From assembly GCA_963833885.1 (NCBI GenBank), contig CAWHZU010000023.1:56935-120934 (forward strand): a DNA stretch of 64,000 nucleotides, in the 5' to 3' direction. Positions 1 through 64,000 of this stretch are shown in pieces. This DNA is from an uncultured Actinomycetota bacterium (GTDB taxonomy: Bacteria; Actinomycetota; Actinomycetes; Streptosporangiales; Streptosporangiaceae). How positions within the stretch are numbered: the first letter of the stretch is position 1; each line of letters opens with the position of its first letter. The notes beneath the pieces are model-generated. The model ran no database searches. It saw nothing but the letters and a program-made list of their open reading frames with translations, and was not told the origin of the DNA. A program made the translations under genes and the position numbers.

Positions 1-25
1 CGCGGGAGCGGCTACACGAGAGCTG

Positions 26-1021
26 ATGGTGTCGCTGTGGTATCCGGCGACGCCGGGCGGCGGACGGCGAGCCTCGTACATGACGCCAGCGGAGTCCGAG
101 CTTCTGCTGGCCCACGCGGGCGTCACAGGCGTGCCGCCCGGCGCGCTGAGCACGGTCCGGACCAACGCGGTCAGCGACGCCCCGCCGGCCGGGCATCCGC
201 GCAGCCTCCCCGTCATCGTGCTCTCGCCCGGCTTCATCCACCCCCGCAGCGTCCTCACCGGCCTGGCCGAGGACCTGGCCAGCCACGGCTTCGTCGTCGC
301 CGGCGTTGACCACACCTATGAGAGCGTCGCCACGGCCTTTCCCGACGGGCGGGTCACGACCTGCCTGGCCCGCGAGGCACCCCGGCGCGGCAGGGGAGAG
401 AAGATCGTGGCCGGCCGCGCCGCCGACGTCGGCTTCGTCCTCGGCCAGCTAACCGGCGCGCACCCCGCATGGCCGGGCGGCGAGCTGATCGACCCGTCCC
501 GGATGGCGATGGCCGGCCACTCCATCGGGGGCGCCGCCGCCATCGCGACTATGCTCGCCGACTCGCGCATCCGCGCCGGCATCGACATGGACGGTGCCAC
601 CACACGCCCGATCCCCGGCCACGGCCTTTCCCGGCCATTTCTGTTCCTGGGCAAGCAATCCAACTACACCCCGGGAAGCCCGGGCGCCGTGATGACCTCG
701 CAGCGTCGCCGGAAACCTGGTGCCGTGACCACCTGGGAGCACGACTGGGAACTCATGACCGGCTGGAAGCGGTGGCTCGTGGTGGCCGGCGCCGTGCACG
801 CGTCCTTCACCGACCTCGCGCTCCTGGCCGATCAGATCGGCATCGACATCGACATCGATGCCGATCTTTCCGGAGCCCGGTCCCTGGACATCACCCGCGC
901 CTACGTCCGGGCCTTCTTCGACCACCACCTGCGTGGCGGCCCGCAAACCCTGCTGGACCAGCCGTCGCCGCTCTACCCCGAGGTCACGTTCTGTTCCCCG
1001 CAGGCTCAAAGCCGCGCGTAG
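26..1021 (+). CDS. Secreted alpha/beta hydrolase, PAF-acetylhydrolase/lipase-like
   Basis: GHSIGG nucleophile-elbow motif. LSPGF/ASHGFVVAGVDH core typical of Streptomyces-type lipases. The reading frame stays open to window position 2, so the true start may lie upstream (5' partial). Confidence 0.7.
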   Translation: MVSLWYPATPGGGRRASYMTPAESELLLAHAGVTGVPPGALSTVRTNAVSDAPPAGHPRSLPVIVLSPGFIHPRSVLTGLAEDLASHGFVVAGVDHTYESVATAFPDGRVTTCLAREAPRRGRGEKIVAGRAADVGFVLGQLTGAHPAWPGGELIDPSRMAMAGHSIGGAAAIATMLADSRIRAGIDMDGATTRPIPGHGLSRPFLFLGKQSNYTPGSPGAVMTSQRRRKPGAVTTWEHDWELMTGWKRWLVVAGAVHASFTDLALLADQIGIDIDIDADLSGARSLDITRAYVRAFFDHHLRGGPQTLLDQPSPLYPEVTFCSPQAQSRA

Positions 1022-1111
1022 CACATCGCATAGCGATTTAGATACAACGATCATGGTCGGCGCTAATCCGTTGGCGCGACCGGTGTTTGTTTCACTAGAT
1101 CATCTGGCACT

Positions 1112-1835
1112 TCAGTGTCCGGCCGCGCCTGCTGGCAGGCTCGGCTCGAGTGTGTACTCCGGCGGCAGGTCTGTGGCCAGGACGCCCAGATCTTCCATCG
1201 CTACGCTGGCAAGCTGTTCCCGGTCCCAGGTCAGGACGCCGCTCCGCAGGTCGCCGAGCACGCCGTCGATCCAGGCAAGCTCGGCGGCGGTGACCGCGCG
1301 CCGGTACTCATCGTCCAGCAGCGTCACCCGCGGCAGGCTGGCCGACAGGTTCTCCAGGTCCCGCTCGATCCTGGCCAGGTCCTCGCGGAGCACGGCCGCC
1401 CTTTGCTCGAGCCCGGCCTGGAGCTGGCCGGGCGCCAGCAGCATCGCAAACGAGAGCGCCGCCGGGAACTGCGGGAACTCGTTGCGGACGGTGACCAGCA
1501 TGCTGGCCAGCCACACCGGCGTTTGCCGCGGCCGTCCTCGGTCAGCTCGTAGACGGTCCCTCGGGGTACTGCTGATCACGTTCGGTCTGCCGCACCGCGA
1601 TCAGTCCGGCCTCGTGCAGCCGCTTGATCGTCTTGTACAGGTTCTCGCGCTGCCCCACGTTGACGACCTGGTCCTTGCCCCAGTGCTTGATCAGGCGCTG
1701 GATGCCGTACGGATGCAGCGGCCCGGGAACCAGCATGCTCAGCACGGCCAGCGCCAGCGGCGACGGGCGGTACGACGGGTCCACGGCGCCCAGCCTAGTC
1801 GCCCGACAACTAGTAACCAGGGAACGCGTCGCCAC
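1112..1835 (-). pseudogene. PadR-family transcriptional regulator, frameshifted
   Basis: N-terminal PadR wHTH (LALAVLSMLVPGPLHPYGIQRLIKHWG...NLYKTIKRLHEAGLI) is in ORF 1542-1835. The PadR C-terminal domain continues in a different frame (ORF 1112-1579). A third frame reads RGTVYELTEDGR across the junction near 1545-1580, so at least one indel is present. Confidence 0.55.
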
Positions 1836-1945
1836 ATGGCGGCGGAATCGGCCAGGTCCGCGGGATCACTGGCACAACGATCTCCATAGTCTCTGAACAA
1901 CTAGTTATGAGTTGACTATGAACTAGTTGCCAGTTTACTATGCCA
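1807..1945. promoter_or_regulatory. Divergent promoter/operator region with three ACTAGT-core palindromes (AACTAGTT) between padR and the drrA-like gene
   Basis: CAACTAGTAAC at 1807-1818, and AACTAGTT at 1899-1906 and 1921-1928. TTGACT (1912-1917) and TACTAT (1937-1942) look like sigma70 hexamers flanking the last palindrome. GAGGGAAGGA RBS sits at 1982-1991 before the ATG at 1999. Confidence 0.4.
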
Positions 1946-1998
1946 CTCGAGATATGACGCGAACAGGTTCGCATCCGAACCGAGGGAAGGACCGCGAG

Positions 1999-2994
1999 AT
2001 GGCCACCCGAGACACGCCGTTGCTGGAGGCGTCCGACTTCACCGTGAGATTTGGCAAGGTCACCGCGCTCGATCGGGCTGGACCTCACCGCCCCGCAGGG
2101 GGAGGTGCTGGCGATCCTCGGGCCGAACGGGGCGGGCAAGACCACGTTCGTGCGCACAGTCGCCACGCTGCAGCGGCCGACCGGCGGCAGCCTGCGGGTG
2201 CGCGGCCATGACGTCGTGCGCGAGCCGGTCGCGGTCCGCCGGGACATCGGCCTGGCCGGCCAGTTCGCAGCCGTCGAGCCCACGATGACCGGGCGCGAGA
2301 ACCTGGAGATACCGCCCGGCTGTTCGGGCACGGCCGGCTTGCGGCGCGGCGGGCCGCAGCCGCGGTGATCGAACAGCTCGGCCTCGGCGAGGTGGCGGAC
2401 CGGCGGTCCGGTGGCTACTCCGGCGGCCAGCGCCGCCGGCTCGACCTGGGCGCGAGCCTCGTCGGCGCGCCGCGGCTGCTGCTGCTCGACGAGCCGACCA
2501 CCGGGCTGGACCCAGCGGGCAGGCTCGAGGTCTGGGACGCCGTGCGCGGTCTCGCCGCCGCGGGCACCGACATCCTGCTGACCACGCACTACCTCGACGA
2601 GGCCGACGAACTCGCCGATCACGTTGTCGTGATCGACCACGGCCGTGCCGTCGCCTCCGGCACCATCGGAGACCTCAAAGCGAGCGTCGGCCGCGACGTG
2701 ATCGAGGTGGCCGTGACCGACCCGGCCCGGATCGACGAGGCCGGCCAGATCGTCGAGCGAGTGACCGGGACCCAGCCTCGGCTCGACCGCGGCAGCCGCC
2801 GGGCCAGCGCCCCCGCTGCGGGCGGGACCGGGGAACTGGCCAGCGTGATCCGCAACCTGGACGACGCGGCGATCGGCGTCGACGAGATCGGGCTGCGGCG
2901 GCCCACGCTCGACGAGGTCTTCCTGGCGCTGACCGGCAGCGACGCGGCCGCGCCCGCCATCCAGCACGTCACGACGAACGGGAGCCCACGATGA
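1999..2994 (+). pseudogene. ABC-2 type transporter ATP-binding protein (DrrA-like), two frameshifts
   Basis: Walker A GPNGAGKTT, signature YSGGQRRRL and Walker B LLLLDEPTTGLD lie in three different frames (ORFs 1927-2211, 2051-2368, 2365-2994). Apparent +1 insertion near 2066-2068 (gatCgggctg) and -1 deletion near 2310 (gagat|acc where gagatgacc is expected). Confidence 0.7.
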
Positions 2995-3794
2995 CCGCCG
3001 ATACGATCGTCCACCCCAGCGCCTCCGCCAATCCCGCGATCACACGCCCAGCGGGCCCACCTGGACCGTTCCTGGTCTCTGTCGAGGTGGCGCGCCGGGC
3101 GCTGCGCAAGTACATCAGGACCCCCGGCCTGCGCGTCATGGGCGTGGCCACGTCCGGGCTGTTTCTGTTCTCGTTCAGTTCTTTTCGGCGGCGCCTACAG
3201 GGCGGGGCACCGGCGTACGCGGACTTCTTCGTGCCTGGTTACGTGCCACGATCGTGCTGTTCACCGCCGCGGGCATCGCCGTCGCCGTGGCCGAGGCCCG
3301 GACCAGCGGTTCACCGGGAGGCTGCTGTCGCTCCCGGTGCCCCGGCTGTCGATCGTGATCGGCCGTGCGCTCGCCGACGTCACGACCAACACGTGGTCGA
3401 TCGTGGTCACTGCCGCGTTCGGTTCCTGTTCGGGTTCCGGCTCGGCGGGACCGTGACCGACGGCCTGGCGGCGCTCGGGCTGTGCCTTCTATACGGCGTC
3501 GTGTTCACGATGGTGTTCATCGTCATCGGCCTGGTCTCACCGAACGGCCAGGCCGCCCAGGGGATGTCGATGATCGCGTTCGTCTTCGCGTTCATCTCCA
3601 GCACCAGGCCGGCGGGCACGATGCCCGGCTGGCTGCAGACGTTCGCCAAGTACCAGCCAATCACGCCGATGGTCAACGCGGTGCGCTCGCTGATCGCCGG
3701 GTCGACCAGCGACCTCGGCCTGGCCCTGGCCTGGTCGGCGCTGCTGATCGTCGTGTTCACGCCGATCGCGGTGCTGCGCTACCGCCGCGGCTGA
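2991..3794 (+). pseudogene. ABC-2 family permease (DrrB-like), multiple internal frameshifts
   Basis: Start overlaps the ATPase stop (ATGA). N-terminal and C-terminal membrane segments are in frame 0. Between 3180 and 3450 the conserved TIVLFTAAGIAVAVAE / FTGRLLSLPVPRLSIVIGRALADVTTNTWSIVVTAAFG segments fall in the two other frames, so at least 3-4 indels are present. Confidence 0.55.
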
Positions 3795-3806
3795 CCGGGG
3801 CCGCGC

Positions 3807-4709
3807 TCAGATCGACCCGGCCGCCGCCCTGACTCCGGCCGAGTTGCAGACGCTGGCGGGCTGGCCGTGGGTCAGCTTGCAGATCGCCGCGGTGATCATG
3901 TTCGCCGCGCCGTCGATGTCCCTGGCGACCGGGCTGGACGGATCCCGCATCGCCGCAGCCACCTGAGCCCAGGTCATGTTGGCCAGGGCCGACGGCAGGT
4001 ACTGCACACCCGACACGACGTACCGGTTGCCGATGTCGACGAACGGGAACCCGCCGCCGGCGTACCTGTTGAACAGGGCGGCCTGCCCCGTCGTGGGCCG
4101 CTGCAGGTAGGCGTAGCCGGTCGGGGTCGCCGAATCCGTCTTCTCGCTGTACCACTCGACCGGGACGAAGGCCACGTACTTGCTGGCGTAGCTGGACTTG
4201 TAGAACGACATCGTCGGCGTGCTCGGGTAGACGTCGGTGGGCGATGAGTGGATGAATTTCGTGCCGGACAGCACGCCGAACCTGTCGAGTGCGGCGGCTA
4301 CCGCCCATCGCTCGGCGGCGCAGTACGGACAGTACTCGCCGCCCATGTAGAGCACTTCCGGCTTGCCGTCCAGGGTCAGCTCCGGCTCGCCGCTGATCGC
4401 CTTCAGGCGGGTGGCCGTGCCCGCGCCCACCGTGTTGAACGTGGCGGCCGGGATGCCGGATATCGCCTGCTCGACGGCGGCGTCGGTCGCCGCCGGGACC
4501 GCGCGTTCGGGTGAGCGGGCCAGCTTGACCGCGATGAGCGCTGCCACCACGGCGAGCACGACCGTGATGGCGCCGCCAACGGTCAGGGCCCGGCGGCGTA
4601 CCTCGGCACGCCGCGCCGCAGCCCGCTGCGCTGCAACTCTTTCCCTGGCCTGCTGGGCAGCCGCCTTCCCCCTGGCGCTCTGCGCCTGCTTCCGCGTGCC
4701 CTTGCTCAT
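3807..4709 (-). CDS. Membrane-anchored thioredoxin-fold protein, DUF929-like (CPYC motif)
   Basis: N-terminal Lys/Arg-rich segment plus a single TM helix. Conserved GGEYCPYCAAERW motif. Family assignment is from memory. Confidence 0.55.
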   Translation of the reverse strand: MSKGTRKQAQSARGKAAAQQARERVAAQRAAARRAEVRRRALTVGGAITVVLAVVAALIAVKLARSPERAVPAATDAAVEQAISGIPAATFNTVGAGTATRLKAISGEPELTLDGKPEVLYMGGEYCPYCAAERWAVAAALDRFGVLSGTKFIHSSPTDVYPSTPTMSFYKSSYASKYVAFVPVEWYSEKTDSATPTGYAYLQRPTTGQAALFNRYAGGGFPFVDIGNRYVVSGVQYLPSALANMTWAQVAAAMRDPSSPVARDIDGAANMITAAICKLTHGQPASVCNSAGVRAAAGSI

Positions 4710-4850
4710 CGCCGCGACCGCCCTTCCGGTTGCTGATCAGCACTGCAACATTTACTATCTACTACGTACGTACACAGATAGTAGATGGTTCCCGAGCGGC
4801 TGGGGAACCGGCCAGGGCCCATATCCTGGCGGCGAGGACCGGGAGGCGAG

Positions 4851-5219
4851 ATGCGCGGATTCGGTGACCTGGAAGCGGTGATCATGCACCGGGTGTGGGA
4901 TCACGACGGCCCGGTCACCGTGCGGGAGCTCTTCGACGAACTGGCCCGCGAGCGCGCCATCGCCTACACGACGGTGATGACCACGATGGACAACCTGCAC
5001 CGCAAGGGCTGGCTGGCCAGGGTCAAAGAGGGCAAGGCCTACCGGTACACGGCGACCGCGAGCCGCGACGAGTACAGCGCGCGCCTGATGCGGGAGGCGC
5101 TGGACAGCGGCGGGGACACCCAGGCCGTGCTGAGCCACTTCGTCGCCCAGATGGACGGCGAGGAATCCGAGATGCTGCGCGCGGTGGTGCGCCGCCTGGC
5201 CGAGCGGCGGCCGCAGTGA
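4851..5219 (+). CDS. BlaI/MecI/CopY-family transcriptional repressor
   Basis: Penicillinase-repressor wHTH (LGDLEAVIMHRVWDHDGPVTVRELFDEL...AYTTVMTTMDNLHRKGWL). GGGAGG RBS at 4841-4846 precedes ATG 4851. ORF 4785 is N-terminally extended. Confidence 0.85.
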   Translation: MRGFGDLEAVIMHRVWDHDGPVTVRELFDELARERAIAYTTVMTTMDNLHRKGWLARVKEGKAYRYTATASRDEYSARLMREALDSGGDTQAVLSHFVAQMDGEESEMLRAVVRRLAERRPQ

Positions 5220-6148
5220 CCACGGCGGCGCTGCTGTTCGGCTACGCCGTGGCCGTTGCCTGCTGGGCGCCGGCGCTGCTCGGCCGGCTCACCGCAGGCG
5301 GCATCAGCGCCCGGCTCGGGCTGGCGGCGTGGCTGACCGCGATGGCGAGCGCGCTAGCCGCGGCAGCGGTCGCGCTCCAGTACCTGGCCAGGGCCGCGGT
5401 CACCGGCTGGAGCCGCCTGACCGAGGTGGTGTGCCGCTCGGTCTCCGGGCACGCGTGCACCGCAACCGGGTACCAGGGCGCGGCCGTGGAGTTCGCGCTT
5501 GGGGCGGCCGCGATCGTCGCCGGACTGGCCGCGGCGGTGCTGGCCTGGCGTTACGGGCGCAGCGTGCAGCGGGCCCAGCGGCAGACCCGCGCGCACGCCG
5601 ACGTCGCGCGCATCACCGGCCGCAGGCTGCCCGGCAACGACGACGCCGTGGTTCTCGACGCCGCGCAGCCGGTCGCGTACTGCCTGCCCGGCCGACCCGC
5701 CACGATCGTGGTCAGCAGCGGCGCCCTTGCCGTGCTCGACCAGGGACAGCTCGCCGCCGTGCTCGCGCACGAGCGGGCGCACCTGGCCAGCCGCCACCAC
5801 CTGCTGATCGCGGTCACCCGGGGCCTCACCGCGGCCTTTCGCGCGGTGCCGCTGTTCGCCCGCGGAGCCGAGCACGTCGCCCGGCTGGCCGAGATGTGCG
5901 CCGACGACGCCGCGGCCCGCCGCAGCGGCCGGGGGACGCTCGCCGCGGCGCTGCTGACGATGGCCACGGGCGCGGCGGTGCCGGCCCACGCACTTGGCGC
6001 TTCCGCATGCGCGGTCACTGCGCGGCTGCAACGCCTGGTCGACGATCCCGGGCCCGCCCGCCGCGTCCGCTACGGCCTGACGCTGGCGGCCGTGACGGTC
6101 CTGCTGGCCCTGGCGCCCGCGCTGGTCACCGGCTTCGCCGGCCGCTAG
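5216..6148 (+). CDS. M56-family membrane metallopeptidase (BlaR1-like, no sensor domain)
   Basis: GTG start overlaps the blaI-like stop (GTGA). Four predicted TM helices. HEXXH motif (LAHERAHLASRHH). ORF 4895-6148 is overextended upstream into the regulator gene. Confidence 0.8.
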   Translation: MTTAALLFGYAVAVACWAPALLGRLTAGGISARLGLAAWLTAMASALAAAAVALQYLARAAVTGWSRLTEVVCRSVSGHACTATGYQGAAVEFALGAAAIVAGLAAAVLAWRYGRSVQRAQRQTRAHADVARITGRRLPGNDDAVVLDAAQPVAYCLPGRPATIVVSSGALAVLDQGQLAAVLAHERAHLASRHHLLIAVTRGLTAAFRAVPLFARGAEHVARLAEMCADDAAARRSGRGTLAAALLTMATGAAVPAHALGASACAVTARLQRLVDDPGPARRVRYGLTLAAVTVLLALAPALVTGFAGR

Positions 6149-6191
6149 CCGGATACCTTCTGGCAGATCCGGGGCTGCGCTGGTGGCGCGG

Positions 6192-6419
6192 TCAGAGGAG
6201 CTTCCGAAGCTCATCCGCGGTCATGTCGACGATAGACAGAATGTTCCGTAAAGTGCCCTTAGGCATGTCATGGCCGGCATGAACTGGTACGACGACCGAA
6301 CGGCCGTCAGGGTGACGCATTACATGATGGCTGCCGCTGACTCTCGCGACTGTGAATCCGGCGCGTTCTAACGCTTTGACTATCCGCGCTCCTGGTACTG
6401 CTGGGATGGCGCCAGGCAT
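6192..6419 (-). CDS. hicA: Type II toxin HicA (YcfA family)
   Basis: 75 aa; KALERAGFTVARVSGSHHVMRHPDGRSVVVPVHAGHDMPKGTLRNIL is a typical HicA RNA-binding fold with conserved His. Confidence 0.85.
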   Translation of the reverse strand: MPGAIPAVPGARIVKALERAGFTVARVSGSHHVMRHPDGRSVVVPVHAGHDMPKGTLRNILSIVDMTADELRKLL

Positions 6420-6628
6420 CAGGCCACGTCGAGGGTGAGTGTCAGCTCATCCGGCGGACCGACCTCAGCAAGCAAGACTTCTAGAGCCTCCCGCAGGTCC
6501 GCGATCGCAGCTTCCTGCGTTGGCCCGTCGCCGACCGCACCGACACCTGGGCCAAGCTGCGCAGCCGCACACCAGATGCCGTCCTCATCCTGCTCGACGG
6601 CGTAAGGCACGTGGACAACCCTGGTCAC
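6419..6628 (-). CDS. hicB: Antitoxin HicB (UPF0150 family)
   Basis: 69 aa, upstream of hicA with a 1-nt ATGA overlap. HicB-like N-terminal domain. Confidence 0.75.
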   Translation of the reverse strand: MTRVVHVPYAVEQDEDGIWCAAAQLGPGVGAVGDGPTQEAAIADLREALEVLLAEVGPPDELTLTLDVA

Positions 6629-6668
6629 GACATTGATTGTTGCACAACCCGCGGACAGTCGACTGCGC

Positions 6669-7292
6669 TCAGTAGGCGACGGCAGGGGCGTCGTGCAGCC
6701 AGGTGTTTTCGGTCAGCGCGGCGGCGATGAAGTGGGCGACGTCGGCGCGGGCGATCGTCCGGCCATGCGGCGGCGGGAAGCCGGGGCTGACCCGGTAGCG
6801 GCCGGTGCCGGGCCGGTTGACCAGCCGGGTCGGCCGGACGATGGTCCAGTCCAGCCCGGACTCCCTGACCACGTTCTCCATCTCGCGCACGTCAGCGAAC
6901 TGCTTCGCGAACACCCGCGGCACGATCACCTTGAGCAGCCAGCCGGTGTTCGGGTCGCCGGTGATGTAGGCGCCGGCGGCGGACACGCAGACCAGCCGGC
7001 GGGCCCCGGTCTTGTCCATCGCGGCTACGACGTTCGCCGCCGCTCCGGCCAGCAGCGACTGCGACTTCGCGCCGCGCGGGCCGAGCGCGGAGACCACCGC
7101 GTCCGAGCCGGCGATCGTCTCGGTCACCGCGGCGGCGTCCAGCGCGTCGCCGCGGATGACCGTCAGGCCGCCCCGGGGCGGCAGCGCCCCGGGACTGCGC
7201 GCCAGCGCGCGCACCGGGTGGCCGGCATCCAGCGCCCAGCTGAGCACGTGGCCGCCGATGCCCCCGGTGCCGCCCAGGACGGCGATCTGCAT
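6669..7292 (-). CDS. NAD(P)H-binding oxidoreductase (NmrA/BVR-B-like Rossmann protein)
   Basis: Internal start MQIAVLGGTGGIGGHV carries a glycine-rich dinucleotide-binding motif. The 372 aa ORF 6669-7787 has an Arg-rich upstream extension that looks non-coding. Confidence 0.8.
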   Translation of the reverse strand: MQIAVLGGTGGIGGHVLSWALDAGHPVRALARSPGALPPRGGLTVIRGDALDAAAVTETIAGSDAVVSALGPRGAKSQSLLAGAAANVVAAMDKTGARRLVCVSAAGAYITGDPNTGWLLKVIVPRVFAKQFADVREMENVVRESGLDWTIVRPTRLVNRPGTGRYRVSPGFPPPHGRTIARADVAHFIAAALTENTWLHDAPAVAY

Positions 7293-7300
7293 GCCGGTCC

Positions 7301-7963
7301 CTACCACCGGCTGACCTTGGCGTAGCGGGGGCGCCACGCCAGCCGGTACACCAGGCGCAGCGGCGGCGGGAGCTCGGCCAGCACCGCGGTTACCTCGTCG
7401 GCGGGGATGCCGTCGAGCATCCAGGCGAAGAACTCGGAGCTGCCGGAGAGCCCGTTCTCCCGGCCGAGCCGCGTCCCGACCGCGCGCCACTCCCCTGCCG
7501 TGAGCGCGGTCCCGATCAGCGGCAGCGCGTCGCGCTCCTCGTGCGCCAGGTGGCCGTGCAGGGTGGTGACGAGCTCGTCGACGGCGCCGCCCAGGTCGCC
7601 TGCGGGATCGGCGAACGCTCCGTCGACGGCCTCGAGCAGCGGGTCGACCCTGGCGTGCTCCTCCTCCATGGCCGCCAGCGTGGACATGGCGCTTTCGCTG
7701 TGCGCCAGGCGGTCGGCCAGCCTGGGCCAGATGTGCCGGTCCTCGCCGGTGTGGTGGAAGTGCAGCTGGCGCTTGAACACCAGCCACCCCCGGCCGACCT
7801 GCTCGCGGCGCCGCGGGTCAGCGCGGTCCGCGGCGGACGCCGCCCGGGCCAGGCTGACCAGGTCGCGGCGGAACGCGTCGTGCGCCGCGAGCATGACGGT
7901 GAGGTCGGCGTCCCCGGTGCCGTGCCGGGCGGCGTCGGTTCCCGGAAGCTGGTGCGTGGTCAT
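7301..7963 (-). CDS. Hemerythrin HHE cation-binding domain protein
   Basis: 220 aa from MTTHQLPG, with conserved His/Glu spacing (HDAFRRD...HFHHTGEDRH...EEEH...HLAHEE). Start ATGA-overlaps the stop of the upstream small gene. Confidence 0.75.
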   Translation of the reverse strand: MTTHQLPGTDAARHGTGDADLTVMLAAHDAFRRDLVSLARAASAADRADPRRREQVGRGWLVFKRQLHFHHTGEDRHIWPRLADRLAHSESAMSTLAAMEEEHARVDPLLEAVDGAFADPAGDLGGAVDELVTTLHGHLAHEERDALPLIGTALTAGEWRAVGTRLGRENGLSGSSEFFAWMLDGIPADEVTAVLAELPPPLRLVYRLAWRPRYAKVSRW

Positions 7964-8437
7964 CGTGGTTCTCCGTTCTGGTCGGCGGACCGCATCTGGC
8001 GTGCCCGCTCGGTCACGGCTTGCAGGGTCCGGATCGTGGTCTCGATGTCGCTGGCGTCGAAGGGCGCGACCAGCTCGGCGCCCAGCCGCCCGGCGGACCG
8101 GCGGAGCCGGTCTTGAGCGCCGCACCAGCGGCGGTGAGCTCGACCACACCGCCGTGGCGCCGCGTTCAAGGTCAGAATGAGACGGCGGTCGCAGCGAATC
8201 CAGCGCCGCCGCCGAGTGCTCATCGAGGGCGAGCGCATCGCTCAGGTCGAGGACGAACGTCTCCGTGGCGGGCGCGCCGCCGAGGAAGGACAGCCGCTGC
8301 AGGGCGAGGTAGGTCTCCCGCGGCGTCCCGGTCTCCGCGAGCACGCCCGCGAGCAGCCTGGTGAGCTCCGTCTCGGCGATGCCTACCGCCTGGCCGATGG
8401 TCGCGGGCGGGCGCACCGTCGTCTGGGTCTCGGTCAT
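7960..8437 (-). pseudogene. Small hypothetical protein, apparently frameshifted
   Basis: Plausible N-terminus MTETQTTVRPPATIGQAVGIAETELTRLLAGVLAETGTPRETYLALQRL, with GAAGGGA RBS, runs in the hemerythrin ORF frame. Plausible C-terminus ...LGAELVAPFDASDIETTIRTLQAVTERARQMRSADQNGEPR is in another frame (ORF 7960-8238) and ends with an ATGA overlap. Arg-rich junk in between implies an indel near 8150-8250. Confidence 0.35.
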
Positions 8438-8659
8438 TGGGTCACGATCCCTTCGGCTAGGGCTGGCACGGTTTCCGCAGCTGCCGGTTGCTCGGCCGCA
8501 CGGCGGGCTCCGCGGGGCAGCGCCAGCATCAACAGGAAGGCCAGCGGGAACACGCCGACCTGGAACCACAGCGGCGCAGCGGGCAACGCCTCGTCCGGCT
8601 CCCCGAGGTGCCAGGATCTGAGCGTCCGATGTCATGTCCGGTCTCCGCTTCTTGGGAGG

Positions 8660-8738
8660 TAATCACCCTTACACTCTTGGTAACTTAACATCTTGCTACG
8701 CTATTGTCTAGGTAGCTTAATAAATAGGGAGCTTAAGC
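8660..8738 (+). promoter_or_regulatory. AT-rich (about 40% GC) promoter/operator region upstream of marR, with three GGTARCTTAA direct repeats
   Basis: GGTAACTTAAC at 8679-8689, GGTAGCTTAAT at 8711-8721 and GGAGCTTAAGC at 8728-8738. The last contains the perfect palindrome GCTTAAGC immediately 5' of the ATG. Confidence 0.4.
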
Positions 8739-9293
8739 ATGTCCGAGGAAGGGCCAGAGCGGCCAGGCGCCAGCCAGCATGACTGGGACATGCCGTGGAT
8801 CGAGGCCATCGGCGCCGGGCCGCCGGAGCGCAAGCAGCTGGCCGCCGCGTTCGGCGAGGGGTTCCGCAAGACGAGCTCGCTGATGCAGCTCCTCGGCCAG
8901 GCCGCGGCCGACCGGATCGGCCTCAACGCCACGGACCTGAACTGCCTGAACATCCTCAGCTTCAGCGGCGAGCTGACAGCCGGGGAACTGGCCAGGGCGA
9001 CCGGGCTCAGCACGGCCTCCATTACCGGGGTGGCCGACCGGCTGGAGGAAGCCGGCTACGTCCGCAGGGAACGCACCCCGAAGGACCGCCGCCGGGTGGT
9101 GATCCGCCTGGTGCTGGAGCGGGCGCTGCAGGACGTCGCGCCGGTCTTCCTGCCGCTGGTGCTGGGCTGGCAGGCGGTCGTGACCCGGTACACCGACGAC
9201 GAGCTGCGGCTGATCGTGGAGTTCTACGGGCAGATGGAGCAGGTCATCCGGGAGCACCTGGCCCGGCTGCGCGGCCCGGCCGAGCCCGGCTGA
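8739..9293 (+). CDS. MarR-family transcriptional regulator
   Basis: wHTH core DLNCLNILSFSGELTAGELARATGLSTASITGVADRLEEAGYVRRERTPKDRRRVVI, 184 aa. Confidence 0.85.
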   Translation: MSEEGPERPGASQHDWDMPWIEAIGAGPPERKQLAAAFGEGFRKTSSLMQLLGQAAADRIGLNATDLNCLNILSFSGELTAGELARATGLSTASITGVADRLEEAGYVRRERTPKDRRRVVIRLVLERALQDVAPVFLPLVLGWQAVVTRYTDDELRLIVEFYGQMEQVIREHLARLRGPAEPG

Positions 9294-9317
9294 CCGGAGC
9301 GCCAGGCAAGGTCACTG

Positions 9318-9938
9318 TCAGGCCCGGATCTGCTCACGGACGGCGGCAGTCACCTGCTCCGCCCGGGCGATGATGTCGTCCGTCTTGTCCGCGTCGGCGA
9401 TCATCTCCAGGCTGGTCTGCTCGTCCGCGATCCCGGCGAGGTTGATCTCCACGTTGACCCTGGCGGTGGCGGCGGCGGCACGGGCGGCCTCGGCTGCCCC
9501 GGCCACGTCGCTGAGCACGTTGCGGTTGCCGACCGTGACCAGCGCGCTGGCGAGGTCGATCACCATGCCGGCGACGCCGATCAGTTTGGCCGGCGGCCAC
9601 GTCGCGTTCGCCAGGGCCTTGGCGATGGCCTCGGAGCGTTCTTCCCGCTCGGCGTCGGTGGCCTTCGGCATCCGGTAGGCACTGGCCACGCCGGCGAACG
9701 CCTCGGCGTCCGCCTCGCCGAGCCGGAGCGCGATCGCGCGCAGCTCGTCGGCCTCGGTGATGATGCGCTCGATTGTCGCCCGGTGCTCGGCGTACTCCTC
9801 GCCCGTGCTGAACCGGGCCACCATCGCGAGCAGGGCCGCGCCCTGCGCGGTCTGCAGGGCCGCCGACGCACCCCCGCCCGGGGCCGGCACCCGGTCGGCG
9901 AGCCGGTCAAGAAAATCGCCGATCGTCTCGTCGCGCAT
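9318..9938 (-). CDS. Formiminotransferase-cyclodeaminase / methenyl-THF cyclohydrolase domain protein (FTCD_C)
   Basis: 206 aa all-alpha protein. IGDFLDRLADRVPAPGGGASAALQTAQGAALLAMVARFS matches the cyclodeaminase/cyclohydrolase N-terminal motif. Confidence 0.75.
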   Translation of the reverse strand: MRDETIGDFLDRLADRVPAPGGGASAALQTAQGAALLAMVARFSTGEEYAEHRATIERIITEADELRAIALRLGEADAEAFAGVASAYRMPKATDAEREERSEAIAKALANATWPPAKLIGVAGMVIDLASALVTVGNRNVLSDVAGAAEAARAAAATARVNVEINLAGIADEQTSLEMIADADKTDDIIARAEQVTAAVREQIRA

Positions 9939-10023
9939 GAGCAGTCATCCTCCGGATCGAGCGGGCAGATCCGCTCGCGCGAAGATTTTCCCACAAGACC
10001 CGGCTCATCGGGCGGGCACGCGA

Positions 10024-10056
10024 CGCCCGCCCGGCCATGGCGCGGCCGGGCGGGCG
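10024..10056 (-). terminator. GC-rich hairpin (13 bp perfect stem) downstream of the sigma/anti-sigma operon
   Basis: CGCCCGCCCGGCC-atggcgc-GGCCGGGCGGGCG. No U-tract, as is common for actinomycete terminators. Confidence 0.35.
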
Positions 10057-10080
10057 GGCTGCTTGCCAGCGCGCGGCTGC

Positions 10081-11061
10081 CTACTGGTCGGCCACGGAGC
10101 TCACCTGCTGGAATCCCGGTGGGATGGTCACCATGGTCATGGCGATGTTGGCCTTCGTCGGCGGCAGCCACCGCACGTCCGTCACGGACGACGAGGTGTA
10201 GCTGCCGGCGCTGCCGCCAAATGTCTCCGTCGACCCGTACATCCGCACTGGCAGGTAGGTCGTCGGGTTCACGTACAGGGTCCACCGCGCCGTTGCCCAC
10301 TTCGCGTGCACGGTCTTGGCGTACCCAGGCGACAGCTTGACCGTGACCGGCTTGCCGGTGATCCGTATGGTCTCCACCCCGCCGATCAGCACGTGCCCGG
10401 TCACGCTCGCGGCCCCGCACGCCAGCGTCGCATTGATGAACGCCGACCAGCGGGTGGTCGGGATCAGCGGGGCACCCATCGACAGTGCGGCGTTCGTCGA
10501 GCACGCGCTGGCCGGCTGCGACCGCAGCGGCGACAGGCTGTACTTGTGGTCGAAGTACGTGACGTAGGCGCCGACGAGCTTCCCGCCGACCAGCGCGGTT
10601 CCCTGGGCCAGGTAGGGCAGCCCGCGGTCCTGCGGCGGGAAGTCCCACAACCGCTTCCCATTCACCACCCGGTCACGGTAGTCAGCAGTCGGCGAGTACT
10701 CCTCGAACCGGTTCCTGGAGCGGTACGCCCAGGTGACGGTGTTTCCCCAGTTCTTGCTGTTCGAGTGGCCGAAGAACACCAGGTTCTCGCCCGCCAGCGC
10801 GTTCTCGACCCGCTTGGTCACGTACGCGGCCGTGCGGGCCTGGGCCGCGCCGCTCCCGGCGCTCCCGTCTGTCGCGGCGAAGGTCACGCCGGCCGCGATC
10901 GCGGCCGCCGCCCCGCACGCCACCGTGGCGCGGGCCGCCAGCCGCCGCCGGTGCTGCCGGTGCAGCCGCCCGGCCCGGCCGGCCAGCCCCACTGGGGCGT
11001 GCACCTCGGTGGTGAACCGCTCCATGCCGTCCCGCAGCAGGTCCTCAACATCTGTGTTCAT
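10081..11061 (-). CDS. Putative anti-sigma factor / membrane protein cotranscribed with the ECF sigma
   Basis: Start ATGA-overlaps the sigma stop. Short cytoplasmic N-terminus, one Ala-rich TM (VACGAAAAIAAGVTFAA), large extracytoplasmic C-terminal domain. Confidence 0.6.
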   Translation of the reverse strand: MNTDVEDLLRDGMERFTTEVHAPVGLAGRAGRLHRQHRRRLAARATVACGAAAAIAAGVTFAATDGSAGSGAAQARTAAYVTKRVENALAGENLVFFGHSNSKNWGNTVTWAYRSRNRFEEYSPTADYRDRVVNGKRLWDFPPQDRGLPYLAQGTALVGGKLVGAYVTYFDHKYSLSPLRSQPASACSTNAALSMGAPLIPTTRWSAFINATLACGAASVTGHVLIGGVETIRITGKPVTVKLSPGYAKTVHAKWATARWTLYVNPTTYLPVRMYGSTETFGGSAGSYTSSSVTDVRWLPPTKANIAMTMVTIPPGFQQVSSVADQ

Positions 11062-11585
11062 GCTCGTTCCCCGTTCAGCTGTGGTTCTGTGTTCTGCCAG
11101 TCGTCGGCGAGCTCCCGCAGGCGCCGCAGCCCGCGCGACGCGGCCGACTTGACCGTGCCCTCCGGCCAGCCGAGCACCGCCGCCGTCTCGGCCTCGGTCA
11201 GCTGCTCCCAGTACCTGAGCACCAGCACCGCGCGCTGCCGCGGCGGCAACTGGAGCAGCAGGCGGACTAACGCGTCGCGCAGGTCCACCTCGGCGATCGG
11301 GTCGGCGGGCGGCGGCGCGGCCGCGCGGAGCAGCAGCAGCTTGCGCTGCAGCCTGCCCTGCCGCCGGAAGCCGTCGGCGGCCAGGTTGTAGAGCGTCCGC
11401 CGCAGGTAGCCCTCGGGGTCGCCGTCGAACCTGCGCCAGTGCCGCAGCAGCCGCTCCAGCGCGGTCTGCAGCAGGTCCTGGCCGGCCTCCCGGCTGCCGG
11501 TGAGCAGCACGGCGGTGCGCATCAGCCGGTCGGCCCGCTCGGCGAGGAAGCGCTCAAGCTCCCCGACCGCTCGGTCATCTGCCAT
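11058..11585 (-). CDS. ECF-type RNA polymerase sigma-70 factor
   Basis: Region 2 (LLQTALERLLRHWRRFD...YLRRTLYNLAADGFRR) and region 4 (LPPRQRAVLVLRYWEQLTEAETAAVLGWPEGTVKSAASRGLRRLR). AAAGGAGGA RBS before the ATG. Confidence 0.9.
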   Translation of the reverse strand: MADDRAVGELERFLAERADRLMRTAVLLTGSREAGQDLLQTALERLLRHWRRFDGDPEGYLRRTLYNLAADGFRRQGRLQRKLLLLRAAAPPPADPIAEVDLRDALVRLLLQLPPRQRAVLVLRYWEQLTEAETAAVLGWPEGTVKSAASRGLRRLRELADDWQNTEPQLNGERA

Positions 11586-11610
11586 TGGCTGTCCTCCTTT
11601 CGCCCATCAA

Positions 11611-11636
11611 GCACGAAGGAGCCGGCCCGCGCGTTC
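11611..11636 (-). promoter_or_regulatory. ECF-type promoter GGAAC-N17-CGTG upstream of the sigma factor gene (likely autoregulatory)
   Basis: Minus-strand sequence GGAACgcgcgggccggctccttCGTG lies about 26 nt upstream of the sigma start. Confidence 0.45.
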
Positions 11637-11690
11637 CGCCGGGGATCGGAATTACCGCCTTTTACGCAACGCCATCCGCCACCCCGGCAG

Positions 11691-13133
11691 CTACCGCCGG
11701 TGCCGCACGCCCAGATCGGCGAGGGCCGTCCGGGCAGCCCAGGCGCCGCACATGCCGTGCACGCCGCCGCCGGGCGGGGTCGATGCGGAGCAGAGGTAGA
11801 CGCCGGGCAGCGCGGTGCGGTACGGGTTCCACCGCGGTGTGGGGCGCAGCACGGTCTGCCACAGCGTGCTGGCCCCGCCGCTGATGTCGCCGCCGACGTA
11901 GTTGGGGTTGTACTGCTCCATCTCGGTGGCGGTGCGGACCGACCTGGCCAGGATCAGGTCGCGGAAGCCGGGCGCGAACCGCTCGATCTGCGCCTCGATG
12001 CGGGCGGACATGTCCACGTCCGAACCGCGCGGCACGTGGCAGTACCCCCACAGCGTCTGCTGCCCGGCCGGGGCCCGGCTGGGATCGACCACGCCCGCCT
12101 GGGCGATCAGGCAGAACGGGCGCTCCGGGTGACGTCCGGCTGCCACGTCGGCCTCGGACGCCGCTACCTCGGCGAACGTGCCGCCCACGTGTACGGTGCC
12201 AGCCTCCCGGCAGGCGGGGGCCTGCCAGGGCACCGACCCGCTGAGCGCCCAGTCGACCTTGCAGACGCCGGGGCCATACCGGAACCGCTGGAGCGCCCGC
12301 CGCGACCTGGCCGGGAGCCGGTCGCCCGCGAGCGCGACGAACTGGCGCGGGGTCACATCCAGCAGCACCGCACGTGCCTTTGGCAGGTCGCGGAGCGACG
12401 TGACCCAGCGGCCGGTCTCCATCCGGCCGCCCAGCGAGGTGAGCTCGGTGACCAGCGCGTCGGTCAGCCTGGCGCTGCCACCCTCGACAAAGGGCCAGCC
12501 AACCGAGTGCGCGATCATCAGGAACAGCAGGCCGAAGGAGCTGGTCAGCGGCTTATTGAGCGGAAGCATCGTGTGCGCGGCCGCGCCCGCGAGCAGGCTC
12601 TTTGCCTCATCCCCGCGGAACCGCCGGGCCAGCACGCTGGCTGGCAGCAGGCCCTCGGTGCCGAACCTGGCCATCGCCAGCGGGTGGGCGGGAAGCGTGC
12701 GCCCCAGCGGCCCGAGCACCGTGGGCAGGATCAGTGGCAGGTCCTGCGCCAGCGGCCCGAGCAGCCGCCGGTACGTGCGCGCGTCGGGCCCGAGCTCCGC
12801 GGCGGTCTCGTCGACCGACCCGGCGGCGGCTACGGCACGGCCGCCGTCCAGCGGCTGGGCGAAGGCCACCTTCGGGGTCAGCAGCCTGACCCCGAAGGTG
12901 GCCAGGTCCGTGCCGGCAAAGAATGGCGAGGCGCTGGCCAGCGGGTGCACCGCCGAGCAGACGTCGTGCCAGAACCCCGGCAGCGTCAGTTCCTCGGTCC
13001 TGCAGCCGCCGCCCGGCGTGCCCGCTCCGTCGATGACGTGCACGGACAGGCCGGCCCTGGCCATGGTCAGCGCGGCGGCGAGCCCGTTCGGCCCGGAACC
13101 GACCACCACCGCGTCAACGCCGTCAGAGCTCAA
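11691..13133 (-). CDS. Phytoene desaturase-family NAD(P)/FAD-dependent oxidoreductase (CrtI-like)
   Basis: N-terminal dinucleotide fold DAVVVGSGPNGLAAALTMARAGLSVHVIDG. 480 aa CrtI/amine-oxidase-like architecture. Confidence 0.8.
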   Translation of the reverse strand: MSSDGVDAVVVGSGPNGLAAALTMARAGLSVHVIDGAGTPGGGCRTEELTLPGFWHDVCSAVHPLASASPFFAGTDLATFGVRLLTPKVAFAQPLDGGRAVAAAGSVDETAAELGPDARTYRRLLGPLAQDLPLILPTVLGPLGRTLPAHPLAMARFGTEGLLPASVLARRFRGDEAKSLLAGAAAHTMLPLNKPLTSSFGLLFLMIAHSVGWPFVEGGSARLTDALVTELTSLGGRMETGRWVTSLRDLPKARAVLLDVTPRQFVALAGDRLPARSRRALQRFRYGPGVCKVDWALSGSVPWQAPACREAGTVHVGGTFAEVAASEADVAAGRHPERPFCLIAQAGVVDPSRAPAGQQTLWGYCHVPRGSDVDMSARIEAQIERFAPGFRDLILARSVRTATEMEQYNPNYVGGDISGGASTLWQTVLRPTPRWNPYRTALPGVYLCSASTPPGGGVHGMCGAWAARTALADLGVRHRR

Positions 13134-14058
13134 AGATCTCGCCCTCCGCGGCCACTATCACTTCGGGCTGGGCGGGACGGCCCGGCACCTCGCCCGGGAC
13201 CCCGGCGACCCGGCTCGCCACGTCGCCCGGGACCCCGGCGACCCGGCTGGCCACCTCGCCCCGGATTCCCGCGACCCGGCTGGCCACCTCGTCGAGCGCG
13301 GCGTCGGTGCGGCCCGGCTTGTGATGGGTCAGCACGACCCGCCGCGCCCCGGCCCGCCGGCCGAGCCCGATCGCGTAGTCGATCGCCGCGTGCCCGAAGA
13401 ACGCCTCGGCGGGGACCTCGTCGGCGAGCAGGAACGCGTCGTGCAGCAGCACGTCGGCGTCGCTGGCGAGCTCGAGCGCGGCGGCGTGGTACTCGCCCCA
13501 CCCCTCGGGCCCCGGCCCGAGGGCCGTGGGGCAGTGGTCGGGCAGGTACGCGATCACGCTGGACCCGTCGCTGACCCGGTAGCCGAGCGTCGCGCCGCCC
13601 TTGTGCGGTATCGCCCGGGCCTCGATCGTGAAGCCCTCGGCCTTCAGCTGCCCGGGCGCCACCGTGCCGAAGGTCCACGCGCCGCGCAGCTCGCTCGGCC
13701 CGATCGGGAAGTGCGGCGGCGACATGCCCTTGGCCAGCGCCTGCTCCGCGGTGGCGCCGTCCTCCTGCTCGGGCAGCAGCAGGCTGACCCGCGATCCCTC
13801 CCGGTCCCCGCCGGTGAAGAACGGCAGCCCGTGCACATGATCCCAGTGCAGGTGGGTGAGCAGGATCGTGCCGTCGAACGGCTGGCCGCCGAGCAGGGGC
13901 GTGACCTGACGCAGGCCGGTGCCCGCGTCCAGGACCAGCGTCGGCCTGGCATCGTCGTCGTGCGCGATGGCCACGCAGGAGGTGTGCCCGCCGTAGCGAA
14001 GGAAGTCGGCGCCGGGCGCCGGGGTCGAGCCGCGGACCCCACAGAGATACAGACGCAC
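13123..14058 (-). CDS. MBL-fold metallo-hydrolase with C-terminal 11-residue tandem repeats
   Basis: HLHWDHVHG (HxHxDH) zinc motif. C-terminus EVASRVAGIRG-EVASRVAGVPG-DVASRVAGVPG-EVPG. Confidence 0.8.
   Translation of the reverse strand: MRLYLCGVRGSTPAPGADFLRYGGHTSCVAIAHDDDARPTLVLDAGTGLRQVTPLLGGQPFDGTILLTHLHWDHVHGLPFFTGGDREGSRVSLLLPEQEDGATAEQALAKGMSPPHFPIGPSELRGAWTFGTVAPGQLKAEGFTIEARAIPHKGGATLGYRVSDGSSVIAYLPDHCPTALGPGPEGWGEYHAAALELASDADVLLHDAFLLADEVPAEAFFGHAAIDYAIGLGRRAGARRVVLTHHKPGRTDAALDEVASRVAGIRGEVASRVAGVPGDVASRVAGVPGEVPGRPAQPEVIVAAEGEIFEL
13174..13290. repeat. 33-bp in-frame tandem repeat (about 3.3 copies) inside the MBL hydrolase gene
   Basis: GACCCGGCT anchor recurs at 13207, 13240 and 13273 (period 33 bp). 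Confidence 0.7.
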
Positions 14059-14068
14059 TCCGTCGATC

Positions 14069-15085
14069 CTATGCCTGGCTCCGGACCTGCCCCGCGTCTT
14101 CCCTTCGGTGCCCGCCGGACAGTTCTTCCAGCGCCTGCCGGTCGAACTGGTCGGCGCCGACCGAGGCCGCCTTGCACGGGGTGACCGCCACCAGCGTCGC
14201 GGTCCGGGTGCCGCCCTCGAGGTGGGCTCGCTCCCCCAGCATGGCGCCGGGCCCGCACTCGGCCAGCCGCTCCCCGTCCCGTTCCACCCGGATCACGCCG
14301 TCGAGCAGCAGGTAGACGTCGGTCCCCGGCTCCCCCTGGCGCGCTAGCACGTCCCCCGCCGCCAGGCGGCGGATCGTGGGCTTGCCCTCGCCGTGCATGA
14401 GCTGGACGGACAGTTCCCGCTCCAGCGCCGTCCCCACGGCGGTCACCAGGGCCTTGGACTCCTCGTCGCCCCACGGGGTGTGCCGCCCGAACGACCTGCG
14501 GTACCAGTCGGCGAAGTCGGTCAGCCCGGTTTTGTGCGAGAGCACGCCCTTGGCGTCGTAGATCCAGTGCCGCGGGAACGGGCTGGCGCCGACCACCTCG
14601 GACTCGGCCGTCCCGTCCGCGTGCAGGGTCAGCGACAGCGTGCTCCACACCAGCGGTGCCTGCCACTGTACGAACGGCTTGCGGCGCACCCGCCGCGGCG
14701 CTGGCAGCCCGGTCCGGCCCCCGACGGTCTGCACGAACCGGACCCACCCGTCGCCGCGTTCCGGCTCCCGCTGGATGTCGGGGAGCTGGACCGCCTGGAA
14801 CCGGTAGCTCAGCATGCCGAGCCGGACGGTGGTCGAGCCCATCATGCCGCCGCCGTCGTAGCCGCAGCCGGTGACGGCGCCCGAGGCGTCGACCTCGACC
14901 CAGGCCCGCAGCACGTTCGCGAACCGGAACTTGTCGGTGGCGCGGAGCGCCTCGAGGTCGTCGATCCGGTCCGGCGGCGGGTCGTCGTAGTGCGTGAACC
15001 CGGCGTCGAAGGCCGCACGGGTTCCCCCGGTCACAGCTTCCGACGGAATCCAGGAAAGGGAGGTGATGCAGCTTTCGTATCGCAT
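14069..15085 (-). CDS. Cyclic-nucleotide-binding (CAP_ED) domain protein with an uncharacterised about 230 aa N-terminal domain
   Basis: C-terminus LAAGDVLARQGEPGTDVYLLLDGVIRVERDGERLAECGPGAMLGERAHLEGGTRTATLVAV is a cNMP-binding beta-barrel with the phosphate-binding cassette (GERA). Internal start MRYESC chosen because the upstream ORF extension is Arg-rich junk. Confidence 0.7.
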   Translation of the reverse strand: MRYESCITSLSWIPSEAVTGGTRAAFDAGFTHYDDPPPDRIDDLEALRATDKFRFANVLRAWVEVDASGAVTGCGYDGGGMMGSTTVRLGMLSYRFQAVQLPDIQREPERGDGWVRFVQTVGGRTGLPAPRRVRRKPFVQWQAPLVWSTLSLTLHADGTAESEVVGASPFPRHWIYDAKGVLSHKTGLTDFADWYRRSFGRHTPWGDEESKALVTAVGTALERELSVQLMHGEGKPTIRRLAAGDVLARQGEPGTDVYLLLDGVIRVERDGERLAECGPGAMLGERAHLEGGTRTATLVAVTPCKAASVGADQFDRQALEELSGGHRREDAGQVRSQA

Positions 15086-15186
15086 ACCCTCATCGTCGCG
15101 CCACAGCGGTGCCGCAGGCCAGGATGGTGCCAGGCGTCTCCTGGTGTGCCTACCACCACGGGCGCGGCTGCTGGTACCCGCCGGGT

Positions 15187-17712
15187 TCATTCGGCGCGGA
15201 GCGCGAGTGCCGGCGGGGTGCGGGCGGCGCTGCGGCCCGGCATCGCCGCCGCCAGGTTGGCGAGCAGGATCGTGCCGAGCGCGACCAGCGTCAGCGCCCC
15301 GGCCGACACGGCCGGGGCGGGCACCGCGTAGATCTGCCGGGCGAACAGGGTCCACAGGAACCGGCCGAGCGCGATGCCGAGCGGCATGCCCACCCCGATC
15401 CCGATGACCGCAGCGACCGACGCCTGCCAGGCCACCGTACCCGCGAGCTGACGCCGGGTGAACCCGAAGGTCTTCAGCACCGCCAGATCCCGCCTGCGCC
15501 GGCGCACCGAGGCGAACAGGGTAAAGGCAAGCCCGGCGAACGCACCCACCGCCAGCCCTCCAGCCAGCAGGTCCGGCGCGGCGCCCATCGAGCGGTAGTT
15601 CGCGATCTGCGCCGGGTGCTGTACCCGGATCACGTTAAGGGTGACGCCCCGGCATGAGCTGCTGGCCGGCAAGGTGGCGGCCGTCCTGGTGACGGCGGTG
15701 GCGACTCGCTGCAGCGACGCGTGGCCGGCCGCGGCCGTCACCCCGGAACGCAGCCGGACCAGGGCCATGGCCGGCGGCCCGTCGCAGCCGGCCGCCATCG
15801 AGCCGAGGATCTGGGCCGAGGCTAGCGCGCCGGTGCCGAGCGAGCTGTGCAGCCCCTGGGACAGCCCGACCGTCGGCATCGTGGCCGTGCCCACGATGAC
15901 CAGACGGGCATGCACGAAGCTGCCGACGCTCGCGGTCACCGTGCCGCCGAGGCGTTGGTGAAGTTGCGCGAGGGTGGCCTGCCCGAGGACGATCTGGTCG
16001 CGGCCGTCAACAGGATGCCCGGACAGGATCGGCGGGGCGACCGTTGCGCGCGGACGGCCGAACAGCAGGGGCACGGCCTGGCCGTCCACGTTGGCGGAGG
16101 CAAACCAGATTAGGGTCCAGGCTGCGACCTCCGGGTCGCTCCGCATCCGGCTCGCCAGCTGTGATTGCGGCACCGTGGCGTAGCCTCCGTCGGCCGAAAT
16201 GCCGTAGGACCAGTTCCACCCGTACAGCGCGGGATGTGAGACCAGCGTGGCCAGGCTGCTGCCGAAGGTGAGCGTGGCCACCACCATGAGCACGGCCAGC
16301 ACGGCTCCCGTTATGGCCGAGCGGGCCGGGACCGCGCCGCGGCCGCGGCCGGGGTCAAACGCGAAGTCGATGCCCGCAACCGCCGCCGCGGGCAAGCCGG
16401 AAGCCGCGGCCAGCCGCGCCGGGCCCGAACCCGCGGCGCCGCGCGCAGACGTCACGGGAGCGGGGCGCCGCACGGCCCGGCGGCCGAGCAGGACGGCCAG
16501 CGCGGCGAGGATGCCGGCCAGGACAAGGAAGCCGGGCCCGAGTACGGTCCAGTCCGGCGCGATGCCCGGCGACGGGTACACCGGCCGCACCGGCCCGATC
16601 GGGCCGATCGGGGAGAGGGCGACGGCGACGCCGACTGCGAGCAGCGAGCCCGCGACGACCGCGGCCAGGAGGCCAGTGAGGCTGTCGGCCACGATCATCG
16701 CGGGGCCGGCGCCCAGCGCCCGGAGCACCTGCGCGTCACCGGAGCCCACCCGGATCAGGCGGGCGATGGCCTGCCCGGCGATCACCAGCGCGGCGATGCC
16801 GGCGACCAGCGCGAACGCGGCCAGCGCGATCCAGTCCGGCTCGATGACACTCTGCGCCTGCGCCTCGGTGACGGAGGCGACCTGGTACAAAGCCGTGGCC
16901 GTCTGCCCAAGCTGGCCGTTGATCTCGCTCTCGACCGTTGCGGCGCCCCCGGTTCCGTGGTCGAGCTGCAGCCCGAACCAGGAGATGCCGCTGCCCGTCC
17001 CAGCGCGCAGCAGCTCCCGGCTGAGCGCGGGGGTGAGCAGCAGTAAGCCCTGCTGGCGGTTGATATCGTCCTGGACGATCTCGCTGTTGAAGTCGACCAG
17101 GCCGGTCAGCCGGGCCCGCACCCTGAGCACCGGCCGCACTCGTGCCGTGCCGAACCCAGGCGACTCCGACTGCGCGCTGGTGTAGAAGCCCAGCGGGACG
17201 GTCTCACCCACGTGCAGGCCGAGCAGCCGGGCCGCTTCGGTGTTCAGCACGAACTGGTCCGGGCGGCGCGGGTCGGCCATCTGCCCCTGGGTCACGGCCA
17301 CCCGGTCCTGCGTGAAGTAAAGGCCGTCGACGCTGGCCAGAACCTCCACCCGGAAGCTGTTGAGGAGGCTGGAGTCGGCCGGCGCCCCGCCGGGCCGCAG
17401 CAAGCTGGTAACCGGCTCAAAAGCACTCTCAACCCGTGTCACGTCGGGCAAGTGCCGGACCGTGGCGGCGAACGGCGGCAGCCTTGAGTACGAGATCTGG
17501 CCCACCGCGTTGTACTGGACGATCAGGTCCGAGGGATCGGTACTGGCCACGAACACCGGGAACGACGACTCGGTCCGACGCGCTGCGGCCGCCGACGCCA
17601 GCGCGACACCGCCGACCAGGCCGACCAGGAGTACCAGCGAAAGGTGGCCGCCCCAGCGTCGGCCGAAGGTAGCCCGAAACCGGTACCAGGCCATCCGCAG
17701 CACAGGTCCCAT
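15187..17712 (-). CDS. FtsX/MacB-like ABC transporter permease, paralogue 1 (about 840 aa, duplicated FtsX modules)
   Basis: Conserved N-terminus AWYRFRATFGRRWGGHLSLVLLVGLVGGVALAS. Large extracytoplasmic domains alternate with 4-TM FtsX bundles. 30-45% identical to the three permeases on the opposite strand. Confidence 0.85.
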   Translation of the reverse strand: MGPVLRMAWYRFRATFGRRWGGHLSLVLLVGLVGGVALASAAAARRTESSFPVFVASTDPSDLIVQYNAVGQISYSRLPPFAATVRHLPDVTRVESAFEPVTSLLRPGGAPADSSLLNSFRVEVLASVDGLYFTQDRVAVTQGQMADPRRPDQFVLNTEAARLLGLHVGETVPLGFYTSAQSESPGFGTARVRPVLRVRARLTGLVDFNSEIVQDDINRQQGLLLLTPALSRELLRAGTGSGISWFGLQLDHGTGGAATVESEINGQLGQTATALYQVASVTEAQAQSVIEPDWIALAAFALVAGIAALVIAGQAIARLIRVGSGDAQVLRALGAGPAMIVADSLTGLLAAVVAGSLLAVGVAVALSPIGPIGPVRPVYPSPGIAPDWTVLGPGFLVLAGILAALAVLLGRRAVRRPAPVTSARGAAGSGPARLAAASGLPAAAVAGIDFAFDPGRGRGAVPARSAITGAVLAVLMVVATLTFGSSLATLVSHPALYGWNWSYGISADGGYATVPQSQLASRMRSDPEVAAWTLIWFASANVDGQAVPLLFGRPRATVAPPILSGHPVDGRDQIVLGQATLAQLHQRLGGTVTASVGSFVHARLVIVGTATMPTVGLSQGLHSSLGTGALASAQILGSMAAGCDGPPAMALVRLRSGVTAAAGHASLQRVATAVTRTAATLPASSSCRGVTLNVIRVQHPAQIANYRSMGAAPDLLAGGLAVGAFAGLAFTLFASVRRRRRDLAVLKTFGFTRRQLAGTVAWQASVAAVIGIGVGMPLGIALGRFLWTLFARQIYAVPAPAVSAGALTLVALGTILLANLAAAMPGRSAARTPPALALRAE

Positions 17713-17886
17713 GTTGCATCACCCTCGCCCATGCCCGTCGGCGTCACGGTGTCTCACCGTGTCCGAGACCGGCCGCTACGGCCAGCATGCTGGCTGGCGT
17801 CCGCCGGGTGTGTCAGCACCACCCGTCCCCGGGATGCCGCTGCCAGGTGAGCCGGCAACGGTGTGCTAGTACTACCTCCCCTCTAG

Positions 17887-19290
17887 GTGGCTGCTCACTG
17901 GCGGCAGGACCGCGGATGCGAGAGCTTAAATGCCGTGGGACACAGTGCGCTGCCCGAACGAGCCATCGGCGTCTTCCTCGCCGACGACAACCTGATCGTG
18001 CGCGAGGGCGTCCGGGCGCTCATCGAGCGGGATCCGGACCTGCGTGTGGTGGGGGTGGCCGCCGACTACGACGAGGTCATCAGCGGCACCGCCGCCACCG
18101 AGCCGCAGGTCCTGGTCACCGACGTGCGGATGCCGCCGTCCTTCCACCGCGAGGGCATCGACGCGGCCAAGGAGGTGCGCAAGCGCTTCCCGGGCACCGG
18201 CGTAGTGGTGCTGTCGCAGTACGACGACCCCGAGTACGCGGTGTCATTGCTGGCCGAGGGCTCGGCCGGGTACGGCTACCTGCTGAAGGACAGGGTCGCC
18301 GAGGGCAACCAGCTTGCCGACGCCATCCGCAGCGTGGCCACCGGCGGCACCGCGCTCGACCCCGCGATCGTCGAGGCGCTGGTCCAGCCGGTCACCTCGC
18401 CCGGCGAGCTCGCTCCCGCCGAGGAGGAACTGCTCGGCATGATCGCCGAGGGCAAGCCGATCAAGGCGATCGCGGTCGCCAGGCGGGTGCCGCCCGAGGC
18501 GGTGGACGCCGAGGTCGAGGCCGTGTTCGTGAAGCTGGCGGCCGGCGTCGCCCAGGGCAACCCGGCGGCGCTCAACCGGCTCCGGCTGCTGCACCAGGCG
18601 ATCGTCGACCGCGAGGAGCAGGGCGAGACGCTGTCCCGGCTGCTGCCGGGCAGGCTCGCCGAGAAGCTCCGCAACTCCAGGCAGCGGATCGGCGAGACCG
18701 AGACCGTGGTCGTGACCGTGCTGATGAGCGACATCCGGTCCTACTCGACGATCGCCGAGCACGCCGACCCGGCAAAACTCGCAGGTCAGCTCAACACTCA
18801 CCGAGCGGCCATGAACCGTGCGATCCTCGGTGAGGGGGGTACCGTCATGCAGTTTGTCGGCGACGCGGTGATGGCGGTGTTCGGCGCGCCGTTCCCCCAG
18901 CCCGACCACCCCGACCGGGCCGTTGCGGCGGCGGCGGGCATGCACGCGCTGCAGGCCGAGATCAACGCGAGCTGGGCCGCCGAGGGGCTGCACGAGTTCG
19001 GCCTCGGCATCGGGCTGTCCACCGGCCAGGTCGCCGCGGCCCTGCTCGGCTCGGAGGAACGGCTCGAGTACACGCTGGTCGGCGACACGGTCAACCTGTC
19101 CCAGCGGCTGCAGCAGCTCGCGGAGGCTGGCGAGACCGTGCTGTCCGAGCCCACCCACCGCGCCCTGACCGTTCCGTCGGACGCGATCGCGCTGCCAGCC
19201 CAGCTGGTGAAGGGCCGCGATACGCCAATCCTCGCCTACAAGCTTGCCCGCAGCGGCACCCCCGTCGCTGCCGGGCCTATGAACCCGTGA
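17887..19290 (+). CDS. Response regulator with receiver, LuxR-type HTH and class III adenylyl/guanylyl cyclase domains
   Basis: NarL-type REC (VFLADDNLIVREGVRALI...VLVTDVRMPP...VVVLSQYDD...GYLLK). LuxR HTH-like segment (ELLGMIAEGKPIKAIAVARRV...AVFVKLA). CHD cyclase (VVVTVLMSDIRSYSTIAE...FVGDAVMAVFGAP...GIGLSTGQVAAALLGSEERLEYTLVGDTVNLSQRLQ). Confidence 0.85.
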   Translation: MAAHWRQDRGCESLNAVGHSALPERAIGVFLADDNLIVREGVRALIERDPDLRVVGVAADYDEVISGTAATEPQVLVTDVRMPPSFHREGIDAAKEVRKRFPGTGVVVLSQYDDPEYAVSLLAEGSAGYGYLLKDRVAEGNQLADAIRSVATGGTALDPAIVEALVQPVTSPGELAPAEEELLGMIAEGKPIKAIAVARRVPPEAVDAEVEAVFVKLAAGVAQGNPAALNRLRLLHQAIVDREEQGETLSRLLPGRLAEKLRNSRQRIGETETVVVTVLMSDIRSYSTIAEHADPAKLAGQLNTHRAAMNRAILGEGGTVMQFVGDAVMAVFGAPFPQPDHPDRAVAAAAGMHALQAEINASWAAEGLHEFGLGIGLSTGQVAAALLGSEERLEYTLVGDTVNLSQRLQQLAEAGETVLSEPTHRALTVPSDAIALPAQLVKGRDTPILAYKLARSGTPVAAGPMNP

Positions 19291-19315
19291 ATACCCAACC
19301 GACCCGGGGGGGCCG

Positions 19316-20050
19316 ATGACCGAGAACCGTGCCGCACTGACCATGCGCGGCGTGCGCAAGACCTTCGAGGCCGAGAACGCGCCGGTACGGGCGCTGCGCG
19401 GCGTGGACCTGACCGTGGCTTCGGGCGAGTTCGCCGCGCTGATGGGCCCGTCCGGCTGCGGCAAGTCCACCCTGCTGAACCTCGTGGCCGGGCTCGAGCT
19501 CGCCGACGAGGGAACGATCACGGTCGCCGACGAGGAGGTGACCGGGCGCGGTGAGGACGACCTGGCCCGGCTGCGGCGCAAGCACATCGGCATCATCTTC
19601 CAGTTCTTCAACCTGCTGGAGGGGATGACCGTGCTGGAGAACGTTGCGCTGCCCGCCGTGATCGCCGGCCGCAAGCGCAAGATGGCCGAGACCAGGGCCA
19701 GGGATTTGCTGGACCTGCTCGGCATCGGCGACAAGGCGGCCGCCGTGCCCGGCGTGCTGTCCGGCGGGCAGCGGCAGCGGCTGGCGATCGCCAGGGCGCT
19801 GGCGAACGAGCCGACCCTGCTGCTGGCCGACGAGCCGACCGGCGCGCTGGACTCCGATGGCGGCCAGGAGGTCATCGAGCTGCTGAGCCGACTGCACGCG
19901 GGCGGCCAGACCATCGTCATGGTCACCCACGACGCGCAGGTGGCCGGCGCGGCCGGGCGCATCGTGCGGATGCTCGACGGCCGCATCGTGCAAGCCGACC
20001 CGGGCGGGAGCACCGAGACCGGCGCCGGCATCCCGGTCGAGGCGCACTAG
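19316..20050 (+). CDS. MacB/LolD-type ABC transporter ATP-binding protein
   Basis: Walker A GPSGCGKST, signature LSGGQRQRLAIARAL, Walker B LLLADEPTGALD. Confidence 0.95.
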   Translation: MTENRAALTMRGVRKTFEAENAPVRALRGVDLTVASGEFAALMGPSGCGKSTLLNLVAGLELADEGTITVADEEVTGRGEDDLARLRRKHIGIIFQFFNLLEGMTVLENVALPAVIAGRKRKMAETRARDLLDLLGIGDKAAAVPGVLSGGQRQRLAIARALANEPTLLLADEPTGALDSDGGQEVIELLSRLHAGGQTIVMVTHDAQVAGAAGRIVRMLDGRIVQADPGGSTETGAGIPVEAH

Positions 20051-20072
20051 CCGTCGCCGGCCCGCCGCCTAC

Positions 20073-22610
20073 CTGGCGTGGTACCGGCTCCGAGCCACGC
20101 TGCGCCGCCGGCTTGGCGGCTACCTGGCGCTAGCCGTGCTGGTGGGCCTCATCGGCGGCATAGCGCTGGCCTCCGTGACCGCGGCCCGGCGGACCGAGTC
20201 GTCCTACCCGGACTACCTGGCCAGCACGAACCCGTCGAGCCTGATCATTCAGCCGAACTCGAACATCAACGTGTCCTCGGCGGCCCAGGCGAACCAGATC
20301 TACCAGCACATGCTCAGCCGGCTGCGGCACCTGCCGCACGTGACCGGGCTGGCCACGGCCGATGCCGTCAACGCCGCCATGCTGACGCCGCGCGGCGGGT
20401 ACGGCACGGTGCTGTTCACCCAGGTGCAGCTTGTGACCAGCGGTGATGGCATGTTCACCCGCCAGGACCGGCTGACGGTCACCGCAGGCCACCGGGCGGT
20501 GCGCGCGAACCAGGTGGTGGCGACTGCCAGGGCCGCCGCCGTGCTGCACCTGCATGTGGGCTCCCGGCTGCGGCTGGGTGTCTGGGCGTCGAGCCCCAAG
20601 CCCGGGCTGCCGCCGTTCTACCGCAAGCTCGACCTGACCGTGACCGGCATCGGCGTGGTGAGCACGCAGATCGTGCAGGACGACATCGACGCCGACCGCA
20701 CCGGGTTCCTCATCGGCACCCCGGCGCTGGACCGGGAGTTCATGCCGTGCTGCACCGGAACCTCCTATATCGGGCTGCAGGTAGCGGGCGGCGCCCGGTA
20801 CGACGCGGCCGTCGACCAGGGCTACGTGAACCTGGCGACCTCGATCTTCGGCGCCGGATCCGTCCAGTTGCTGCAGCTGCTGCAGGTCTACAACACCTCG
20901 GCGATCGAGGCGGAGGCGCAGCGCGCGATCTACCCGGAGGCGATAGCCCTGGGCGTGTTCGGGCTGATCGCCGGGCTCGCCGCGCTGATCATCGGCGCCC
21001 AGGCGGTGTCCCGGCAGCTTCGCGCGGCCACCGACGACGCGAGCGTCCTGCGGGCGCTCGGCGCCGGCCCGCTGGCCGCCACCGCCGACGGCGTGCTCGG
21101 GGTGCTCGCCGCCGTGGTCGCCGGGGCGCTGCTCGCTGTTGCCGTCGCGATCACGCTGTCCCCGTTCTCGCTTTTCGGGCCCGTCCGGCAGGCACAGCCG
21201 GGGCGGGGGTTCTACGTCGACGCCACGGTGCTCGGGCTGGGCGCGCTCGCGCTCATCCTGGTCCTCGGCGGGGTGGCCGCGGTCATCGGCTACCGCCAGG
21301 CACCACACCGCGCCGCCGCCCGCACGCACGGCGCCGACCGCGGCTCGGCCCTGGTGCGCGCCGGGCTCGGCGCCGGGCTCGGCGCCACCGGCGTGGCCGG
21401 GCTGCGGTTCGCGCTCGAGCCGGGCCGGGGACGGACCGCGGTGCCGGTCAGGTCCGTGCTCACCGGCGCGGTGCTGGCCGTGACTGTGATCGCTGCCACG
21501 CTGACGTTCGGCGCCAGCCTCACCAACCTCATCGCCCGGCCCGCCCTCTACGGCTGGGACTTCAGCTACGCGCTGTACTCGACCGATGGATGGGGACCGT
21601 TCCCGGCGGCGCGGGTCACACCGATTCTTGACCGGGACAAGCTGATCGCCACCAGCACCGGCGTGTATTTCCTGACCGTGCAGATCGACGGGCAGACGGT
21701 CCCGGGGATCCTGTCCCCCGCCCGCCCGGCGGTCGGCCCGCAGATCCTGTCCGGCAGCGGGCTCAACGGTCCCGGCGACATCGTGCTCGGCCCGGCCACG
21801 CTCGCCGCGCTGCACAAGAAGGTCGGCGACAAGGTCACCGTGCGGCTCGGCCCGGTGATCCGCGACGACACGCTGACGGTCTCCGGCACCGCGGCGCTGC
21901 CCGCGCTCGGCGACACGCTCGGGATCCATCCCTCACTGTCCACCGGCGCGATCCTGCCGGTCAGCGCCGTATCCAAGGCCGCGCTTGACGAAGATGGCCC
22001 GGATTCCGGCCCCAACGCGATCCTGATACGGCTGCGGCCCGGCGTCAGCCAGGCCGCCGGGCTGCGGTCGCTGCAGCAGATCGCCAACACCTACAACAAC
22101 ATCGTGCACTCCCCGCAGACGGTCGCCGAGGCGGGCCCGTCGGCGCTGGAGCTCGTGGCCAACGTGCTGCCGGTGCAGCGGCCCGCCGAGATCGTCAACT
22201 ACAAGTCCATGGGCACGATGCCGGTGATCCTGGCCGCAGGCGTGGCCGTCGGCACGGTCGCCGCGCTCGGGCTGGCGCTGGTCACGTCGGTGCGGCGGCG
22301 GCGGCGCGACCTCGCGCTGCTGAAGACGCTGGGCTTCACCCGCAGGCAGCTCGCAACGACCGTCGCCTGGCAGTCCACCGTGGTCGCCATCGTGGGGCTG
22401 GTCATCGGGATACCGCTGGGCATCGCGGTCGGCCGCTGGCTGTGGATCGTGTTCGCCCGCGAGCTGTCCACGGTGCCGGATGCGGTCGTCCCGGCCGGAT
22501 CGGTGGCGCTGGCCGCCGTCGCCGCGCTGGTCCTGGCCAACCTGGTCGCCGCGCTGCCCGGCCGTTCCGCCGCCCGCACCCCGGCCGCCCTGCTGCTCCG
22601 GGCGGAGTGA
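20073..22610 (+). CDS. FtsX/MacB-like permease, paralogue 2 (no canonical start codon in the conserved N-terminus)
   Basis: ORF track starts at GTG 20136 (MLVGLIGG). The in-frame upstream sequence encodes the conserved (L)AWYRLRATLRRRLGGYLALAVLVGLIGG seen in all paralogues. The only candidate initiator is CTG 20073, aligned with the Met of MAWYRF in paralogue 1. No purine-rich RBS. Confidence 0.7.
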   Translation: MAWYRLRATLRRRLGGYLALAVLVGLIGGIALASVTAARRTESSYPDYLASTNPSSLIIQPNSNINVSSAAQANQIYQHMLSRLRHLPHVTGLATADAVNAAMLTPRGGYGTVLFTQVQLVTSGDGMFTRQDRLTVTAGHRAVRANQVVATARAAAVLHLHVGSRLRLGVWASSPKPGLPPFYRKLDLTVTGIGVVSTQIVQDDIDADRTGFLIGTPALDREFMPCCTGTSYIGLQVAGGARYDAAVDQGYVNLATSIFGAGSVQLLQLLQVYNTSAIEAEAQRAIYPEAIALGVFGLIAGLAALIIGAQAVSRQLRAATDDASVLRALGAGPLAATADGVLGVLAAVVAGALLAVAVAITLSPFSLFGPVRQAQPGRGFYVDATVLGLGALALILVLGGVAAVIGYRQAPHRAAARTHGADRGSALVRAGLGAGLGATGVAGLRFALEPGRGRTAVPVRSVLTGAVLAVTVIAATLTFGASLTNLIARPALYGWDFSYALYSTDGWGPFPAARVTPILDRDKLIATSTGVYFLTVQIDGQTVPGILSPARPAVGPQILSGSGLNGPGDIVLGPATLAALHKKVGDKVTVRLGPVIRDDTLTVSGTAALPALGDTLGIHPSLSTGAILPVSAVSKAALDEDGPDSGPNAILIRLRPGVSQAAGLRSLQQIANTYNNIVHSPQTVAEAGPSALELVANVLPVQRPAEIVNYKSMGTMPVILAAGVAVGTVAALGLALVTSVRRRRRDLALLKTLGFTRRQLATTVAWQSTVVAIVGLVIGIPLGIAVGRWLWIVFARELSTVPDAVVPAGSVALAAVAALVLANLVAALPGRSAARTPAALLLRAE

Positions 22611-22634
22611 AGCCATGCGTCAAAGGAACTCGCT

Positions 22635-25151
22635 ATGAGCGGGCCGACGGTCCGGGTGGCCGTCTACCGGCTGCGGGCCACCCTGCCCCGCCGGTGGGGC
22701 GGGTACCTGGCGCTGACCCTGCTGGTCGGCCTCGTCGGTGGTGTGGCGCTCGGGTCGCTAACTGCGGCCCGCCGCACCTACGCGTCCTACCCGGCGTTCC
22801 TGGCCAGCACAAACCCGTCCGATCTGTTCGTGCTGCCGCAGACGAGCAGCCCCGAGCCCGGCCTGGTGAACAGCCTGGCCCGGCTGCCGCACGTACGCAG
22901 CGCCGAGGAGGGCGAGCAGATCAACGCGGCGACATTGACGCCAGGCGGCAAGGTCCAGACGGTCCTGGAAACCCAGGTGGAGCTCGTCGCCAGCCCGAAC
23001 GGGCTGTTCACCGACCAGGACAGGCTCAAGATCATCAAGGGGCGCGCCGCCGACCCGGCGCGGGCGGATGAGGTGGTGGCCACCAACGAGGCCGCATCGG
23101 TCCTGCACCTGCACGTCGGACAGCGGATCCCGGTCGGGATTGTCCGCAGCAGCAGCCAGAACGAGCAGCTGTACCGGCGCACCAAACTGACGGTGGTGGG
23201 GATCGGCGTGCTCGGCATCCAGCTCGTGCACGACGACATCGACAGCAACCGGGCCGGGTTCCTCGTCGGCACGCCGGCGCTGCTGCGGCAGTACGAGTCC
23301 TGCTGCGCCACAAACAGTTACGACGGGTTGCAGCTCGACGGCGGCAGCCGCTACGCAACGACGGTCCTGCAAGGGTACGAGCGCCTGATCGACAACCCGG
23401 CGCTCAGCCACGGCCAGCTCGTGGTCTACCAGACGGCCGCCATCGAGGCCGAGGCGCAGCAGGCCATCCGGCCGGAAGCGGTCGCCCTCGCTGTGTTCGG
23501 GGTGATCGCCCTCGTCGCCGCGCTGATCATCGGCACCCAGGCGATCTCCCGCCAGCTTCACGGCGGCGCCACAGACACCGAGGTGCTGCGGGCGCTCGGT
23601 GCCGGCCCGGCCACGACAATGGCCGACGGACTGCTCGGCGTGGTGGCCGCCACCGTCGCCGGGGCACTGCTCGCCGCCGCGGTCGCGGTCGGCCTGTCAC
23701 CGCTCACCCTGTTCGGGCCGGTAAGGACCGTGCAGACGGCACCCGGCATCGACGCCGACTGGGCCGTCCTCGGGCCGGGCATGGCCGTGCTGGCCGTAGG
23801 CCTGGCGCTGGTGGCGGCCGGCATCGGCTACCGGCTGGCGCCGCAGCGCGCGGCACGCCGTGCCGGGGCAGCGGGGCGCGGCTCGAGCGTCGTCGGCGCC
23901 GCACTAGCCGCCGGGCTTCCGGTCGCCGGCGGGGCGGGCCTGCGGTTCGCACTGGAGCCCGGGCGCGGCCGGACCGCGGTCCCGGTCCGGTCGGTCATGG
24001 CCGGGACCGTGCTGGCGGTTGTGGTCGGCATCGCCACGCTGACGTTCGGCGCCAGCCTGACCACGCTGGTCTCCCACCCCTCGCTGTACGGCTGGAACTT
24101 CGACTACGCGCTGTACTCGGTCGACGGCTACGGCCCCGTTCCGTCGCGGTGGACAACCCCGCTGCTGGCGCGCGACCGGGACGTGGCCGCCGCCACCGGT
24201 GCCTACTTCGCGACGGTCCAGATCGACGGCCAGACCGTGCCGGGCATCGCTGTCTCCACTCCGGCGGCGATCACGCCGAGCGCGCTGACAGGGAACAAGC
24301 TGGGCGGGGGCGGGCAGATCGTGCTCGGGCCCGCGACGCTGGCCGCGCTGCACATGCGGGTTGGCGACACCGTGACCGTGTCCGAGGGACAGATCATCCC
24401 GCCGACCAGGCTGCGGATCGTCGGGACCGCGGCGCTGCCCACGATCGGGGACGTCATCGGCGTGCACGCGTCGCTGAGCACCGGCGCGATCATCTCCACC
24501 AGATCGCTGCCAGCGGCGGACCTGACCGCCTATGGCCCGGTCTCCGGCCCCAACGCGGTCTTCATCCGGCTGCGGCCCGGGGTCAGCAAAGCGGCCGGGA
24601 TGCGCTCGCTGAACCAGATCGCCGCCCAGCTGAACCAGGACTCCCACGGGCCGCTGGTCGAGTCGCTCTTCGGCAACATCGGGCAGTACATCAAATTCGT
24701 GTCGGTGCTGCCGGTGCAGCGGCCGGCCGAGATCGTGAATTACCGGACCATGGGCGCGATGCCCGCGGTGCTGGCCGGCGGGCTCGCGGCCGGCGCGGTG
24801 GCCGGGCTCGGGCTGACGCTGGTGGCGTCGGTGCGGCGCAGGCGGCGCGACTTCGCGACGCTGAAGACGCTCGGCTTCACCAAAGGCCAGCTCGCGGCAG
24901 CGGTCGCCTGGCAGTCCACCGTGGTCGCGGCCGTCGGCCTGGTGGTCGGCGTGCCGGTGGGCATAGCCGCAGGCCGCTGGCTGTGGCTGGCGTTCGCCCG
25001 CGAGCTGTCCGCCGTGCCGGACCCGGTGGTTCCCGCCGGGTCGATCGCCTTGGCCGTGGTCGCGTCCCTGGTGCTGGCCAACCTCGTCGCCGCGCTGCCC
25101 GGCCGCGCCGCGGCCCGCACCCCCGCCGCCATCGTGCTCAGGGCCGAGTGA
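22635..25151 (+). CDS. FtsX/MacB-like permease, paralogue 3
   Basis: 838 aa, same architecture. AAAGGAA RBS before the ATG. Confidence 0.85.
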   Translation: MSGPTVRVAVYRLRATLPRRWGGYLALTLLVGLVGGVALGSLTAARRTYASYPAFLASTNPSDLFVLPQTSSPEPGLVNSLARLPHVRSAEEGEQINAATLTPGGKVQTVLETQVELVASPNGLFTDQDRLKIIKGRAADPARADEVVATNEAASVLHLHVGQRIPVGIVRSSSQNEQLYRRTKLTVVGIGVLGIQLVHDDIDSNRAGFLVGTPALLRQYESCCATNSYDGLQLDGGSRYATTVLQGYERLIDNPALSHGQLVVYQTAAIEAEAQQAIRPEAVALAVFGVIALVAALIIGTQAISRQLHGGATDTEVLRALGAGPATTMADGLLGVVAATVAGALLAAAVAVGLSPLTLFGPVRTVQTAPGIDADWAVLGPGMAVLAVGLALVAAGIGYRLAPQRAARRAGAAGRGSSVVGAALAAGLPVAGGAGLRFALEPGRGRTAVPVRSVMAGTVLAVVVGIATLTFGASLTTLVSHPSLYGWNFDYALYSVDGYGPVPSRWTTPLLARDRDVAAATGAYFATVQIDGQTVPGIAVSTPAAITPSALTGNKLGGGGQIVLGPATLAALHMRVGDTVTVSEGQIIPPTRLRIVGTAALPTIGDVIGVHASLSTGAIISTRSLPAADLTAYGPVSGPNAVFIRLRPGVSKAAGMRSLNQIAAQLNQDSHGPLVESLFGNIGQYIKFVSVLPVQRPAEIVNYRTMGAMPAVLAGGLAAGAVAGLGLTLVASVRRRRRDFATLKTLGFTKGQLAAAVAWQSTVVAAVGLVVGVPVGIAAGRWLWLAFARELSAVPDPVVPAGSIALAVVASLVLANLVAALPGRAAARTPAAIVLRAE

Positions 25152-25161
25152 GGGACATGGG

Positions 25162-27747
25162 ATGAGTCGCCTCGATGCCGGCCCCAACCAGCGAGTGAGC
25201 GCCAGCGTGCCCCCGGCACGCGGCGCGCTGCCGCGGCTGGCGTGGTACCGCTTCCGGGCCACGTTCCGCCGCCGCTGGGGCGGCTACCTGGCCTTGGCCG
25301 TGCTGATCGGCCTGGTCGGCGGCGTGGCGATGGGCTCTATGGTGGCTGCCAGGCGCACCGACGCGTCGTACCCGAAGTTCCTGGCCAGCACCAACCCGTC
25401 GGATCTCGTCGTCGAGCCGTTCACGAAGACGAATTACTCGCCCGCCTTCCTCCGCCAGCTGGCCCGGCTGCCGCATGTGACCGGGGTCGCGGCAGCCGTG
25501 CCGCTCACGGCGGCCACCCTCACCCCGAGCGGGAAGCTCGGCACAGTCCTGCTCGCGCACGTGCAGCTGGCCGGCACTCTCGCCGGTGCTGACGGCATCT
25601 TCTCTGCCCAGGACCGGATGACGATCGTGCGAGGACGCGCGGCCGATCCGGCGCGGCCGGACGAGGTGGTGGCTACCCCGGTTGCGGTCGCGCTGCTGCA
25701 CCTGCACGTGGGGTCGCAGGTACGGGTTGGGCTGATCCGCAACTCCGGCAGCGGCGGCCTCTACGGACATGCGGATCTCACGGTCGTGGGGATCGGGGTG
25801 CTCAACACCCAGGTTCTGCAGGACAGCGTCGACTCCGGCCGGACCGGCTTCCTGGTTGGCACGCCCGCGCTCACCCGGGAATTCGCCTCCTGCTGCGCCA
25901 GCGGCATGACCGTCGGCCTGCGCCTGGACGGCGGCGGCACGTACGACACCGCCGTCGGCAACGAGTACCAGCAGCTGCTGGCCACCAGCCCCTACATCTC
26001 GCGCGGCGGATCCGAGCTCTACGTATACGTGACCGCCGCCATCGAGGCTCAGGCGCAGCGGGCGATCCGCCCGGAGGCCATCGCGCTCGCCGTCTTCGGG
26101 CTGATAGCCGGGCTGGCCGCGCTGATCATCGGGACCCAGTCCGTGGCCCGGCAGCTCCGCGCCGGGGCGGACGACGCCGGGGCGCTGCGGGCGTTCGGCG
26201 CCGGACCGGCGATGATCATGGCCGACGGACTGCCCGGCATCGTGGCGGCGCTGGCGGCCGGGGCGCTGCTCGCCGTCGGCGTGGCCGTCGCGCTGTCGCC
26301 GTTCTCGCTGTTCGGGCCGGTGCGTGAAGTGGAACCAGGACACGGCGTCTACCTCGACTGGGCGGTACTCGGGCTCGGGGCCCTCGGACTGGTTCTCCTG
26401 CTCGGCGGGGTGGCGGCCTTGATCGCCTACCGCCAGATGCCGCACCGGCTGGCCGGCCGCGAGCATGAAGCTGACCGGGGACCAGCTGCGGTCCGGGTAG
26501 TGGCTGCCGCCCGGCTCCCGGCCCCGGCAGTGGAGGGAATGCGGCTTGCCCTGGACCCGGGGCGGGGGCGCACCGCGGTACCGGTCCGCTCTGTCCTGGC
26601 GGGCGCGGTACTGGCCATGACAGTGGTCAGCGCCACCCTCACCTTCGGAGCCAGCCTGGCGACGCTGGTCTCGCATCCGGCGCTGTACGGGTGGAACTTC
26701 AGCTACGCCCTCTACGCGGTCCAGGGCTGGGGCAGCGTGCCCGTCAGGTGGGCCGGCCCGCTGCTGGCCCGCGACCGGGCGGTGGCCGCCACGACGGGGG
26801 TGGTCTTCGCGACGGTCCAGATCAACGGCCAGACCGTCCCCGCCATGGTGGCCCCCACCCGTCCGGCGGTGGGCCCGCACATCCTGTCCGGGCACGGGCT
26901 CGACAGCAGCCACGAACTCGTCCTCGGCCCGGCCACCCTGGCTCAGCTGCACCAGCGGGTCGGCAGCACCGTGACGCTGGCCAGCGGCAGCTTCCATGTC
27001 CGGCTCAGGATCGTGGGCACGGCCACAATGCCAGCGATCGGCAGCGTGCTGACCGTTCATACCTCGATGAGCACCGGGGCGCTGTTCTCCACGGCCGTTC
27101 TCCCCGAGGGAGCCGGTTCCGGACCGTTCGGTCCGCTCCTTTATGGGCCCAACGCCATCCTCATCCGGCTGCGGCCCGGGATCAGCCAGGCGGCAGGCCT
27201 GCGATCGATGCAGGCCGTCAGCCGACAGCTCGCCGGAGCGCTGAACTCGCCGCGCGAGGAGGCGGCCACCGGCGGTCTATCGGTCGCGGACGCCGTAGAC
27301 CTGCTGCCGGCCCAGCGGCCGGCCGAGATCGTGAACTACCGGGCCATGGGGGCCATGCCAGCAGTGCTGGCCGGCGGGCTCGCCGCTGGAGCCGTGGCAG
27401 GCCTCGGCCTGACGCTGGTCGCCTCGGTCCGGCGCCGGCGCCGGGACTTCGCGCTCCTGAAAACGCTCGGTTTCACCCGCGGGCAGCTGGCAGGCGCGGT
27501 TGCCTGGCAGTCTTCCGCGATTGCCGTGATCGGCCTGGTGATCGGCGTGCCGGTGGGCATCGCGGCCGGCCGCTGGCTATGGCTGCTATTCGCGCATGAG
27601 CTGTCGGCGGTACCCGACCCGACGGTCCCGGTCGGCTCGATCGCCCTGGCCGGGCTTGGCGCCGTGGCACTGGCCAACGTGGTCGCCGCGCTCCCGGCGC
27701 GGCGGGCCGCGCGAACGCCGGCGGCTGAAGTCCTGAGAGCGGAGTGA
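25162..27747 (+). CDS. FtsX/MacB-like permease, paralogue 4
   Basis: 861 aa, same architecture. GAGGGA RBS. Stop overlaps the kinase start (ATGA). Confidence 0.85.
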   Translation: MSRLDAGPNQRVSASVPPARGALPRLAWYRFRATFRRRWGGYLALAVLIGLVGGVAMGSMVAARRTDASYPKFLASTNPSDLVVEPFTKTNYSPAFLRQLARLPHVTGVAAAVPLTAATLTPSGKLGTVLLAHVQLAGTLAGADGIFSAQDRMTIVRGRAADPARPDEVVATPVAVALLHLHVGSQVRVGLIRNSGSGGLYGHADLTVVGIGVLNTQVLQDSVDSGRTGFLVGTPALTREFASCCASGMTVGLRLDGGGTYDTAVGNEYQQLLATSPYISRGGSELYVYVTAAIEAQAQRAIRPEAIALAVFGLIAGLAALIIGTQSVARQLRAGADDAGALRAFGAGPAMIMADGLPGIVAALAAGALLAVGVAVALSPFSLFGPVREVEPGHGVYLDWAVLGLGALGLVLLLGGVAALIAYRQMPHRLAGREHEADRGPAAVRVVAAARLPAPAVEGMRLALDPGRGRTAVPVRSVLAGAVLAMTVVSATLTFGASLATLVSHPALYGWNFSYALYAVQGWGSVPVRWAGPLLARDRAVAATTGVVFATVQINGQTVPAMVAPTRPAVGPHILSGHGLDSSHELVLGPATLAQLHQRVGSTVTLASGSFHVRLRIVGTATMPAIGSVLTVHTSMSTGALFSTAVLPEGAGSGPFGPLLYGPNAILIRLRPGISQAAGLRSMQAVSRQLAGALNSPREEAATGGLSVADAVDLLPAQRPAEIVNYRAMGAMPAVLAGGLAAGAVAGLGLTLVASVRRRRRDFALLKTLGFTRGQLAGAVAWQSSAIAVIGLVIGVPVGIAAGRWLWLLFAHELSAVPDPTVPVGSIALAGLGAVALANVVAALPARRAARTPAAEVLRAE

Positions 27748-29873
27748 TGATGGACCTGATGACGAACGCCGCCGTCGGCGATCACGCCACCACCGCGCCG
27801 CCTTGGGGCGGCAGTACGGGCCGCCGGCTCGTGGCGGGACTGCTCGTACCCCTGGTCACGATCGTGATCGTCGTGCTCGGGCTGCGTACGGCGGGCCCGC
27901 TCCCGGCCGTGCAGGCCGTCGCCTTCGGCCTGGTAATCGTCGGCGCGCTGTCCGGCGCCATCCTCGCCCGTTCAGCGCAGCGGGTGGCCCTGTGGCAGGT
28001 GGCCTTCGGCGCGCTGGCGGCGTCGGTGGCGCTCACCGCCGCGCGCCTGGGCGACCAGCCCGGCGGGCACCAGGTCGCGCGCGGCGTGGCCACGTTCGCC
28101 GTGCCGGTCGTCATCGCCGTCTCCGTGAACATGCTGCTCGCCCTTCCCGACGGCCGGCTGGCCAGCCGGGGCAGGAGAATCGGCACCGGGATCGCCTATG
28201 CCGCGGCGGCCGCGTCTGGGCTGGTGCTGGCGGCCGCCGGGCGCCCGTTCCCTGCCTGGGCGGTCGCGGTGGCCTGGCCGATCGCCGCGGCCTGCGCTCT
28301 CCCCGCGGTGCGGCTGCGCTACCTGGCTGCTGCCGCGCGAGACCAGCAGCGGATGCAATGGATGGCCGTCGGAGCCGTGCTGGCCGCCGATTCGGCGCTG
28401 GTGGCCGGGGTCCTGCACGTGCTCGTCGGCTGGCCGGGCCCGGTCGCCGCCGTGGCGGCGGGGTGCGCGTCACTGCTCGCGTTCGGCATGATGACCGGCG
28501 AGCTGTCGTCGCTCGGGTCCTACGGCGGCCGGGTCCTGGTCCAGGTACTGTCGATCGCCGGGTTCACCACCGTGGTCGCGGCCATCTACCTGGTGATCGT
28601 GCTCGGCATCGGCAGCGGGCCGAGCGACGCCGCCGATCGCGAGGTCCTCGGGCTCTCGATGCTGGCCGCCGCGGTCGCCGCGATCGGGTACCTGCCGGCC
28701 AGGGACCGGCTGGTGGCGTCGGCCACCCGCTTCGTCTACGGGGCCAAGGAGGCCCCCGACGAGACCCTGCGCACCTTCGGCTCGCGGCTGACCAGGGCGA
28801 TCCCCATGGACGAGCTGCTGCTGCAGCTCGCCGAGTCGCTGCGCAAGACCATGGCGCTGACCAGCGCCGAGGTCTACACCGGTCAGGGAGACGTGCTGGA
28901 ACGCGTCGCCGCGGTGCCGGACACCGGACCGCGGTCGGTCGTGGTGACGGACCGGGAGCGCGCTGTCGTGGCCAGGGCCGGGGTTTCCGGGAACGCCTGG
29001 GCCTCGGTCTGGCTGCCCGGTGTGCTGGACGGGCGGGCCCAGGTCCAGGTCAGGGTCGCGCCGGTCAGCCACGCCGGCGAGCTGCTCGGGCTGATCATCG
29101 CGGAGCGGGCCGCCACCGCCGACACGTTCTCCGACGAGGACGACCGGGTGCTGACCGAGCTGGCCCGGCAAGTCGGCCTGGCAGTGCACAACGCGCGGCT
29201 GGACACCGCGCTGCAGACCACGCTGGACGAGCTGCGCAAGCAGGCCGACGAGCTGCGCCAGTCCCGGGCCCGCATCGTGGCCAGCGGCGACGCCGAGCGC
29301 CGCCGGGTGGAGCGCAACCTGCACGACGGCGCGCAGCAGCACCTGGTGGCGATGGCGGTGAACCTGCGCCTGGCCCGGGACATCATGGCCGACGACCCGG
29401 ACGCGGCCGGCGAGATGATGGAGATGCTCGCCGACGAGGTCAAGAACACGATCCAGGAACTGCGCGAGCTCGCGCACGGCATCTACCCGCCGCTGCTGGC
29501 CGACAGCGGGCTCGGCGAGGCGCTCCGCGCGGCGGCGAACCGCAGCCCGCTGGCGGTCACCGTGACCGCCGACGGGATCGGCCGGTACACCCCGGACATC
29601 GAGGCCGCGGTCTACTTCTGCTGCCTGGAGGCGCTGCAGAACGCCGGCAAGCACGCACCGCAGGCCAGGGTGGCGGTACGGGTCTGGGAGGAGTCGGGCG
29701 GCCTGCTGTTCGCGGTCACCGACGACGGCCCGGGTTTCGACGCGGCCTCCGCTCGCAAGGGCCACGGGTTCGTCAACATGGCTGACCGGCTGGGCGCGAT
29801 CGGCGGCACGGCGCGCTGGGAGTCGCAACCCGGCCACGGCGCCCAGGTCCTGGGTACGATCCCGCTCCTCTGA
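27744..29873 (+). CDS. Multi-TM sensor histidine kinase (HisKA_3/NarL-type) with GAF-like linker
   Basis: About 8 predicted N-terminal TM helices, a GAF-like region, an H-box ERRRVERNLHDGAQQHLVAMAV, and a C-terminal HATPase_c (GFVNMADRLGAIGGT). Confidence 0.85.
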   Translation: MMMDLMTNAAVGDHATTAPPWGGSTGRRLVAGLLVPLVTIVIVVLGLRTAGPLPAVQAVAFGLVIVGALSGAILARSAQRVALWQVAFGALAASVALTAARLGDQPGGHQVARGVATFAVPVVIAVSVNMLLALPDGRLASRGRRIGTGIAYAAAAASGLVLAAAGRPFPAWAVAVAWPIAAACALPAVRLRYLAAAARDQQRMQWMAVGAVLAADSALVAGVLHVLVGWPGPVAAVAAGCASLLAFGMMTGELSSLGSYGGRVLVQVLSIAGFTTVVAAIYLVIVLGIGSGPSDAADREVLGLSMLAAAVAAIGYLPARDRLVASATRFVYGAKEAPDETLRTFGSRLTRAIPMDELLLQLAESLRKTMALTSAEVYTGQGDVLERVAAVPDTGPRSVVVTDRERAVVARAGVSGNAWASVWLPGVLDGRAQVQVRVAPVSHAGELLGLIIAERAATADTFSDEDDRVLTELARQVGLAVHNARLDTALQTTLDELRKQADELRQSRARIVASGDAERRRVERNLHDGAQQHLVAMAVNLRLARDIMADDPDAAGEMMEMLADEVKNTIQELRELAHGIYPPLLADSGLGEALRAAANRSPLAVTVTADGIGRYTPDIEAAVYFCCLEALQNAGKHAPQARVAVRVWEESGGLLFAVTDDGPGFDAASARKGHGFVNMADRLGAIGGTARWESQPGHGAQVLGTIPLL

Positions 29874-30056
29874 CCGCCAGGATCCCCGACTGGTCGGCTA
29901 AACGCTGTAGTACACCGCGAAGCTGACGCCAGCGACCACTAACAAGGCAACAGCAGCGATGAGGCACCCGAGAACAAGCCGACGTAATCGCGGTGCATTC
30001 CGGTTTGGCTACCCAGGAGCGTCTATGGCATTCGTCCTCGCCTCGGCCGCCCGGGG

Positions 30057-30449
30057 TCAGCAGGTGGCGAACGAGCCCGAGTTCCGCTCTTCCCAGAGCC
30101 GGCGGATCGTGTCGGAAGCCAGCCGCTCCTTGTTGACGTAGGCGGTCGCGCCGCTCTGGGACGCCGCCGGGGGAAGGTCGGTCGCGTCGTAGGTCGAGCA
30201 CAAGATCACGACCACGTCGGGATGGGCCGCCGTGATCTGCCGCGTGGCCTCGATCCCGCTCATCTCCGGCATGTTGATGTCCATCAGCACGAGAGCCGGG
30301 TGCAGCCGGTCGACCAAGTCGATCGCCTCCCGGCCGCTGGACGCCTCACCGGCGAACTCGAAGCCCTCGAGGCGGCGCAGCACGGCGCGGGCGGCCACGC
30401 GGAATGGCGCCTGATCATCCACGACGAGCACGGAGCGAGGGCTGGTCAC
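30057..30449 (-). CDS. Single-domain response regulator (receiver only, CheY-like)
   Basis: VLVVDDQAPFRVAARAVL...ALVLMDINMPEMSGIEA...VVILCSTYD, 130 aa, no output domain. Confidence 0.85.
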   Translation of the reverse strand: MTSPRSVLVVDDQAPFRVAARAVLRRLEGFEFAGEASSGREAIDLVDRLHPALVLMDINMPEMSGIEATRQITAAHPDVVVILCSTYDATDLPPAASQSGATAYVNKERLASDTIRRLWEERNSGSFATC

Positions 30450-30563
30450 AAGATCAGCCTTTCACGGCCCACGGCCGCTGCCGAGGGTGCTGCCATGCAA
30501 AGCGGGGGTGTGGCCACCCCCCCGGCGTGACCGTTGCTTCCCGCGTTACCTTTCCGCCCTGCG

Positions 30564-31238
30564 TCAACGTTCCTCCCGCTGGCTGAGGAAGACCAGCACC
30601 GCCTTGACCCGGCGGTTAACGTCCTTCTCCTCAGAGAGCCCCAGCTTCGCGAAGATCGAGTTGGTGTGCTTCTCCACGGCGCGCTCGGTGACGAACAAGG
30701 TGGCGGCGATCGCGGAGTTGCTCTTGCCCTGGGCCATCTCGGCCAGGATCTCGGATTCCCGCGGCGTCAGTGAGGACAGGCCCGACTGGCGCTCCTGCGC
30801 GCGGGCGCGCACCAGCTCGTCGACGACCGTGGGGTCGATCACCGAACCGCCCTGCGCCACCACCCGGATCGCCCTGGCCAGCTCGTCCACGCTGCCGATC
30901 CGCTCCTTGAGCAGGTAGCCGCGCCCGGCCGAGCCGTGCTCGAGCAACGCAAGCGCGTACCCGGGGGCGGTGAACTGGGTTAGCACGATCACGCCCATCT
31001 CGGGGTGGTTCTGCCGGATCCAGGCGGCGGCCTTGATGCCCTCGTCGGTGCCGGTGGGCGGCATCCGGATGTCGGTCACGACAACGTCGGGCAGCTGCTC
31101 GCCCACGACAGCAAGTAGCTGCGGCAGGTCGGACGCTGCCCCGACCAGCTCGAAATCCTCGTTGGCCGCGACCAGGCGGGAGATTCCCTCCCTGAGGAGC
31201 ACATGGTCCTCGGCCAGCGCGACCCTGATCTTTCCCAT
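30564..31238 (-). CDS. NarL/LuxR-family response regulator
   Basis: REC plus LuxR HTH (LTPRESEILAEMAQGKSNSAIAATLFVTERAVEKHTNSIFAKL). Start set at MGKIRVALAEDH; ORF 30564-31313 is overextended. Confidence 0.9.
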   Translation of the reverse strand: MGKIRVALAEDHVLLREGISRLVAANEDFELVGAASDLPQLLAVVGEQLPDVVVTDIRMPPTGTDEGIKAAAWIRQNHPEMGVIVLTQFTAPGYALALLEHGSAGRGYLLKERIGSVDELARAIRVVAQGGSVIDPTVVDELVRARAQERQSGLSSLTPRESEILAEMAQGKSNSAIAATLFVTERAVEKHTNSIFAKLGLSEEKDVNRRVKAVLVFLSQREER

Positions 31239-31352
31239 ACCGGATCGGATCGTAGCGCGCCGCCCGGCCACGCGACACCTTCCGGCGCGGCCGGGCCTCA
31301 TCTGTGCCGGCACGTTGGCCGTGCTCAGCCGTCCCGGCGCGGTCCTGGCGCG

Positions 31353-32648
31353 TCAGTCCCCGGCCGACGCTGCTGACGCCTGAGGCACTGGCGCCGGGAT
31401 GTGGCCGTTGGCACCAGCCGGCCCGGTCGGCCTCCTGAGCGTGTCCAGGATCGTGAGCCCCTGCCCGACCATGCCGGCGACGACCTGGCTGACCCCTTCG
31501 GTACCGTTCAGGATCGTGAGGTTCGAGCCAGCGATGCCCTGGGCGGCGGATGCTGAAAGCGCGGGCAGCGCCTCGACAATCCGGTTGGCCGCGATCAGTT
31601 CCTGGTTTCCGTTGGCGAGCGAAGCGGCCTGCGCGTTGTTGGCTGCGGCCTGAGCTTCGGCTCTGGTCCGCTCGGCGTACGCGTCCGCGTCGGCCTGGAT
31701 CCTCGCGGCCTGTGCCTCCGCGGTCGCCAGCGTCGTCCGGCGGTATGCCTCCCCCTCGGCGGCGAACTTGGCCTGGTCGCGTTCGGCTTCAGCAAGAGTG
31801 CGCTGCTTATATGCCTCGGCGTCGGCGGGACGCCGGACTTCGGCCTCCAGCCGCTGCGCAGCCAGATCCGCACGACGCTGGGCCAGCGCGGTCTGCTGCT
31901 CGATGACCTCCTGGGACGCGCGGGCCTCGGCGAGCGGCCCGGACTGCGCGGCCTGGGCCTTGGCCTCCTCGGTCTCGGCCAGGAAGCCGGATTGCTTGAT
32001 CATCAGGTCGCGATCGTATTGCGCCTTCATCGCCGCTGCCTGCTGTTCCTGCTCGGCTGCCCGCTGATCGGCTTGCGCGCGGGCGATGCGCGCCTGGCTT
32101 GCCACCGCCGCAGCGTGCGGGGCAGCAAGGTTGCTGATGTAGCCGGAGGAGTCCTCGATCTCCTGGATCTCCAGGGCATCCACGACGATGCCCAGCTTCT
32201 CCATCTCGCCGTGGCTGCCGTCCTTGACCTCCTGGGCCACCCGGTCCCGTTCCCTGACGATCTGCTCGACCGTAAGCCCGCCGACGATGGACCTGAGATG
32301 CCCGGCGAAGATCCGGCCGACCAGGACCTCCATCCGGCCCTGCTCGGAGAGGAACCGGCGGGCGGCGTTCGCGATGGACACCGGGTCGTCCCCGACCTTG
32401 AACGCTGCCACGGCGCGGACGTTGAGGCGGATGCCCTGGTTCGTGATGCAGTCCTCGACGATCTCGGCTTCCTGAAGCGCCAGCGAGAGCACCCGGGCCC
32501 GCTGCTTGACCGGCATGACGAAGCAGCCGTGGCCGGTCACAATCCGGAACTGGGCGTCCTGCCGCCTGTGCTTGGAGCCGGAGACCAGGAGCGCCTCGTT
32601 GGGCGCAGGTACGTGCCAGAAGAACATATGCGGCTCCCAGTTGCTCAT
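31353..32648 (-). CDS. Flotillin-like SPFH/band-7 protein (FloT/YqiK family)
   Basis: SPFH domain followed by Ala/Glu/Gln-rich coiled-coil flotillin repeats (AEAEAYKQRTLAEAERDQ...). Start ATGA-overlaps the stop of the upstream NfeD-like gene. Confidence 0.85.
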   Translation of the reverse strand: MSNWEPHMFFWHVPAPNEALLVSGSKHRRQDAQFRIVTGHGCFVMPVKQRARVLSLALQEAEIVEDCITNQGIRLNVRAVAAFKVGDDPVSIANAARRFLSEQGRMEVLVGRIFAGHLRSIVGGLTVEQIVRERDRVAQEVKDGSHGEMEKLGIVVDALEIQEIEDSSGYISNLAAPHAAAVASQARIARAQADQRAAEQEQQAAAMKAQYDRDLMIKQSGFLAETEEAKAQAAQSGPLAEARASQEVIEQQTALAQRRADLAAQRLEAEVRRPADAEAYKQRTLAEAERDQAKFAAEGEAYRRTTLATAEAQAARIQADADAYAERTRAEAQAAANNAQAASLANGNQELIAANRIVEALPALSASAAQGIAGSNLTILNGTEGVSQVVAGMVGQGLTILDTLRRPTGPAGANGHIPAPVPQASAASAGD

Positions 32649-32899
32649 CAGGACAGAAACGTGACAAAGACGGAACGCGCCGACATGCACTCGACCACGG
32701 CGACCCTGCTGTGCCTGGGCACCGGCTCGTCCGACCAGGCAGCAAACGCCTCGGTGCCGCCCCGCACCGGGAGCAGCACCTCGCCCGGCCCGTGCGCCGG
32801 GATGGAGACAGTTACTCTCCCGATCGTCCCGACAAGGTCTTGTCGCATGTCAGTCACTGCGGTCAGCCAGCTTTCATCGCCCGCTGCGGACTCCAGCAC
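32648..32899 (-). CDS. NfeD-like OB-fold protein (short, soluble C-terminal-domain type)
   Basis: GRVTVSIPAHGPGEVLLPVRGGTEAFAAWSDEPVPRHSRVAVVE beta-barrel. GTG start. TAAAAT -10-like hexamer (RC at 32924-32929) about 25 nt upstream. Confidence 0.6.
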   Translation of the reverse strand: MLESAAGDESWLTAVTDMRQDLVGTIGRVTVSIPAHGPGEVLLPVRGGTEAFAAWSDEPVPRHSRVAVVECMSARSVFVTFLS

Positions 32900-33001
32900 G
32901 CCGGGCTTGTTAGTAATTGACTCATTTTACCCCTTTTTGCCTTCAGGCGTCTTGGTGGGGATAAGCCGAATCGACACCTGGCCGCAGGGGTTCGGCCGCA
33001 A

Positions 33002-33355
33002 TCAGCCGCCGGTCGGCGCAGCTGACGCCTTGGGCGCCGAGGCAGGGCCGAGACCGGCAAGCCGGCACTGGGGCCTGGTCAGCAGCGACAGCTTGTCATC
33101 GTGCGCGAACGCGGCCTTGCACATGGCCACGGCGCTGGAACCGCACGCGTGCCGCAGGGCCCCGCCGGTGGAACTCGCCGCGTTAACCGTGACGCAGCCA
33201 TCGTGTGACCGCCCGTACCCCCCAGGATTAACGGCCGCCCACACCCCCAGCCCAGCGAACACGGCCAGCAAGACCCCGCCGACAATCGCGATCCCGCGCT
33301 TGTCCCTCCGGGTCAGCGCCTCCGCCTTAGGCTGCTGCGTCTTCCGGTACACCAC
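33002..33355 (-). CDS. Small membrane-anchored Cys-containing hypothetical protein
   Basis: 117 aa, one N-terminal TM (IAIVGGVLLAVFAGLGVWAAV), four Cys in the extracytoplasmic part. No recognisable family. Confidence 0.4.
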   Translation of the reverse strand: MVYRKTQQPKAEALTRRDKRGIAIVGGVLLAVFAGLGVWAAVNPGGYGRSHDGCVTVNAASSTGGALRHACGSSAVAMCKAAFAHDDKLSLLTRPQCRLAGLGPASAPKASAAPTGG

Positions 33356-33644
33356 CGCAGCTTACGTGTCCCGCAACTTTTGATCGAAGCAAGTCTTCAC
33401 GGGCCCCAGCCACTCCAGCCATGATCAAGGTGTGCGGAAACGAGAAAGCTCGTCCTGGCCGAGCAGAGCTCCGCCAGGACGAGCCTGATGAGCCGGTCCC
33501 CCGTTTCATCAATTTGGGTCCCCCAGATAGATGATCGCATGCCCGTCATCTGGGACGATGCACCGGGTGCCCAGATCCGCGGCGTGTCGCACAGCTCGCG
33601 CGCGGTGCGCGGCCCTCGCGTCTGGGGCCGTAGCCTGCGTCGCC

Positions 33645-34382
33645 TCAGGCCGGGCCACGGGAGGCGGCCAGCGGAACCCGGTCGGCCGTCGGCAGGGCGA
33701 ACCGGTAGCCCGAACGCGGCTCGGTGATGAAGAGCTGCTCACCGCCGGGGGATTCGAGCTTCGCGCGAAGCCGGGCCACATAGACCCGGGTGTACTCCGT
33801 CTGCGTCTCATACCCAGGGCCCCAGACCCGCCGCAGCAGCGCCGCATGCGTGAGCAGCACCCCGGGACTGATCGCGAACTGGCGCAGCAGCGCGAACTCC
33901 GTCTGGGTGAGGTGCACCAGCCGGCCGCCCTTGGTGACCCGGCGTCTTCCGAGGTCGATCTCCACGTCTCCGATCGTCACGACCGTGGGCTCGGGCGGGC
34001 TGGCCGGCGCGGGCCTGCTCCGGCGGAGCGTCGCGTTGATCCTGGCCAGGAGCTCCTCGATGCCGAAGGGCTTGGTCATGTAGTCGTCGGCGCCCAGGTT
34101 GAGCGCACGGACCTTGTCGGTCTCGGCCCGGCGGGCCGACACCACGATGATGCCGACGTCGGACAGCTCGCGGATCTCGCGGCACAGCTCGAACCCGTCG
34201 GCGTCGGGCAGCATCAAGTCGAGCAGCACGAGGTCAGGGACGCGGAGCTCGAGTGTCCGCTCGATGGATTCGCCGTTCTTCGAGACGATCACGTCGTGGC
34301 CGCGAACGGACAGGTTCGACCGGACGAGGTCCACGATGTTCTGGTCGTCTTCCACGATCAGGACGACTGTCTTATCAGGCAA
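33645..34382 (-). CDS. OmpR/PhoB-family response regulator (orphan)
   Basis: REC (VLIVEDDQNIVDLV...LVLLDLMLPDADGFEL) plus winged-helix Trans_reg_C (LTQTEFALLRQFAISPGVLLTHAALLRRVWG...YTRVYVARLRAKLE). No adjacent kinase. Confidence 0.9.
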   Translation of the reverse strand: MPDKTVVLIVEDDQNIVDLVRSNLSVRGHDVIVSKNGESIERTLELRVPDLVLLDLMLPDADGFELCREIRELSDVGIIVVSARRAETDKVRALNLGADDYMTKPFGIEELLARINATLRRSRPAPASPPEPTVVTIGDVEIDLGRRRVTKGGRLVHLTQTEFALLRQFAISPGVLLTHAALLRRVWGPGYETQTEYTRVYVARLRAKLESPGGEQLFITEPRSGYRFALPTADRVPLAASRGPA

Positions 34383-34685
34383 CCCGGTATCCCTCCTGTC
34401 CCCGACGACTTCCGTGGGTCCACAACCACGTCCGGCGGACGTGGCGCCCCCGCTCGCTACCCGGGTACTCGAGGAAAATGCCGGCTCGGCACTCCATCTG
34501 CCATGTGCCCGCGACGGCCTGGCTGGCGCGGCCGTGCAACTCCGGACCGCTCACGCCGCCAGACCTGCCGGGCAATGACCCGGCCAGAATAACGGCCAGG
34601 CGAAAGTTGCAACATCGCGCAAAGGATACGATTTCAAGACCGTTACGGTCATGTCCAAATTGCCCGTTCCGATTATCCGGTGCGC

Positions 34686-36752
34686 TCAGCAGCCGCCGAG
34701 GCCCGCCCAGGCGGCCACGGTGTCGCCAACGGAGCCGCCGTCAACCCTCATCGTCCGGTTGGCCACGTAGCCGCAGCCGGCGGTCTCCTCCACGTTGTCC
34801 CAGCTGCCCCCCAGGTCGTACTTGTACGACAGGCTGGTGCTGGCGGTCGCGGTGACGACGGCCGTCCACTGCGTTGGGTTCAGCGGGGTCATCGCGATGC
34901 CCGCCGGGTTCCAGTCCGCCGCGCCCTCGCCAAGCACGGACAGGTTCCCGGCCAGATAGACCGTCTCGCCGGACGGGGTGCCGCCCGGGACGGTTACGGT
35001 CACGGTCTCCATCGCGACCGTGGCCATCGCGTTCACGTCGATGCCCACCGCGCCCATCGCGGGCACGGTCACCGTGGCCTGGCCCGCCACGTTTACCGCC
35101 ACCACGGTGCCGGTGCACCCACCGTTCACGGCGGCGCCGCTGATCACGTCGCAATAGGTGCCGACCGGCAAGCCAGTGCTGAACGTCTCGGTGAGGGCCG
35201 CACTCTCCGCGTTTATCGCGACCCATGCGGCCGAGCCCCGGCTGAACGCGATCACGTTGTCGCCGTCGGTCCACCAGTTCGCCACCGGTGCGGTGCCCGC
35301 CGCGTTGTGCCAGCCCACCATGCCGGTAATGGCGGGCCAGCGCTCCTCGCACTCCCAGGTTCCCTCGCCGCAGCCCGGCGCGGCGACCGCGTTCCCCCCG
35401 GCGCTCGGCGGCCCCTGGTCGTAGCTCGAGAACGCGTAGTCGGACAGCACCATCGGCGTGCCGTAGTCCCAGGCGAGCATGAACACGTTGGCGAGGACGT
35501 AGTCGGCGCCGTCGGCGTAATACAGCGCGCCGCCGTCCCGCTCGGTGTCCTGGTCGTCGACGAACGAGACCGCGTCGGCGCTCGGCACCATGCCCGCCGA
35601 ATTCCAGGACGGGCCGAAGTCGCTCAGCGAGGTGAGCGTTCCGGACGTGAACGCATCGTAGAGATCCCAGCCGTAGCGGTACTCCAGCAGCGAGCCCGTG
35701 CCCTCGTACAGCTCCGGCGTGACCGGCTGCCCGGCGCCGTACTCGACGTCCTGGTAGACGAAGACGGGCTTGGTCAGCAGCGCCTCGATCGCGGCGATGC
35801 TGGCCGGGTTCATCTCCTTCGCCGAGTCCCATCGGAACCCGTCCACGCCGAGCGCGATCAGGCTGTTGAGGTAGGCGGCCTCCTGGTCCTGCACGTAGGT
35901 CAGGCCGGTATTGAGGGTGGCCAGCCCGTCGAGCTGGCAGTTCCACACCTCGTACTCATCATCCCAGTCGGTGATCGAGGTCTGGCAGCTGCTGAAGTCG
36001 GACGGGTCATACAGCGGCGGGTAGTCGTACATGTTCGGGAACGTGGTGCCGTTGTCGCCGACACCGCCGTTGGCCTCGGCGGTCATGTGATGCAGCACCA
36101 CGTCGGCATACACCTTGATCCCAGCGGCGTGGCAGGTCGCGACCATCGAGGCGAGCTGCGCCTCGGTGCCGAACCGGGAGTTCAGGTCGTAGGCGACCGG
36201 CTGGTAGGCCTGCCACCACGGGTAGCCGTCGGCGGCCAGCACCACGGCTTCCTGCGGCGGCGAGATCTGCACCGCGCCGTACCCGTCGGGGCCGAGCACG
36301 TTCGTGCACTCCGAGGCGATCGCGGTCCACGGCCAGTCAAACATCTGCACGATGACATCGGGGTCCGCCGGGGCCGCGCTCACGTCGGAGCCGGCCGGGG
36401 CCGCGCTCACGCCCGGTTCGGCCGGGGCCGCGTTCACGTCGGAGCCGTGCGTCGTCGCCACGTCGGAACTGCGTGCCGCCACCTCGTCCGCGCCGCGCGC
36501 CGCGGCGGGCGCCGGGGAGGCGCTGAGCATGGCAAGGCCAAGGGTCAAGCCGAGCGGCAGGAGCAGGCGGGCTGGCCAGCCGCGCCGCCGGCTGCGGTGC
36601 CGCCCGGTGCGGCGCTGCTGGGCTCGGTGCCGACCGGCCCCGCGCGACTGCGCCCCGCGCGACTGCGCCCCGCGCGACTGCGCGCCGGGTAACTGCGCGC
36701 CGGGTGACTGTGCGCCGCGCGGCCTGACCGTCAAGAGCGGGACGAAACGCAT
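34686..36752 (-). CDS. Secreted GH13 alpha-amylase with C-terminal starch-binding CBM; N-terminus carries pentapeptide repeats
   Basis: GH13 blocks (DVVLHHM, GFRWDSAKE, FVDDQDTER). C-terminal CBM20-like module (VYLAGNLSVLG...SYKYDLGGSWDNVEET). Twin-Arg signal-like SRRRGWPARLLLPLGLTLGLAML. Start uncertain between 36600 and 36872; 36752 (MRFVPLL) chosen. Confidence 0.8.
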   Translation of the reverse strand: MRFVPLLTVRPRGAQSPGAQLPGAQSRGAQSRGAQSRGAGRHRAQQRRTGRHRSRRRGWPARLLLPLGLTLGLAMLSASPAPAAARGADEVAARSSDVATTHGSDVNAAPAEPGVSAAPAGSDVSAAPADPDVIVQMFDWPWTAIASECTNVLGPDGYGAVQISPPQEAVVLAADGYPWWQAYQPVAYDLNSRFGTEAQLASMVATCHAAGIKVYADVVLHHMTAEANGGVGDNGTTFPNMYDYPPLYDPSDFSSCQTSITDWDDEYEVWNCQLDGLATLNTGLTYVQDQEAAYLNSLIALGVDGFRWDSAKEMNPASIAAIEALLTKPVFVYQDVEYGAGQPVTPELYEGTGSLLEYRYGWDLYDAFTSGTLTSLSDFGPSWNSAGMVPSADAVSFVDDQDTERDGGALYYADGADYVLANVFMLAWDYGTPMVLSDYAFSSYDQGPPSAGGNAVAAPGCGEGTWECEERWPAITGMVGWHNAAGTAPVANWWTDGDNVIAFSRGSAAWVAINAESAALTETFSTGLPVGTYCDVISGAAVNGGCTGTVVAVNVAGQATVTVPAMGAVGIDVNAMATVAMETVTVTVPGGTPSGETVYLAGNLSVLGEGAADWNPAGIAMTPLNPTQWTAVVTATASTSLSYKYDLGGSWDNVEETAGCGYVANRTMRVDGGSVGDTVAAWAGLGGC
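36641..36715. repeat. Five tandem copies of a 15 bp unit (CGCGCGACTGCGCCC) encoding GAQS(R/P) pentapeptides at the amylase N-terminus
   Basis: Copies at 36641, 36656, 36671, 36686 and 36701. In-frame period of 15. Confidence 0.7.
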
Positions 36753-37063
36753 CGCTGGGGTGACCTTCCGTGCGTGCCGGCAAGGAGCCAGCGCCCGGGG
36801 ATCGGGCGCCGTGGCATCAGCGACCTTGCGGCGAAGTGCCGCATCCCATTGCTCCCGGTCGCTCCCAGACAAGCCATTTCGGGCCGGACCGCGATACCGG
36901 CCCAGAACGGAGTATCACGTCGTCAGCACCGGGTCGTCAATGGCTGCAACGGTATCGGCGCAGCCATTAAGGCAAGTTTTATGAATTATTTTTAAAATAT
37001 TTCAGGCCACAAGCCTGGTTTACCGTTTCGGCCAAATCTACGTTATGCGGAAAGGAGGATGCC

Positions 37064-39924
37064 GTGAAAATAAGGTGCAGATCACTGGCCGCGGCCGTCG
37101 CGGTCACGGTCGCCGTAGGGTTAGGGACACTCGTGCCCGCCGGGCCCGCGTTGGCGCAAGGTGCCGCACCCGGCGCGCCCGGCGCCAACGCCACGTGGAA
37201 CGAGGCGAACCTGCAGGGCTTCGCCGACTCACCCGGGAGCGATTCCAAGGTCTGGTACACGCTTGGCGATGGCGAGCTGGAGAACGTGTTCTACCCGGAG
37301 ACCGACACGCCGGACACGTTCGGGCTGCAGTACATCGTCACCAACGGCTCGTCGTTCGCGGACACCGAAACCGCGGACACCACGCACGCGATCTCCCTGG
37401 CGGACCCGACCTCGCTGGTCTGGCAGCAGGTGAACACCGCGACCAACGGCGACTTCACGATCACCAAGACTTACATCGCCGACCCGTCCCGCTCGGTCGT
37501 GCTGATCGAGACCACGTTCGACAACCTGACTTCCACGCCACTGCAGCTGTACGCCGACTACCTGCCGCAGCTCAACAACGACGGCATGGGCAACACCGGC
37601 GGCACGGATGCGACCAGCGGCGACCTGGTGGCCTCCAACGGCTCGGTGTCCAGCGCGCTCTCCTCGTCGGCCGGCTTCGCCCAGACGACCACCGGCTACG
37701 TCGGCAGCTCCAGCGACGGCAGCGAGCAGCTCGCCGGCAGCTACGGGCTGACGTCTACCTACTCCTCGGCGTCGACCGCCGGGCACATCGTCCAGGTCGC
37801 GCAGATCCCGGTGGCCGCCAGCGGGTCCACCACGTTCACGCTGGCGCTCGCGTTCGACTCCAGCCAGTCGGCGGCGATCTCAGACGCGGCCGCGTCCCTG
37901 GCGGCCGGGTTCTCGCCGCTGGAGAGCTCGTTCGAGGCGGGCTGGCACTCCTGGCTGGCCGGCCTGAACGGGCCGCCCGCCTCCGTCACTGGCAGCGCCA
38001 AGCTCGAAGAGCAGTACTACGTCTCGCTGATGGAGCTCAAGGCCGACGAGGACAAGACGTACGTCGGCGCGTTCATCGCATCGCCGACCGATCCCTGGGG
38101 CACCAGCGTGAGCGCCAACAGCGCGGGCGGCCACGGGTACCACGTGGTATGGACCCGCGACGAGTACGAAATGGCATCGGCCCTGCTTGCGGCCGGTGAC
38201 ACCACGGACGCGAACGCCGCGCTGCAGTACATCTTCAACTACGAGGAAGAGTCGAGCGGCGCCGTTAAGCAGAACACGTTCCTGAACGGGACGACCGTCT
38301 TCGGATCGCTGCAGATGGACGAGGTGGCCGACCCGATCATCCTCGCCTACCAGCTCGGTGCGACCAGCGCGAGCGACTGGAGCCACATCCAGCTGCTGGC
38401 CAGCTACCTGGTCGCCAACGGCCCCTACACGCCACAGGAGCGCTGGGAGGAGAACAGCGGCTACTCCCCGGCCACCATGGCATCCGAGATCGCGGGGCTG
38501 CTCTGCGCGGCCGCGATCGCCGAGGCCAACGGCGCCACCAGCGACGCGGCGACGTACCAGGCGACGGCGCTGTCCTGGGCGTCCGAGGTGGACAGCCTCA
38601 CGTACACGACGACGGGACCGTACGGGAACGGCGACTACTTCCTGCGGATCACGCCGGACGGCGACCCGAACTCGGGCGCGTCGATCTCGATCGCCAACGG
38701 CGGCGGAAGCCATGACGACCGCACCGTGGTCGACCCGAGCTTCCTCGAGCTGGTCCGGCTGGGCATCAAGTCGCCGACGGCGACCGATATCACGAACACG
38801 CTGTCGGTGGTGGATTCCGAGCTCGAGGCGCAGACGCCCGAGGGCCCGATCTGGCACCGGTACAACTTCGACGGGTACGGCGAGACCGCCTCGGGCGGCG
38901 ACTACACCGGGTCCGGGGTCGGCAACGTGTGGCCGGTGCTGAGCGGTGAGCGCGGCGAGTACGACGTGGCCGACGGCAACCTGTCCGGGGCGCAGTCGCT
39001 GCTGGAGACCATGGCGGGCGCCGCCAACTCCAGCTACCAGATTCCGGAGCAGGACTGGGCGGGCACGACGGGCACCGGCGGGTTCACGTTCGGCCAGCCC
39101 GACAACTCGGCCACCCCGCTGATGTGGTCCATGGCCCAGTACGTGCGGCTTGCCATCGACATCTCCGCCGGGCAGGACGTGGACACCCCGGCGGTCGTGG
39201 TCTCGTGCGTGCAGAACGGCAGCTGCCCGGTGACCGGGTCGGTCAAGGAGACCGTGAACGTGACCGTGCCGGTGAACACCGACGCCTCCGGCGACACGGT
39301 CTACCTGGACGGCAACCTGTCCGCGCTCGGCCTCGGCCAGTCCGACTGGGCCGCCGAAGGTATCCCGATGACCCGGGTGAGCGCGGACAAGTGGACAGCG
39401 ACCGTCGAGGCGGCCGCCGACACCACGCTGTCCTACAAGTACGACCTGGGCGGCAACTGGAACAACGTGGAGGAGACCGCCAGCTGCGGCGATGTGGACA
39501 ATCGCACGATGAGCGTGAACGGCGGCGCCGTCAACGACACGGTGGCGAACTGGCCGGCCCCGGCGCCTGCGGCGACTCGACTGCGGTGATCAACGTCACC
39601 GTGCCGTCGGACACCCCCAGCGCCGACACGGTCTACCTGTCCGGCAACTACGACGTACTCGGCACCGGTGTCCCGTCGTCGGACGACTGGGTCGCCACCG
39701 ACTACCCGATGATCCAGACCGGGCCGGACACCTGGACGCTGACCATCACCGGCGTTCCGGTGGCCGCGTTCCAGTACAAGTTCACGCTCGGCAGCTGGAG
39801 CAGCGTTGAGGAGACCGCCAGCTGCGGCGATGTCGCCAACCGCACCTTCGGCTTCGACACGGCCGACGCCAGCTACACCGCCAACGACACCGTCGCCGCG
39901 TGGGAAGGCGTCGGCGGCTGCTGA
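37064..39924 (+). CDS. Secreted GH15 glucoamylase/glucodextranase with two C-terminal CBM20-like modules; single frameshift near 39555
   Basis: GTG start with AAAGGAGGA RBS and a Sec signal. GH15 (alpha/alpha)6 blocks (HVVWTRDEYEMASALL, WEENSGYSPATMASEIAGL). First CBM ends at ORF stop 39589. ORF 39124-39924 continues with a second CBM in frame +2 (GPGACGDSTAVINVTVPSDT...SWSSVEETASCGDV). Junction sits in the run aactggccggccccggc. Confidence 0.75.
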
Positions 39925-39944
39925 CACGGGCGCTCGGGCGTCTC

Positions 39945-39995
39945 GCCGGCCGCCCCACCCAGACGGGGCGGCCGGCGGGGCTCATCATGGTTTTC
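39945..39995 (+). terminator. Hairpin terminator after the GH15 gene
   Basis: CGCCGGCCGCCCC-acccagac-GGGGCGGCCGGCG, a 13 bp perfect stem, followed by GGTTTTCGG. Confidence 0.5.
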
Positions 39996-40028
39996 GGCCC
40001 AAGCTATCGGTGGCTACGCGGGCTGGTG

Positions 40029-40283
40029 CTACTTAACGTCTTGGTGCACGTAGTACCCGCGCCGCGGAACTGAGAAGATCAAGCCTTCCGCCGCGAGGAT
40101 CGAGAGCGCACGCGTAGCCGTATCGCGGCCAACGTCGTACTCCTGCTGTAGCTGCCGCACAGACGGCAGCGGACCATGACGCCACTCGCCCGCCTTGATC
40201 TTGCTGCGCAGGATCTCGGCAAGCTGCGCGTAGGCAGGTATCGGGCTCCCATGATCCACGGGCACGCTGGCAACGTAGGCCAA
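40029..40283 (-). CDS. Short GntR-family winged-HTH protein (DNA-binding domain only, 84 aa)
   Basis: AYAQLAEILRSKIKAGEWRHGPLPSVRQLQQEYDVGRDTATRALSILAAEGLIFSVPRRGYYV. Confidence 0.75.
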   Translation of the reverse strand: MAYVASVPVDHGSPIPAYAQLAEILRSKIKAGEWRHGPLPSVRQLQQEYDVGRDTATRALSILAAEGLIFSVPRRGYYVHQDVK

Positions 40284-40376
40284 GCCAAGATTCCTCCGAC
40301 TTCTGCCCTTGACTGCTCTGATCTGTGTTGTACCCTGTCAAGCGAGGCGACTCACACGTGAAGGCGAGCAAGGGCG

Positions 40377-40571
40377 ATGGTGGGCGAAGCGAACTACTTA
40401 CCGGAAGCGCGGAGACTCATGCAGGATCACCCGAGGTGGGAAGCATGGGTTGGCATCGTCAACCGCCAATGGCACGCGCGCCTAAAAGGCGCGGTGCCTC
40501 CTGTGATGGTCCACGACGATAACCCGCAAGGGTTGCGACAGCAGATCGAGCAGTTTGAGAGACAGCAGTGA
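40377..40571 (+). CDS. Small hypothetical protein divergent from the GntR-like gene
   Basis: 64 aa ORF with a non-Arg-rich composition. Upstream region has a 6 bp inverted repeat CTTGAC...GTCAAG. No family recognised. Confidence 0.3.
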   Translation: MVGEANYLPEARRLMQDHPRWEAWVGIVNRQWHARLKGAVPPVMVHDDNPQGLRQQIEQFERQQ

Positions 40572-40695
40572 ACAGCAATCAGCCTTACCCCCCGACAGCC
40601 GAGCAACATGCGTGCGCTCGCCGCTATCGCCATCATGAGCGCCCTGCTAGTCGTAGCGCTTGTGGCGCCCTGGCCCGCCGGCCCTGGCTCGGCGG

Positions 40696-43600
40696 TCACG
40701 GGACCGTGACGCCCTGCAGGGTGACGCCGGAGGTGTTCACGGTCGGGTCCAGCTCGGTCTGCACGTTCACCGAGGTGGGCGGGATCGTGTCCATCACGAT
40801 CGGCACGTTCGCCGGGTTGTAGGAGCAGATCGCGGGCGGCGACGACTCGGCGGCCACGGCGGCCGAGCAGACGCCGAACGTGTAGGCGCCGGGCGTGGCA
40901 GTGAACGTGCGCGCGTCGTCGTTGCCGAACCCGTCCTGGCCGGCGAGCGTCACCGTGAACGTCCACCCGGCACCGGGGGTCCCGAGCTCCGCCGTGGGCA
41001 CGGTGATCGTGACCAGGCCCGGCGTCTCGCCGGACGCGGCCGGCGCGAGCTGGATGACCGAGACCTGCGGGGTCCCGACGCTGGACGACCCGGACAGGCC
41101 GGAGGTCGCGCTGGCGGGGGTAACCCAGTCGTCGGTGCCGAACCCGTCGACTTCGATGAGCTGGTTCCAGGCGTCCGCGGGCGCGATCGAGTAGTTCCAC
41201 GCGCCGGCCGCCGCGGTCGACTGCGTCTCGCCGGCGGGAACGCTGCTGGACGGCGCGTGGATGTAAAGGTCGATGAGCTGCGCACCGTCCAGCGACCCGA
41301 ACGTGGACTGCAGGTTGGCGATCCCGACCTCGAACGTCACGGTGCTGGTTCCCTCGACGACGCTGAGGCCGTTCAGCCGGAACGAGTCCGGCGCGAACAC
41401 CGGCGAGCCGTCGGAGTTCGTCGCGGTCGGGTACGCGTAGCTGCCCGGGCCGCTGCCGCCGCCTGGGGCGGCCGCCGCGCTGAGCACCACGGTGCCCGGC
41501 ACGGACACGACGCTGAAGACGGCCTCGTTCGTGGCGCTCCCGGCCGTGGCCGCGACCTCGATGGAGTCGGTGCCCGGCTGCAGGCTGACCGGCACCGAGT
41601 ACACCCCGGACGACCCGGCGGTGGCCGTCGTGATCGTCGTCGCCGGCGCGGCTGCGCCCGCCGCGGTCCCGCTGACCGCGACGTCCACCGTCGCCCCGGG
41701 TGAGGTGGTGCCGGTCACGGTCGTGGTCGCGGCGTTGACGACCACGGTGGGCCGGGTCAGGTTCGCCGGCACGTTCCCGCCGGACACCGACAGCGGCGCG
41801 GATACCGTCAGCGGCGCCGCAGCAGGCGGGCTGGACTCATACCGCTCGGCGACGATCGACGGCTGCTCCAGCAGCCTGCCCGCCGCCTGGTCCGAGATCA
41901 GCCGCAGCAGCTGCGCCTGCGCCCAGGTCAGCGGCGCCGCCGAGCCGTCCGCCTGCCCGTCGGTGAACCCGATCGACGCGGTCGCCGGGTCGGAGCCGTA
42001 CGGCGAGGCCGGCACGTCCGGGTAGTTCCACACCTGCTCGGGGACCAGGCCGACGCCGGAGGAGGAGTTCAGCATGAAGTCCAGGTCCGCGCCGAGTGCC
42101 GAGGAGCCGCCGGCCAGGATCTGGTACTCCCCGTTCTCCCCGGACAGCACCGGCCACGGGTGCCCGGTGCCCTCGTCGGTGGTGGCCCACGGCTGCCCGT
42201 TGACCTGGCAGTCCTCGAATACCGAGAGCTCGCAGTCGCCGTAGCCGTCGCCGTTGTAGCGCATGATCCCGGTCCCGGACGGGGTTGGCGCGCTGATCGT
42301 GGCGCCGGTCACCTTCAGCGAGTTCGTGACCAGCGGCGAGCTGGCCGGCAGCTCGCCGAGCCGGACCAGCTCGAGGAAGCCCTGGTCCACCACGGCTCGC
42401 TGGTCGTAGCTGGTCGGGTCGCCGTTGCCGAGCGTGTAGTCGGACGCCTGGTCGGGGTTCCCGGTCTTGTCCACCCGGATGAAGTACGGCTGTGACGACA
42501 GTGGCCCGTTGTCGGTGACGGTCGTGGTCAGGATCAGCCGCCGGAAGTTGTCCGCTGTGGCCAGGAACAGCCGCTGCGACGCCGTATCGCCCTGCACGCG
42601 CGCGATCGCTGCGGCGGCGACCAGGCCGGCCACCTCGTCGGCCATCGTCGACGGCGAGAACCCGGTCTGCTCCTCCCAGCGCTCCACCCCGTCGGCCGGG
42701 CCGTTCGCGGCCAGGAAGTCGGCCGCCCTCCTGATGTGATCGACGTACAGCGAGCGGTCGCCCGCCAGGCCCGCCTGCCACGCCTCGAGGATGGGGTCGG
42801 CGGCCTCGTCGAGCTGCAGCCCGCCGGTGTCCGGCGCGGCCTTCCCGTTGAGCAGGCCGTTGCGCGGGAACGAGCCGTTCGGCAGCTGCATGTCATCGAA
42901 CATGTACGTGACGATCTGCCGGGCGGTGGCCAGGTCGCCGTCGGTGAGGAACCCGGTGAACGTCTCGTAGGCGTCCCGGGGGAACACCTCACGGTAGGAG
43001 CCGAAGTACGGCGCGAGCCCGTCGCTCGCGGTCTGCCCGGCCGGCACCGCCTGCCCCCACGGGCTGGCCAGCGACGCGGCGGTCGCGCCGGGGAAGGTCT
43101 TGTCCTCGCTGGCCTTGAGCACGTTCGCGCTCAGCCAGTAAGCGGCCGCGTCCTTCGCGCTCACCGGCGCGTGCTTGCCCGCGCCGCCTGGCGGCAGCAG
43201 CCGCGCGTCGTAGGCCCGCCAGCCCGCCTGGTAGGCGGCGTAGGTCGCGGCGAACGGCGCGGCCGACGCGGCCAGCGCGGTGCCGACCGCGTCGCGCTCG
43301 TTGCCGCCGAAGCCGAGCGCGACGGTGGCCGAGCCGGCCGACATGTTCAGCTCGACGGTCTGCACCACATTGCCGTTGCTCGCGTCGGGTGCCCCGGAGC
43401 TCAGCGTTCCGGCCGAATCGAGCTCAGTAAGGCCGTCGCTCGAGGTTCCGTCGAAACCCGTTTCGACAGCCTTGAACGGGGAGTTGGCGGCCAGTGCCGC
43501 GTAGATCGGCGTGGCATAGCTGCGGTTCACGGCCTCGGTGAACGAGTCGGTCGAGTAGGAGAGCGGGATCGGCCCGCGCGGGGTGGAGACGACCGTCGCC

Positions 43601-44730
43601 GACTCGCCGCCCGCGTTGTCGGTGCCTCCGCCGGCGTGCCCGTTCAGCAGCGGGTTGAACCGCAGGTAGGCGGACAGGCCGGACGGGGCGCCGGGCAGCG
43701 GCACCAGGCTGATCCGCATCACCACTGCCTCGGCGGACGGGTCGGTGATGAAGTCGGTGACCAGCTTGAAGTCGTGCGCCGCGTCCAGCGCGGTGATCTG
43801 GCAGGCCATGCCGGTGGAATCCAGCGAGGCGACCGAGTAGGTCATGTCGCGCGGCTGCAGCGCCGTGAAGCCGGGCCCGGTCACGATCGGGTCCAGGCTC
43901 TTGACGTCGGTGTTGTCGATCGTCGGGGCGTAGACGTCGGACAGGATGCCGTCCGCGACCGTGTACCAGGCCTTGGACGCGGTATTCGCGGCGGTGCCCA
44001 CGCAGTCCTTGCGTGCCTCGTCGTAGTAGGAGGCGGCGCCGGGCGCGCCGGGCGCCTCGGCGGCCGGGGAGCCGATCGTGAGGCCGAAGACGTGCATCGC
44101 CGATACGTTCTTGCCGACGCCCGGGCTCACGGTGGGCAGCGTGACGGAGGTGACCTGCTTGCCCGCGGTCAGCGGGATCGCCGCGTAGAACAGGCTGACC
44201 GGCGTGCTCCCGCCGGGGTTCCAGCCCGCCGTGGTGGCCAGCAGGTCGGTGCCCGAGGCGGCGCTGGTGTCGACCCAGTCGGCGAGCGTGACCGTGGCGG
44301 TGCTGCTGGTGCCGTCGGAGTACCCGACGGTGAACGTTCCGGTGGTGCTGCCGTACGCGGAGGCGCCGATGACGCCGAGCACGGATCCGGTCCCGGCCAG
44401 CGCGATCGTCTGGCCGTCGGCGACCACGTTGTCCGGGTCGCCGGGCGCGACGTCGGGCCAGGTGATCGTCATGCCGTCGTGCAGCAGCGACTGGCCGGGG
44501 ACAAGCGCGTCCTCGGCCAGGCCGGAGGCGGAGAACGAGTCGCCGATGCCGTCGTAGTTCCCGGCCGCGGTGTGCGACGGGGACGTGATGCCGACGTTGT
44601 TGAAAGCCTGCGCCAGGGTCGGCAGCGATGCCCCGGTGGCGGGGGCGGTTAACCCGGAACTCAGCAACGCCGCGGCCGGGAGCAGGGCCGTGACCGCCGC
44701 CGTCAGCAGCATCCGCCGGGATCTCCTCAT
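40696..44730 (-). CDS. Large secreted multidomain GH15-family glycoside hydrolase (1344 aa) with beta-sandwich/Ig-like accessory domains
   Basis: Signal peptide MRRSRRMLLTAAVTALLPAAALL from ATG 44730, with a perfect GAGGAGG RBS. The ORF track instead starts at GTG 44745. Central GH15 catalytic blocks (WEEQTGFSPSTMADEVAGLVAAAAIA; YREVFPRDAYETF) are paralogous to the 37064 gene. The C-terminal third is Thr/Ser/Ala/Gly-rich beta-strand repeats. Confidence 0.75.
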   Translation of the reverse strand: MRRSRRMLLTAAVTALLPAAALLSSGLTAPATGASLPTLAQAFNNVGITSPSHTAAGNYDGIGDSFSASGLAEDALVPGQSLLHDGMTITWPDVAPGDPDNVVADGQTIALAGTGSVLGVIGASAYGSTTGTFTVGYSDGTSSTATVTLADWVDTSAASGTDLLATTAGWNPGGSTPVSLFYAAIPLTAGKQVTSVTLPTVSPGVGKNVSAMHVFGLTIGSPAAEAPGAPGAASYYDEARKDCVGTAANTASKAWYTVADGILSDVYAPTIDNTDVKSLDPIVTGPGFTALQPRDMTYSVASLDSTGMACQITALDAAHDFKLVTDFITDPSAEAVVMRISLVPLPGAPSGLSAYLRFNPLLNGHAGGGTDNAGGESATVVSTPRGPIPLSYSTDSFTEAVNRSYATPIYAALAANSPFKAVETGFDGTSSDGLTELDSAGTLSSGAPDASNGNVVQTVELNMSAGSATVALGFGGNERDAVGTALAASAAPFAATYAAYQAGWRAYDARLLPPGGAGKHAPVSAKDAAAYWLSANVLKASEDKTFPGATAASLASPWGQAVPAGQTASDGLAPYFGSYREVFPRDAYETFTGFLTDGDLATARQIVTYMFDDMQLPNGSFPRNGLLNGKAAPDTGGLQLDEAADPILEAWQAGLAGDRSLYVDHIRRAADFLAANGPADGVERWEEQTGFSPSTMADEVAGLVAAAAIARVQGDTASQRLFLATADNFRRLILTTTVTDNGPLSSQPYFIRVDKTGNPDQASDYTLGNGDPTSYDQRAVVDQGFLELVRLGELPASSPLVTNSLKVTGATISAPTPSGTGIMRYNGDGYGDCELSVFEDCQVNGQPWATTDEGTGHPWPVLSGENGEYQILAGGSSALGADLDFMLNSSSGVGLVPEQVWNYPDVPASPYGSDPATASIGFTDGQADGSAAPLTWAQAQLLRLISDQAAGRLLEQPSIVAERYESSPPAAAPLTVSAPLSVSGGNVPANLTRPTVVVNAATTTVTGTTSPGATVDVAVSGTAAGAAAPATTITTATAGSSGVYSVPVSLQPGTDSIEVAATAGSATNEAVFSVVSVPGTVVLSAAAAPGGGSGPGSYAYPTATNSDGSPVFAPDSFRLNGLSVVEGTSTVTFEVGIANLQSTFGSLDGAQLIDLYIHAPSSSVPAGETQSTAAAGAWNYSIAPADAWNQLIEVDGFGTDDWVTPASATSGLSGSSSVGTPQVSVIQLAPAASGETPGLVTITVPTAELGTPGAGWTFTVTLAGQDGFGNDDARTFTATPGAYTFGVCSAAVAAESSPPAICSYNPANVPIVMDTIPPTSVNVQTELDPTVNTSGVTLQGVTVP

Positions 44731-44741
44731 GGCGCGCCTCC

Positions 44742-44877
44742 TCACGGCGGGCGGCGCTGCGATGCACAGCCCCCCTCACAGCGGGCGGCGGCACGGAGCG
44801 CAGCCCCCTTCACGGCGGGCGGCGCTGCGGCGCGCAGCCCCCTTCACGGCGGGCGACGCTGCGGCGCACAGCATTGC
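44742..44877. repeat. Four tandem 34 bp direct repeats immediately upstream of the 1344 aa GH15 gene, adjoining its RBS
   Basis: Copies start at 44742, 44776, 44810 and 44844, with consensus TCACGGCGGGCGGCGCTGCGGCGCACAGCCCCCT. The period of 34 is not a multiple of 3. Confidence 0.75.
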
Positions 44878-45261
44878 CTGACCCGCCCCGCCCGGTCCCG
44901 CTCTCCCCGGAGATGGTCTCGCCGTGACCTTGGCCGTGACGAGACCCGCGGGCGCTTTTTTTCAAAAGATTTCGGCTTTTCCATGTCCCAAGCGCGAGAT
45001 CTGCCGGGTCGGGCCGCACGCGGCCGGCCGAGCACGGCCACCCCCGGCAGGCTGAAGCGCACCCAGCGCCGCCACGCCCGCCTGCCCAGCACGCCCACCC
45101 AGCACAGCGCAATGCCGCGTGCTTGCGGCGACGCTTCGCGACTAGCAATCAGTAGCGAAGCGGGGCAGCCGCGGGGCGCGAGGCTCAGCCGTTCCGTCCT
45201 GTACCACTGGTCCTGCCAGCCTCAGACGCACCACACCAAGGCTCGCTCGAGCATTCGATTT

Positions 45262-45315
45262 CCATGATCGTGGTGGATAACGACCGAATGAGCGCCTTTT
45301 TCACCACGATCATGG
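45262..45315. repeat. Perfect 14 bp inverted repeat with a 26 nt spacer in a low-GC non-coding island
   Basis: CCATGATCGTGGTG (45262-45275) and CACCACGATCATGG (45302-45315). The loop contains GCGCCTTTTT. Confidence 0.7.
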
Positions 45316-46165
45316 AACAAGCGCGCGGTCACGCGCTGGATGGATCCCGCGGCCGCCGACCACGCGGGCCGCTGCCGCCATCGCGCTGGGCGGGCGAAAC
45401 CGACCGGACGGACCCTATTCCCGCCCCGGTCGTATATGAGATACGATGCACGACACCTCGTACCGGCCAACTGCGCGCCCGGGCTGGCCTGGTGAGGGGT
45501 GGCAAACAACCGACATGACTTCGGAGTGGCTAATGGACAGCGTTACGAATTCTTTACGGCACTGAGGCTCGCCCGACCACCCAGAAGCGGGCACACTGTG
45601 CACACATGTACATCTGGTCACGTGCGCCTGGCAGCATTAGCCCGCAGCGCGCGGCCAGCATGGCATCGGGCCGCGTCCCGAACGGGAGTTCCCATTGAAG
45701 GGCTGCGATGAAGAATTCCCGTCTTGTTCAGGCCGCAGACCACCGGGCGAAGGCAGATCACAGTTGTGCGTCTGCTATCAGCCGATCATTGACGGGCAAG
45801 TCAAGGTGTTCTAGCTTATGGCCTCGTCAGGCGCTACAGCATCTCGGATGTTAGCGCTCACATCGGCCGAAACCATCGGCCGCGAACCCGTGCCGCTCCC
45901 CATGTGAGCGGCCCTGAGACAGGAGTCGGGTGGACATGGGCGACGTCGCGATCCCCCGGGATCAAGGCGGTCGCCTGCCGTTCCGCCTGTGGCAGGACCC
46001 CTTCGAACAGGGATCTCAGGACTCGAGAGCAGGCATAGCGACCGGGGAGCATGGTGCCCGCCCGGCGCAAATCGGCGGCGCATTCCCGCCGCCGCAAGGA
46101 AATGATGGAGGCCCGTGATGGACAGAGTCGACCCCAAGGTCGATGAAGCGATCGAAACCCTCAAC

Positions 46166-47281
46166 ATGAAAGATGGGCCGTCGCGCCGGAAGCTGCTCAA
46201 GGGCACCGGCCTGGTCAGCGCCACCGCGGCGGCCTCCGCGCTGCTGGCGGCGTGCAGCTCATCGAGCAGCCCGGCGAGCGCCGCCGCCAAGGACACCGCG
46301 GGGAACTTCCCGAAAGTGCCGGCGTGGCAGTTCTGGTTCGTCAACCACGTCACCACGAACACCTTCTTCACGCCGACCCAGTACGGCTTCGCCGACGCCG
46401 CCGCGATACTCGACATCCCCGTGCCGAAGTGGACCGGCTCGACGAACTCGGTCGCCTCACAGATGGTCGCGCAGATCAACGCCGCGGTATCCGCCAAGGC
46501 GGCCGGCATCGCGACCACGCTGATCAACTCCAGCTCGTTCACCACCCCGGTGGGGAACGCGATGAGCGCTGGCATCCCGGTGCTGAGTTACAACGCCGAC
46601 GGGGTGGTCAGCAAGAGCGGCGTGCCGGACATCGGCTGCAACCGGCTGGCCTACGTCGGGCAGGCCCTGTTCACCTCCGGCCAGCAGCTTGGGGAGCGGA
46701 TCAAGTCGCTGACGACGCCGGGCGAGGTGGCGATCTTCATCGAGACTCCCGGGACGGCGAACATCCAGCCCCGCTTCGACGGCGCCAACTCGATACTCAG
46801 CCCGCTGGGCTACAAGGTAGCCGAGATCACGACGACCACGGTCCCGGCCACGATCCTGGCAAACGAGAAGGCGTACCTGCTCGCGCACAAGAGCGTCAAG
46901 GGCGCGTTCGCCGTGGACTCGACGTCAACCTCGTTCCTGGCGCAGGCGCTCTCCGAAACCGGGATGTCGCACCTGCCGAACGGCGGATTCGACACGGTCC
47001 CGCAGACGCTGACCAACATCAAGGCCGGCACCACCGGCTTCACCATCTACCAGGACCCGTACCTGCAGGGGTTCCTGCCCACGCTGTACCTGTATCTGTA
47101 CAACATCTCCGGCGGCACGCTCGTCCCGTCCGACACCGACACTGGCCTGTCCTTCATCACGAAGAGCAACCTGACCCAGTACAACGTGGCCAGCAGGTAC
47201 CAGGGCTCCACCACCGCGCAGAAGTACGTGCCGCGGCCCTCCGGCGCGATCAGCAACCCGCCGGCAACCACCAGCACCTGA
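46166..47281 (+). CDS. Sugar ABC transporter substrate-binding lipoprotein (PBP type I, RbsB/XylF-like) with Tat signal
   Basis: Tat motif SRRKLLKG plus lipobox LLAACSS. Periplasmic-binding-protein fold. Start chosen at M18 (MKDGPSRRKLL); ORF track starts at 46115. Confidence 0.75.
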   Translation: MKDGPSRRKLLKGTGLVSATAAASALLAACSSSSSPASAAAKDTAGNFPKVPAWQFWFVNHVTTNTFFTPTQYGFADAAAILDIPVPKWTGSTNSVASQMVAQINAAVSAKAAGIATTLINSSSFTTPVGNAMSAGIPVLSYNADGVVSKSGVPDIGCNRLAYVGQALFTSGQQLGERIKSLTTPGEVAIFIETPGTANIQPRFDGANSILSPLGYKVAEITTTTVPATILANEKAYLLAHKSVKGAFAVDSTSTSFLAQALSETGMSHLPNGGFDTVPQTLTNIKAGTTGFTIYQDPYLQGFLPTLYLYLYNISGGTLVPSDTDTGLSFITKSNLTQYNVASRYQGSTTAQKYVPRPSGAISNPPATTST

Positions 47282-47400
47282 GAAGACCCAGGCCGAGTCC
47301 TGGGTATAAATAGACAAGTCGGCGGCGGGCGACCGTGCCTGGGCGACAGGCCGGTCGCCCGTCTCCGGTTTGAGCGGGCACAAAAGCCCCGGGAGGTGAC

Positions 47401-48483
47401 GTGAGCGGCACAGTCGAGTCAGGTGGCAAGGTCCTCGGCGGTCCGGAGGCCACCGGCGGAGGCGGCGGCAACGGGAACAGGAACGGCGGCGGGCAGCTTG
47501 TCGCGCGCAGTTTGGGCGTGTTCGCCAGGCAGCGCGAGGCCACTGTCCTGGTGGTCACGGTCGCGCTGCTGCTGTACTTCGGGATCTCGCACAACTCGAC
47601 GTTCGTCACCCAGACGAACGCGGTCGACCTGCTGTCGGAGATCATGGCGCCGATCGCGATCATCGCGATCGGCGAGGTGCTGCTGCTGATCTGCGGCGAG
47701 ATCGACCTGTCGGTCGGGTTCATCTACACGCTCGCGCCGTTCGTGACGCTGTACGCGGTCGACGACTATCACGTGCCCGCGTTCATCGCGATCATCCTCG
47801 GGCTGCTGGCCGGCGTCGTGGCCGGCTGGGTGAACGGGTTCATCACGGTCACCCTGGGCGTCCCCTCGTTCATCACCACGATCGGCACCGGGTTCGTCAT
47901 GGAAGGGTTGGCCCTGACGTTCTCGCACGCCGAGCCGTCGCCGACCCCGCCGTCCGTGCTGAGCGCCGGTAAGTGGCTCGGTGTTCCCGGCAACCCGTGG
48001 CAGTGGGCGCCGTTCGTCTGGGCAGTGGTCCTGGTCCTGATCTTCCACGTGGTGCTCACCCGGACCCGGTTCGGCCTGTACACAATCTCGGCCGGCGGGA
48101 ACCTGCTCGGCGCCCGGGAAGCCGGCATCAACGTGGGCCGGATCAAGTACGGCAACTTCATGATCACGGGCTTCATGGGGGCGCTGGTCGGCCTCCAGAC
48201 GGCGCTCTACACCAACAACGTCGACCCGAGCGCCGGCGGGTACCAGCCGATGTTCTACGCCGTGATCGCCGCCGTCATCGGCGGCACGGCGATGCTGGGT
48301 GGCTCGGGCACGATCCTCGGCGCGTTCCTCGGCGCGATCGTGCTGGCCACCCTGACCGACGGCTTCGACATCATCGGCGTCAGCTCGAACCCGCTGCCGA
48401 TCATCTTCGGCGGCGCGATTCTGGTCGCAATGATCGCAAACGTGCAGCTCGCCCGGCTGCGAGGATCGGGGAGATCGGTATGA
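47401..48483 (+). CDS. Sugar ABC transporter permease (RbsC/AraH-like, about 10 TM)
   Basis: Hydrophobic 360 aa protein. Gly-rich N-terminus. Stop overlaps the ATPase start (ATGA). Confidence 0.85.
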   Translation: MSGTVESGGKVLGGPEATGGGGGNGNRNGGGQLVARSLGVFARQREATVLVVTVALLLYFGISHNSTFVTQTNAVDLLSEIMAPIAIIAIGEVLLLICGEIDLSVGFIYTLAPFVTLYAVDDYHVPAFIAIILGLLAGVVAGWVNGFITVTLGVPSFITTIGTGFVMEGLALTFSHAEPSPTPPSVLSAGKWLGVPGNPWQWAPFVWAVVLVLIFHVVLTRTRFGLYTISAGGNLLGAREAGINVGRIKYGNFMITGFMGALVGLQTALYTNNVDPSAGGYQPMFYAVIAAVIGGTAMLGGSGTILGAFLGAIVLATLTDGFDIIGVSSNPLPIIFGGAILVAMIANVQLARLRGSGRSV

Positions 48484-49292
48484 CCGCACAGGATCCCGGA
48501 ACCCAGCCATCCGCCGGCGACGGTCCGGCCCCGGACGAGGTGCTGCGCGTCGAGCACATCAGCAAGCGGTTCGGTGCGGTGACCGCGCTGCGCGACATCA
48601 ACCTGCACCTGAACCGCGGCGAGGTGCTGGCCCTGCTCGGCGACAACGGCGCGGGCAAGTCCACGCTGATGAAGACCATCTGCGGCTTCCAGCAGCCGGA
48701 CACCGGCCGGATCATCGTCAACGGCCAGGAGACCGTGCTCAAGTCGGTCGAGCACGCCCGCTCGCTCGGCATCGACATCGTCTACCAGGACCTCGCGCTC
48801 ATTCCCGGGCTCAGCGTCTACCACAACATGTTCCTGAACCGGGAAAAGCTGCACTGGCCGCTGCTCAACAACAGGGAGATGCGCCGGGTCGCCAGGGAAC
48901 ACCTGGAGGAGATGGGCGTGAACATCCCGTCGGTCAACGTCAGCGTGGCCCGGCTGTCCGGCGGGCAGCGGCAGGCGATCGCGGTGGCGCGGGCGGTATT
49001 CGAGGACGCGAAGATCCTGCTGCTGGATGAGCCGCTGGCGGCGATGGGCGTCAAGGAAGGCGCCATGATCCTGGACCTGGTACGGGACCTGAAACGCCGC
49101 GGCGACGTATCGGTGATCATCATCGCGCACAACTACGGCCAGGTGTTCGATGTCTGCGACCGGGTCAACCTGGTGCAGCAGGGCGAGATCACCTTCGACA
49201 AGCCGAGCAAGGACACATCCGTCGAGGAACTGACCGAGATCGTCGTCGCGGAGTACCGCAGGGCGCTGCAGGAGCGCCACGGCGCGGCGTGA
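48480..49292 (+). CDS. Sugar ABC transporter ATP-binding protein (single NBD)
   Basis: Walker A GDNGAGKST, signature LSGGQRQAIAVARAV, Walker B LLLDEPLAAM. ORF 47973 is overextended. Confidence 0.9.
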   Translation: MTAQDPGTQPSAGDGPAPDEVLRVEHISKRFGAVTALRDINLHLNRGEVLALLGDNGAGKSTLMKTICGFQQPDTGRIIVNGQETVLKSVEHARSLGIDIVYQDLALIPGLSVYHNMFLNREKLHWPLLNNREMRRVAREHLEEMGVNIPSVNVSVARLSGGQRQAIAVARAVFEDAKILLLDEPLAAMGVKEGAMILDLVRDLKRRGDVSVIIIAHNYGQVFDVCDRVNLVQQGEITFDKPSKDTSVEELTEIVVAEYRRALQERHGAA

Positions 49293-49307
49293 CCTAGCCT
49301 GCTGGTC

Positions 49308-49903
49308 ATGGAGCGCCTCGACCAGCAGATGCGGTTTGTCGGCGAGATCGACCGGCTCAAGGGCGTGCTGCGGCAGACCATACTGGCCGGACCGGCAGGC
49401 GGGAGAACTCCGCCGAGCACTCCTGGCATCTCGCCATGATGGCGGTCACGCTGGGCGAGCACGCACCGCCGGGCACGGACATCGGCCGGGTGACCGCCAT
49501 GCTGCTGCTGCACGACCTCGTCGAGATCGACGCCGGGGACCTGTTCGTCTACGCGGACGAGGCGCAGCAGGCCCGGCAGGAAGAGGCGGAACGCGCCGCC
49601 GCCGACCGGATCTTCGCGCTGCTGCCGCCGGACCAGGCAGCCAGCTTCCGCGGCCTGTGGGACGAGTTCGAGGAACGCCGCACGCCGGAGGCCAGGTTCG
49701 CGCGCGGCCTGGACCGGCTGCAGCCGATGCTGGAGAACCTGACCGCGGGCGGAGGGACCTGGAAGGAGCACGGCATCACGGCCGACCAGGTGCTGGTCAA
49801 AGTGCAGCTCATCGACGACGGCTCGGCTTCGCTCGGCCGTTACGCCAGGAACCTCGTGGACCACGCGGTGCGGGACGGGCTGCTAGCGCCCGCTCCCGGC
49901 TAG
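49308..49903 (+). CDS. HD-domain phosphohydrolase (YfbR-like 5'-nucleotidase family), single frameshift near 49380-49400
   Basis: MERLDQQMRFVGEIDRLKGVLRQTIL in frame 0 runs to a premature stop at 49437. The conserved ENSAEHSWHLAMMAV...LLHDLVEIDAGD (HD motif) continues in frame +2 (ORF 49436-49903). Confidence 0.65.
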
Positions 49904-49960
49904 ACGACCTCACGGACCGTGCGGTACGCGATGGTCTGCTCGCCCTGCTCCGGCCGCGAG

Positions 49961-50272
49961 CTAGACGGCCTCCCGGCGCGCGGTGCGTTCGCGGTCGGCC
50001 GGGGCGGTGCGCGCGGTTTGTGCTGGCGCGGCGCGCTGCTCCCCCGCGGCGGCCCCGCGCCTCGGGGCCGGGTGCTCGACCAGGGCGATCACCCGGCTGG
50101 CCATGAACCGCGCGGTCCGTACCGCGGTGCCGCCCCTGGTGAGCTCGCTCACCTCGATCATCCCGCGCCGGTTCACTACCTCTACGCGGCGCCCGGCCCG
50201 GGTCGCCGCAACCTCATAGGTCTTGGTCACGCCGCCCGCGTCGACGACGATCTCCACCTTGTCACCACGCAT
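49961..50272 (-). CDS. Small hypothetical protein
   Basis: N-terminal 60 aa MRGDKVEIVVDAGGVTKTYEVAATRAGRRVEVVNRRGMIEVSELTRGG is protein-like. The C-terminal third is Arg/Ala-rich and may be overextension or another indel. Confidence 0.35.
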   Translation of the reverse strand: MRGDKVEIVVDAGGVTKTYEVAATRAGRRVEVVNRRGMIEVSELTRGGTAVRTARFMASRVIALVEHPAPRRGAAAGEQRAAPAQTARTAPADRERTARREAV

Positions 50273-50341
50273 GACCGGCCATCCATCGCGACGTCATGAT
50301 GACTGGTTCGTACCCGGAACATCGCCGCCCAACGCGGCAGT

Positions 50342-51100
50342 TCAGAAGAAGATCAGCTTGACCGAGGCGATCACGCCCACCGCCACAACGAACAGCCGCA
50401 TCGCGGCCGGCGGGAGGCGGCGCCCGAAGCGCGCCCCCACCAGCCCGCCGATCGTCGATCCCACCGCTATCAGCGCCGCGGCTACCCATGAGACGTGCGC
50501 GACCAGGATGAACACGATCGCCGCGGTGCCGTTGACCATCCCCACGAGGACGTTCTTGGCGCCGTTGATGCGCTGCAGCGTCTCGTCGAGGAAGCTGCCG
50601 AGCAGCCCGATCACCAGGACGCCCTGGGCAGCGCCGAAATAGCCGCCGTATACGCCCGAAAGGCAGACGCCGGCCGAGAGCAGAGGGCTCGCCTTGGCCT
50701 GGTCCTGGCTCGCACGCCGGGCCCTGAGCCACGCGCTCAGCCACGGCTGCACCAGCACAAGCGCACAGGAGACGAGGATCAGCACCGGCACGATGAGCCG
50801 AAACGCGGCCGCGGGCAGCCAGAGCAGGGCGACGGCGCCGACCGCAGCGCCAACGGCAGCGGCCACGCCAAGCCTGATCAGGCGGCCCCGCTGGCCGGCC
50901 AGTTCGCGCCGGTAGCCGAACATGCTGCTCACGTTGCCGGGCACCAGCCCCACGTTGTTCGACACGTTGGCTACGACCGGGGGCACGCCGAAGGCGAGCA
51001 GTGTGGGGAAGGTGATCAACGACCCGGAGCCGACCACGGCGTTGACGCTGCCCGCAGCGGTTCCGGCGGCGAGAATCGCGAGAGCCTCAGCCGGGCCCAC
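50342..51100 (-). CDS. TauE/SafE-family (DUF81) sulfite/anion exporter-like membrane protein
   Basis: 252 aa, about 8 TM, internally duplicated 4-TM halves with GxxxG-rich helices. Confidence 0.75.
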   Translation of the reverse strand: MGPAEALAILAAGTAAGSVNAVVGSGSLITFPTLLAFGVPPVVANVSNNVGLVPGNVSSMFGYRRELAGQRGRLIRLGVAAAVGAAVGAVALLWLPAAAFRLIVPVLILVSCALVLVQPWLSAWLRARRASQDQAKASPLLSAGVCLSGVYGGYFGAAQGVLVIGLLGSFLDETLQRINGAKNVLVGMVNGTAAIVFILVAHVSWVAAALIAVGSTIGGLVGARFGRRLPPAAMRLFVVAVGVIASVKLIFF

Positions 51101-51313
51101 ATGATCCTCGCATGCCGCAAAGCGTAGTTATCGGTGCGGCCCGTCACGTGCCGCAGCGCCTGTGACATCCGCCACTCCCGCCGGGACCGGCGCGGACCCG
51201 GCGCGGCCACGTCGCACAGACTGCAGCCCAGCGGCCACGGACCAGGTCGCGCCACGCCGCCCATACTCCAATCCAGTATCAACCTTTTTCGGTTTTTATG
51301 CCATAATCCCGCC

Positions 51314-52501
51314 ATGGCGGGAGCAACGGGGGAACCGCCGGGTGGTCCGGATCAGCCGGATACCCCGGAGGACATTGACAAGCGGCTCAGGGACATAGAG
51401 GCAGAACTGCGCCAGCCGGCGAAGTTCAAGGAGCCCTCGGCGGCGGAGCGTGCACGTAAGCCGCGGTTACGCGACCGGCGCAAGGCCAAACAGCTGCGCA
51501 AGCCGGTGCCGGGGCACCCATCGGTGCCGGCGCCGGACCAATGGCGCACCGGCCCGGCCCAGCCACGGCGGGCATCGTCGGGGCGCGGGCGGGCCTGGTC
51601 GCTGCTGATCGCCGTGGTCGTGATCGGCGGCCTGGCCGCGGCCGGCATCGAACTGCCCAAGCTGGCCCTGCACAAGACCCCAGGGGTGGCCGACAACACG
51701 CCAGTAAAGAACGGGGCGACACCAGCCAGCCGGCCCTCCGCATCGGCCACGCGCGCGTCAGACCTTGCCACGCCCACGCTGGCCGCTCCGTTCCTCGGCA
51801 GCCCGGCGCAGTCCTACGCCGACGGCAAGGCCGGGATCGTGATCCCGCCCGCGCACGCCGTCGGGAGCTACACCGCCGCGCAGGTGATGGCGGCGTACCG
51901 GACGACCAGGAGATTGCTGATCGCGGCCAACCTCAACGGCCCGACGCTGGCCGGCGGTGCCCCGAACGCCTTCGCCGGCCTGCTGACCACGCAACAGCGA
52001 GCCGATTTCGTGGACGGCCTGAACAGGATCGGAGTCAACGCCCACGGACTGCCCAGGAGCACCCGGGGCTGGGTCACCTCGTTCGCGCCCGGCACGACGC
52101 AACTCGTCGGGAACGTGATCAAGGTGCACGGCAGCATGGAGGCGGGGGTCGGCATGAACGGGCAGTGGCACGTGCTGCAGATTCACGCCGACTATCTGTT
52201 CGTCTACGCCGTGGAAGCACCGGGCAACCCCGCCACACTTATGCGGATCGTGGTGCGGTCCGTGGTTGATGACGACTTTGCTGCGTACGACGACCCCGGG
52301 GGCCCGCTCGAGCCCTGGTGGCTGCTCGAGGGTGGTGGCACAGCGGGCGCGCGGTGCGACGTCCAGGACGGCTTCGTGCACCCAGAGTTCCACGGAGGCC
52401 CCCCGGACAAAGTGAAGCCGACCGGGGCCCCGGTCAACCCGTACGACCAGAACACTCCGCCCGCCAAGAACGTGGCCTGCCAGGCGACGACGGGGACCTG
52501 A
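51314..52501 (+). CDS. Membrane-anchored hypothetical protein (Lys/Arg-rich N-terminus, one TM, about 300 aa extracytoplasmic domain)
   Basis: Start MAGATGEPPGG. TM helix WSLLIAVVVIGGLAAAGI. No recognised domain. ORF 51134 is overextended. Confidence 0.5.
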   Translation: MAGATGEPPGGPDQPDTPEDIDKRLRDIEAELRQPAKFKEPSAAERARKPRLRDRRKAKQLRKPVPGHPSVPAPDQWRTGPAQPRRASSGRGRAWSLLIAVVVIGGLAAAGIELPKLALHKTPGVADNTPVKNGATPASRPSASATRASDLATPTLAAPFLGSPAQSYADGKAGIVIPPAHAVGSYTAAQVMAAYRTTRRLLIAANLNGPTLAGGAPNAFAGLLTTQQRADFVDGLNRIGVNAHGLPRSTRGWVTSFAPGTTQLVGNVIKVHGSMEAGVGMNGQWHVLQIHADYLFVYAVEAPGNPATLMRIVVRSVVDDDFAAYDDPGGPLEPWWLLEGGGTAGARCDVQDGFVHPEFHGGPPDKVKPTGAPVNPYDQNTPPAKNVACQATTGT

Positions 52502-52507
52502 GGACCC

Positions 52508-53302
52508 TCAGCGCAGCCGCCCGGCCCGGGCCGTCCACCGGGCGGCCCGGCGCTCGATGAGCAGCGGCACCCCGAAACACTTGGAGAGATTGCGCTCGGT
52601 GAACACCTCGTGCACCGGGCCGGCCGCGAGCACCGCCCCCCGGCGCAGCAGCATCGCGTGGGTGAAGCCCTCGGGGACCTCCTCCACGTGATGCGTGACC
52701 ATCACGATCAGCGGCGCCTGGGGGTCGGCGGCGAGCGCGGACACCCGCCCGAGCAGGTCCTCCCGGCCGCCCAGGTCGAGGCCCGCGGCAGGCTCGTCGA
52801 GCAGCAGCAGCTCGGGATCCGGCATCATCGAGCGGGCGATCTGGACCCGCTTGCGCTCACCCTCCGACAGGGTAAGAAACCTGCGCCTGATCAGGTGCGC
52901 GCAGCCAAGCGCGTCGAGCAGTTCCACCGCGCGGGTGACGTCGAACGAGTCGTAGTCCTCGTTGTCGCGGCCGAGGATGCCATAGGAGGCGGACAGCACC
53001 AGGTCGATGACCTTTTCGGACGGAGGCACCTGGTCCGCCACGATCGCGCTGGCGAATCCGATCCTGCTCCGCAGGTCCTGCAGGTCCGCCCCGTCGAGGC
53101 GCTCACCCATTATCTCGGCGGTGCCCTCGGTTGGCATCAGCTGCGCGGCGGCGACCTGCAGCAGGGTCGTCTTCCCGGCTCCGTTCGGCCCGATCACCAC
53201 CCAGCTCTCGTCGCTGCGGACCGTCCAGTCGATGTCCCGGAGCAGCATCGACCGCTGGTACCGGACTCCCACCCCGCGAAGCCGCAGCACCTCATCCGAC
53301 AT
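52508..53302 (-). CDS. ABC transporter ATP-binding protein (orphan NBD)
   Basis: Walker A GPNGAGKTT, signature LSEGERKRVQIARSM, Walker B LLLLDEPAAGLD. Start at MSDEVLRL. No permease gene adjacent. Confidence 0.85.
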   Translation of the reverse strand: MSDEVLRLRGVGVRYQRSMLLRDIDWTVRSDESWVVIGPNGAGKTTLLQVAAAQLMPTEGTAEIMGERLDGADLQDLRSRIGFASAIVADQVPPSEKVIDLVLSASYGILGRDNEDYDSFDVTRAVELLDALGCAHLIRRRFLTLSEGERKRVQIARSMMPDPELLLLDEPAAGLDLGGREDLLGRVSALAADPQAPLIVMVTHHVEEVPEGFTHAMLLRRGAVLAAGPVHEVFTERNLSKCFGVPLLIERRAARWTARAGRLR

Positions 53303-53391
53303 GCGGCTCCTTCCCGCTACCCGCCATCCTTCGGCCCCAGCCCCAGCCCACACCCGCCGGTTTCCGCGGCTCCATCGGGGTCGCGCGCACA

Positions 53392-54027
53392 CTATCTCTC
53401 AAGCTGCCGCACGGCAAGAAGCGCCGCCTGAGTCCGGTCGGCCACGCCGAGCTTGGCGAGCACGGAGCTGACGTGGGTCTTCACGGTCTTCTCCGACACC
53501 CGCAGCAACCGGGCAATCTCCCTGTTGGAGCGGCCGTCGGCGATCTGCGCCAGGACCTCGCGCTCGCGGGCTGTGAGCGCGCCGATTCCCTGCACCGCCG
53601 GTGCCGCGGCGCCGGAACGCAGCAGCGACCCGGCCGCGTCGGGCGCGAGCAGCGTGTGCCCATCGTGTACCGACCGGATCGCCCTGACCAGGGCGTCGGG
53701 GTCCACGTCCTTGTACAGGAACCCTGCCGCGCCGGCCTGCACCGCCAGCGACACCAGGCTCCGATCGGGTGCGCTGGTCAGCACCAGGGCCCGCGCGCGG
53801 CGCCCGGAGTCCCGCAGCTCCCGCAGCACGGCGATGCCGTCCATGACGGGCAGCTTGAGGTCGAGCAGGATCACGTCCGGGTCCAGCTCCGCCGCCAGCG
53901 CCACCGCCTGGCCGCCGTCGGCCGCCTCCCCGACCACCTCGATGTCGCCGGTGACGCTGAGCAGGACCTGCAGGCCCTGCCGGACGACCGGATGATCGTC
54001 GGCGATCAGCACGGTGATCCGCGTCAC
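53392..54027 (-). CDS. NarL/LuxR-family response regulator
   Basis: REC ([17 protein letters not shown]...[13 protein letters not shown]) plus LuxR HTH ([43 protein letters not shown]). Confidence 0.9.
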
Positions 54028-55244
54028 GAGCGCTCCGTTCCGGAGGGAAGCTCGAGCCGCACAAGAGTTCCCTCTGACGGCCCGGAACGCACCGTCAGCG
54101 TCCCTCCAGCCGCCGCCGCCCGTTCCCGCATCGACGCGAGCCCCAGGCCGCCAGAGGGAGCCTCAGCCGCGAAGCCCCGGCCGTGGTCAACGACCTCGAG
54201 GATGACCCGGCGCCTTGTGGCCGTGAGCGACAGGCAGACCTCGCCCGCGCCGGAATGCCGCAGCGCGTTATGCAGCGCCTCCTGGGCAACGCGGTAGACG
54301 GCGGTCTCCCGCTGCGCCCCCATCGGCGGGAGCTGCGCGGCCGCATGGAACCGTACTTCGACGCCGTAGGTACGGCCCGCGAGCACCGCATAGCTGCGCA
54401 GCGACCCGGCCAGCCCCCCGGCGGCCAGGTCGGGCGGGGCCAGGCCATCGATCACCGCGCGCAGCTCGGCGTGCGCCTGCCCGCTCAGCGCGGCCACACT
54501 CTGGATCTCCGCGGCGGCCCGTTCCGGATCCCGGTGTACCAGCACTTCGGCGGCGCGAGCCTTGGCCCGGATGCTGAACAGCTTCTGCGACACCGCGTCG
54601 TGCAGCTCCCTGGCCAGCCGGGCACGCTCCTCCAGGACGGAGAGCTCGCGGCCGCGCTCATACAGCCGGGCGTTGGTCAGCGCGATGGCCGCGTGCGATG
54701 CGAACAGCCCGAGCAGCTGCTCGTCGCGCTCGGTGAACCCGCCCGGGTCGCGCTTGCACGCGGCGAAGATGATGCCGAGGACGTCGCGATCGTCCTTGAT
54801 CGGGACCCCGAGGAAGTCCGACATGTCGGGATGAGCCGACGGCCACCACTCGAACCGGGGATCGGCCCGGATGTCGGGGAGCCGCACCGGCTCTCCCTCG
54901 CGCAGCAACACGCCGAGCAGGCCGTGCTGGCGGGGTACCGGCCCGATGGCCTTCTGCTGGCGCTCCGACATGCCGTCGACGAGGAACTCGGCGAACGATC
55001 CCTGGTCGTCGGGCACACCCAGCGCCGCGTACCTGGCGTTGACCAGCGAGCGGGCCGACCTGACGATCATCTGCAGCACGTCGCGGGTGGACAGCTGCCG
55101 GGCGACCGCGAGCACGACTTGGCTCACCTGCCGCAGCACGTCGTCCTGGCTGCCCGCCACGGGCCTGCCGTCCGGCCCGCTGTCCTCTCCCCGGCTCACA
55201 TAACGCACGCTACCGGCCGCCCGGCCGTTAGGGACCGGGCGCAA
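54024..55244 (-). CDS. Cytoplasmic GAF-domain sensor histidine kinase (HisKA_3 type)
   Basis: GAF ([21 protein letters not shown]...[14 protein letters not shown]). H-box [19 protein letters not shown]. HATPase_c ([14 protein letters not shown]...DHGRGF). Overlaps the regulator start by 4 nt. Confidence 0.85.
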
Positions 55245-55322
55245 GTCCTAGGACCATCGGACCAGGCCGGTCCGGCCGCGCGCCCGATGCGCCGCAGCTG
55301 CCACCTGCCTAGCGTGACAAAC

Positions 55323-56033
55323 ATGAACGAGACGAAGAACGCAGTGATCACCGGCGCGTCCCGGGGCCTCGGCCTGGCGCTCGCCCGTGGCCTCGCCGCC
55401 GCGGGCTGGTCGCTCGTGATCGACGCCCGGGACCCCGCCGCCCTGGACGACGCGGTGGCCAGTCTGCCCGGGTCCGGCCGGGTGATCCAGATTGCCGGCG
55501 ACATCACCGATCCGGCGCACCGCGCCGCGCTCCGCGACGCCGCCGAGGAACTCGGCGGCCCCGACCTGCTGATCAACAACGCAGGCACGCTCGGCGCCAG
55601 CCCGCTCCCCGCGATCGCCGACTACCCGATCGCGGAGCTCAGGGAGGCCTTCGAGGTCAACGTGCTGGCGCCGCTCGGGCTCACCCAGCTGCTGCTGCCC
55701 GCGCTCCGCCGCCACGGCGGCGCGGTGCTGAACGTCACCTCGGACGCGGCGGTCGAGCCCTACGCGGGCTGGGGCGGCTACGGCGCGGCCAAGGCCGCGC
55801 TGGAGCAGGCGAGTCACGTGCTGGCGGCCGAGGAGAACACGGTCAGGGTCTGGTGGGTGGATCCGGGCGACATCCGCACCCGCATGCACCAGGAGGCGTT
55901 CCCCGGGGAGGACATCTCCGACCGCCCGCTGCCAGAGACCGTGATCCCAGGGTTTCTGAGACTTGTGACGGAACGGTTGCCGGATGGCCGGTACCGCGCG
56001 GCCGAGCTGATGCCGTCGGGGGTGGCGTCGTGA
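55323..56033 (+). CDS. SDR-family NAD(P)-dependent oxidoreductase
   Basis: TGASRGLGLALA cofactor motif and YGAAK catalytic motif. 236 aa. Start verified arithmetically from the ORF end. Confidence 0.85.
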   Translation: MNETKNAVITGASRGLGLALARGLAAAGWSLVIDARDPAALDDAVASLPGSGRVIQIAGDITDPAHRAALRDAAEELGGPDLLINNAGTLGASPLPAIADYPIAELREAFEVNVLAPLGLTQLLLPALRRHGGAVLNVTSDAAVEPYAGWGGYGAAKAALEQASHVLAAEENTVRVWWVDPGDIRTRMHQEAFPGEDISDRPLPETVIPGFLRLVTERLPDGRYRAAELMPSGVAS

Positions 56034-57130
56034 CCGCCGTCGCTGAGTTGGTCGACGCGCGCGATGCCCTCGCGTTCACCCTGCCCCCCGAGCGCGAGGC
56101 GCACCAGCCGCCCGAGGCCAGGGGCGTGCCCAGGGACGGTGTGGCCATGCTGGTCAGCCGCGGGGCGGCCGGCGAGATCAGCCACCACGCCTTTACCGAG
56201 CTGCCCTCGCTGCTGCTGCCCGGTGACCTGCTGGTGGTCAACACATCGGCCACGCTGCCAGCGGCCGTGCGGCTGACCCGTCAGCAGCTGACCGGGCGGG
56301 TCGTGCCCACCGGGCTCGCCGTGCACTTCTCCACGCCGCTGCCGGACGGGGACTGGCTGGTCGAGCTGCGCGAGGTTCGCGGCGGCAGCACGGCGCCGTA
56401 CCAGGGCGGGTGGCCGGGCTGGGACGGGGGGCCGGGCCAGGAACTCCCGCTGCCCGGCGGGGCGGTGCTGACCCTGGGCTCGCGGTTCACCTCACGGCTG
56501 TGGCGGGCCAGGCTGTCGACCGCGGTCGTGCCTTACCTGCTGCGGCACGGCTCGCCGATCAGGTACTCGTACGTGCAGCGGCCGTGGCCGATCGAGTCGT
56601 ACCAGACCGTGTTCGGCACCACCCCGGGCAGCGCGGAAATGCCGAGCGCGAGCCGCCCGTTCACGCCGGAGATCGTCGCCAGGCTGGTCGCGCGGGGCAT
56701 CACGTTCGCGCCGATCACCCTGCACACCGGCGTCTCCTCGCTGGAGGGCGATGAAGATCCCTACCCCGAGCCGTTCGACGTCCCGCCGGCCACGGCCCGG
56801 CTGGTGAACCTGACCAGGCGCAGCGGCGGCCGGGTGATCGCCGTCGGCACCACTGTGGTGCGCGCGCTCGAGACCGCCGCGCGGGCAGCCGGAGCGGGCC
56901 CGAACCTGGTCCTGCCCGCGGGCGGCTGGACCGAGCACATCGTGACGCCCTGCAGCCCGCTGCTGGCCGTCGACGGGCTGGTCACCGGCCTGCACGAGCC
57001 GCGTTCCTCGCATCTGCGGATGCTCGCGGCGTTCGCCGGGCTCGACCTGCTCGGCCGCTGCTACGAGGCCGCGATCGACCGCGGCTATCTCTGGCACGAG
57101 TTCGGCGACCTGCACCTGCTGCTGCCCTGA
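56030..57130 (+). CDS. queA: S-adenosylmethionine:tRNA ribosyltransferase-isomerase
   Basis: Collinear with E. coli QueA blocks (LLVVNTSATLPAAV / YQTVFGTTPGSAE / RVIAVGTTVVRALETAA / GLVTGLHEPRSSHLRMLAAFAG). GTG start overlaps the SDR stop. Confidence 0.85.
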   Translation: MTAVAELVDARDALAFTLPPEREAHQPPEARGVPRDGVAMLVSRGAAGEISHHAFTELPSLLLPGDLLVVNTSATLPAAVRLTRQQLTGRVVPTGLAVHFSTPLPDGDWLVELREVRGGSTAPYQGGWPGWDGGPGQELPLPGGAVLTLGSRFTSRLWRARLSTAVVPYLLRHGSPIRYSYVQRPWPIESYQTVFGTTPGSAEMPSASRPFTPEIVARLVARGITFAPITLHTGVSSLEGDEDPYPEPFDVPPATARLVNLTRRSGGRVIAVGTTVVRALETAARAAGAGPNLVLPAGGWTEHIVTPCSPLLAVDGLVTGLHEPRSSHLRMLAAFAGLDLLGRCYEAAIDRGYLWHEFGDLHLLLP

Positions 57131-57306
57131 CTGGCCGGCAGCGCAGCGCCCCGGCTCTGTCCGGCTGCCCGCGGACAAAGCTGGGGCAGTCCGCTCGAAC
57201 GCGGGTGATCCGCCGAAGCACCCGGGCCTCGCCGCCGCCGCGATTACGGTGATCGGCATCTGGCGACTCGGTAACGGTCACCGCCCACGGCGGCTCGGGG
57301 GATGCG

Positions 57307-58680
57307 ATGAGAATGGGGGCCGGGCTCCTTGCTGCCGCGACGACATGCGCGCTGCTCGGGTCGGCGGCGACAGCAAACGCCAGTGCCGATTCAACGGGCG
57401 TCGTGCCGTCCGCGCGCGCCGCCGCCGCGGTGAGCCCGCCGCCCACCAGCGCGGAGTGCCTCGAGGCTCTCGGCGTCGCCTGCTACCGGCCGCGGCAGCT
57501 CCAGCGGGCATACGGCCTGGGGCCGCTGTATGCGCGGGGCTACAGCGGCCGCGGCCGGACGATCGTGATCGTCGACCCGATCGGCTCGCCGACCATCGGC
57601 GCCGACCTCGCGGCCTTCGACCGCAGCTTCGGCCTGCCGGCCCCGCCCGCGTTCCGGGTGCTGCAGCCCGAGGGCCCGGTCCCGCCGTTCGACCCCGGCA
57701 ACGCCGGCATGGTCGACAAGGCCGGCGAGACCACGCTGGACGTGGAGTGGGCACACGCCATGGCCCCGGGCGCGGACATCCTGCTGGTCGAGACGCCGGC
57801 CGAGGAGACCGCCACCGGCGGCGGCTTCCCGCAGATGATCGCGGCCGAGAACTACGTGATCGAGCACAACCTGGGCGACGTCATCAGCCAGAGCTTCAGC
57901 CTCCCCGAGCAGAACTTCCCGAGCCGGGCGTACGTGCTGCGGCTTCGCTACGCGTACGTCGACGCCCGGCGGCACCGCGTCACCGTGCTCGGCGCGTCGA
58001 ACGACAACGGCGTTACCGGCTTCAACCGGACCGGCAACGCCTTCTACCACCACCGCGTGGTGCAGTGGCCAGCCTCCGATCCACTGGTAACCGGCGTCGG
58101 CGGCACCACGCTGCACCTCACCCAGTCGGGCACGCGGACGTCGCCGGACACCGCCTGGAACGACACCTGGAACCCCGCGGTGGCGGCACTCTCACAGCAG
58201 ACGGTGCCGTTTCCGTGGGCCAGCAGCGGAGGGCTGTCCAGGTTCTTCGCCCGCCCCGCCTACCAGGACGGCGTGCGCCGCGTGGCCGGGAACCGGCGCG
58301 GTGTCCCCGACATCTCGATGAGCGCCGCGCTGAGCGGCTCGGTGCTCATCTACCACTCCTTCCCGGGGGCCGCCGCCGGCTGGTACACGGCCGGCGGAAC
58401 CAGCGAAGCGACCCCCGAGTTCGCCGGCATCGTCGCGATCGCCGACCAGTACACGGGCCACCGTCTCGGGCTGATCAACCCGGCGCTCTACCGGCTCGAG
58501 GCGGCGCGCGCTCCCGGCATCGTCGACGTCACCAAGGGCAGTAACTCGGTGGCGTTCACGCAGAACGGCCGGACCTTCGCCGTCCGCGGATACCGGGCCG
58601 GCCCCGGCTATGACCTGGTCACGGGCGTCGGCACGATAAACGCCGCCCGCTTCGTGCCCGAGCTGGCGGCGGCCGGGTAG
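57307..58680 (+). CDS. Secreted S53-family serine peptidase (sedolisin/kumamolisin-like) with pro-domain
   Basis: Signal peptide. Pro-kumamolisin activation-domain-like N-terminus (RTIVIVDPIGSPTIGADLAAFDRSFGLP). Catalytic Ser context GGTSEATPEFAGIVA. Confidence 0.8.
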   Translation: MRMGAGLLAAATTCALLGSAATANASADSTGVVPSARAAAAVSPPPTSAECLEALGVACYRPRQLQRAYGLGPLYARGYSGRGRTIVIVDPIGSPTIGADLAAFDRSFGLPAPPAFRVLQPEGPVPPFDPGNAGMVDKAGETTLDVEWAHAMAPGADILLVETPAEETATGGGFPQMIAAENYVIEHNLGDVISQSFSLPEQNFPSRAYVLRLRYAYVDARRHRVTVLGASNDNGVTGFNRTGNAFYHHRVVQWPASDPLVTGVGGTTLHLTQSGTRTSPDTAWNDTWNPAVAALSQQTVPFPWASSGGLSRFFARPAYQDGVRRVAGNRRGVPDISMSAALSGSVLIYHSFPGAAAGWYTAGGTSEATPEFAGIVAIADQYTGHRLGLINPALYRLEAARAPGIVDVTKGSNSVAFTQNGRTFAVRGYRAGPGYDLVTGVGTINAARFVPELAAAG

Positions 58681-58693
58681 GTTAGGCACCGCC

Positions 58694-59896
58694 ATGGCCA
58701 CGAACCAGATGACGCTGCTCGTCACCGTGACCGGGCGCGACCGGCCCGGGGTCACCTCACGGCTGTTTTCCGTGCTCGCCGCGCACGAGCTGAGCGTGCT
58801 CGACGTCGAGCAGGTGGTGATCCGCGGCCGCCTGGTGCTCGGCGTGCTGCTGTCCTGCGGCGACGCCCCCGACCTCACCGCTATTCACCGTCAGGTGACC
58901 GCGGTCGCCGCCGACCTTGGCCTGGAGGCCGAGATCACCGCGGGCTCCGCCGAGCCGGCGCTGCGCCGTGGCAGGCTGCACGTGACGGTCCTCGGCAGCA
59001 TGCTTCCCCCGGCCGCGATCGCCGCGATCGCCGGGCGGATCGCCGCCAACGGCGCGAACATCGACCGCATCTCCCGGCTGGCGCACCGCCCGGTGACCTG
59101 CATCGAGTTCGACGTCTCCGGGGCCGACCCGGCCACCCTGCGCACCGCGCTGGCCAGCGAGTCCATCGAGCAAGGCGTGGACGTCGCCGTGCAGCGCGGC
59201 GGCCTGCACCGGCGGGCCATGCGCCTGGTCGTGATGGACGTCGACTCCACGCTGGTCAGCGGCGAGGCCATCGACCTGCTCGCGGCGCGCGCCGGGTCCG
59301 CGGCGAAGGTAGCCGAGATCACCGCCGCGACGATGCGCGGCGAACTGGACTTCGCCGCGGCGCTGCGGGAGCGCGTTGCCCTGCTCGCCGGGCTCGACGC
59401 CGCGGTTATCGACGAGGTTCGCGCCGAGCTGCGGCTGGCCCCGGGCGCCCGGACCCTGATCCGCACGCTGCGGCGGCTCGGCTACAAGTGCGGCATCGTC
59501 AGCGGCGGCTTCACCCAGTTCACCGACGAGCTCGCCGCCGACCTCGGGCTTGACTACGCCGAGGCCAACACCCTGGAAATCAAGGATGGCAAGCTCACCG
59601 GCCAGGTCACCGGCTCGATCGTCGACCGGGCGGGCAAGGCGACCGCGCTGCGCGACTTCGCCGCCCAGGCCGGGGTTCCGCTGAGCCAGACCGTGGCGGT
59701 CGGTGACGGCGCGAACGACCTGGACATGATCGCCGCCGCCGGGCTCGGTATCGCGTTCAACGCCAAGCCAGCGGTGCGGGACGCCGCCGACGCCTCGGTC
59801 AGCGTCCCTCATCTGGACGCGATCCTGCACCTGCTCGGGATCTCGCGCGACGACGTCGAGGCCGCCGACGCCGAGGACCAGGCACCGTCCGCCTGA
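58694..59896 (+). CDS. serB: Phosphoserine phosphatase with N-terminal ACT domains
   Basis: HAD motif I VVMDVDSTLV, motif III GDGANDLDM. Two ACT-like N-terminal repeats, as in actinobacterial SerB2. Confidence 0.9.
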   Translation: MATNQMTLLVTVTGRDRPGVTSRLFSVLAAHELSVLDVEQVVIRGRLVLGVLLSCGDAPDLTAIHRQVTAVAADLGLEAEITAGSAEPALRRGRLHVTVLGSMLPPAAIAAIAGRIAANGANIDRISRLAHRPVTCIEFDVSGADPATLRTALASESIEQGVDVAVQRGGLHRRAMRLVVMDVDSTLVSGEAIDLLAARAGSAAKVAEITAATMRGELDFAAALRERVALLAGLDAAVIDEVRAELRLAPGARTLIRTLRRLGYKCGIVSGGFTQFTDELAADLGLDYAEANTLEIKDGKLTGQVTGSIVDRAGKATALRDFAAQAGVPLSQTVAVGDGANDLDMIAAAGLGIAFNAKPAVRDAADASVSVPHLDAILHLLGISRDDVEAADAEDQAPSA

Positions 59897-59926
59897 CCGA
59901 CGGTCGCCGCCCACCTAACCGACGCG

Positions 59927-62353
59927 TTAGGTGGTCTTGGTCGTCTCCGCAGCCGTCTTGCCGTCGTCATCTGCGGTCGCGTCGGCCGCACCCTTGGCCG
60001 CGTCCGAGCTGGCGCCCGCGCCCTTGCTCGCCTCGACGGCGGCGGGCTCGGCGCTCGGCCCCGGGCCTGCCGCGGCGTCGGCCGCGGCCTCGGGCGTGCC
60101 CGCGGCGATGTTGGTGGACCGGCGCTTGGAGATCACCACGGCGCCCACGACGATGATCACGGCGCCGAGCGCGACGCCGACCCGCAGCCCGTCGTTGTGG
60201 GCGTACTTGACCACGCTGGTCGCGATCAGCAGCGAGACCAGGTTCATCACCTTGATCAGCGGGTTGATGGCCGGGCCAGCGGTGTCCTTGAACGGGTCGC
60301 CGACCGTGTCGCCGATGATCGTCGCTTCGTGCGCCTCGGAACCCTTGCCGCCGTGGAAGCCGTCCTCGACGAGCTTCTTGGCGTTGTCCCAGGCCCCGCC
60401 GGAGTTGGCCAGGAACACCGCCATCAGCACGCCGACCGCGATGGCGCCGGCCAGGAAGGCGCCGAGCGGCGCGTACCCGAACGCGAAGCCGACCGCGATC
60501 GGCGTCAGCACCGCCAGCAGCCCCGGGGTGGCCAGCTCGCGCAGCGAGTCCTTGGTGCAGATGTCGACCACCGCGCCGTAGTCCGGCTTCTCGGTGTAGT
60601 CCATGATCCCCGGGTGGATCCGGAACTGATTGCGTACCTCCAGCACCACCCGCCCGGCCGCCCGGCCAACCGCGCGGATCAGCAGGCCGGCAAACATGAA
60701 CACGACCGCGCCGCCGATGATGAGGCCCACCAGGACGTTAGGCCGGTCGATGGACAGGCTGAACGTGCCGGCCGCCGAGCCGAGCGCCTGCTCGACGTCG
60801 GTACGGAACGCGCCGAACAGCGCGGTCGCCGCCAGCACGGCGGTCGCGATCGCGATGCCCTTGGTGATGGCCTTGGTGGTGTTGCCGATCGCGTCCAGGT
60901 GCGTCAGGATCTCCGCGGGCTCGCCCTCGAACTCGCCTGACATCTCGGCGATGCCCTGCGCGTTGTCGGTCACCGGGCCGAACGAGTCCATGGACACGAT
61001 CACGCCGACCGTGGTCAGCAGGCCGGTGCCGGCCAGCGCAACCGCGAACAGGGCAACCGTGGCGTTGCCGGTGCCCAGCAGGAACGCGCCATACACGGCC
61101 GCGCCGATCAGCAGCGCCGAGTAGACCGCGGACTCGAGCCCGATCGCGATGCCGGACAGGATGACCGTGGCCGCCCCGGTCTCCGAGCTCTGCCCGATCT
61201 CGCGGACCGGCTTGCGGTTGGTCTCGGTGAAGTACCCGGTCAGCAGCTGGATCGCGCTGGCCAGCACCAGGCCGATCACCACCGCGCCGATGGCCAGCCA
61301 CCGCGGGTTGCCGTTGTAGCTGGCGATGGAGCCGGTAACCCCGGACAGCTCGCTGAAGTGCGCGGGCAGGAACAGGAACGAGGCCCCGATGACAAGGATC
61401 AGCGAGAACACCGCCGAGATGAAGAACCCGCGGTTGATCGCGGTCATGCCGCTGCGGTCGGACTTGCGCGGCGCGACCGCGAAGATGCCGACGACCGCGG
61501 TGATCACGCCGATCATGGGGATGATCAGCGGGAAGACCAGCCCCTTGTCGCCGAACGCCACCTTGCCCAGGATCAGCGCGGCCACCAGCATGACCGAGTA
61601 CGACTCGAACAGGTCGGCGGCCATGCCCGCGCAGTCGCCCACGTTGTCGCCGACGTTGTCGGCGATCGTCGCCGCGTTCCTCGGGTCGTCCTCGGGGATG
61701 CCCTTCTCGACCTTGCCGACCAGGTCCGCCCCGACGTCGGCGGCCTTGGTGTAGATGCCACCGCCGACACGCATGAACATGGCGAGCAGCGCCGCACCGA
61801 AGCCGAAGCCCTCGAGCACGCTCGGCGCGTTGGACCTGTAAATGACCACCACCAGCGCCGCGCCGAACAGGCCGAGGCCGACGGTGAACATGCCGGCCAC
61901 GCCGCCGGTCCGGAACGCGATCCGCATCGCCGAGTGCTCGCCGGACTCCTTGGCCGCCGCGGCGACCCGCACGTTGCCGCGCACGCACAGCGACATGCCG
62001 GTAAACCCGGTGAGCCCCGAGAACAGGGCGCCGACCAGGAAGAACAATGAACGGCCCCAGCGGACCGCGTCGCCATCAGCGGGGAGCACCGCCAGGACGA
62101 AAAAGATGATCACGACGAACACGCCGAGGGTGCGGAACTGGCGCCGCAGATACGCCGCCGCGCCCTCCTGCACCGCCAGCGAGATCTCCTGCATCTTCTG
62201 CGTGCCCTTGCTGGCGGCGAGCACCTCGCGGACCAGCAGGCCGGCGACGCCGAGCGCGCACAGTGCGACCACGCCCACGACGATCACCCAGGTGAGGTTT
62301 GAGCCGGTTACCCCGACTTGCCCACCTGCTAGGGCGAGGCTGACCTTAGACAT
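59927..62353 (-). CDS. hppA: Membrane-bound proton-translocating pyrophosphatase
   Basis: Signature GGGIYTKAADVGADLVGKVE and DNVGDNVGD. About 16 TM. Start set at MSKVSLALAGG (ORF 62413 has a 20 aa upstream extension). Low-complexity Ala/Asp/Lys C-terminal tail. Confidence 0.9.
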   Translation of the reverse strand: MSKVSLALAGGQVGVTGSNLTWVIVVGVVALCALGVAGLLVREVLAASKGTQKMQEISLAVQEGAAAYLRRQFRTLGVFVVIIFFVLAVLPADGDAVRWGRSLFFLVGALFSGLTGFTGMSLCVRGNVRVAAAAKESGEHSAMRIAFRTGGVAGMFTVGLGLFGAALVVVIYRSNAPSVLEGFGFGAALLAMFMRVGGGIYTKAADVGADLVGKVEKGIPEDDPRNAATIADNVGDNVGDCAGMAADLFESYSVMLVAALILGKVAFGDKGLVFPLIIPMIGVITAVVGIFAVAPRKSDRSGMTAINRGFFISAVFSLILVIGASFLFLPAHFSELSGVTGSIASYNGNPRWLAIGAVVIGLVLASAIQLLTGYFTETNRKPVREIGQSSETGAATVILSGIAIGLESAVYSALLIGAAVYGAFLLGTGNATVALFAVALAGTGLLTTVGVIVSMDSFGPVTDNAQGIAEMSGEFEGEPAEILTHLDAIGNTTKAITKGIAIATAVLAATALFGAFRTDVEQALGSAAGTFSLSIDRPNVLVGLIIGGAVVFMFAGLLIRAVGRAAGRVVLEVRNQFRIHPGIMDYTEKPDYGAVVDICTKDSLRELATPGLLAVLTPIAVGFAFGYAPLGAFLAGAIAVGVLMAVFLANSGGAWDNAKKLVEDGFHGGKGSEAHEATIIGDTVGDPFKDTAGPAINPLIKVMNLVSLLIATSVVKYAHNDGLRVGVALGAVIIVVGAVVISKRRSTNIAAGTPEAAADAAAGPGPSAEPAAVEASKGAGASSDAAKGAADATADDDGKTAAETTKTT

Positions 62354-62557
62354 CTGTTGTCCTCCTTGACGGCGCAGCCGGGCGTCGCGCGAAGCTGCCC
62401 GGTGCGCGCCCACACCAAACGGGCATGGGCGTGTCGAACCTGGCCGACTGGTGCCACAACGGCAGTGCCGGGGAGTCTACGCATCTGAATCGGAGAATGA
62501 TAATGCGCCCCCGCCCGTCACGCCATCACGACCTGATCGAAACGCGGTGAAATCCGG

Positions 62558-62923
62558 TCAGGCCTGCAGCCCGACGGACGGCCAGCTCATCCGGATGCTG
62601 GTCCCCGCGGCGGTTTCGTGGATCTGAACGTCGTCGGCCAGCTCGGCGATCACGGCCAGCCCGAAGCCCTGCGGCCGGCCGGTGTCGGTGACTTCCACCT
62701 CGAACCGCCCGGCCTGGTCGGTCAGCGCGATCCTGACCGGCTCGGCCGGGCAGTGCAGCCGATGCGCCTCGACCGCTCGCGAGCAGGCCTCCCCGACGGC
62801 CAGCCGCACCTCGTCGAGGAGCGCTTCGTCGACACCGCTTCGCCTGGCCACCGCGGTGGCGACCAGCCGCGCGGTGCGCACGTGGGCGGGCAGAGCGGTG
62901 AAGCTGACTTCAACTGTGGGCAT
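62558..62923 (-). CDS. Anti-sigma regulatory factor (RsbW/SpoIIAB-like GHKL kinase)
   Basis: 121 aa; VRTARLVATAVARRSGVDEALLDEVRLAVGEACSRAV...VEVTDTGRP matches a small HATPase_c anti-sigma kinase. Confidence 0.7.
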   Translation of the reverse strand: MPTVEVSFTALPAHVRTARLVATAVARRSGVDEALLDEVRLAVGEACSRAVEAHRLHCPAEPVRIALTDQAGRFEVEVTDTGRPQGFGLAVIAELADDVQIHETAAGTSIRMSWPSVGLQA

Positions 62924-62943
62924 GTCGGCGTGTCAGCCAGCGA

Positions 62944-63294
62944 CTACTTCTCGGATTTTCTGGCCGTGATCGCCTCGTCCACGGTGTCGTGGATGCCGAA
63001 CACCTTGGTGAGCCCGGTGATCCGGAAGATCTTGAGAATCCGCTCCTGCGTGCACACCAGGTCGAGGGACCCGTCGTGGGCCCGGACCCGCTTCAGGCCG
63101 CCGACCAGGACTCCAAGGCCGGTGGAGTCGAGGAACTCGACCTTTTCCATATTCACGACGAGCTGGTAGAAACCGGTGTTGACCAGCTCGATCAATAGCT
63201 CACGCAAGCGCGGCGCGGTGTAGACGTCGATCTCGCCTTCCACCTCGACGATCTCGATCCCATCCTTGCTGTGGTGATCCAACTTCAGATCCAC
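62944..63294 (-). CDS. STAS-domain anti-sigma factor antagonist (RsbV/SpoIIAA-like)
   Basis: [18 protein letters not shown]...[24 protein letters not shown]. The conserved phosphorylatable Ser is in DSTGLG. Confidence 0.85.
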
Positions 63295-63470
63295 AAATCC
63301 TCCAGCGCCATGCGGTTAGGTCAGAGCGTGCCGCCCCGGGCCGCCCCTGGGCCGGAACACACGCCCGGCCGGGCCATGCTACTCGCGCGCATTCAATCAC
63401 GCTCTGAGGTCATGTCTATACCAGATCGGAGTTGGAGGCACCTTGCCTGGCGATGACACACTGAAACCCT

Positions 63471-64000
63471 ATGATGACTGCGGTGCCACTGCTCGCCGAC
63501 CATGAGCTCCCCGCGAGTCCGATCCCCCCAGGCGCCGCCCGGCTCCTGGGAGCGGGCGCGCGGTCAGGGAAGCTTACCCATCTGGAGCACGTTCCCGCGG
63601 CAGCGGGCCGGCGTGTCGAGTGGCCAGGCTGGGTCAGGCCGGAGGTCACGAACGCGTTCGAGGCCATCGGCGTGCCGGGCCCCTGGGAGCATCAGGCGCT
63701 CGCCGCCGATCACGCGGCAGCGGGCCGCAATGTGATCATTTCGACACCTCCGGCATCCGGCAAGTCGCTCGGGTACCTGCTGCCCGCGCTGACCCGGGTG
63801 CTCGGCGGCGGCACGGCGCTGTATCTCTCGCCGACCCGGGCGCTCGCCGCCGACCAGCTGCGGATGATCACGTCGCTCGGCATCCCGGGGATCCGGGCGG
63901 CGGTGCTGGACGGCGACACGCCGGCCAGCGAGCGCAACTGGGCCCGGGCGCGCGCGACCTACCTGCTGACCACCCCGGACATGCTGCATCACTCGCTGCT
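63471..64000 (+). CDS. DEAD/DEAH-box ATP-dependent helicase (Lhr-like), 3' partial
   Basis: My own translation (not in the ORF track because no stop is reached in the window): MMTAVPLLADHELP...FEAIGVPGPWEHQALAADHAAAGRNVIISTPPASGKSLGYLLPAL...ALYLSPTRALAADQ. Carries motif I and Ia of an SF2 helicase. Confidence 0.7.
   Translation, partial: MMTAVPLLADHELPASPIPPGAARLLGAGARSGKLTHLEHVPAAAGRRVEWPGWVRPEVTNAFEAIGVPGPWEHQALAADHAAAGRNVIISTPPASGKSLGYLLPALTRVLGGGTALYLSPTRALAADQLRMITSLGIPGIRAAVLDGDTPASERNWARARATYLLTTPDMLHHSL

Follow-up and report, generated by a model that had tools for sequence, protein, structure and literature searches.

Closest described systems

Phosphotransfer to a receiver domain activates the class III cyclase CyaC of Spirulina and Anabaena (Kasahara & Ohmori, 1999, as cited in PMC1183210). 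A protein encoded in the window analysed here (the whole stretch of 64,000 nucleotides) likewise has a receiver fused upstream of a class IIIb-type catalytic domain. It differs from CyaC in being a simple NarL-derived response regulator with a decayed helix-turn-helix (HTH) and a Gln at the position of the substrate Lys, and its gene shares an operon with those for an ABC ATPase and a HisKA_3 kinase. An actinobacterial class III cyclase is also combined with a LuxR-type HTH in Mycobacterium tuberculosis Rv0386, for which non-canonical substrate selection is mentioned (PMC3466318, citing Castro et al., 2005). In a census from 2012, actinobacterial proteins of the cyclase plus LuxR type were restricted to Mycobacterium (PMC3466318). 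Rv0386, however, consists of cyclase, NB-ARC/AAA and LuxR parts, lacks a receiver, and has Asn as second specificity residue, where the protein described here has Thr.

The gene for the Xanthomonas guanylyl cyclase XC_0250, a class III enzyme, adjoins that for a dedicated receptor with a cyclic nucleotide-binding (CNB) domain, XC_0249 (CNB-GGDEF; structure 5h5o), through which the nucleotide gives rise to a second output. A comparable pair occurs in our locus, but the output domain of the receptor is all-beta rather than GGDEF, the cyclase would be receiver-driven, and a metallo-beta-lactamase (MBL) fold hydrolase and a flavoprotein are encoded in addition.

The BceRS-BceAB systems of Firmicutes resemble our locus in the genetic linkage of a MacB-family ATPase and FtsX-type permeases with a histidine kinase and a response regulator. 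By analogy, it is plausible that the transporter state feeds into the kinase. The designation "Bce-like", used in a preliminary description of this locus, applies only loosely, because the permeases differ in topology, the kinase in type and the regulator in family. BceB has 10 TM helices and one extracytoplasmic domain, whereas in the permeases described here a 4-TM unit is present twice and there are two such domains. The kinase BceS has 2 TM helices, no sensor domain and an OmpR-type partner, whereas the kinase described here has about 10 TM helices, GAF and HisKA_3 domains, and NarL-type partners. Moreover, the permease genes are often outside the operon and a cyclic-nucleotide branch is added. 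The ATPase family and the FtsX C-terminal domain are shared with MacB/type VII systems and with ADOP (TIGR03434; "Acidobacterial duplicated orphan permease"). The permeases also have the ADOP arrangement (TM1, large extracytoplasmic domain, TM2-4, duplicated in one polypeptide). They match the NCBIfam ADOP model only weakly, though (28.8 bits vs. a cut-off of 622), and MacB_PCD (PF12704), which had been expected, was undetected in them even at E<=10. The parts of the locus are familiar; their combination seems not to have been described before.

Organization and conservation of the locus

The locus consists of two divergent operons which share one promoter region, and in both operons the genes are tightly spaced or overlap. 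A core is conserved in 80 species-level genomes. Its leftward arm codes for the flavoprotein, the MBL hydrolase and the cNMP-binding protein, its rightward arm for the receiver-cyclase, the MacB-type ATPase and the 10-TM GAF/HisKA_3 kinase, while a lone receiver and a NarL regulator are encoded convergently downstream. All genes listed in the preliminary description exist, and nearly all of its domain calls hold (Pfam, NCBIfam), among them the cyclase and cNMP-binding domains (Guanylate_cyc, cNMP_binding). Its range (13123-31238) is too narrow, as the flavoprotein gene, correctly called CrtI-like, is located at 11691-13133.

The cyclase gene is directly followed by the ATPase gene in 72 of 73 loci, and the genes for the kinase (65/68), the NarL regulator (57/64) and the lone receiver (55/66) are retained in most. 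Related loci also carry the MBL gene (53/72) and the flavoprotein gene (51/70). The cNMP-binding gene is found divergently upstream of the cyclase in 59 of 76 loci and is absent beside it in 17. The 80 genomes are metagenome-assembled throughout, all from uncultured soil or peat Actinomycetota, and may represent one lineage, so that these counts are inflated by shared ancestry. The clustering is far beyond chance, since the core is syntenic in 80 genomes, and because of this conserved adjacency the pieces cannot be regarded as independently scattered, an outcome which the preliminary description had considered.

The response regulator-cyclase and the divergent operon

The response regulator-cyclase (451 aa, 17935..19290, plus strand; Pfam Response_reg 53.5 bits, Guanylate_cyc 67.9 bits) is composed of REC, an HTH remnant, a helical linker with a LSRLLPGRLAEKL motif, and the class III cyclase domain, in this order. 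Translation most likely starts at GTG 17935, a column in which 77 of 79 orthologs have ATG or GTG; the divergent intergenic region thus comprises 222 bp and not 174 bp as described before. This region carries a conserved imperfect palindrome at 17860..17876 (family consensus GGTGTGCCTAGCACCACC), a candidate operator recognized by aligning 60-80 upstream regions and located about 75 bp before the cyclase start codon. Alignments of the upstream regions gave no consensus RNA structure, and Rfam gave no match.

Residues D17, D18, D63, S94 and K118 of REC and residues D266, Q306, D310, T380, N387 and R391 of the catalytic domain (mapped with the Cya2, CyaB and CyaC structures as references) are invariant in 80 orthologs. 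The metal, Asn and Arg catalytic residues are thus retained. The adenine-specifying Lys is replaced by a Gln, again invariant in 80 orthologs and paired with Thr. Because of this replacement, the cAMP product at the centre of the preliminary description is unproven: the product may be cAMP, with cGMP or mixed specificity as other possible readings, and the change could alter or weaken catalysis. Rv0386 reportedly has Gln-Asn for Lys-Asp and is said to act to some extent as a guanylyl cyclase as well. Among cyclases of solved structure, the nearest are of class IIIb, and the catalytic domain of CyaC is one of the closest.

The LuxR-type HTH (~155-201), which had been described as retained, is present as a degenerate remnant (GerE 14.3 bits vs. 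a cut-off of 23.5) and is recognizable only via alignment to the neighbouring NarL regulator. Residues 11-201 show 41% identity to that regulator (E 3e-46). To judge from this similarity, the N-terminal half of the receiver-cyclase and the NarL regulator are paralogues, which fits a shared kinase.

The first gene of the divergent operon in most relatives, separated from the cyclase gene by 190-240 bp in most loci, codes for the candidate cyclic-nucleotide receptor (338 aa, 14069..15085, minus strand), in which an N-terminal all-beta domain precedes a CNB domain at the C-terminus. Glu and Arg are retained in the phosphate-binding cassette (G284-E-R-A-H-L-E-G-G-T-R294-T-A-T). The N-terminal domain (~225 aa, ~residues 1-225) found no match in Pfam or among solved sequences, and by these comparisons is of a new type. 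Fold matches of the receptor include PycTIR CNB structures and 5h5o.

In the MBL-fold hydrolase (311 aa, 13123..14058, minus strand; Pfam Lactamase_B_2, 55 bits), the HxHxDH motif (H69-H74) is intact and its residues are invariant in 25 orthologs. The enzyme shares its fold and the HxHxDH metal site with the MBL cyclic-nucleotide phosphodiesterases (class II PDE/CpdP and the phage anti-Pycsar protein Apyc1) and is encoded beside cyclic-nucleotide signalling genes, but has no significant sequence match to them. In a profile search, RNase Z/ELAC1 zinc phosphodiesterases were found at E 3e-9, compared to E 0.12 for PhnP and E 0.48 for Apyc1. The NCBIfam cyclic-nucleotide phosphodiesterase model NF041851 scored 26 bits vs. 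a cut-off of 400, and Pfam gave no PDEase_II match. By its sequence relationships, the enzyme belongs to the RNase Z/ELAC phosphodiesterase branch and is outside any recognized cNMP phosphodiesterase family. The MBL hydrolase is real, but its proposed role as cNMP phosphodiesterase is only a possibility. The last gene of the operon, with an overlap of 11 nt at the MBL stop, codes for an FAD-dependent oxidoreductase of the CrtI/amine-oxidase superfamily (480 aa, 11691..13133, minus strand; Pfam NAD_binding_8, Amino_oxidase). Its NCBIfam matches to the CrtO/CrtI family are all sub-threshold, and its sole PDB relative is remote (CrtI 4dgk, E 2e-4).

The ATPase, the permeases and the kinase

The ABC ATPase (244 aa, 19316..20050, plus strand; Pfam ABC_tran, 125 bits) is of the MacB/LolD/FtsE family, with MacB, DevA, FtsE and LolD ATPases as top NCBIfam matches, and has conserved Walker A, signature and Walker B motifs. 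It is accompanied by four FtsX-type permeases (Pfam FtsX): P1 (20053..22610), P2 (838 aa, 22635..25151) and P3 (861 aa, 25162..27747) on the plus strand, the latter two being duplicated with two FtsX stretches each, and the likewise duplicated P4 (841 aa, 15187..17712) on the minus strand. P1 has 852 aa in relatives (gene calls in L001-L003). Its GTG start is lost here by a 1-bp deletion compared to near-identical contigs (alignment with L001, L002 and L005), and the first in-frame start in the window is at 20136, giving 824 aa. For P4, a TM pattern of 1+3+1+3 with two extracytoplasmic domains of ~235 aa is predicted.

Identity is 57-62% among P1-P3 and 43-48% between these and P4. The extracytoplasmic domains (36-57%) are less similar than the membrane parts (52-83%), and the N-terminal cytoplasmic stretch with TM1 is 59-71% identical, P4 included, a pattern which fits several permeases sharing one ATPase. 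The four paralogous permeases (824-861 aa) reported in the preliminary description are present, but are not a conserved feature. P4 is located between the receptor and cyclase genes only in this lineage, being missing there in most loci. The number of permeases within 10 kb ranges from 0 to 5 per locus, with varying positions (at least one in 44/53 loci, none in 9/53), and in the closest sister species two of the four are reduced to remnants. The comparison among genomes indicates that the set of four is a derived state peculiar to this lineage.

The sensor histidine kinase (707 aa, 27750..29873, plus strand; Pfam GAF, HisKA_3, HATPase_c) has ~10 TM helices predicted from hydropathy and a DesK/VraS-type catalytic core. 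The multi-TM HisKA_3 kinase described before is thus confirmed, with a GAF domain in addition. At the junction with P3, the kinase start and the P3 stop overlap or adjoin each other (GTGATGATG over TGA), as GTGA or TGATG and not as ATGA, which had been assumed. In 56 of the 65 loci with a kinase gene, this directly follows the ATPase gene with no permease between. The single-domain receiver (130 aa, 30057..30449, minus strand; Pfam Response_reg, 79 bits) has an acidic pocket and phospho-Asp motif invariant in 57 orthologs. It is adjacent to the NarL/LuxR-family response regulator (224 aa, 30564..31238, minus strand; Pfam Response_reg, GerE).

A proposed branched two-component system and its alternatives

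We consider it slightly more probable than even (about 55%) that the locus encodes a branched two-component system yielding both transcription and a cyclic-nucleotide signal, the latter being read by the CNB/all-beta protein. At the heart of the module, a single membrane histidine kinase would serve three proteins with receivers. The kinase, which is probably co-transcribed with the MacB-type ATPase and is genetically associated with the variable duplicated FtsX permeases, would most likely report an envelope or transport-related state. It would pass phosphate to the NarL-type transcription factor, to the lone receiver, which may serve as phosphate sink or modulator, and to the receiver-cyclase. 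Phosphorylation would switch on the cyclase, which is joined to its receiver through the decayed LuxR HTH and a putative helical transducer, to produce a 3',5'-cyclic purine nucleotide, maybe cAMP. The divergently encoded protein, with its canonical CNB and new ~225 aa all-beta domain, would read the nucleotide and control, or work with, the co-operonic MBL hydrolase and CrtI-like flavoprotein; alternatively, the MBL enzyme may degrade the signal. We infer the phosphotransfer partners, cyclase activation, nucleotide identity and receptor-ligand pairing, and equally the roles of ATPase, MBL enzyme and flavoprotein, from gene neighbourhood, on which every functional link, and hence the function of the module, rests.

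Some points count against this reading. With its own large membrane domain, the kinase need not depend on the transporter. Comparisons of the receptor's N-terminal domain yielded no hint of its function. The receptor gene is lacking beside the cyclase in 17/76 loci, and permeases are lacking within 10 kb in 9/53. Finally, the MBL enzyme is outside the recognized cNMP phosphodiesterase families, and the substrate Lys is a Gln.

The preliminary description, the observation of which is confirmed and the interpretation of which is partly supported, had envisaged a cAMP circuit with a CNB receptor, an MBL phosphodiesterase and Bce-like flux sensing as kinase input. The class IIIb affiliation of the nearest solved cyclases, the Thr at the second specificity position, as in the adenylyl cyclases CyaB and CyaC, the intact metal motif of the MBL enzyme on its phosphodiesterase branch and the nearly universal ATPase-kinase linkage are in its favour. 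We regard it as rather unlikely, given the Gln for the adenine-binding Lys in 80/80 orthologs, the poor scores of the MBL enzyme (26 bits vs. 400, no PDEase_II match, Apyc1 at E 0.48), the operons without permease in 56/65 genomes, a permease topology unlike BceB and a kinase unlike BceS.

It is doubtful that the ATPase is instead a signalling partner of the kinase, docking on or regulating the 10-TM kinase or the receiver-cyclase, with the permeases as optional accessories. Its fixed position between cyclase and kinase, and the fluctuating number and decay of the permeases, would agree with this. However, the kinase membrane domain does not resemble FtsX permeases (hhalign probability 0.2%), one or more permeases are encoded within 10 kb in most loci, the genes for duplicated FtsX permeases can be remote from that for their own ATPase (cf. 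ADOP), and the N-terminal stretch and TM1 are conserved in all four paralogues, as expected if the ATPase is shared.

The branched two-component system also has to be weighed against a neighbourhood of functionally unrelated genes, in which an ordinary ABC/two-component resistance module resides beside an unrelated cyclic-nucleotide pair and two metabolic enzymes, with synteny by ancestry. Because all 80 loci are from related uncultured Actinomycetota, phylogenetic inertia may partly contribute, and the flanking genes, for example an ECF sigma factor, are not conserved across loci, so that some turnover has occurred. We nevertheless judge this improbable: the core order survives permease insertion, loss and relocation, with some components diverging down to 53-60% at the protein level; in some genomes the whole module has been duplicated (L008 and L010 on one contig; a tandem copy in L037); the cyclase receiver is paralogous to the adjacent NarL regulator; and the divergent promoter region of the receptor operon carries the conserved palindrome.

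A Pycsar-like defence against phages, with a class III-type cyclase that produces a cyclic (pyrimidine) nucleotide upon infection and a CNB effector that responds, is very improbable: PADLOC PycC models match the cyclase domain (best 73.8 bits), PycTIR and effector models match the CNB domain, and PycTIR CNB structures are among the fold matches, but the PADLOC matches are confined to these generic domains, a TIR or TM killing domain is missing from the effector, the cyclase is under receiver control within a two-component operon, viral contigs gave no relatives, and the same arrangement occurs in 80 genomes in housekeeping-type surroundings, not in a variable island.

The part of the MBL gene that encodes the C-terminal tail contains a tandem repeat (33-bp x3.5, 13178-13291).

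Gene content and gene models

The preliminary description had placed a cAMP module wired to a MacB-type transporter at 13123-31238. Every gene that it named was recovered by ORF listing and domain searches, and the listed genes lie within this range except for that of the flavoprotein, which falls just outside. The GC content of the window is 68-75%. The minus strand carries, in order of transcription, the genes for permease P4 (15187-17712), the cNMP-binding (CNB) protein (14069-15085), the MBL-fold hydrolase (13123-14058), and a CrtI/amine-oxidase-like flavoprotein (11691-13133). The plus strand carries the genes for a protein with a receiver and a class III cyclase domain (the receiver-cyclase, 17935-19290), a MacB/LolD/FtsE-type ATPase (19316-20050), permeases P1 (20053/20136-22610), P2 (22635-25151), and P3 (25162-27747), and a HisKA_3 kinase (27750-29873). 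The genes for a lone receiver (30057-30449; PF00072, 79 bits) and a NarL regulator (30564-31238) are convergent and located downstream of the kinase gene.

Several gene models were revised. The receiver-cyclase most likely starts at GTG 17935, a column with ATG or GTG in 77 of 79 orthologs; with this start, the divergent spacer is 222 bp rather than the 174 bp originally assigned. More than 100 homologs align to the CNB protein over 100% of the query, which supports its start at MRYESC. At the junction of P3 and the kinase gene, for which an ATGA overlap had been proposed, the sequence instead reads GTGATGATG across the TGA stop codon. The multi-TM HisKA_3 kinase was correctly recognized; a GAF domain and the count of about 10 predicted TM helices have to be added to its description. 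The GTG start codon of P1 is incomplete: where the closest species and three near-identical contigs have GTG, the window has GT-C (20048-20060), with the G missing. The downstream frame is intact, with the next in-frame start at 20136, and the lost start codon represents either an assembly indel or a genuine loss.

The divergent spacer contains an imperfect palindrome (17860-17876, family consensus GGTGTGCCTAGCACCACC) about 75 bp 5' of the cyclase start codon. The palindrome is kept in nearly all of 60 related loci and is a candidate operator in the divergent promoter region, or a candidate promoter. A TGTG-CGAGAACT-like element is found at 17916-17930, 5-8 nt before the cyclase start codon. 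The leader 5' of the cyclase gene was examined for a regulatory RNA and yielded no consensus structure; no Rfam family or tRNA was detected anywhere in the window, and promoter and terminator scans gave nothing over shuffled expectation.

Conservation across related loci

A scan of one genome per species returned at least 358 stretches which encode receiver-cyclase relatives. The best 80 of these are 74-96% identical; all are from metagenome-assembled genomes obtained from soil, peat or palsa, with the taxon labels Streptosporangiaceae, Acidimicrobiaceae/Acidimicrobiales or just Actinomycetota. All examples are from related uncultured genomes. In protein searches with the receiver-cyclase and the kinase, the relatives among the matches listed all have at least 68% identity, so that distant or cultured relatives are not traceable there. 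Exact copies of the ATPase occur on metagenome contigs of 227-432 kb with identical gene order.

The ORFs of the related loci were matched to the window proteins by best BLASTP hit, and the denominators refer to loci of sufficient length to show the respective gene. The ATPase gene is found directly 3' of the cyclase gene in 72 of 73 loci, and the kinase gene is present in 65 of 68. The CNB protein is encoded divergently, upstream of the cyclase gene, in 59 of 76 loci, with a spacer usually of 190-240 bp. The other genes are also frequent (MBL hydrolase, 53/72; flavoprotein, 51/70; lone receiver, 55/66; NarL regulator, 57/64). The permeases do not follow this pattern. No permease is encoded between ATPase and kinase in 56 of 65 loci; one is found there in four loci, two in two loci, and three in three loci. 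Within 10 kb, the number of permeases ranges from 0 to 5 and their positions vary, often past the flavoprotein gene or divergent from the NarL gene; 9 of 53 full-length loci lack any permease within this distance. In the closest sister species (L005), P4 and P2 are reduced to fragments (L005:9489-9823 and L005:14902-15225), a sign that permease paralogues were gained or lost recently. The core genes are consistently found and the permeases vary; the unit that is conserved is therefore the eight-gene core, and the set of four permeases in the window is a derived expansion. The adjacency of receiver-cyclase, ATPase and kinase is kept in relatives, whereas the four-permease set is specific to the lineage of the window.

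Some genomes carry the whole module twice, e.g. at two loci (L008 and L010) which are about 130 kb apart on contig CAWFUM010000025.1. Another locus (L037) has two tandem copies of the genes for flavoprotein, MBL enzyme, CNB protein, cyclase, ATPase, and permease. A 2.9-kb contig binned as Myxococcaceae (L076) carries a receiver-cyclase gene (74% identity) and a CNB protein gene; this most likely reflects wrong binning and not an occurrence beyond Actinomycetota.

The receiver-cyclase

The catalytic domain matches PF00211 with 67.9 bits (cut-off 21.9), and its best PDB matches are Cya2, CyaB, and CyaC. Alignment to these structures assigns D266 and D310 as metal ligands and N387 and R391 as transition-state residues, all four being invariant in 80 orthologs. 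The enzyme looks active as judged from its sequence. The position of the substrate-specifying lysine is occupied by Gln306, which is invariant in the 80 orthologs; adenylyl cyclases have Lys there, and the guanylyl cyclase Cya2 has Glu. Thr380 occupies the second specificity position; class IIIb adenylyl cyclases likewise have Thr there. The residues do not support an assignment to the cAMP-forming adenylyl cyclases, as this subclass requires Lys paired with Asp (Thr/Ser in class IIIb) and Gln306 is present; the nucleotide preference is not readable from the sequence. Rv0386, for which an unusual substrate-selection mode is described in PMC3466318 (citing Castro et al. 2005), is the nearest precedent.

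The receiver domain (PF00072, 53.5 bits) has invariant D17, D18, D63, S94, and K118. Residues 11-201 show 41% identity to the adjacent NarL regulator (E 3e-46), the HTH segment included, and the NCBIfam profiles NarL and MadR align over nearly their entire length. The LuxR HTH had been described as retained, but GerE scores 14.3 bits, below the cut-off of 23.5. The recognition-helix segment reads PPEAVDAEVEAV, compared to TERAVEKHTNSI in the neighbouring NarL regulator, and its polar and basic residues are gone. The HTH is a remnant which probably does not bind DNA. An invariant REEQGETLSRLLP stretch precedes the catalytic domain in the orthologs; we take it to resemble the cyclase-transducer element of class IIIa/b enzymes.

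The CNB protein, the MBL enzyme, and the flavoprotein

The CNB protein matches PF00027 above threshold and has the Glu and Arg of the phosphate-binding cassette. Its residues 1-225 are predicted to be mostly beta in a moderate AlphaFold2 model (mean pLDDT 67.8, strands well predicted). This N-terminal domain matched no Pfam family, apart from a weak DUF7317 signal in only 5 of 41 members, and comparison of its profile to PDB sequences gave chance matches only and no solved relative. The domain has 1284 representatives at 50% clustering, nearly all with this domain followed by the CNB domain; extra fusions are rare.

The MBL enzyme carries the HxHxDH metal motif (H69-L-H-W-D-H74), invariant in 25 orthologs. 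Its nearest solved relatives are zinc phosphodiesterases of the RNase Z/ELAC type (E 3e-9); PhnP and Apyc1 are matched with E 0.12 and 0.48 only. It had been suggested as a candidate cNMP phosphodiesterase. The metal motif expected of such enzymes is present; membership in a recognized family of them (class II PDE or Apyc1) was rejected: PF02112 is absent, NF041851 reaches 26 bits of the required 400, and the Apyc1 match is at the E-value just given. The likeness of the flavoprotein to CrtI is remote only. The 3' end of the MBL gene contains a 33-bp tandem repeat (13178-13291; 3.5 copies, 88% matches) which encodes 11-aa units VASRVAG(V/I)(P/R)G(E/D). MBL orthologs elsewhere mostly align to about residue 263 only, without this repeat tail.

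The permeases, the ATPase, and the kinase

The best NCBIfam matches of the ATPase are the MacB, DevA, FtsE, and LolD models (E 1e-60 to 1e-66), all under the equivalog cut-offs. PF02687 (FtsX) is found in all four permeases (47-70 bits). By hydropathy, TM1 of each permease is followed by a domain of about 235 aa and TM2-4; the second half repeats this layout with TM5, a further domain (about 230 aa), and TM6-8. This 1+3+1+3 pattern corresponds to a duplicated MacB-like unit and not to the BceB layout. The MacB periplasmic core (PF12704) had been expected, but no match was obtained for P2 and P4 even at E<=10. Among the paralogues, the extracytoplasmic domains are 36-57% identical compared to 52-83% for the membrane parts, and the N-terminal cytoplasmic stretch with TM1 is 59-71% identical, P4 included. 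As the membrane parts and the N-terminal stretch are conserved and the extracytoplasmic domains diverge, the pattern fits several permeases with different outward-facing specificities which may share one ATPase.

The kinase has about 10 TM segments, a GAF domain, and HisKA_3; its partner regulators are of the NarL type. That its membrane domain is a cryptic FtsX permease was rejected by profile-profile comparison (probability 0.2%). The AlphaFold2 model of this domain (mean pLDDT 47) was unusable for fold comparison, and the GAF domain had no informative solved relative by sequence.

A possible signalling pathway

The sequence data establish which parts are present, which residues are conserved, and that synteny holds; we infer the remaining links from neighbourhood and family knowledge. 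The kinase would sense an envelope or transport-related state, possibly via the ATPase/permease complex, and would phosphorylate the NarL regulator, the lone receiver, and the receiver-cyclase, with the NarL regulator as its transcriptional output. The activated cyclase would make a cyclic purine nucleotide which the CNB protein would bind, and the latter, through its new domain, would target the MBL enzyme and the flavoprotein or act together with them. Alternatively, the MBL enzyme may remove the nucleotide signal. We assign a probability of roughly one in five to the reading that this is an undescribed yet widespread second-messenger pathway of uncultured soil Actinomycetota, in which a signalling unit of 10-TM kinase and MacB-type ATPase, with or without exchangeable permeases, drives a Gln-variant cyclase, the product of which is not (only) cAMP and is decoded by a new family of all-beta/CNB effectors controlling the MBL enzyme and the CrtI-like flavoprotein.

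The fixed position of its gene hints that the ATPase might serve the kinase as a signalling subunit, which is a less probable reading. A cAMP circuit with an MBL phosphodiesterase and a Bce-like transporter, as initially proposed, is weakened by Gln306, by the family placement of the MBL enzyme, and by the variable permeases. If the links were not real, the locus would be an ordinary neighbourhood of signalling and transport genes; such a coincidence is unlikely, since the core persists through permease turnover and whole-module duplication. An anti-phage role similar to Pycsar is also unlikely given that the cyclase is fused to a receiver which would control it, that the effector has no TM segment and no TIR match in Pfam and hence no killing domain, that the chromosomal context is conserved and of housekeeping type, that a search of viral contigs gave no relatives, and that PADLOC similarity is to generic domains only.

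Comparison with known systems

Several differences separate the module from Bce-type systems, to which it had been likened. BceB has 10 TM segments with one large extracytoplasmic domain between TM7 and TM8, whereas the permeases of the window have two such domains. Bce-type modules use a 2-TM intramembrane-sensing kinase and an OmpR-family regulator, in contrast to the multi-TM GAF-HisKA_3 kinase and NarL-type regulators found here. Genetic linkage of transporter and two-component genes is mixed: the ATPase is linked in 72/73 loci, a permease gene belongs to the operon in 9/65 only, and 9/53 have none within 10 kb. MacB-type (type VII) transporters share the ATPase family and the FtsX 4-TM unit with its extracytoplasmic domain between TM1 and TM2; PF12704 gave no match in P2 and P4. 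Pycsar consists of a stand-alone PycC and an effector with a TIR or TM killing domain in a defence island, which the module does not match.

Precedents are known for class III cyclases under receiver control, for CNB receptors with a cyclase gene alongside, and for two-component systems linked to transporters; for architectures known in cultured Actinobacteria, see PMC3466318. A full-text literature search for components in this combination did not return any account of a comparable system. To judge from the literature searched, the combination of components conserved here appears undescribed, as do the new domain of the receptor, the invariant Gln at the substrate-specifying position, and the cyclase regulator derived from a NarL type with its decayed HTH.

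The module is system-like, abundant, and experimentally tractable, and its carriers are abundant uncultured soil and peat actinobacteria. If the proposed wiring is true, the output of a two-component kinase is divided here: one branch leads to transcription and the other to a cyclic-nucleotide second messenger, for which the receptor gene is adjacent. With Gln occurring naturally at its substrate-selecting position, the cyclase would then help to study how the nucleotide is chosen. The domain tied to the ligand-binding module, large and so far uncharacterised (more than 1200 clusters at 50% identity), would become approachable in its function through this link. The module would also be a test case linking MacB-type ATPases and interchangeable permeases to kinases beyond the Bce paradigm of Firmicutes.

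Flanking features

Directly 3' of the flavoprotein gene, the minus strand (10081-11585) codes for an ECF sigma factor (175 aa) which is translationally coupled to a 326-aa ORF. The latter has one predicted TM segment and no Pfam match and is possibly an anti-sigma factor. This pair is found in the closest relatives only and is outside the conserved core. On the other side, an SPFH/Band-7 protein (31353-32690) adjoins the NarL gene. A second signalling cluster (52508-55247, minus strand) consists of a soluble GAF-HisKA_3 kinase, a NarL-type regulator, and an ABC ATPase, which are 28-35% identical to their counterparts from the main module. The region 33645-48483 is a glycan-utilisation neighbourhood with an OmpR-type regulator, an alpha-amylase-family protein, a sugar-type ABC binding protein and permease, and two GH15 glucodextranase-like proteins (872 and 1358 aa), the larger of which has an SLH-like C-terminal module. 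An H+-pyrophosphatase is encoded at 59927-62476.

Follow-up and report, generated by a model that had tools for sequence, protein, structure and literature searches.

The window analyzed here, a 64-kb stretch of DNA from an uncultured soil member of the Actinomycetota, contains four permease genes (P1 to P4) arranged around a single ABC ATPase gene of the MacB/LolD type (Table 1). Three of the permease genes follow the ATPase in a plus-strand operon that opens with a gene for a receiver-cyclase fusion protein and closes with a sensor histidine kinase gene. The fourth, P1, heads a divergent minus-strand operon that also encodes a cyclic-nucleotide-binding (cNMP) protein, an MBL-fold hydrolase, and an FAD oxidoreductase. 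The plus-strand genes are separated by gaps of 25, 1, 24, and 10 nt, and the stop codon of P4 overlaps the longest-ORF start of the kinase by 4 nt. Consensus scanning revealed no intergenic terminator in this operon, the two matches inside P2 and P4 being no more than expected by chance. Promoter and terminator consensus scans of the region from 13.5 to 31.8 kb gave nothing exceeding chance, and Rfam gave no match between 11 and 33 kb.

Table 1. Genes and sequence elements of the permease locus, and other NBD-like genes, in the 64-kb window
Feature	Position	Strand	Description
DrrA-type gene	2051-2994		Split by frameshift
FAD/NAD-binding oxidoreductase	11691..13133	minus	Last gene of operon; Pfam NAD_binding_8 / FAD_oxidored / Amino_oxidase
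MBL-fold hydrolase	13123..14058	minus	HxHxDH motif; cytoplasmic; Pfam Lactamase_B_2
cNMP-binding protein	14069..15085	minus	338 aa; all-beta N-terminal domain and C-terminal cyclic-nucleotide-binding domain
Permease P1	15187..17712	minus	841 aa; member of dispersed clade; first gene of cNMP/MBL/FAD operon
Weak palindrome copy GTACTAGCAC	17863..17872	minus	151-160 nt upstream of P1 ATG
Receiver-cyclase	17935..19290	plus	Response-regulator receiver fused to class III nucleotide cyclase; Pfam Response_reg and Guanylate_cyc; longest ORF from 17887
MacB/LolD/FtsE-type ABC ATPase	19316..20050	plus	244 aa; Walker A, signature, Walker B, and H-loop intact
Permease P2	20052..22610	plus	About 852 aa in sister assemblies; positional orthologues L087_t1, L088_t1
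Permease P3	22635..25151	plus	838 aa; orthologues L087_t2, L088_t3
Permease P4	25162..27747	plus	861 aa; orthologues L087_t3, L088_t4
Sensor histidine kinase	27744..29873	plus	About 710 aa; multi-pass membrane domain of about 330 aa, GAF, HisKA_3, HATPase_c
Single-domain response regulator	30057..30449	minus	Receiver only; conserved in all module loci
Direct repeat TGGC(C/A)(A/G)CACC	30486..30516	minus	Copies 21 nt apart, upstream of receiver-only regulator gene
NarL/LuxR-type response regulator	30564..31313	minus	Pfam Response_reg and GerE; called start 31238 gives 224 aa
Binding-protein importer NBD	48480-49289		Other ABC class
NBD-like gene	52511-53392		Adjoins another two-component system

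Four permease reading frames of about 840 aa had been called in an earlier sequence-only reading of the window, and all are present as called except for the start of P2. In a tblastn search with P1, the other three permeases were matched over their full length (E values of 1e-158 to 1e-172), so that the homology is not confined to the TM bundles, and no fifth copy was found in the 64-kb window. At the protein level, P2, P3, and P4 are 60 to 62% identical to one another, and P1 is 46 to 50% identical to them. The conserved N-terminal motif that had been described for the copies is found in four of four, with small deviations (H for Y in P1 and L for W in P2). P2 had been placed at 20073, where the codon is CTG; sister assemblies and orthologues put the true start, a GTG or ATG, 2 to 3 nt past the stop codon of the ATPase. 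Both the window and the assembly L005 carry a 1-nt deletion within this GTG. As P2 therefore has no canonical start in the window, this strain may make just three copies, or the deletion may be a sequencing indel.

This deletion, together with genes that are split in related long-read assemblies (the cyclase in L003, the ATPase in L086, and a permease in L089), could be taken to mean that assembly created the duplicates, or that the copies are redundant and decaying into pseudogenes. Such a reading is largely refuted, and we consider it extremely improbable. The copies are not near-identical, with only 46 to 62% protein identity, and the tandem copies share 61 to 85% of their DNA sequence without any near-identical stretch. 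As the cluster was in addition recovered from at least six independent ENA samples or metagenomes at 99.6 to 99.9% DNA identity, assembly duplication, recent duplication, and recent gene conversion are all ruled out. Furthermore, the four frames are open, with GC3 values of 0.87 to 0.93, the GTG of P2 is intact in five of seven assemblies, and each copy has orthologues that are retained in other species.

Hydropathy indicates eight strongly hydrophobic segments and two loops of about 230 aa in each permease. An AF2 model of P3, of moderate confidence (pLDDT 72, pTM 0.62), places extracytoplasmic domains (ECDs) at residues 64 to 266 and 491 to 693, short coupling helices at 312 to 320 and 737 to 745, and a cytoplasmic linker with three short helices at about 399 to 452. 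Each modeled four-helix unit has a large ECD between helices 1 and 2 and a coupling helix between helices 2 and 3, the arrangement characteristic of type VII ABC systems, and hydropathy, model, and fold matches concur in two FtsX units per chain with an ECD each, as in YbbP-type permeases. The best PDB matches of the model are to YbbAP (9ge6 and 9ge7; full length, E value of 2e-18), followed in order by LolE, LolC, MacB, BceB, and HrtB. At the sequence level, the FtsX domain PF02687 is matched by all four permeases (47 to 70 bits; cutoff, 25.5) and the second ECD weakly by MacB_PCD (E value of 4e-5); a PDB sequence search with a profile of the four paralogues returned LolF alone (E value of 1e-3). 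The earlier description as double-FtsX proteins is thus upheld by hydropathy and the structure model, but significant Pfam matches to FtsX are confined to the C-terminal half in P1 and P2 and form two stretches in P3 and P4. The N-terminal and C-terminal halves show no significant similarity by BLASTP, and the internal duplication is seen at the level of fold and topology only. The permeases are accordingly best described as predicted single-chain pseudo-dimers, with a TM count, from hydropathy and model, of 8 rather than 10. Motifs at both coupling helices, LRALGAGP in the first half and RRRRRDxAxLKTLGFT in the second, are invariant in P1 to P4.

The four window copies are 45 to 49% identical in their ECDs, compared with 60 to 71% in the membrane parts. 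For P2 to P4, the ratio of orthologue to paralogue identity is 1.26 to 1.29 in the ECDs and only 1.03 to 1.04 in TM1, TM5, and TM6-8, and 15 of the 17 sites that are fixed within orthologue groups but differ between groups are located in ECDs. Paralogue-specific differences therefore lie almost exclusively in the two ECDs, in agreement with the diversification of extracytoplasmic domains proposed from the sequence. Because of this distribution, each permease probably has its own envelope or membrane-surface ligand; however, loops commonly evolve faster than membrane helices, and ECD divergence by itself is no proof of different ligands. Positional orthologues of P2, of P3, and of P4 occur in related species (L087 and L088), which makes the triplication an old one, and P3 orthologues are found in many MAGs with identities down to about 77%. 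In an NJ tree, P1 groups with L007 and L008, which are stand-alone copies, and apart from P2 to P4. The history had been pictured as a tandem triplication plus a divergent copy: the P2-P4 set stands, but a single event does not, P1 representing a separate, dispersed clade.

The ATPase finds its best PDB sequence matches in the NBD of MacB (1e-58), BceA (2.5e-47), FtsE, YbbA (8e-46), and LolD, and its domain-level NCBIfam matches are MacB, DevA, FtsE, and LolD. Its relatives comprise at least 120 clusters at 79 to 97% identity. The sequence-only reading had counted one NBD gene, and this is indeed the sole NBD of its type in the 64-kb window; the remaining NBD-like genes are of different ABC classes and only 30 to 43% identical where they align. 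Type VII systems with a fused-dimer permease have their NBD on a separate gene (PMC5985334), and this is what we observe here. In line with the excess of permeases over ATPases pointed out before, each related locus examined has exactly one ATPase, accompanied by one to five permeases. Other MacB-type ATPases may exist elsewhere in the genome and serve P1 or orphan copies.

The ATPase forms part of a module consisting of the receiver-cyclase, the ATPase, zero to four permeases, and the GAF/HisKA_3 kinase, alongside the two response regulators and the cNMP-binding/MBL/FAD operon. We find this module in Streptosporangiales-like and Acidimicrobiales MAGs, with exactly one ATPase each time. The receiver-cyclase, as first gene of the plus-strand operon, is always immediately 5' of the ATPase, and the kinase is the last operon gene in all loci, directly following the ATPase if no permease lies between. 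Permease numbers vary: three in the operon and one divergent in the window, three in L087, four in L088, two in L090, and two plus one in L091. The operon lacks permeases in L066 and L069 (one adjacent), L078 (two adjacent), and L092 (four upstream). Identity between the Acidimicrobiales loci and the window is about 60 to 80% for the ATPase, the cyclase, and the cNMP protein, versus about 50% for the permeases.

On the opposite strand, the direct repeat, as TGGCMRCACC, is conserved in L087, L088, L090, and L091 and partly in L092. The FAD oxidoreductase gene occupies the same position in L086 to L091, and the MBL and cNMP-binding genes are conserved neighbors in loci of both Streptosporangiales-like and Acidimicrobiales MAGs; neither the FAD nor the MBL translation has a signal peptide. 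In the cNMP protein, the N-terminal domain has no Pfam match; it is a soluble all-beta fold, probably matching BAS0735. The membrane domain of the kinase likewise has no Pfam match. PADLOC matches to the Pycsar defense system cover shared domains only, and for this reason we reject a defense function. PycC is stand-alone, whereas the window cyclase is fused to a phospho-receiver domain and encoded in a kinase operon; Pycsar effectors fuse the cNMP-binding domain to a TIR or membrane-disrupting domain, neither of which is present in the window protein; and the block is syntenic across many MAGs, unlike a mobile defense island.

The permease family as a whole amounts to 3,542 clusters at 50% identity (E value of ≤1e-30), with several copies per MAG; ten distant representatives are almost all metagenome proteins, with one from a Pseudonocardiales MAG. 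A survey of 79 genome loci covered 92 permease genes: 67 of these lack an ABC NBD in the locus as fetched (typically 10 kb to either side), and for only 6 is there one within 3 kb. When 1,247 ORFs from 80 loci were clustered all against all, no conserved partner gene emerged beside orphan permeases, the largest non-permease cluster covering 8 loci. Many dispersed permease genes do carry a conserved palindrome-plus-promoter element, GTGCTAGCAC-N16-GCTGACCACCTTGG. In the window, the copy GTACTAGCAC upstream of P1 is not significant alone (about 2.1 such matches are expected by chance) and its second block is degenerate, while the motif GCTGRCCACNCC is very degenerate and confounded with codon usage. 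Across 83 dispersed copies, the best-conserved segment is the TM6-TM7 coupling loop (mean top-residue frequency, 0.89). The orphan relatives and the signaling context of the module did not feature in the sequence-only reading.

The Acidobacterial Duplicated Orphan Permeases (ADOP; TIGR03434) are similar in that they, too, are FtsX permeases with an internal duplication, are about 800 aa long, and occur as large paralogous families, with genes mostly not beside an ABC ATPase, although three of the window copies lie behind an NBD gene. According to the curators of TIGR03434, ADOP genes are reportedly essentially never found beside NBD genes. P1 and P4 score 28.8 and 23.8 bits against this model, in the last FtsX unit only, and P2 and P3 give no match; with a cutoff of 622.3 bits, the window permeases are therefore not ADOP members. 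They also differ in belonging to Actinomycetota rather than Acidobacteria and in having a dedicated conserved ATPase, a signaling module, and a shared promoter element.

For the acidobacterial family an ATP-free function has been left open, most of the relatives studied here have no nearby ATPase, and P1 lies outside the ATPase operon. It is thus conceivable that the adjacency in the window is merely regulatory, with the ATPase pairing with one permease or none of the four and the others using distant ATPases or no ATP. We judge this improbable, since both coupling-helix motifs are invariant in P1 to P4 and the second is the best conserved in the dispersed copies, P2 to P4 are tightly packed 3' of the ATPase in an order conserved across species, and a second MacB-type NBD is absent from the 64 kb.

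Escherichia coli YbbAP(-TesA) (PDB 9ge6, 9ge7, and 9ge8; PMC12646458) likewise combines a single-chain duplicated FtsX permease bearing two MacB-kind ECDs with a separate NBD gene of the same type, and operates by mechanotransmission at a 2:1 ATPase:permease stoichiometry (PMC12646458). However, sequence identity to the window proteins is about 15%, and YbbP has 10 TMs, with TM5 and TM6 as two linker helices (PMC12646458), where we predict 8 TMs and a cytoplasmic linker. YbbAP also has one permease per ATPase and no attached signaling genes. YbbP partners with the periplasmic esterase TesA, whereas no GDSL esterase is encoded near the window permeases and, because the MBL and FAD proteins have no signal peptide, a secreted enzyme partner is not evident here. 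LolCDE resembles the locus in having one ATPase gene (lolD) and two paralogous FtsX-type permease genes. LolC and LolE, though, are four-helix half-units of one heterodimeric complex, whereas each gene here is predicted to encode a full pseudo-dimer, so that the copies must be alternatives and not subunits of one complex.

The proposed parallel to BceAB-BceRS is apt as an analogy, in that a type VII ABC system with a BceA-like NBD is genetically tied to a two-component system, but the defining features of BceAB are absent. Each ATPase of a Bce module serves a single permease, compared with one to five here. BceS has two TMs and no sensor domain and pairs with an OmpR-type regulator. The window kinase is instead a multi-pass GAF/HisKA_3 kinase accompanied by GerE/NarL, receiver-only, and receiver-cyclase regulators. 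BceB is described as having 10 TMs and only one ECD, between TM7 and TM8, and BceS as a small intramembrane-sensing kinase (PMC3023708; PMC5985334); the window permeases have eight predicted TMs and two ECDs. The window system is not a BceAB member.

The BceAB-BceS precedent, in which a type VII permease serves a kinase as its sensor (8g3a, 8s5g; PMC3023708), nevertheless suggests that the permeases could mainly be input devices. As in the flux sensing of BceAB-BceS, permease-ATPase complexes would then report ligand engagement to the multi-pass kinase, which would drive both the receiver-cyclase, whose signal would be read by the cNMP-binding protein, and the NarL-type regulator. The location of the ATPase agrees with this, as it remains between receiver-cyclase and kinase where the permeases separate (L066, L069, L078, and L092), as do the overlap of the kinase start with the P4 stop and the far higher conservation of ATPase, cyclase, and cNMP protein relative to the permeases. 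Yet this kinase differs in type from BceS and could sense directly through its own large membrane domain and GAF domain, and contact between permease and kinase is an assumption, co-transcription fitting plain co-regulation equally well. We regard this sensory reading, which overlaps with the explanation favored below and differs from it in the primary output, as possible but rather unlikely. In a more elaborate form, which we think unlikely, receiver-cyclase, ATPase, and kinase would be a hub with plug-in YbbP-like extracytoplasmic sensor heads, each signaling a different envelope ligand to the kinase, and the output would be a cyclic nucleotide plus the GTGCTAGCAC-marked dispersed permease regulon. 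If true, the locus would be a combinatorial sensory system and not a transporter set, and by analogy perhaps the ADOP-type orphans would be too.

The explanation we favor, and hold to be fairly likely, is a YbbP-like and ADOP-like variant of type VII (MacB/FtsX-superfamily) ABC systems in which a single soluble ATPase is common to several alternative permeases. Most likely this is a known transporter class in variant form and not a new kind of system. The ATPase would act as a dimer common to P1 to P4. Each permease would contain a pair of four-helix FtsX units, with one ECD apiece, joined by the cytoplasmic linker, and as a complete pseudo-dimer it should therefore bind two ATPase copies, through its two conserved coupling helices. 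ATP-driven motion would then be passed on to the permease's own ECD pair by mechanotransmission, as in other type VII systems. The ATPase would be co-transcribed with the receiver-cyclase and the multi-pass GAF/HisKA_3 kinase, and on the opposite strand lie the genes for the NarL-type regulator and the receiver-only regulator and the cNMP-binding/MBL/FAD operon. All four permeases would dock onto, and be powered by, the same ATPase; kinase and regulators would control permease expression, and cAMP or cGMP would be the pathway output. The position of P1 in another operon, on the opposite strand, and in another clade counts against a motor shared by all four.

Multitasking ABC ATPases include MsiK of Streptomyces. 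MceG of Mce transporters (PMC9947336) and FhuC of Staphylococcus aureus (PMC10147376) provide precedents for one ATPase energizing several membrane complexes that differ in specificity; the ABC classes concerned (Mce systems and importers) are different ones, and the sharing is experimental there, whereas we infer it here.

In the literature searched, we found nothing specific on ADOP, on multi-permease type VII systems, or on FtsX together with a cyclase, and no description of a link between type VII ABC systems and cyclic-nucleotide signaling, which this locus now provides. Fused FtsX permeases without a nearby ATPase, as exemplified by ADOP, previously had neither a candidate motor nor a regulatory context. 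The actinobacterial counterpart offers both, in the form of a very conserved ATPase within a kinase/cyclase module and the promoter element of the dispersed copies. The idea that one ATPase energizes many type VII permeases thereby becomes directly testable, in a family common among those soil and peat Actinomycetota for which MAGs are the only source.

The four permeases P1 to P4 (each of about 840 aa) and the ABC ATPase beside them were recovered both by GC3-filtered ORF calling and in a plain ORF list of the window (G+C, 68 to 75%), and all five reading frames are open throughout. In a tblastn search of the window with P1, the only further copies were P2 to P4, each matched over its full length (E = 1e-158 to 1e-172), in agreement with the common architecture described in the sequence-only reading. 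That reading would have taken near-identical copies as a sign of assembly duplication, but protein identity is 60 to 62% within P2 to P4 and 46 to 50% between P1 and the others, and the tandem copies are 61 to 85% identical as DNA, with no near-identical tract. Contigs of at least six ENA metagenome assemblies encode a protein identical to P3, with the gene order of the window and 99.6 to 99.9% DNA identity to it, and the arrangement of four permeases and one ATPase is therefore real, an assembly artefact being excluded. Overall, decay or artefact is a most improbable explanation of the copies. Among named relatives, "Streptosporangiaceae bacterium" and Trebonia MAGs are the closest.

Features of the window, with coordinates where available
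Feature	Coordinates	Strand	Remark
Split DrrA-type ABC ATPase	2051-2994	+	ORFs 2051-2368 and 2365-2994, different frames
cNMP-binding protein, MBL-fold hydrolase, FAD oxidoreductase			with P1, on the other side, diverging from the plus-strand operon
P1	15187-17712	-	ORF calling
Weak palindrome copy	17863-17872		151-160 nt upstream of P1
Receiver-cyclase	17935-19290	+	first gene of plus-strand operon
ABC ATPase	19316-20050	+	ORF calling
P2	ends at 22610	+	tandem gene, ORF calling
P3	ends at 25151	+	tandem gene, ORF calling
P4	ends at 27747	+	tandem gene, ORF calling
Histidine kinase	27744-29873	+	last operon gene
Receiver-only and NarL/LuxR-type regulators		-	downstream of kinase
Direct repeat	30486-30516	-	upstream of receiver-only regulator
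IS605-family OrfB/TnpB gene	~31386-32861	-	adjoins LuxR regulator
Second ABC ATPase, with LuxR-type regulator and soluble GAF/HisKA_3 kinase	52511-55244	-	paired

Hydropathy places eight strong membrane segments in each permease, in the order TM1, a loop of ~230 aa, TM2 to TM4, a linker of ~55 aa, TM5, a second loop of ~230 aa, and TM6 to TM8. An AlphaFold2 model of P3 (56 sequences; mean pLDDT, 72; pTM, 0.62) agrees with this order of segments: each loop folds into a mixed alpha/beta domain, and residues 312 to 320 and 737 to 745 form short helices on the cytoplasmic side. Its top Foldseek match in the PDB is E. coli YbbAP over the full length (9ge6/9ge7, E = 2e-18), followed by half-length matches to LolE, LolC, MacB, BceB, HrtB, and YtrF. 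YbbP, a mechanotransmission protein that binds two YbbA ATPases, joins two MacB-like units in a pseudo-symmetric fusion and has 10 TMs, two of them linker helices (PMC12646458; PMC5985334), whereas the family seen here is a direct 4+4 fusion. The earlier label "double FtsX" holds at the level of the fold and not in sequence, since Pfam shows FtsX clearly only for the C-terminal unit and a BLASTP comparison of one half with the other is not significant. The N-terminal motif singled out earlier corresponds to the cytoplasmic helix plus TM1, and is presumably the usual entry motif of MacB-type permeases. The ATPase, of the MacB/LolD/FtsE/BceA/YbbA type, carries all catalytic motifs.

Successive genes of the plus-strand operon lie 25, 1, 24, and 10 nt apart, and the final pair overlaps by 4 nt. 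Its kinase comprises a multi-pass membrane region of ~330 aa, for which Pfam returned no match, followed by GAF, HisKA_3, and HATPase_c domains. The whole block, from the operon to the two regulators and the divergent genes, is found again in every related locus examined (L066, L069, L078, L087, L088, and L090 to L092), each with one orthologous ATPase gene, as expected if a single NBD serves the set. The permeases number three in L087, four in L088, two in L090, and two plus one beside the LuxR gene in L091; in the Acidimicrobiales loci L066, L069, and L078, the kinase directly follows the ATPase and one or two permeases lie beside the LuxR gene. L092 has none between ATPase and kinase and four upstream (1-8478), which belong to a more distant subfamily and are 31 to 35% identical to P3, so the core is able to associate with different permease lineages. 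Such loci, in which the ATPase remains with kinase and cyclase while the permeases move off, would suit permeases that act chiefly as sensor heads for the kinase, by analogy with BceAB and BceS. This reading partly overlaps that of a shared motor; however, the kinase has large membrane and GAF domains of its own, and we consider it unlikely.

The ATPase, the cyclase, and the cNMP-binding protein are highly conserved, and at least 120 clusters (90% identity) are 79 to 97% identical to the window protein for the ATPase and 73 to 92% for the cNMP-binding protein. Between Acidimicrobiales and the window, identity is 73 to 80% for the ATPase, ~58 to 75% for the cNMP-binding protein, and 62 to 79% for the receiver-cyclase, versus ~50% for the permeases (loci including L066, L069, L078, L040, and L042), a pattern consistent with very strong constraint or, alternatively, with lateral transfer of the core between classes. 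The N-terminal domain of the cNMP-binding protein is a soluble all-beta fold and probably matches BAS0735, a protein of unknown function. A Pycsar-type defence role for the cyclase and cNMP-binding pair, which draws on shared domains only, was set aside. Over the aligned parts only, the NBD of the second ABC ATPase is ~35% identical to the cluster ATPase and its kinase ~28% to the cluster kinase.

In a neighbor-joining tree of 97 family members, P2 clusters with the first tandem gene of L087 and of L088, P3 with the second of L087 and the third of L088, and P4 with the last of both, L088 holding one additional copy; orthologues between these species are 66 to 86% identical. Since each copy groups with its positional counterparts, the sequences indicate that the triplication is older than the species compared. 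P1 is placed apart from these, together with the stand-alone L007 and L008 genes and within an extensive radiation of Acidimicrobiales copies; thus, of the proposed "tandem triplication plus divergent copy", the triplication stands as an ancient set and P1 belongs to a different clade. Orthologues (same position, different species) and paralogues (same genome) differ most in the two extracytoplasmic domains, with identities of 71.5% versus 55.4% in ECD1 and 72.3% versus 57.4% in ECD2, compared with 81.2% versus 78.5% in TM6 to TM8 and 78.8% versus 75.5% in TM5. In addition, 15 of 17 sites fixed within and different between orthologue groups fall in the ECDs. The distinctness of each paralogue therefore resides in its outward-facing part, as the first reading had anticipated, and the membrane and ATPase-facing parts are in effect interchangeable.

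A relatives scan with one genome per species returned at least 547 confirmed relatives. With a profile, 3,542 clusters (E <= 1e-30) were retrieved from 1.84 billion cluster representatives, and those sampled are metagenome proteins without names. The best 79 loci of the relatives scan are mostly from Acidimicrobiales MAGs of soil and peat, often several per MAG. Among their 92 permease genes, 67 lack an ABC NBD throughout the retrieved locus and just 6 lie within 3 kb of one, and clustering of all neighboring ORFs revealed no recurrent partner gene. Scattered permease genes without a nearby NBD also characterize the ADOP family, which is an analogue only, because the window proteins score 24 to 29 bits against a TIGR03434 cut-off of 622. 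Apart from the clusters of the window, L087, and L088, 83 copies were compared, most of which are dispersed; their most conserved segment is the TM6-TM7 loop (SVRRRRRDLALLKTLGFT; mean top-residue frequency, 0.89), and LRALGA of the TM2-TM3 loop is also retained. Both motifs coincide with coupling-helix positions of the P3 model, and the orphan permeases thus look made for docking an ATPase supplied in trans. That the ATPase serves one permease only, or none of P1 to P4, is quite improbable, since these coupling motifs are conserved and so is the tandem order.

Dispersed permease genes (L007 to L085) share an upstream element that begins with G-GTG-GTGCT(A/G)GCAC-GA, a 10-bp palindrome with flanks, and continues with 16 to 17 nt, GGCTG(A/C)CC(A/C)CCTTGG(c)C, 17 nt, and CA(G/C)ACT (in short, GTGCT(A/G)GCAC, 16 to 17 nt, GGCTGACCACCTTGG, 17 nt, CAGACT). 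The palindrome is centered ~30 nt upstream of the -35 hexamer, which like the -10 hexamer is sigma-70-like, and the element lies, for example, ~112 nt (L016) or ~147 nt (L030) before the permease start. A search of 1.73 Mb gave 52 occurrences of the extended pattern (1 to 5 in shuffled sequence), 47 of them within 260 nt upstream of a same-strand permease N terminus. As the paralogues are only ~50% identical as proteins, the element is kept by selection rather than inherited through recent copying, and its distribution suggests a regulon. The L007 orthologue of P1 and the L088 cNMP-binding gene likewise have the element upstream; the window has only a weak copy (GTACTAGCAC), with a degenerate second block and non-significant alone. 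A direct repeat, TGGC(C/A)(A/G)CACC, with copies 21 nt apart (TGGCCACACC / TGGCAGCACC in the window), lies between the LuxR-type and receiver-only regulator genes; it is conserved in L087, L088, L090, and L091 and partly in L092, and its words resemble those of the permease element. L069 and L078 have GTGCTAGCTC at its position. The NarL-type regulator of the module is the most evident candidate binder of these sites. Of the six sister assemblies listed, five carry the neighboring IS605-family gene, an insertion that varies between strains, since L002 has a Band_7 gene there.

The P2 start first placed at 20073 is a CTG and needs revision. In the orthologues of L087, L088, and L090, as in five sister assemblies, a GTG or ATG start codon of P2 follows the ATPase stop at a distance of two or three nt. 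The window and assembly L005 share a 1-nt deletion within this codon (TAGCCGTGCGCC -> TAGCCGT-CGCC, window 20050-20056) that is absent from those five assemblies and from the P2 orthologues. Translation from the next canonical start codon, a GTG at 20136, would yield a protein that lacks half of TM1 and all of the conserved N-terminal motif. Because these assemblies carry further single-gene splits, the deletion may be a long-read indel error or a true polymorphism of a strain without the normal P2 translation start. The split DrrA-type gene is either a pseudogene disrupted by a frameshift or a further case of an assembly indel.

The protein class (type VII ABC, YbbP-like fusion) and orphan duplicated FtsX permeases (ADOP) are already known, and in other ABC classes MceG and FhuC are examples of an ATPase that is shared. 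As far as the literature was searched, new elements are the 8-TM fused variant, with one to five copies in each locus and one conserved ATPase as their putative partner; its fixed link to the receiver-cyclase, multi-pass GAF kinase, and cNMP-binding operon in two actinobacterial classes; and the promoter element common to dispersed copies. We favor, with somewhat better than even confidence, a shared-motor type VII ABC system in which one ATPase dimer would dock in turn onto several complete YbbP-like permeases, the ECDs of individual permeases would act on different envelope ligands, and the whole would be coexpressed with, and controlled by, a two-component/cyclic-nucleotide circuit.

Follow-up and report, generated by a model that had tools for sequence, protein, structure and literature searches.

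The window, i.e. the whole stretch of 64,000 nt that was analysed, harbours a locus headed by a gene on the + strand (17887..19290; 467 aa as the listed ORF) that encodes a receiver (REC), a relic LuxR-type helix-turn-helix (HTH) and a class III nucleotidyl cyclase. An ABC transporter ATPase gene (19316..20050, +) lies directly 3′ of it, as in 78/80 related loci, and is followed by three tandem genes for FtsX-type permeases (20136–22610, 22635–25151 and 25162–27747, all +), the number of permease genes between the ATPase and the kinase varying from 0 to 3 among relatives. The start of the sensor histidine kinase gene (27744..29873, +) overlaps the stop of the upstream permease gene, and the encoded protein carries GAF, HisKA_3 and HATPase_c domains after an N-terminal part of ~320 aa with about 9–10 hydrophobic segments. 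The sequence-only reading had reported a HisKA_3 kinase some 8 kb downstream; it was found 8.45 kb downstream of the cyclase gene, on the same strand and within a conserved cluster. A stand-alone receiver of 130 aa is encoded convergently with the operon (30057..30449, −), next to a canonical NarL-type regulator (30564..31313, −; REC plus GerE at 53.5 bits) with an invariant recognition helix, which is a paralogue of the N-terminal half of the cyclase protein.

On the other side, the gene for a further FtsX-type ABC permease (15187..17712, −) is divergent from the cyclase gene and represents an insertion compared with most relatives, in which the gene for the cyclic-nucleotide-binding (CNB) protein directly adjoins the cyclase gene. 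The CNB protein of the window (14069..15085, −; 338 aa from MRYESC) has a C-terminal cNMP_binding domain with the cassette GERAHLEGGTRTAT, which carries an invariant Arg-Thr, and no Pfam match was obtained in its N-terminal ~240 aa; it is a candidate receptor for the product of the cyclase. A genomic survey covering 81 copies of the cyclase gene in 80 genomes of uncultured Actinomycetota showed that the gene heads a conserved module, i.e. the CNB gene (divergent-adjacent in 57/74 and co-occurring in 69/80 loci), the ABC ATPase (78/80), the kinase (65/66), the canonical regulator (61) and the lone receiver (61). Soil and peat are rich in the host organisms, which are known from metagenomes alone. 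A promoter and terminator scan and an inverted-repeat search of the upstream region gave nothing above chance.

The ORF was located exactly where the sequence-only reading had placed it, with all of the motifs quoted there. Translation probably starts at the GTG at 17935, giving a protein of 451 aa, since the gene calls of homologues begin at the equivalent VGHSALPER, while position 17887 is disfavoured because it is preceded by a pyrimidine-rich stretch and has no RBS. The order of the parts in the Pfam scan is REC, HTH relic and cyclase, with no ATPase domain, and a search for hydrophobic segments in the protein found none. The claim of three domains in one polypeptide holds in so far as a NarL-family receiver, a LuxR-fold segment and a class III cyclase are all present, but the GerE score of the second is below threshold. 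For the analysis of conservation, 143 non-redundant relatives were aligned, which fall into two clades that are ~43% identical to each other (clade A, including the protein of the window, and clade B); P0152, P0195, P0206 and P0208 were left out as frameshifted metagenomic calls. Relatives of ~600 aa (P0179, P0201, P0166 and P0185), which match seemingly from residue ~165, were set aside as polytopic membrane cyclases sharing the coiled-coil/CTE/Gln-type core, but not the HTH.

The receiver domain (17965..18342, +; residues 27–152) matches Response_reg (PF00072) at residues 29–135 with 53.5 bits (E 3e-14; cutoff 30.2), and its motif VLVTDVRMPP (residues 75–84) contains the phospho-acceptor D79 (codon 18121–18123). 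The acidic pocket D33/D34, the phospho-acceptor D79, S110 and K134 are invariant or near-invariant among the 143 relatives. Its description as a NarL-type receiver was borne out by full-length models and structures of the NarL family, i.e. the MadR, MctR and NarL models are collinear with residues 27–218, with NCBIfam scores that are all far under the equivalog cutoffs, and the structures of DevR, VraR and NarL align to residues 27–217. Phosphotransfer from a cognate kinase to this receiver is predicted, with genomic support from the HisKA_3 kinase lying downstream on the same strand in 65/66 loci.

The receiver is followed by a vestigial four-helix HTH of the LuxR/GerE type (18409..18606, +; residues 175–240), in which the fold and the hydrophobic core are retained and which includes ELLGMIAEGKPIKAIA (residues 181–196) and VFVKLA (residues 213–218). 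Relative to NarL/FixJ regulators, six residues are inserted between its helices 3 and 4. GerE matches residues 175–219 at 11.8 bits in the whole protein (E 0.19) and the isolated segment at 15.0 bits, against a cutoff of 23.5; PF00196 (GerE) is absent from the precomputed Pfam annotation of ~240 family clusters. A phmmer search of the PDB with the isolated segment gave nothing significant (NarL CTD at E ~0.9), and Foldseek with the whole model returned cyclase matches alone, and thus no information on the HTH. The relic is undetectable by single-sequence search and is detected by profile–profile and paralogue comparisons: its profile matches the canonical GerE profile at 96.6% in hhalign (E 5.7e-10), and the N-terminal 196 aa of the protein are 41% identical to the in-locus REC+GerE regulator (E 3e-48) in an alignment that spans the HTH. 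Residues 165–243, when folded separately, were confidently predicted to form a LuxR-type four-helix bundle, so that the LuxR fold, for which the sequence-only reading had proposed structure prediction as a check, is indeed adopted.

The DNA-reading surface tells of a different fate from the fold. At eight sites where the canonical paralogues do not vary (R178, N192, S/T202, R204, K208, H209, N211 and S212), the window's clade has A, I, P, E, A, E, E and A, respectively, and the net charge of the recognition helix is −2.9 versus +1.05 in canonical paralogues (whole HTH, −3.2 versus +0.3). Because of these replaced polar or basic positions, three of them now Glu, and the net acidic recognition helix, DNA binding by the relic appears unlikely, and the possible DNA binding suggested for the sub-threshold HTH could not be sustained. 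In addition, NarL K188/V189/K192, which we take from PDB 1JE8 to be the base contacts, align with D/A/E in the cyclase protein. The near-invariant D207, at the position of NarL K188, was considered as a sign of lost DNA binding and rejected, as the canonical paralogue is also acidic (Glu) there; D207 thus has no diagnostic value, and the case is built on the eight paralogue-invariant positions. The helix-3 surface is kept within each clade, with D207 near-invariant and, in clade A, little or no variation at E209 and E211, which implies a specific partner surface. Clade B has Arg at 208, Arg/Gln/Lys at 209 and a neutral recognition helix, and one clade-B locus adjoins a REC+GerE gene and two HisKA_3 kinases.

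Between the relic and the catalytic core lie a flexible hinge and a helix-Pro-helix resembling a cyclase-transducer element (CTE) (18607..18696, +; residues 241–270; LSRLLPGRLAEKL, with the invariant P254). The likeness to a CTE is based on the invariant L249..P254..A258..L261 pattern just before the core and on the AF2 helices at 246–252 and 255–263, and the alignment with 6FHT reaches ~50 residues upstream of the cyclase core. The full AF2 model has a pTM of 0.51, with a pLDDT below 50 at hinge residues 244–253; since its inter-domain arrangement is uncertain, a relay path through the hinge is conjecture.

The catalytic domain (18697..19245, +; residues 271–453) matches Guanylate_cyc (PF00211) at residues 275–432 with 67.9 bits (E 1e-18; cutoff 21.9), and its core superposes on those of Cya2, CyaB and CyaC with TM values of 0.85–0.90. 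Its cyclase motifs are MSDIRSYS (residues 280–287), FVGDAVMAVFGAP (323–335) and LVGDTVNLSQRLQ (397–409). Across the 143 relatives, the metal ligands D282/D326, the phosphate-binding R392, T396 and the transition-state residues N403 and R407 are invariant; in the genomic survey, R392 is His in 3/81 copies. Of the six canonical cyclase residues, five are thus invariant in the alignment; the sixth is the substrate-specifying Lys, which adenylyl cyclases of class IIIa/b pair with Asp or Thr. The Lys position is occupied by Q322 (codon 18850–18852), with the paired T396 present, in all 46 clade-A sequences and in 81/81 copies from the 80 genomes, whereas 96/97 sequences of the sister clade have Lys; the Glu of guanylyl cyclases is absent, with Gln in its place. 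The proposed check of the catalytic residues came out in favour of the metal-binding Asp pair and the transition-state Asn/Arg, but the domain falls short of a full cyclase in its substrate block, which has Gln322 for Lys throughout the clade and makes the label ‘adenylyl’ an assumption. The product is probably cAMP, although Gln in place of the specificity Lys leaves room for a base specificity that is relaxed or altered.

The joint best explanation of these data, which we hold to be probable, is that the cyclase protein is a cytosolic response regulator with a class III nucleotidyl cyclase as its output, i.e. a NarL-type regulator with an added CTE-cyclase, in which the HTH would serve as an adaptor and phosphorylation-driven dimerisation would activate the cyclase. 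It is probably not a transcription factor and an enzyme in one. The ancestor would have been a complete NarL-type regulator with REC and LuxR HTH, a relative of the canonical regulator in the locus, to which a CTE-cyclase module was added at the C-terminus; the HTH, its fold kept and its DNA-reading surface lost, would now link receiver and cyclase as a structural adaptor. D79 would be phosphorylated by the polytopic membrane GAF-HisKA_3 kinase, which may alter the packing of the receiver on the helical domain and favour receiver dimerisation, as in other NarL-family regulators. Class III cyclases need a head-to-tail homodimer to form two active sites, and a relay via helix 4, the hinge and the CTE could join two catalytic domains into such a homodimer. 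The divergently encoded CNB protein would then read the cyclic nucleotide, and the canonical REC+GerE regulator and the lone receiver are probably further targets of this kinase, which would give a branched transcriptional and second-messenger output.

The retained and confidently predicted LuxR fold would also suit a bifunctional regulator, in which the HTH still binds DNA and one phosphorylation event governs the occupancy of promoters as well as the local synthesis of a cyclic nucleotide. Purifying selection has acted on the HTH domain in no fewer than two clades, which are ~43% identical, clade B has a neutral recognition helix with Arg 208 and Arg/Gln/Lys 209, and GerE is the commonest weak Pfam match (36/46 HTH segments, best E 2e-4). 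Considering, however, that the eight paralogue-invariant positions are replaced in the window's clade, that its recognition helix is acidic (−2.9 versus +1.05), that D/A/E stand at the NarL base contacts, that GerE reaches 11.8–15 bits against a cutoff of 23.5 and that a canonical paralogue in the same locus is available for DNA binding, we regard this explanation as quite unlikely. It is highly improbable that the cyclase is inactive or constitutive, with the protein mainly draining phosphoryl groups from the kinase or scaffolding an ABC/kinase complex. The locus does have three receivers per one kinase, extra receivers often act as sinks, and the change from Lys to Gln might lower activity, but the invariance of the catalytic residues save Lys322 in 143 sequences across ~43% identity is unexpected for a dead enzyme, the stand-alone receiver is already there for the role of a sink, and the co-occurrence of the CNB protein in 69/80 loci points to the synthesis of a cyclic nucleotide.

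As to the nucleotide itself, it is possible, if doubtful, that clade A does not contain dedicated adenylyl cyclases and instead makes cGMP, or cAMP and cGMP, with the CNB protein as a cGMP or dual sensor. The invariant Arg-Thr in the CNB cassette would fit this, as the dipeptide is found in the cGMP-selective PKG and CNG sites, but HCN channels, which prefer cAMP, can have Arg-Thr cassettes too. The split between Q322 in all clade-A sequences and copies and Lys in 96/97 sister-clade sequences points in the same direction, as does the nearest solved structure, which is that of the guanylyl cyclase Cya2, in which a change at this single position, E488K, flips guanylyl to adenylyl cyclase (GC to AC). 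Thr at the second specificity position occurs in class IIIb ACs and some GCs alike, and AC as well as GC activity is reported for a class III cyclase of mycobacteria in which the pair is Gln-Asn. Known guanylyl cyclases, on the other hand, have Glu rather than Gln at the Lys-equivalent position. Castro et al. 2005 reportedly found the Gln-type mycobacterial enzyme to be mainly an adenylyl cyclase, which likewise speaks against an altered specificity.

With regard to the preferred reading, i.e. a cyclase under phosphorylation control with the HTH as adaptor, precedents are provided by the receiver-controlled cyanobacterial CyaC and by Dictyostelium ACR, in both of which a REC precedes the class III catalytic domain. 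The core of CyaC (Spirulina/Anabaena) is 27–31% identical to that of the cyclase protein, with a TM of about 0.85. In ACR, a defunct HisKA domain that lacks the His has been recruited to enforce cyclase dimerisation, the same role as we propose for the relic HTH; its receiver aspartates proved dispensable, and therefore an intact receiver is no guarantee of phospho-control. Both proteins are hybrids of kinase, receiver and cyclase, whereas here a stand-alone NarL-type regulator bears the cyclase, with a complete LuxR-fold domain between REC and cyclase and a Gln at the specificity Lys. The best matches of the core are the Synechocystis guanylyl cyclase Cya2 and Pseudomonas aeruginosa CyaB (E 2e-26 and 1e-24; TM 0.89–0.90). 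Their class IIIb-like layout is shared, with either Thr or Gly as the second specificity residue and a CTE, here a putative one, ahead of the core, but they have Glu (Cya2) or Lys (CyaB) in place of Gln and different sensors (CHASE2 and MASE2).

The N-terminal half shares its collinearity, HisKA_3 pairing and four-helix effector fold with NarL/FixJ regulators (NarL, DosR/DevR, VraR/LiaR and DesR; MadR/MctR in NCBIfam), and differs from them in the sub-threshold GerE, the replaced DNA contacts, the acidic helix and the CTE-cyclase extension of 225 aa. The mycobacterial Rv0386, Rv1358 and Rv2488c are likewise actinobacterial, and in them, too, a class III cyclase and a LuxR-type HTH occur in one protein; one or more of them have Gln at the substrate-defining position and mixed AC/GC activity. 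Compared by description, they have the cyclase first, a large ATPase/TPR region in the middle and a recognised LuxR HTH last, and they lack a receiver; the likeness to Rv0386/Rv1358 is only superficial because of this cyclase-ATPase-LuxR architecture, the lack of a receiver and the opposite domain order. PhyR-type regulators, in which REC is fused to a sigma-like domain, have another domain order, are of sigma-like rather than LuxR origin and are without enzymatic output.

The receiver-cyclase with a relic HTH is an uncharacterised yet widespread form of a known type of signalling protein. Receiver-cyclase fusions are known in outline; very few have been studied and, in the literature searched, none of those is from Actinomycetota. 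A domain scan alone either misses the HTH, as in the database annotations, or over-reads it as DNA-binding, as in the sequence-only reading. The family offers a snapshot of a transcription-factor regulator turned second-messenger enzyme, with a parent-like paralogue next door that makes a residue-by-residue comparison feasible, and the natural Lys/Gln split of the sister clades at the purine-specificity position is a test bed for the choice between ATP and GTP. The compact conserved module of membrane kinase, three receivers, cyclase, CNB protein and ABC ATPase joins two-component and cyclic-nucleotide signalling. It is tempting, if rather improbable, to go further and regard the window's clade as a self-contained pathway of uncultured soil Actinomycetota from two-component system to cNMP, in which the HTH is a phospho-switched dimerisation clamp, the Gln322 enzyme is either of dual specificity or a guanylyl cyclase, and the CNB protein with its Arg-Thr cassette, inherited along with it, reads what it makes; if this were true, Gln-Thr would be a new specificity class of class III cyclases, and the module a case of the rare cGMP signalling in bacteria.

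The open reading frame at 17887..19290 (+), which the sequence-only reading described as a fusion of a receiver, a LuxR-type helix-turn-helix (HTH) and an adenylyl cyclase, is real, and every motif quoted from it was found in its place. GTG 17887, the start of the longest ORF, lies downstream of a pyrimidine-rich stretch, while the in-frame GTG 17935 has a better purine-rich stretch (GCGAGAG) before it and is where the gene calls of homologues begin (VGHSALPER...). The longest-ORF start is therefore probably wrong, and the protein, read from GTG 17935, is probably 451 aa long. Pfam matches were found for a receiver (residues 29-135, 53.5 bits) and for a class III cyclase (residues 275-432, 67.9 bits); the GerE/LuxR model reached 11.8 bits (E 0.19), below its cutoff of 23.5. 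Database labels for the family are already generic, i.e. 'adenylate/guanylate cyclase domain-containing protein' or 'response regulator'. One relative, P0122 (561 aa, 57% identical), has a second receiver after the cyclase, so that its order is REC, relic HTH, cyclase, REC.

Residues 27 to ~218 are collinear with the full-length NarL-family models MadR, MctR and NarL as well as with the solved DevR, VraR/LiaR, NarL and DesR structures. Across 143 aligned, non-redundant relatives, comprising 46 sequences of the window protein's own clade A and 97 of its sister clade B, there is little or no variation at the acidic pocket D33/D34, at the phospho-acceptor D79 or at S110 and K134. These residues suggest a functional NarL-type receiver that can be phosphorylated.

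The isolated LuxR-like segment gave no significant match to PDB sequences (E about 0.9), and stronger tests were therefore needed. A canonical REC+GerE regulator lies in the same locus (30564..31313, -; GerE 53.5 bits), and the N-terminal half of the cyclase-regulator is 41% identical to it over 196 residues (E 3e-48), in an alignment that passes through the HTH and ends at residue 217. A profile of the segment from the 46 family members matched a GerE-domain profile built from the syntenic paralogues with an hhalign probability of 96.6% (E 5.7e-10, 50 columns), and GerE was the commonest of the segments' weak Pfam matches (36/46, best E 2e-4). Together these results make the segment a genuine LuxR HTH homologue that retains the fold, and the absence of that fold, named beforehand as a refutation of the original description, is thus not observed.

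DNA binding, which that description had considered possible, fares differently. In the canonical paralogues of related loci the HTH is highly conserved (LTPRE.EIL.EMAQGKSN.AIA...V.ERAVEKHTNSIFAKL), and eight of its polar or basic positions, invariant there, are all replaced in clade A: R178 by A, N192 by I, S/T202 by P, R204 by E, K208 by A, H209 by E, N211 by E and S212 by A. The hydrophobic core is retained (L183, G189, A196, V210, F214 and L217). Net charge over the recognition helix (203-216) is -2.9 in clade A, 0.0 in clade B and +1.05 in the canonical paralogues, and over the whole HTH (175-218) -3.2, -3.9 and +0.3, respectively. In the NarL alignment, the base-contacting residues K188/V189/K192 (PDB 1JE8) stand opposite D/A/E, and the precomputed Pfam annotation of ~240 family clusters holds no GerE hit. 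We conclude that the domain is probably a vestige, with the fold preserved and the DNA-reading surface eroded; residual DNA binding seems quite improbable. It would be somewhat more plausible in clade B, which keeps Arg208 and Arg/Gln/Lys209. The recognition helix ERAVEKHTNSIFAKL of the canonical regulator is nearly invariant over ~60 genomes, which implies that this protein would have a conserved DNA target.

The closest solved relatives of the cyclase are Cya2, CyaB and CyaC (E 2e-26 to 9e-20, TM 0.85-0.90). Its metal ligands D282 and D326, the phosphate-binding Arg392, the transition-state pair N403/R407 and Thr396, the second specificity position, are invariant in the 143 relatives, and the enzyme is very likely active. 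The description of a full cyclase domain holds for these residues but not for the purine-selecting lysine, which is Gln322 in 46/46 clade-A sequences and in 81/81 copies from 80 reference genomes; clade B, about 43% identical, has Lys in 96/97. This position is Lys in adenylyl and Glu in guanylyl cyclases, the single change E488K at the equivalent position turns Cya2 from a guanylyl into an adenylyl cyclase, and mixed activity has been reported for a mycobacterial cyclase whose pair is Gln-Asn. Given Gln322, 'adenylyl' is an assumption. That the Gln-Thr enzyme is instead a dual or guanylyl cyclase feeding a sensor with an Arg-Thr cassette is an unlikely, if conceivable, reading. Just N-terminal to the core, LSRLLPGRLAEKL with its invariant P254 is predicted to form helix-Pro-helix and resembles a cyclase transducer element (CTE), which links the catalytic dimer to the helices that precede it. 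The same Gln-type core (VMQ[FY]VGDAV) is found in four ~600-aa membrane cyclases with a polytopic N-terminus, coiled coil and CTE (P0179, P0201, P0166 and P0185; only P0179 has a weak HisKA_7TM match at the N-terminus), so that the Gln variant also occurs outside the receiver-fused proteins.

The gene is the first of a same-strand cluster comprising an ABC ATPase (19316-20050, +), three tandem FtsX-type permeases (20136-27747, +) and the HisKA_3 kinase already noted downstream (27744-29873, +), in which a ~320-aa polytopic N-terminus with ~9-10 hydrophobic segments precedes GAF, HisKA_3 and HATPase_c. A lone receiver of 130 aa (30057-30449, -) and the canonical regulator are convergent with the cluster, making three receivers for one kinase; directly past the regulator, on the same strand, lies a SPFH/Band 7 family protein of 445 aa (31353-32690, -). 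Upstream are a fourth FtsX permease (15187-17712, -), so that four paralogues of ~830 aa each flank the gene, one divergent and three tandem, and a 338-aa cyclic-nucleotide-binding (CNB) protein (14069-15085, -). The latter has a C-terminal cNMP-binding domain and an N-terminal ~240 aa that match no Pfam family; an Arg-Thr that does not vary among 68 orthologues (RT[SA][ST]) lies in its phosphate-binding cassette, GERAHLEGGTRTAT, and the protein is likely the receptor for the cyclase product.

Relatives are encoded in at least 558 species-level genomes. Among the best 80 related loci from reference genomes, the ABC ATPase lies directly downstream in 78/80, followed on the same strand by the kinase in 65 of 66 loci that extend far enough, and no permease separates the two in 56 of these 65. 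The canonical regulator and the lone receiver are each present in 61 loci and the CNB protein in 69 of 80, its gene being divergent and adjacent in 57 of the 74 with enough upstream sequence. Since permeases vary in number (0 to 3) and position among close relatives, they suggest recent duplication or insertion in an otherwise fixed signalling module, and the synteny raises the question of whether the ABC ATPase partners the kinase membrane domain or FtsX permeases elsewhere in the locus. In the one clade-B locus examined, the gene has two HisKA_3 kinases and a canonical REC+GerE regulator as neighbours; the association with such a kinase and a NarL-type paralogue thus appears in both clades. 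One MAG contig (CAWFUM010000025.1) carries two complete module copies ~135 kb apart (L009 and L011), each comprising an ABC ATPase, three permeases, a kinase, a CNB protein and a cyclase-regulator with 85-86% identity to the window protein. All 80 loci come from uncultured Actinomycetota MAGs save L073, a 2.9-kb contig labelled Myxococcaceae, which encodes a 74% identical protein with the CNB gene adjacent; the label probably reflects a binning error rather than horizontal transfer.

Receiver-controlled class III cyclases are already known from cyanobacterial CyaC and Dictyostelium ACR. The Rv0386-type cyclase-ATPase-LuxR group, named for comparison in the sequence-only reading, does not include this protein, as that group has a different domain order, lacks a receiver and contains an ATPase. 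A 1060-aa cyclase/AAA_16/TPR protein in clade-B locus L004 (20646-21329, +), ~9 kb from the receiver-cyclase gene, shares the mycobacterial Rv0386-type architecture but has no recorded LuxR hit. No description of this receiver, relic HTH and Gln-type cyclase variant was found in the literature searched. What is new is a complete NarL-type regulator with a cyclase appended, an HTH in the middle that is fold-preserved and, by its residues, predicted to be DNA-blind, the clade-wide Gln at the specificity position, and a conserved module coupling the cyclase-regulator to the CNB protein.

Class III cyclase active sites form at the homodimer interface, and NarL-family receivers, once phosphorylated, dimerise and release their effector domain. 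In the simplest model, which we infer for the whole path from kinase to CNB protein, the membrane kinase would phosphorylate D79, and the receiver would dimerise or re-pack against the relic helical domain. Two catalytic domains would then be aligned through helix 4, the hinge and the CTE into a productive dimer. The neighbouring CNB protein would read the cyclase product, and the canonical paralogue would supply the transcriptional branch. The AF2 inter-domain geometry is uncertain (pTM 0.51, hinge pLDDT <50), and the Dictyostelium ACR study indicates that a receiver can keep its aspartates intact without their having a regulatory role. The same enzyme has a defunct HisKA domain that enforces cyclase dimerisation. 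PhyR, whose sigma-like domain binds protein instead of DNA, is listed among the structural neighbours. Both precedents would suit a defunct signalling domain kept as a switchable adaptor.
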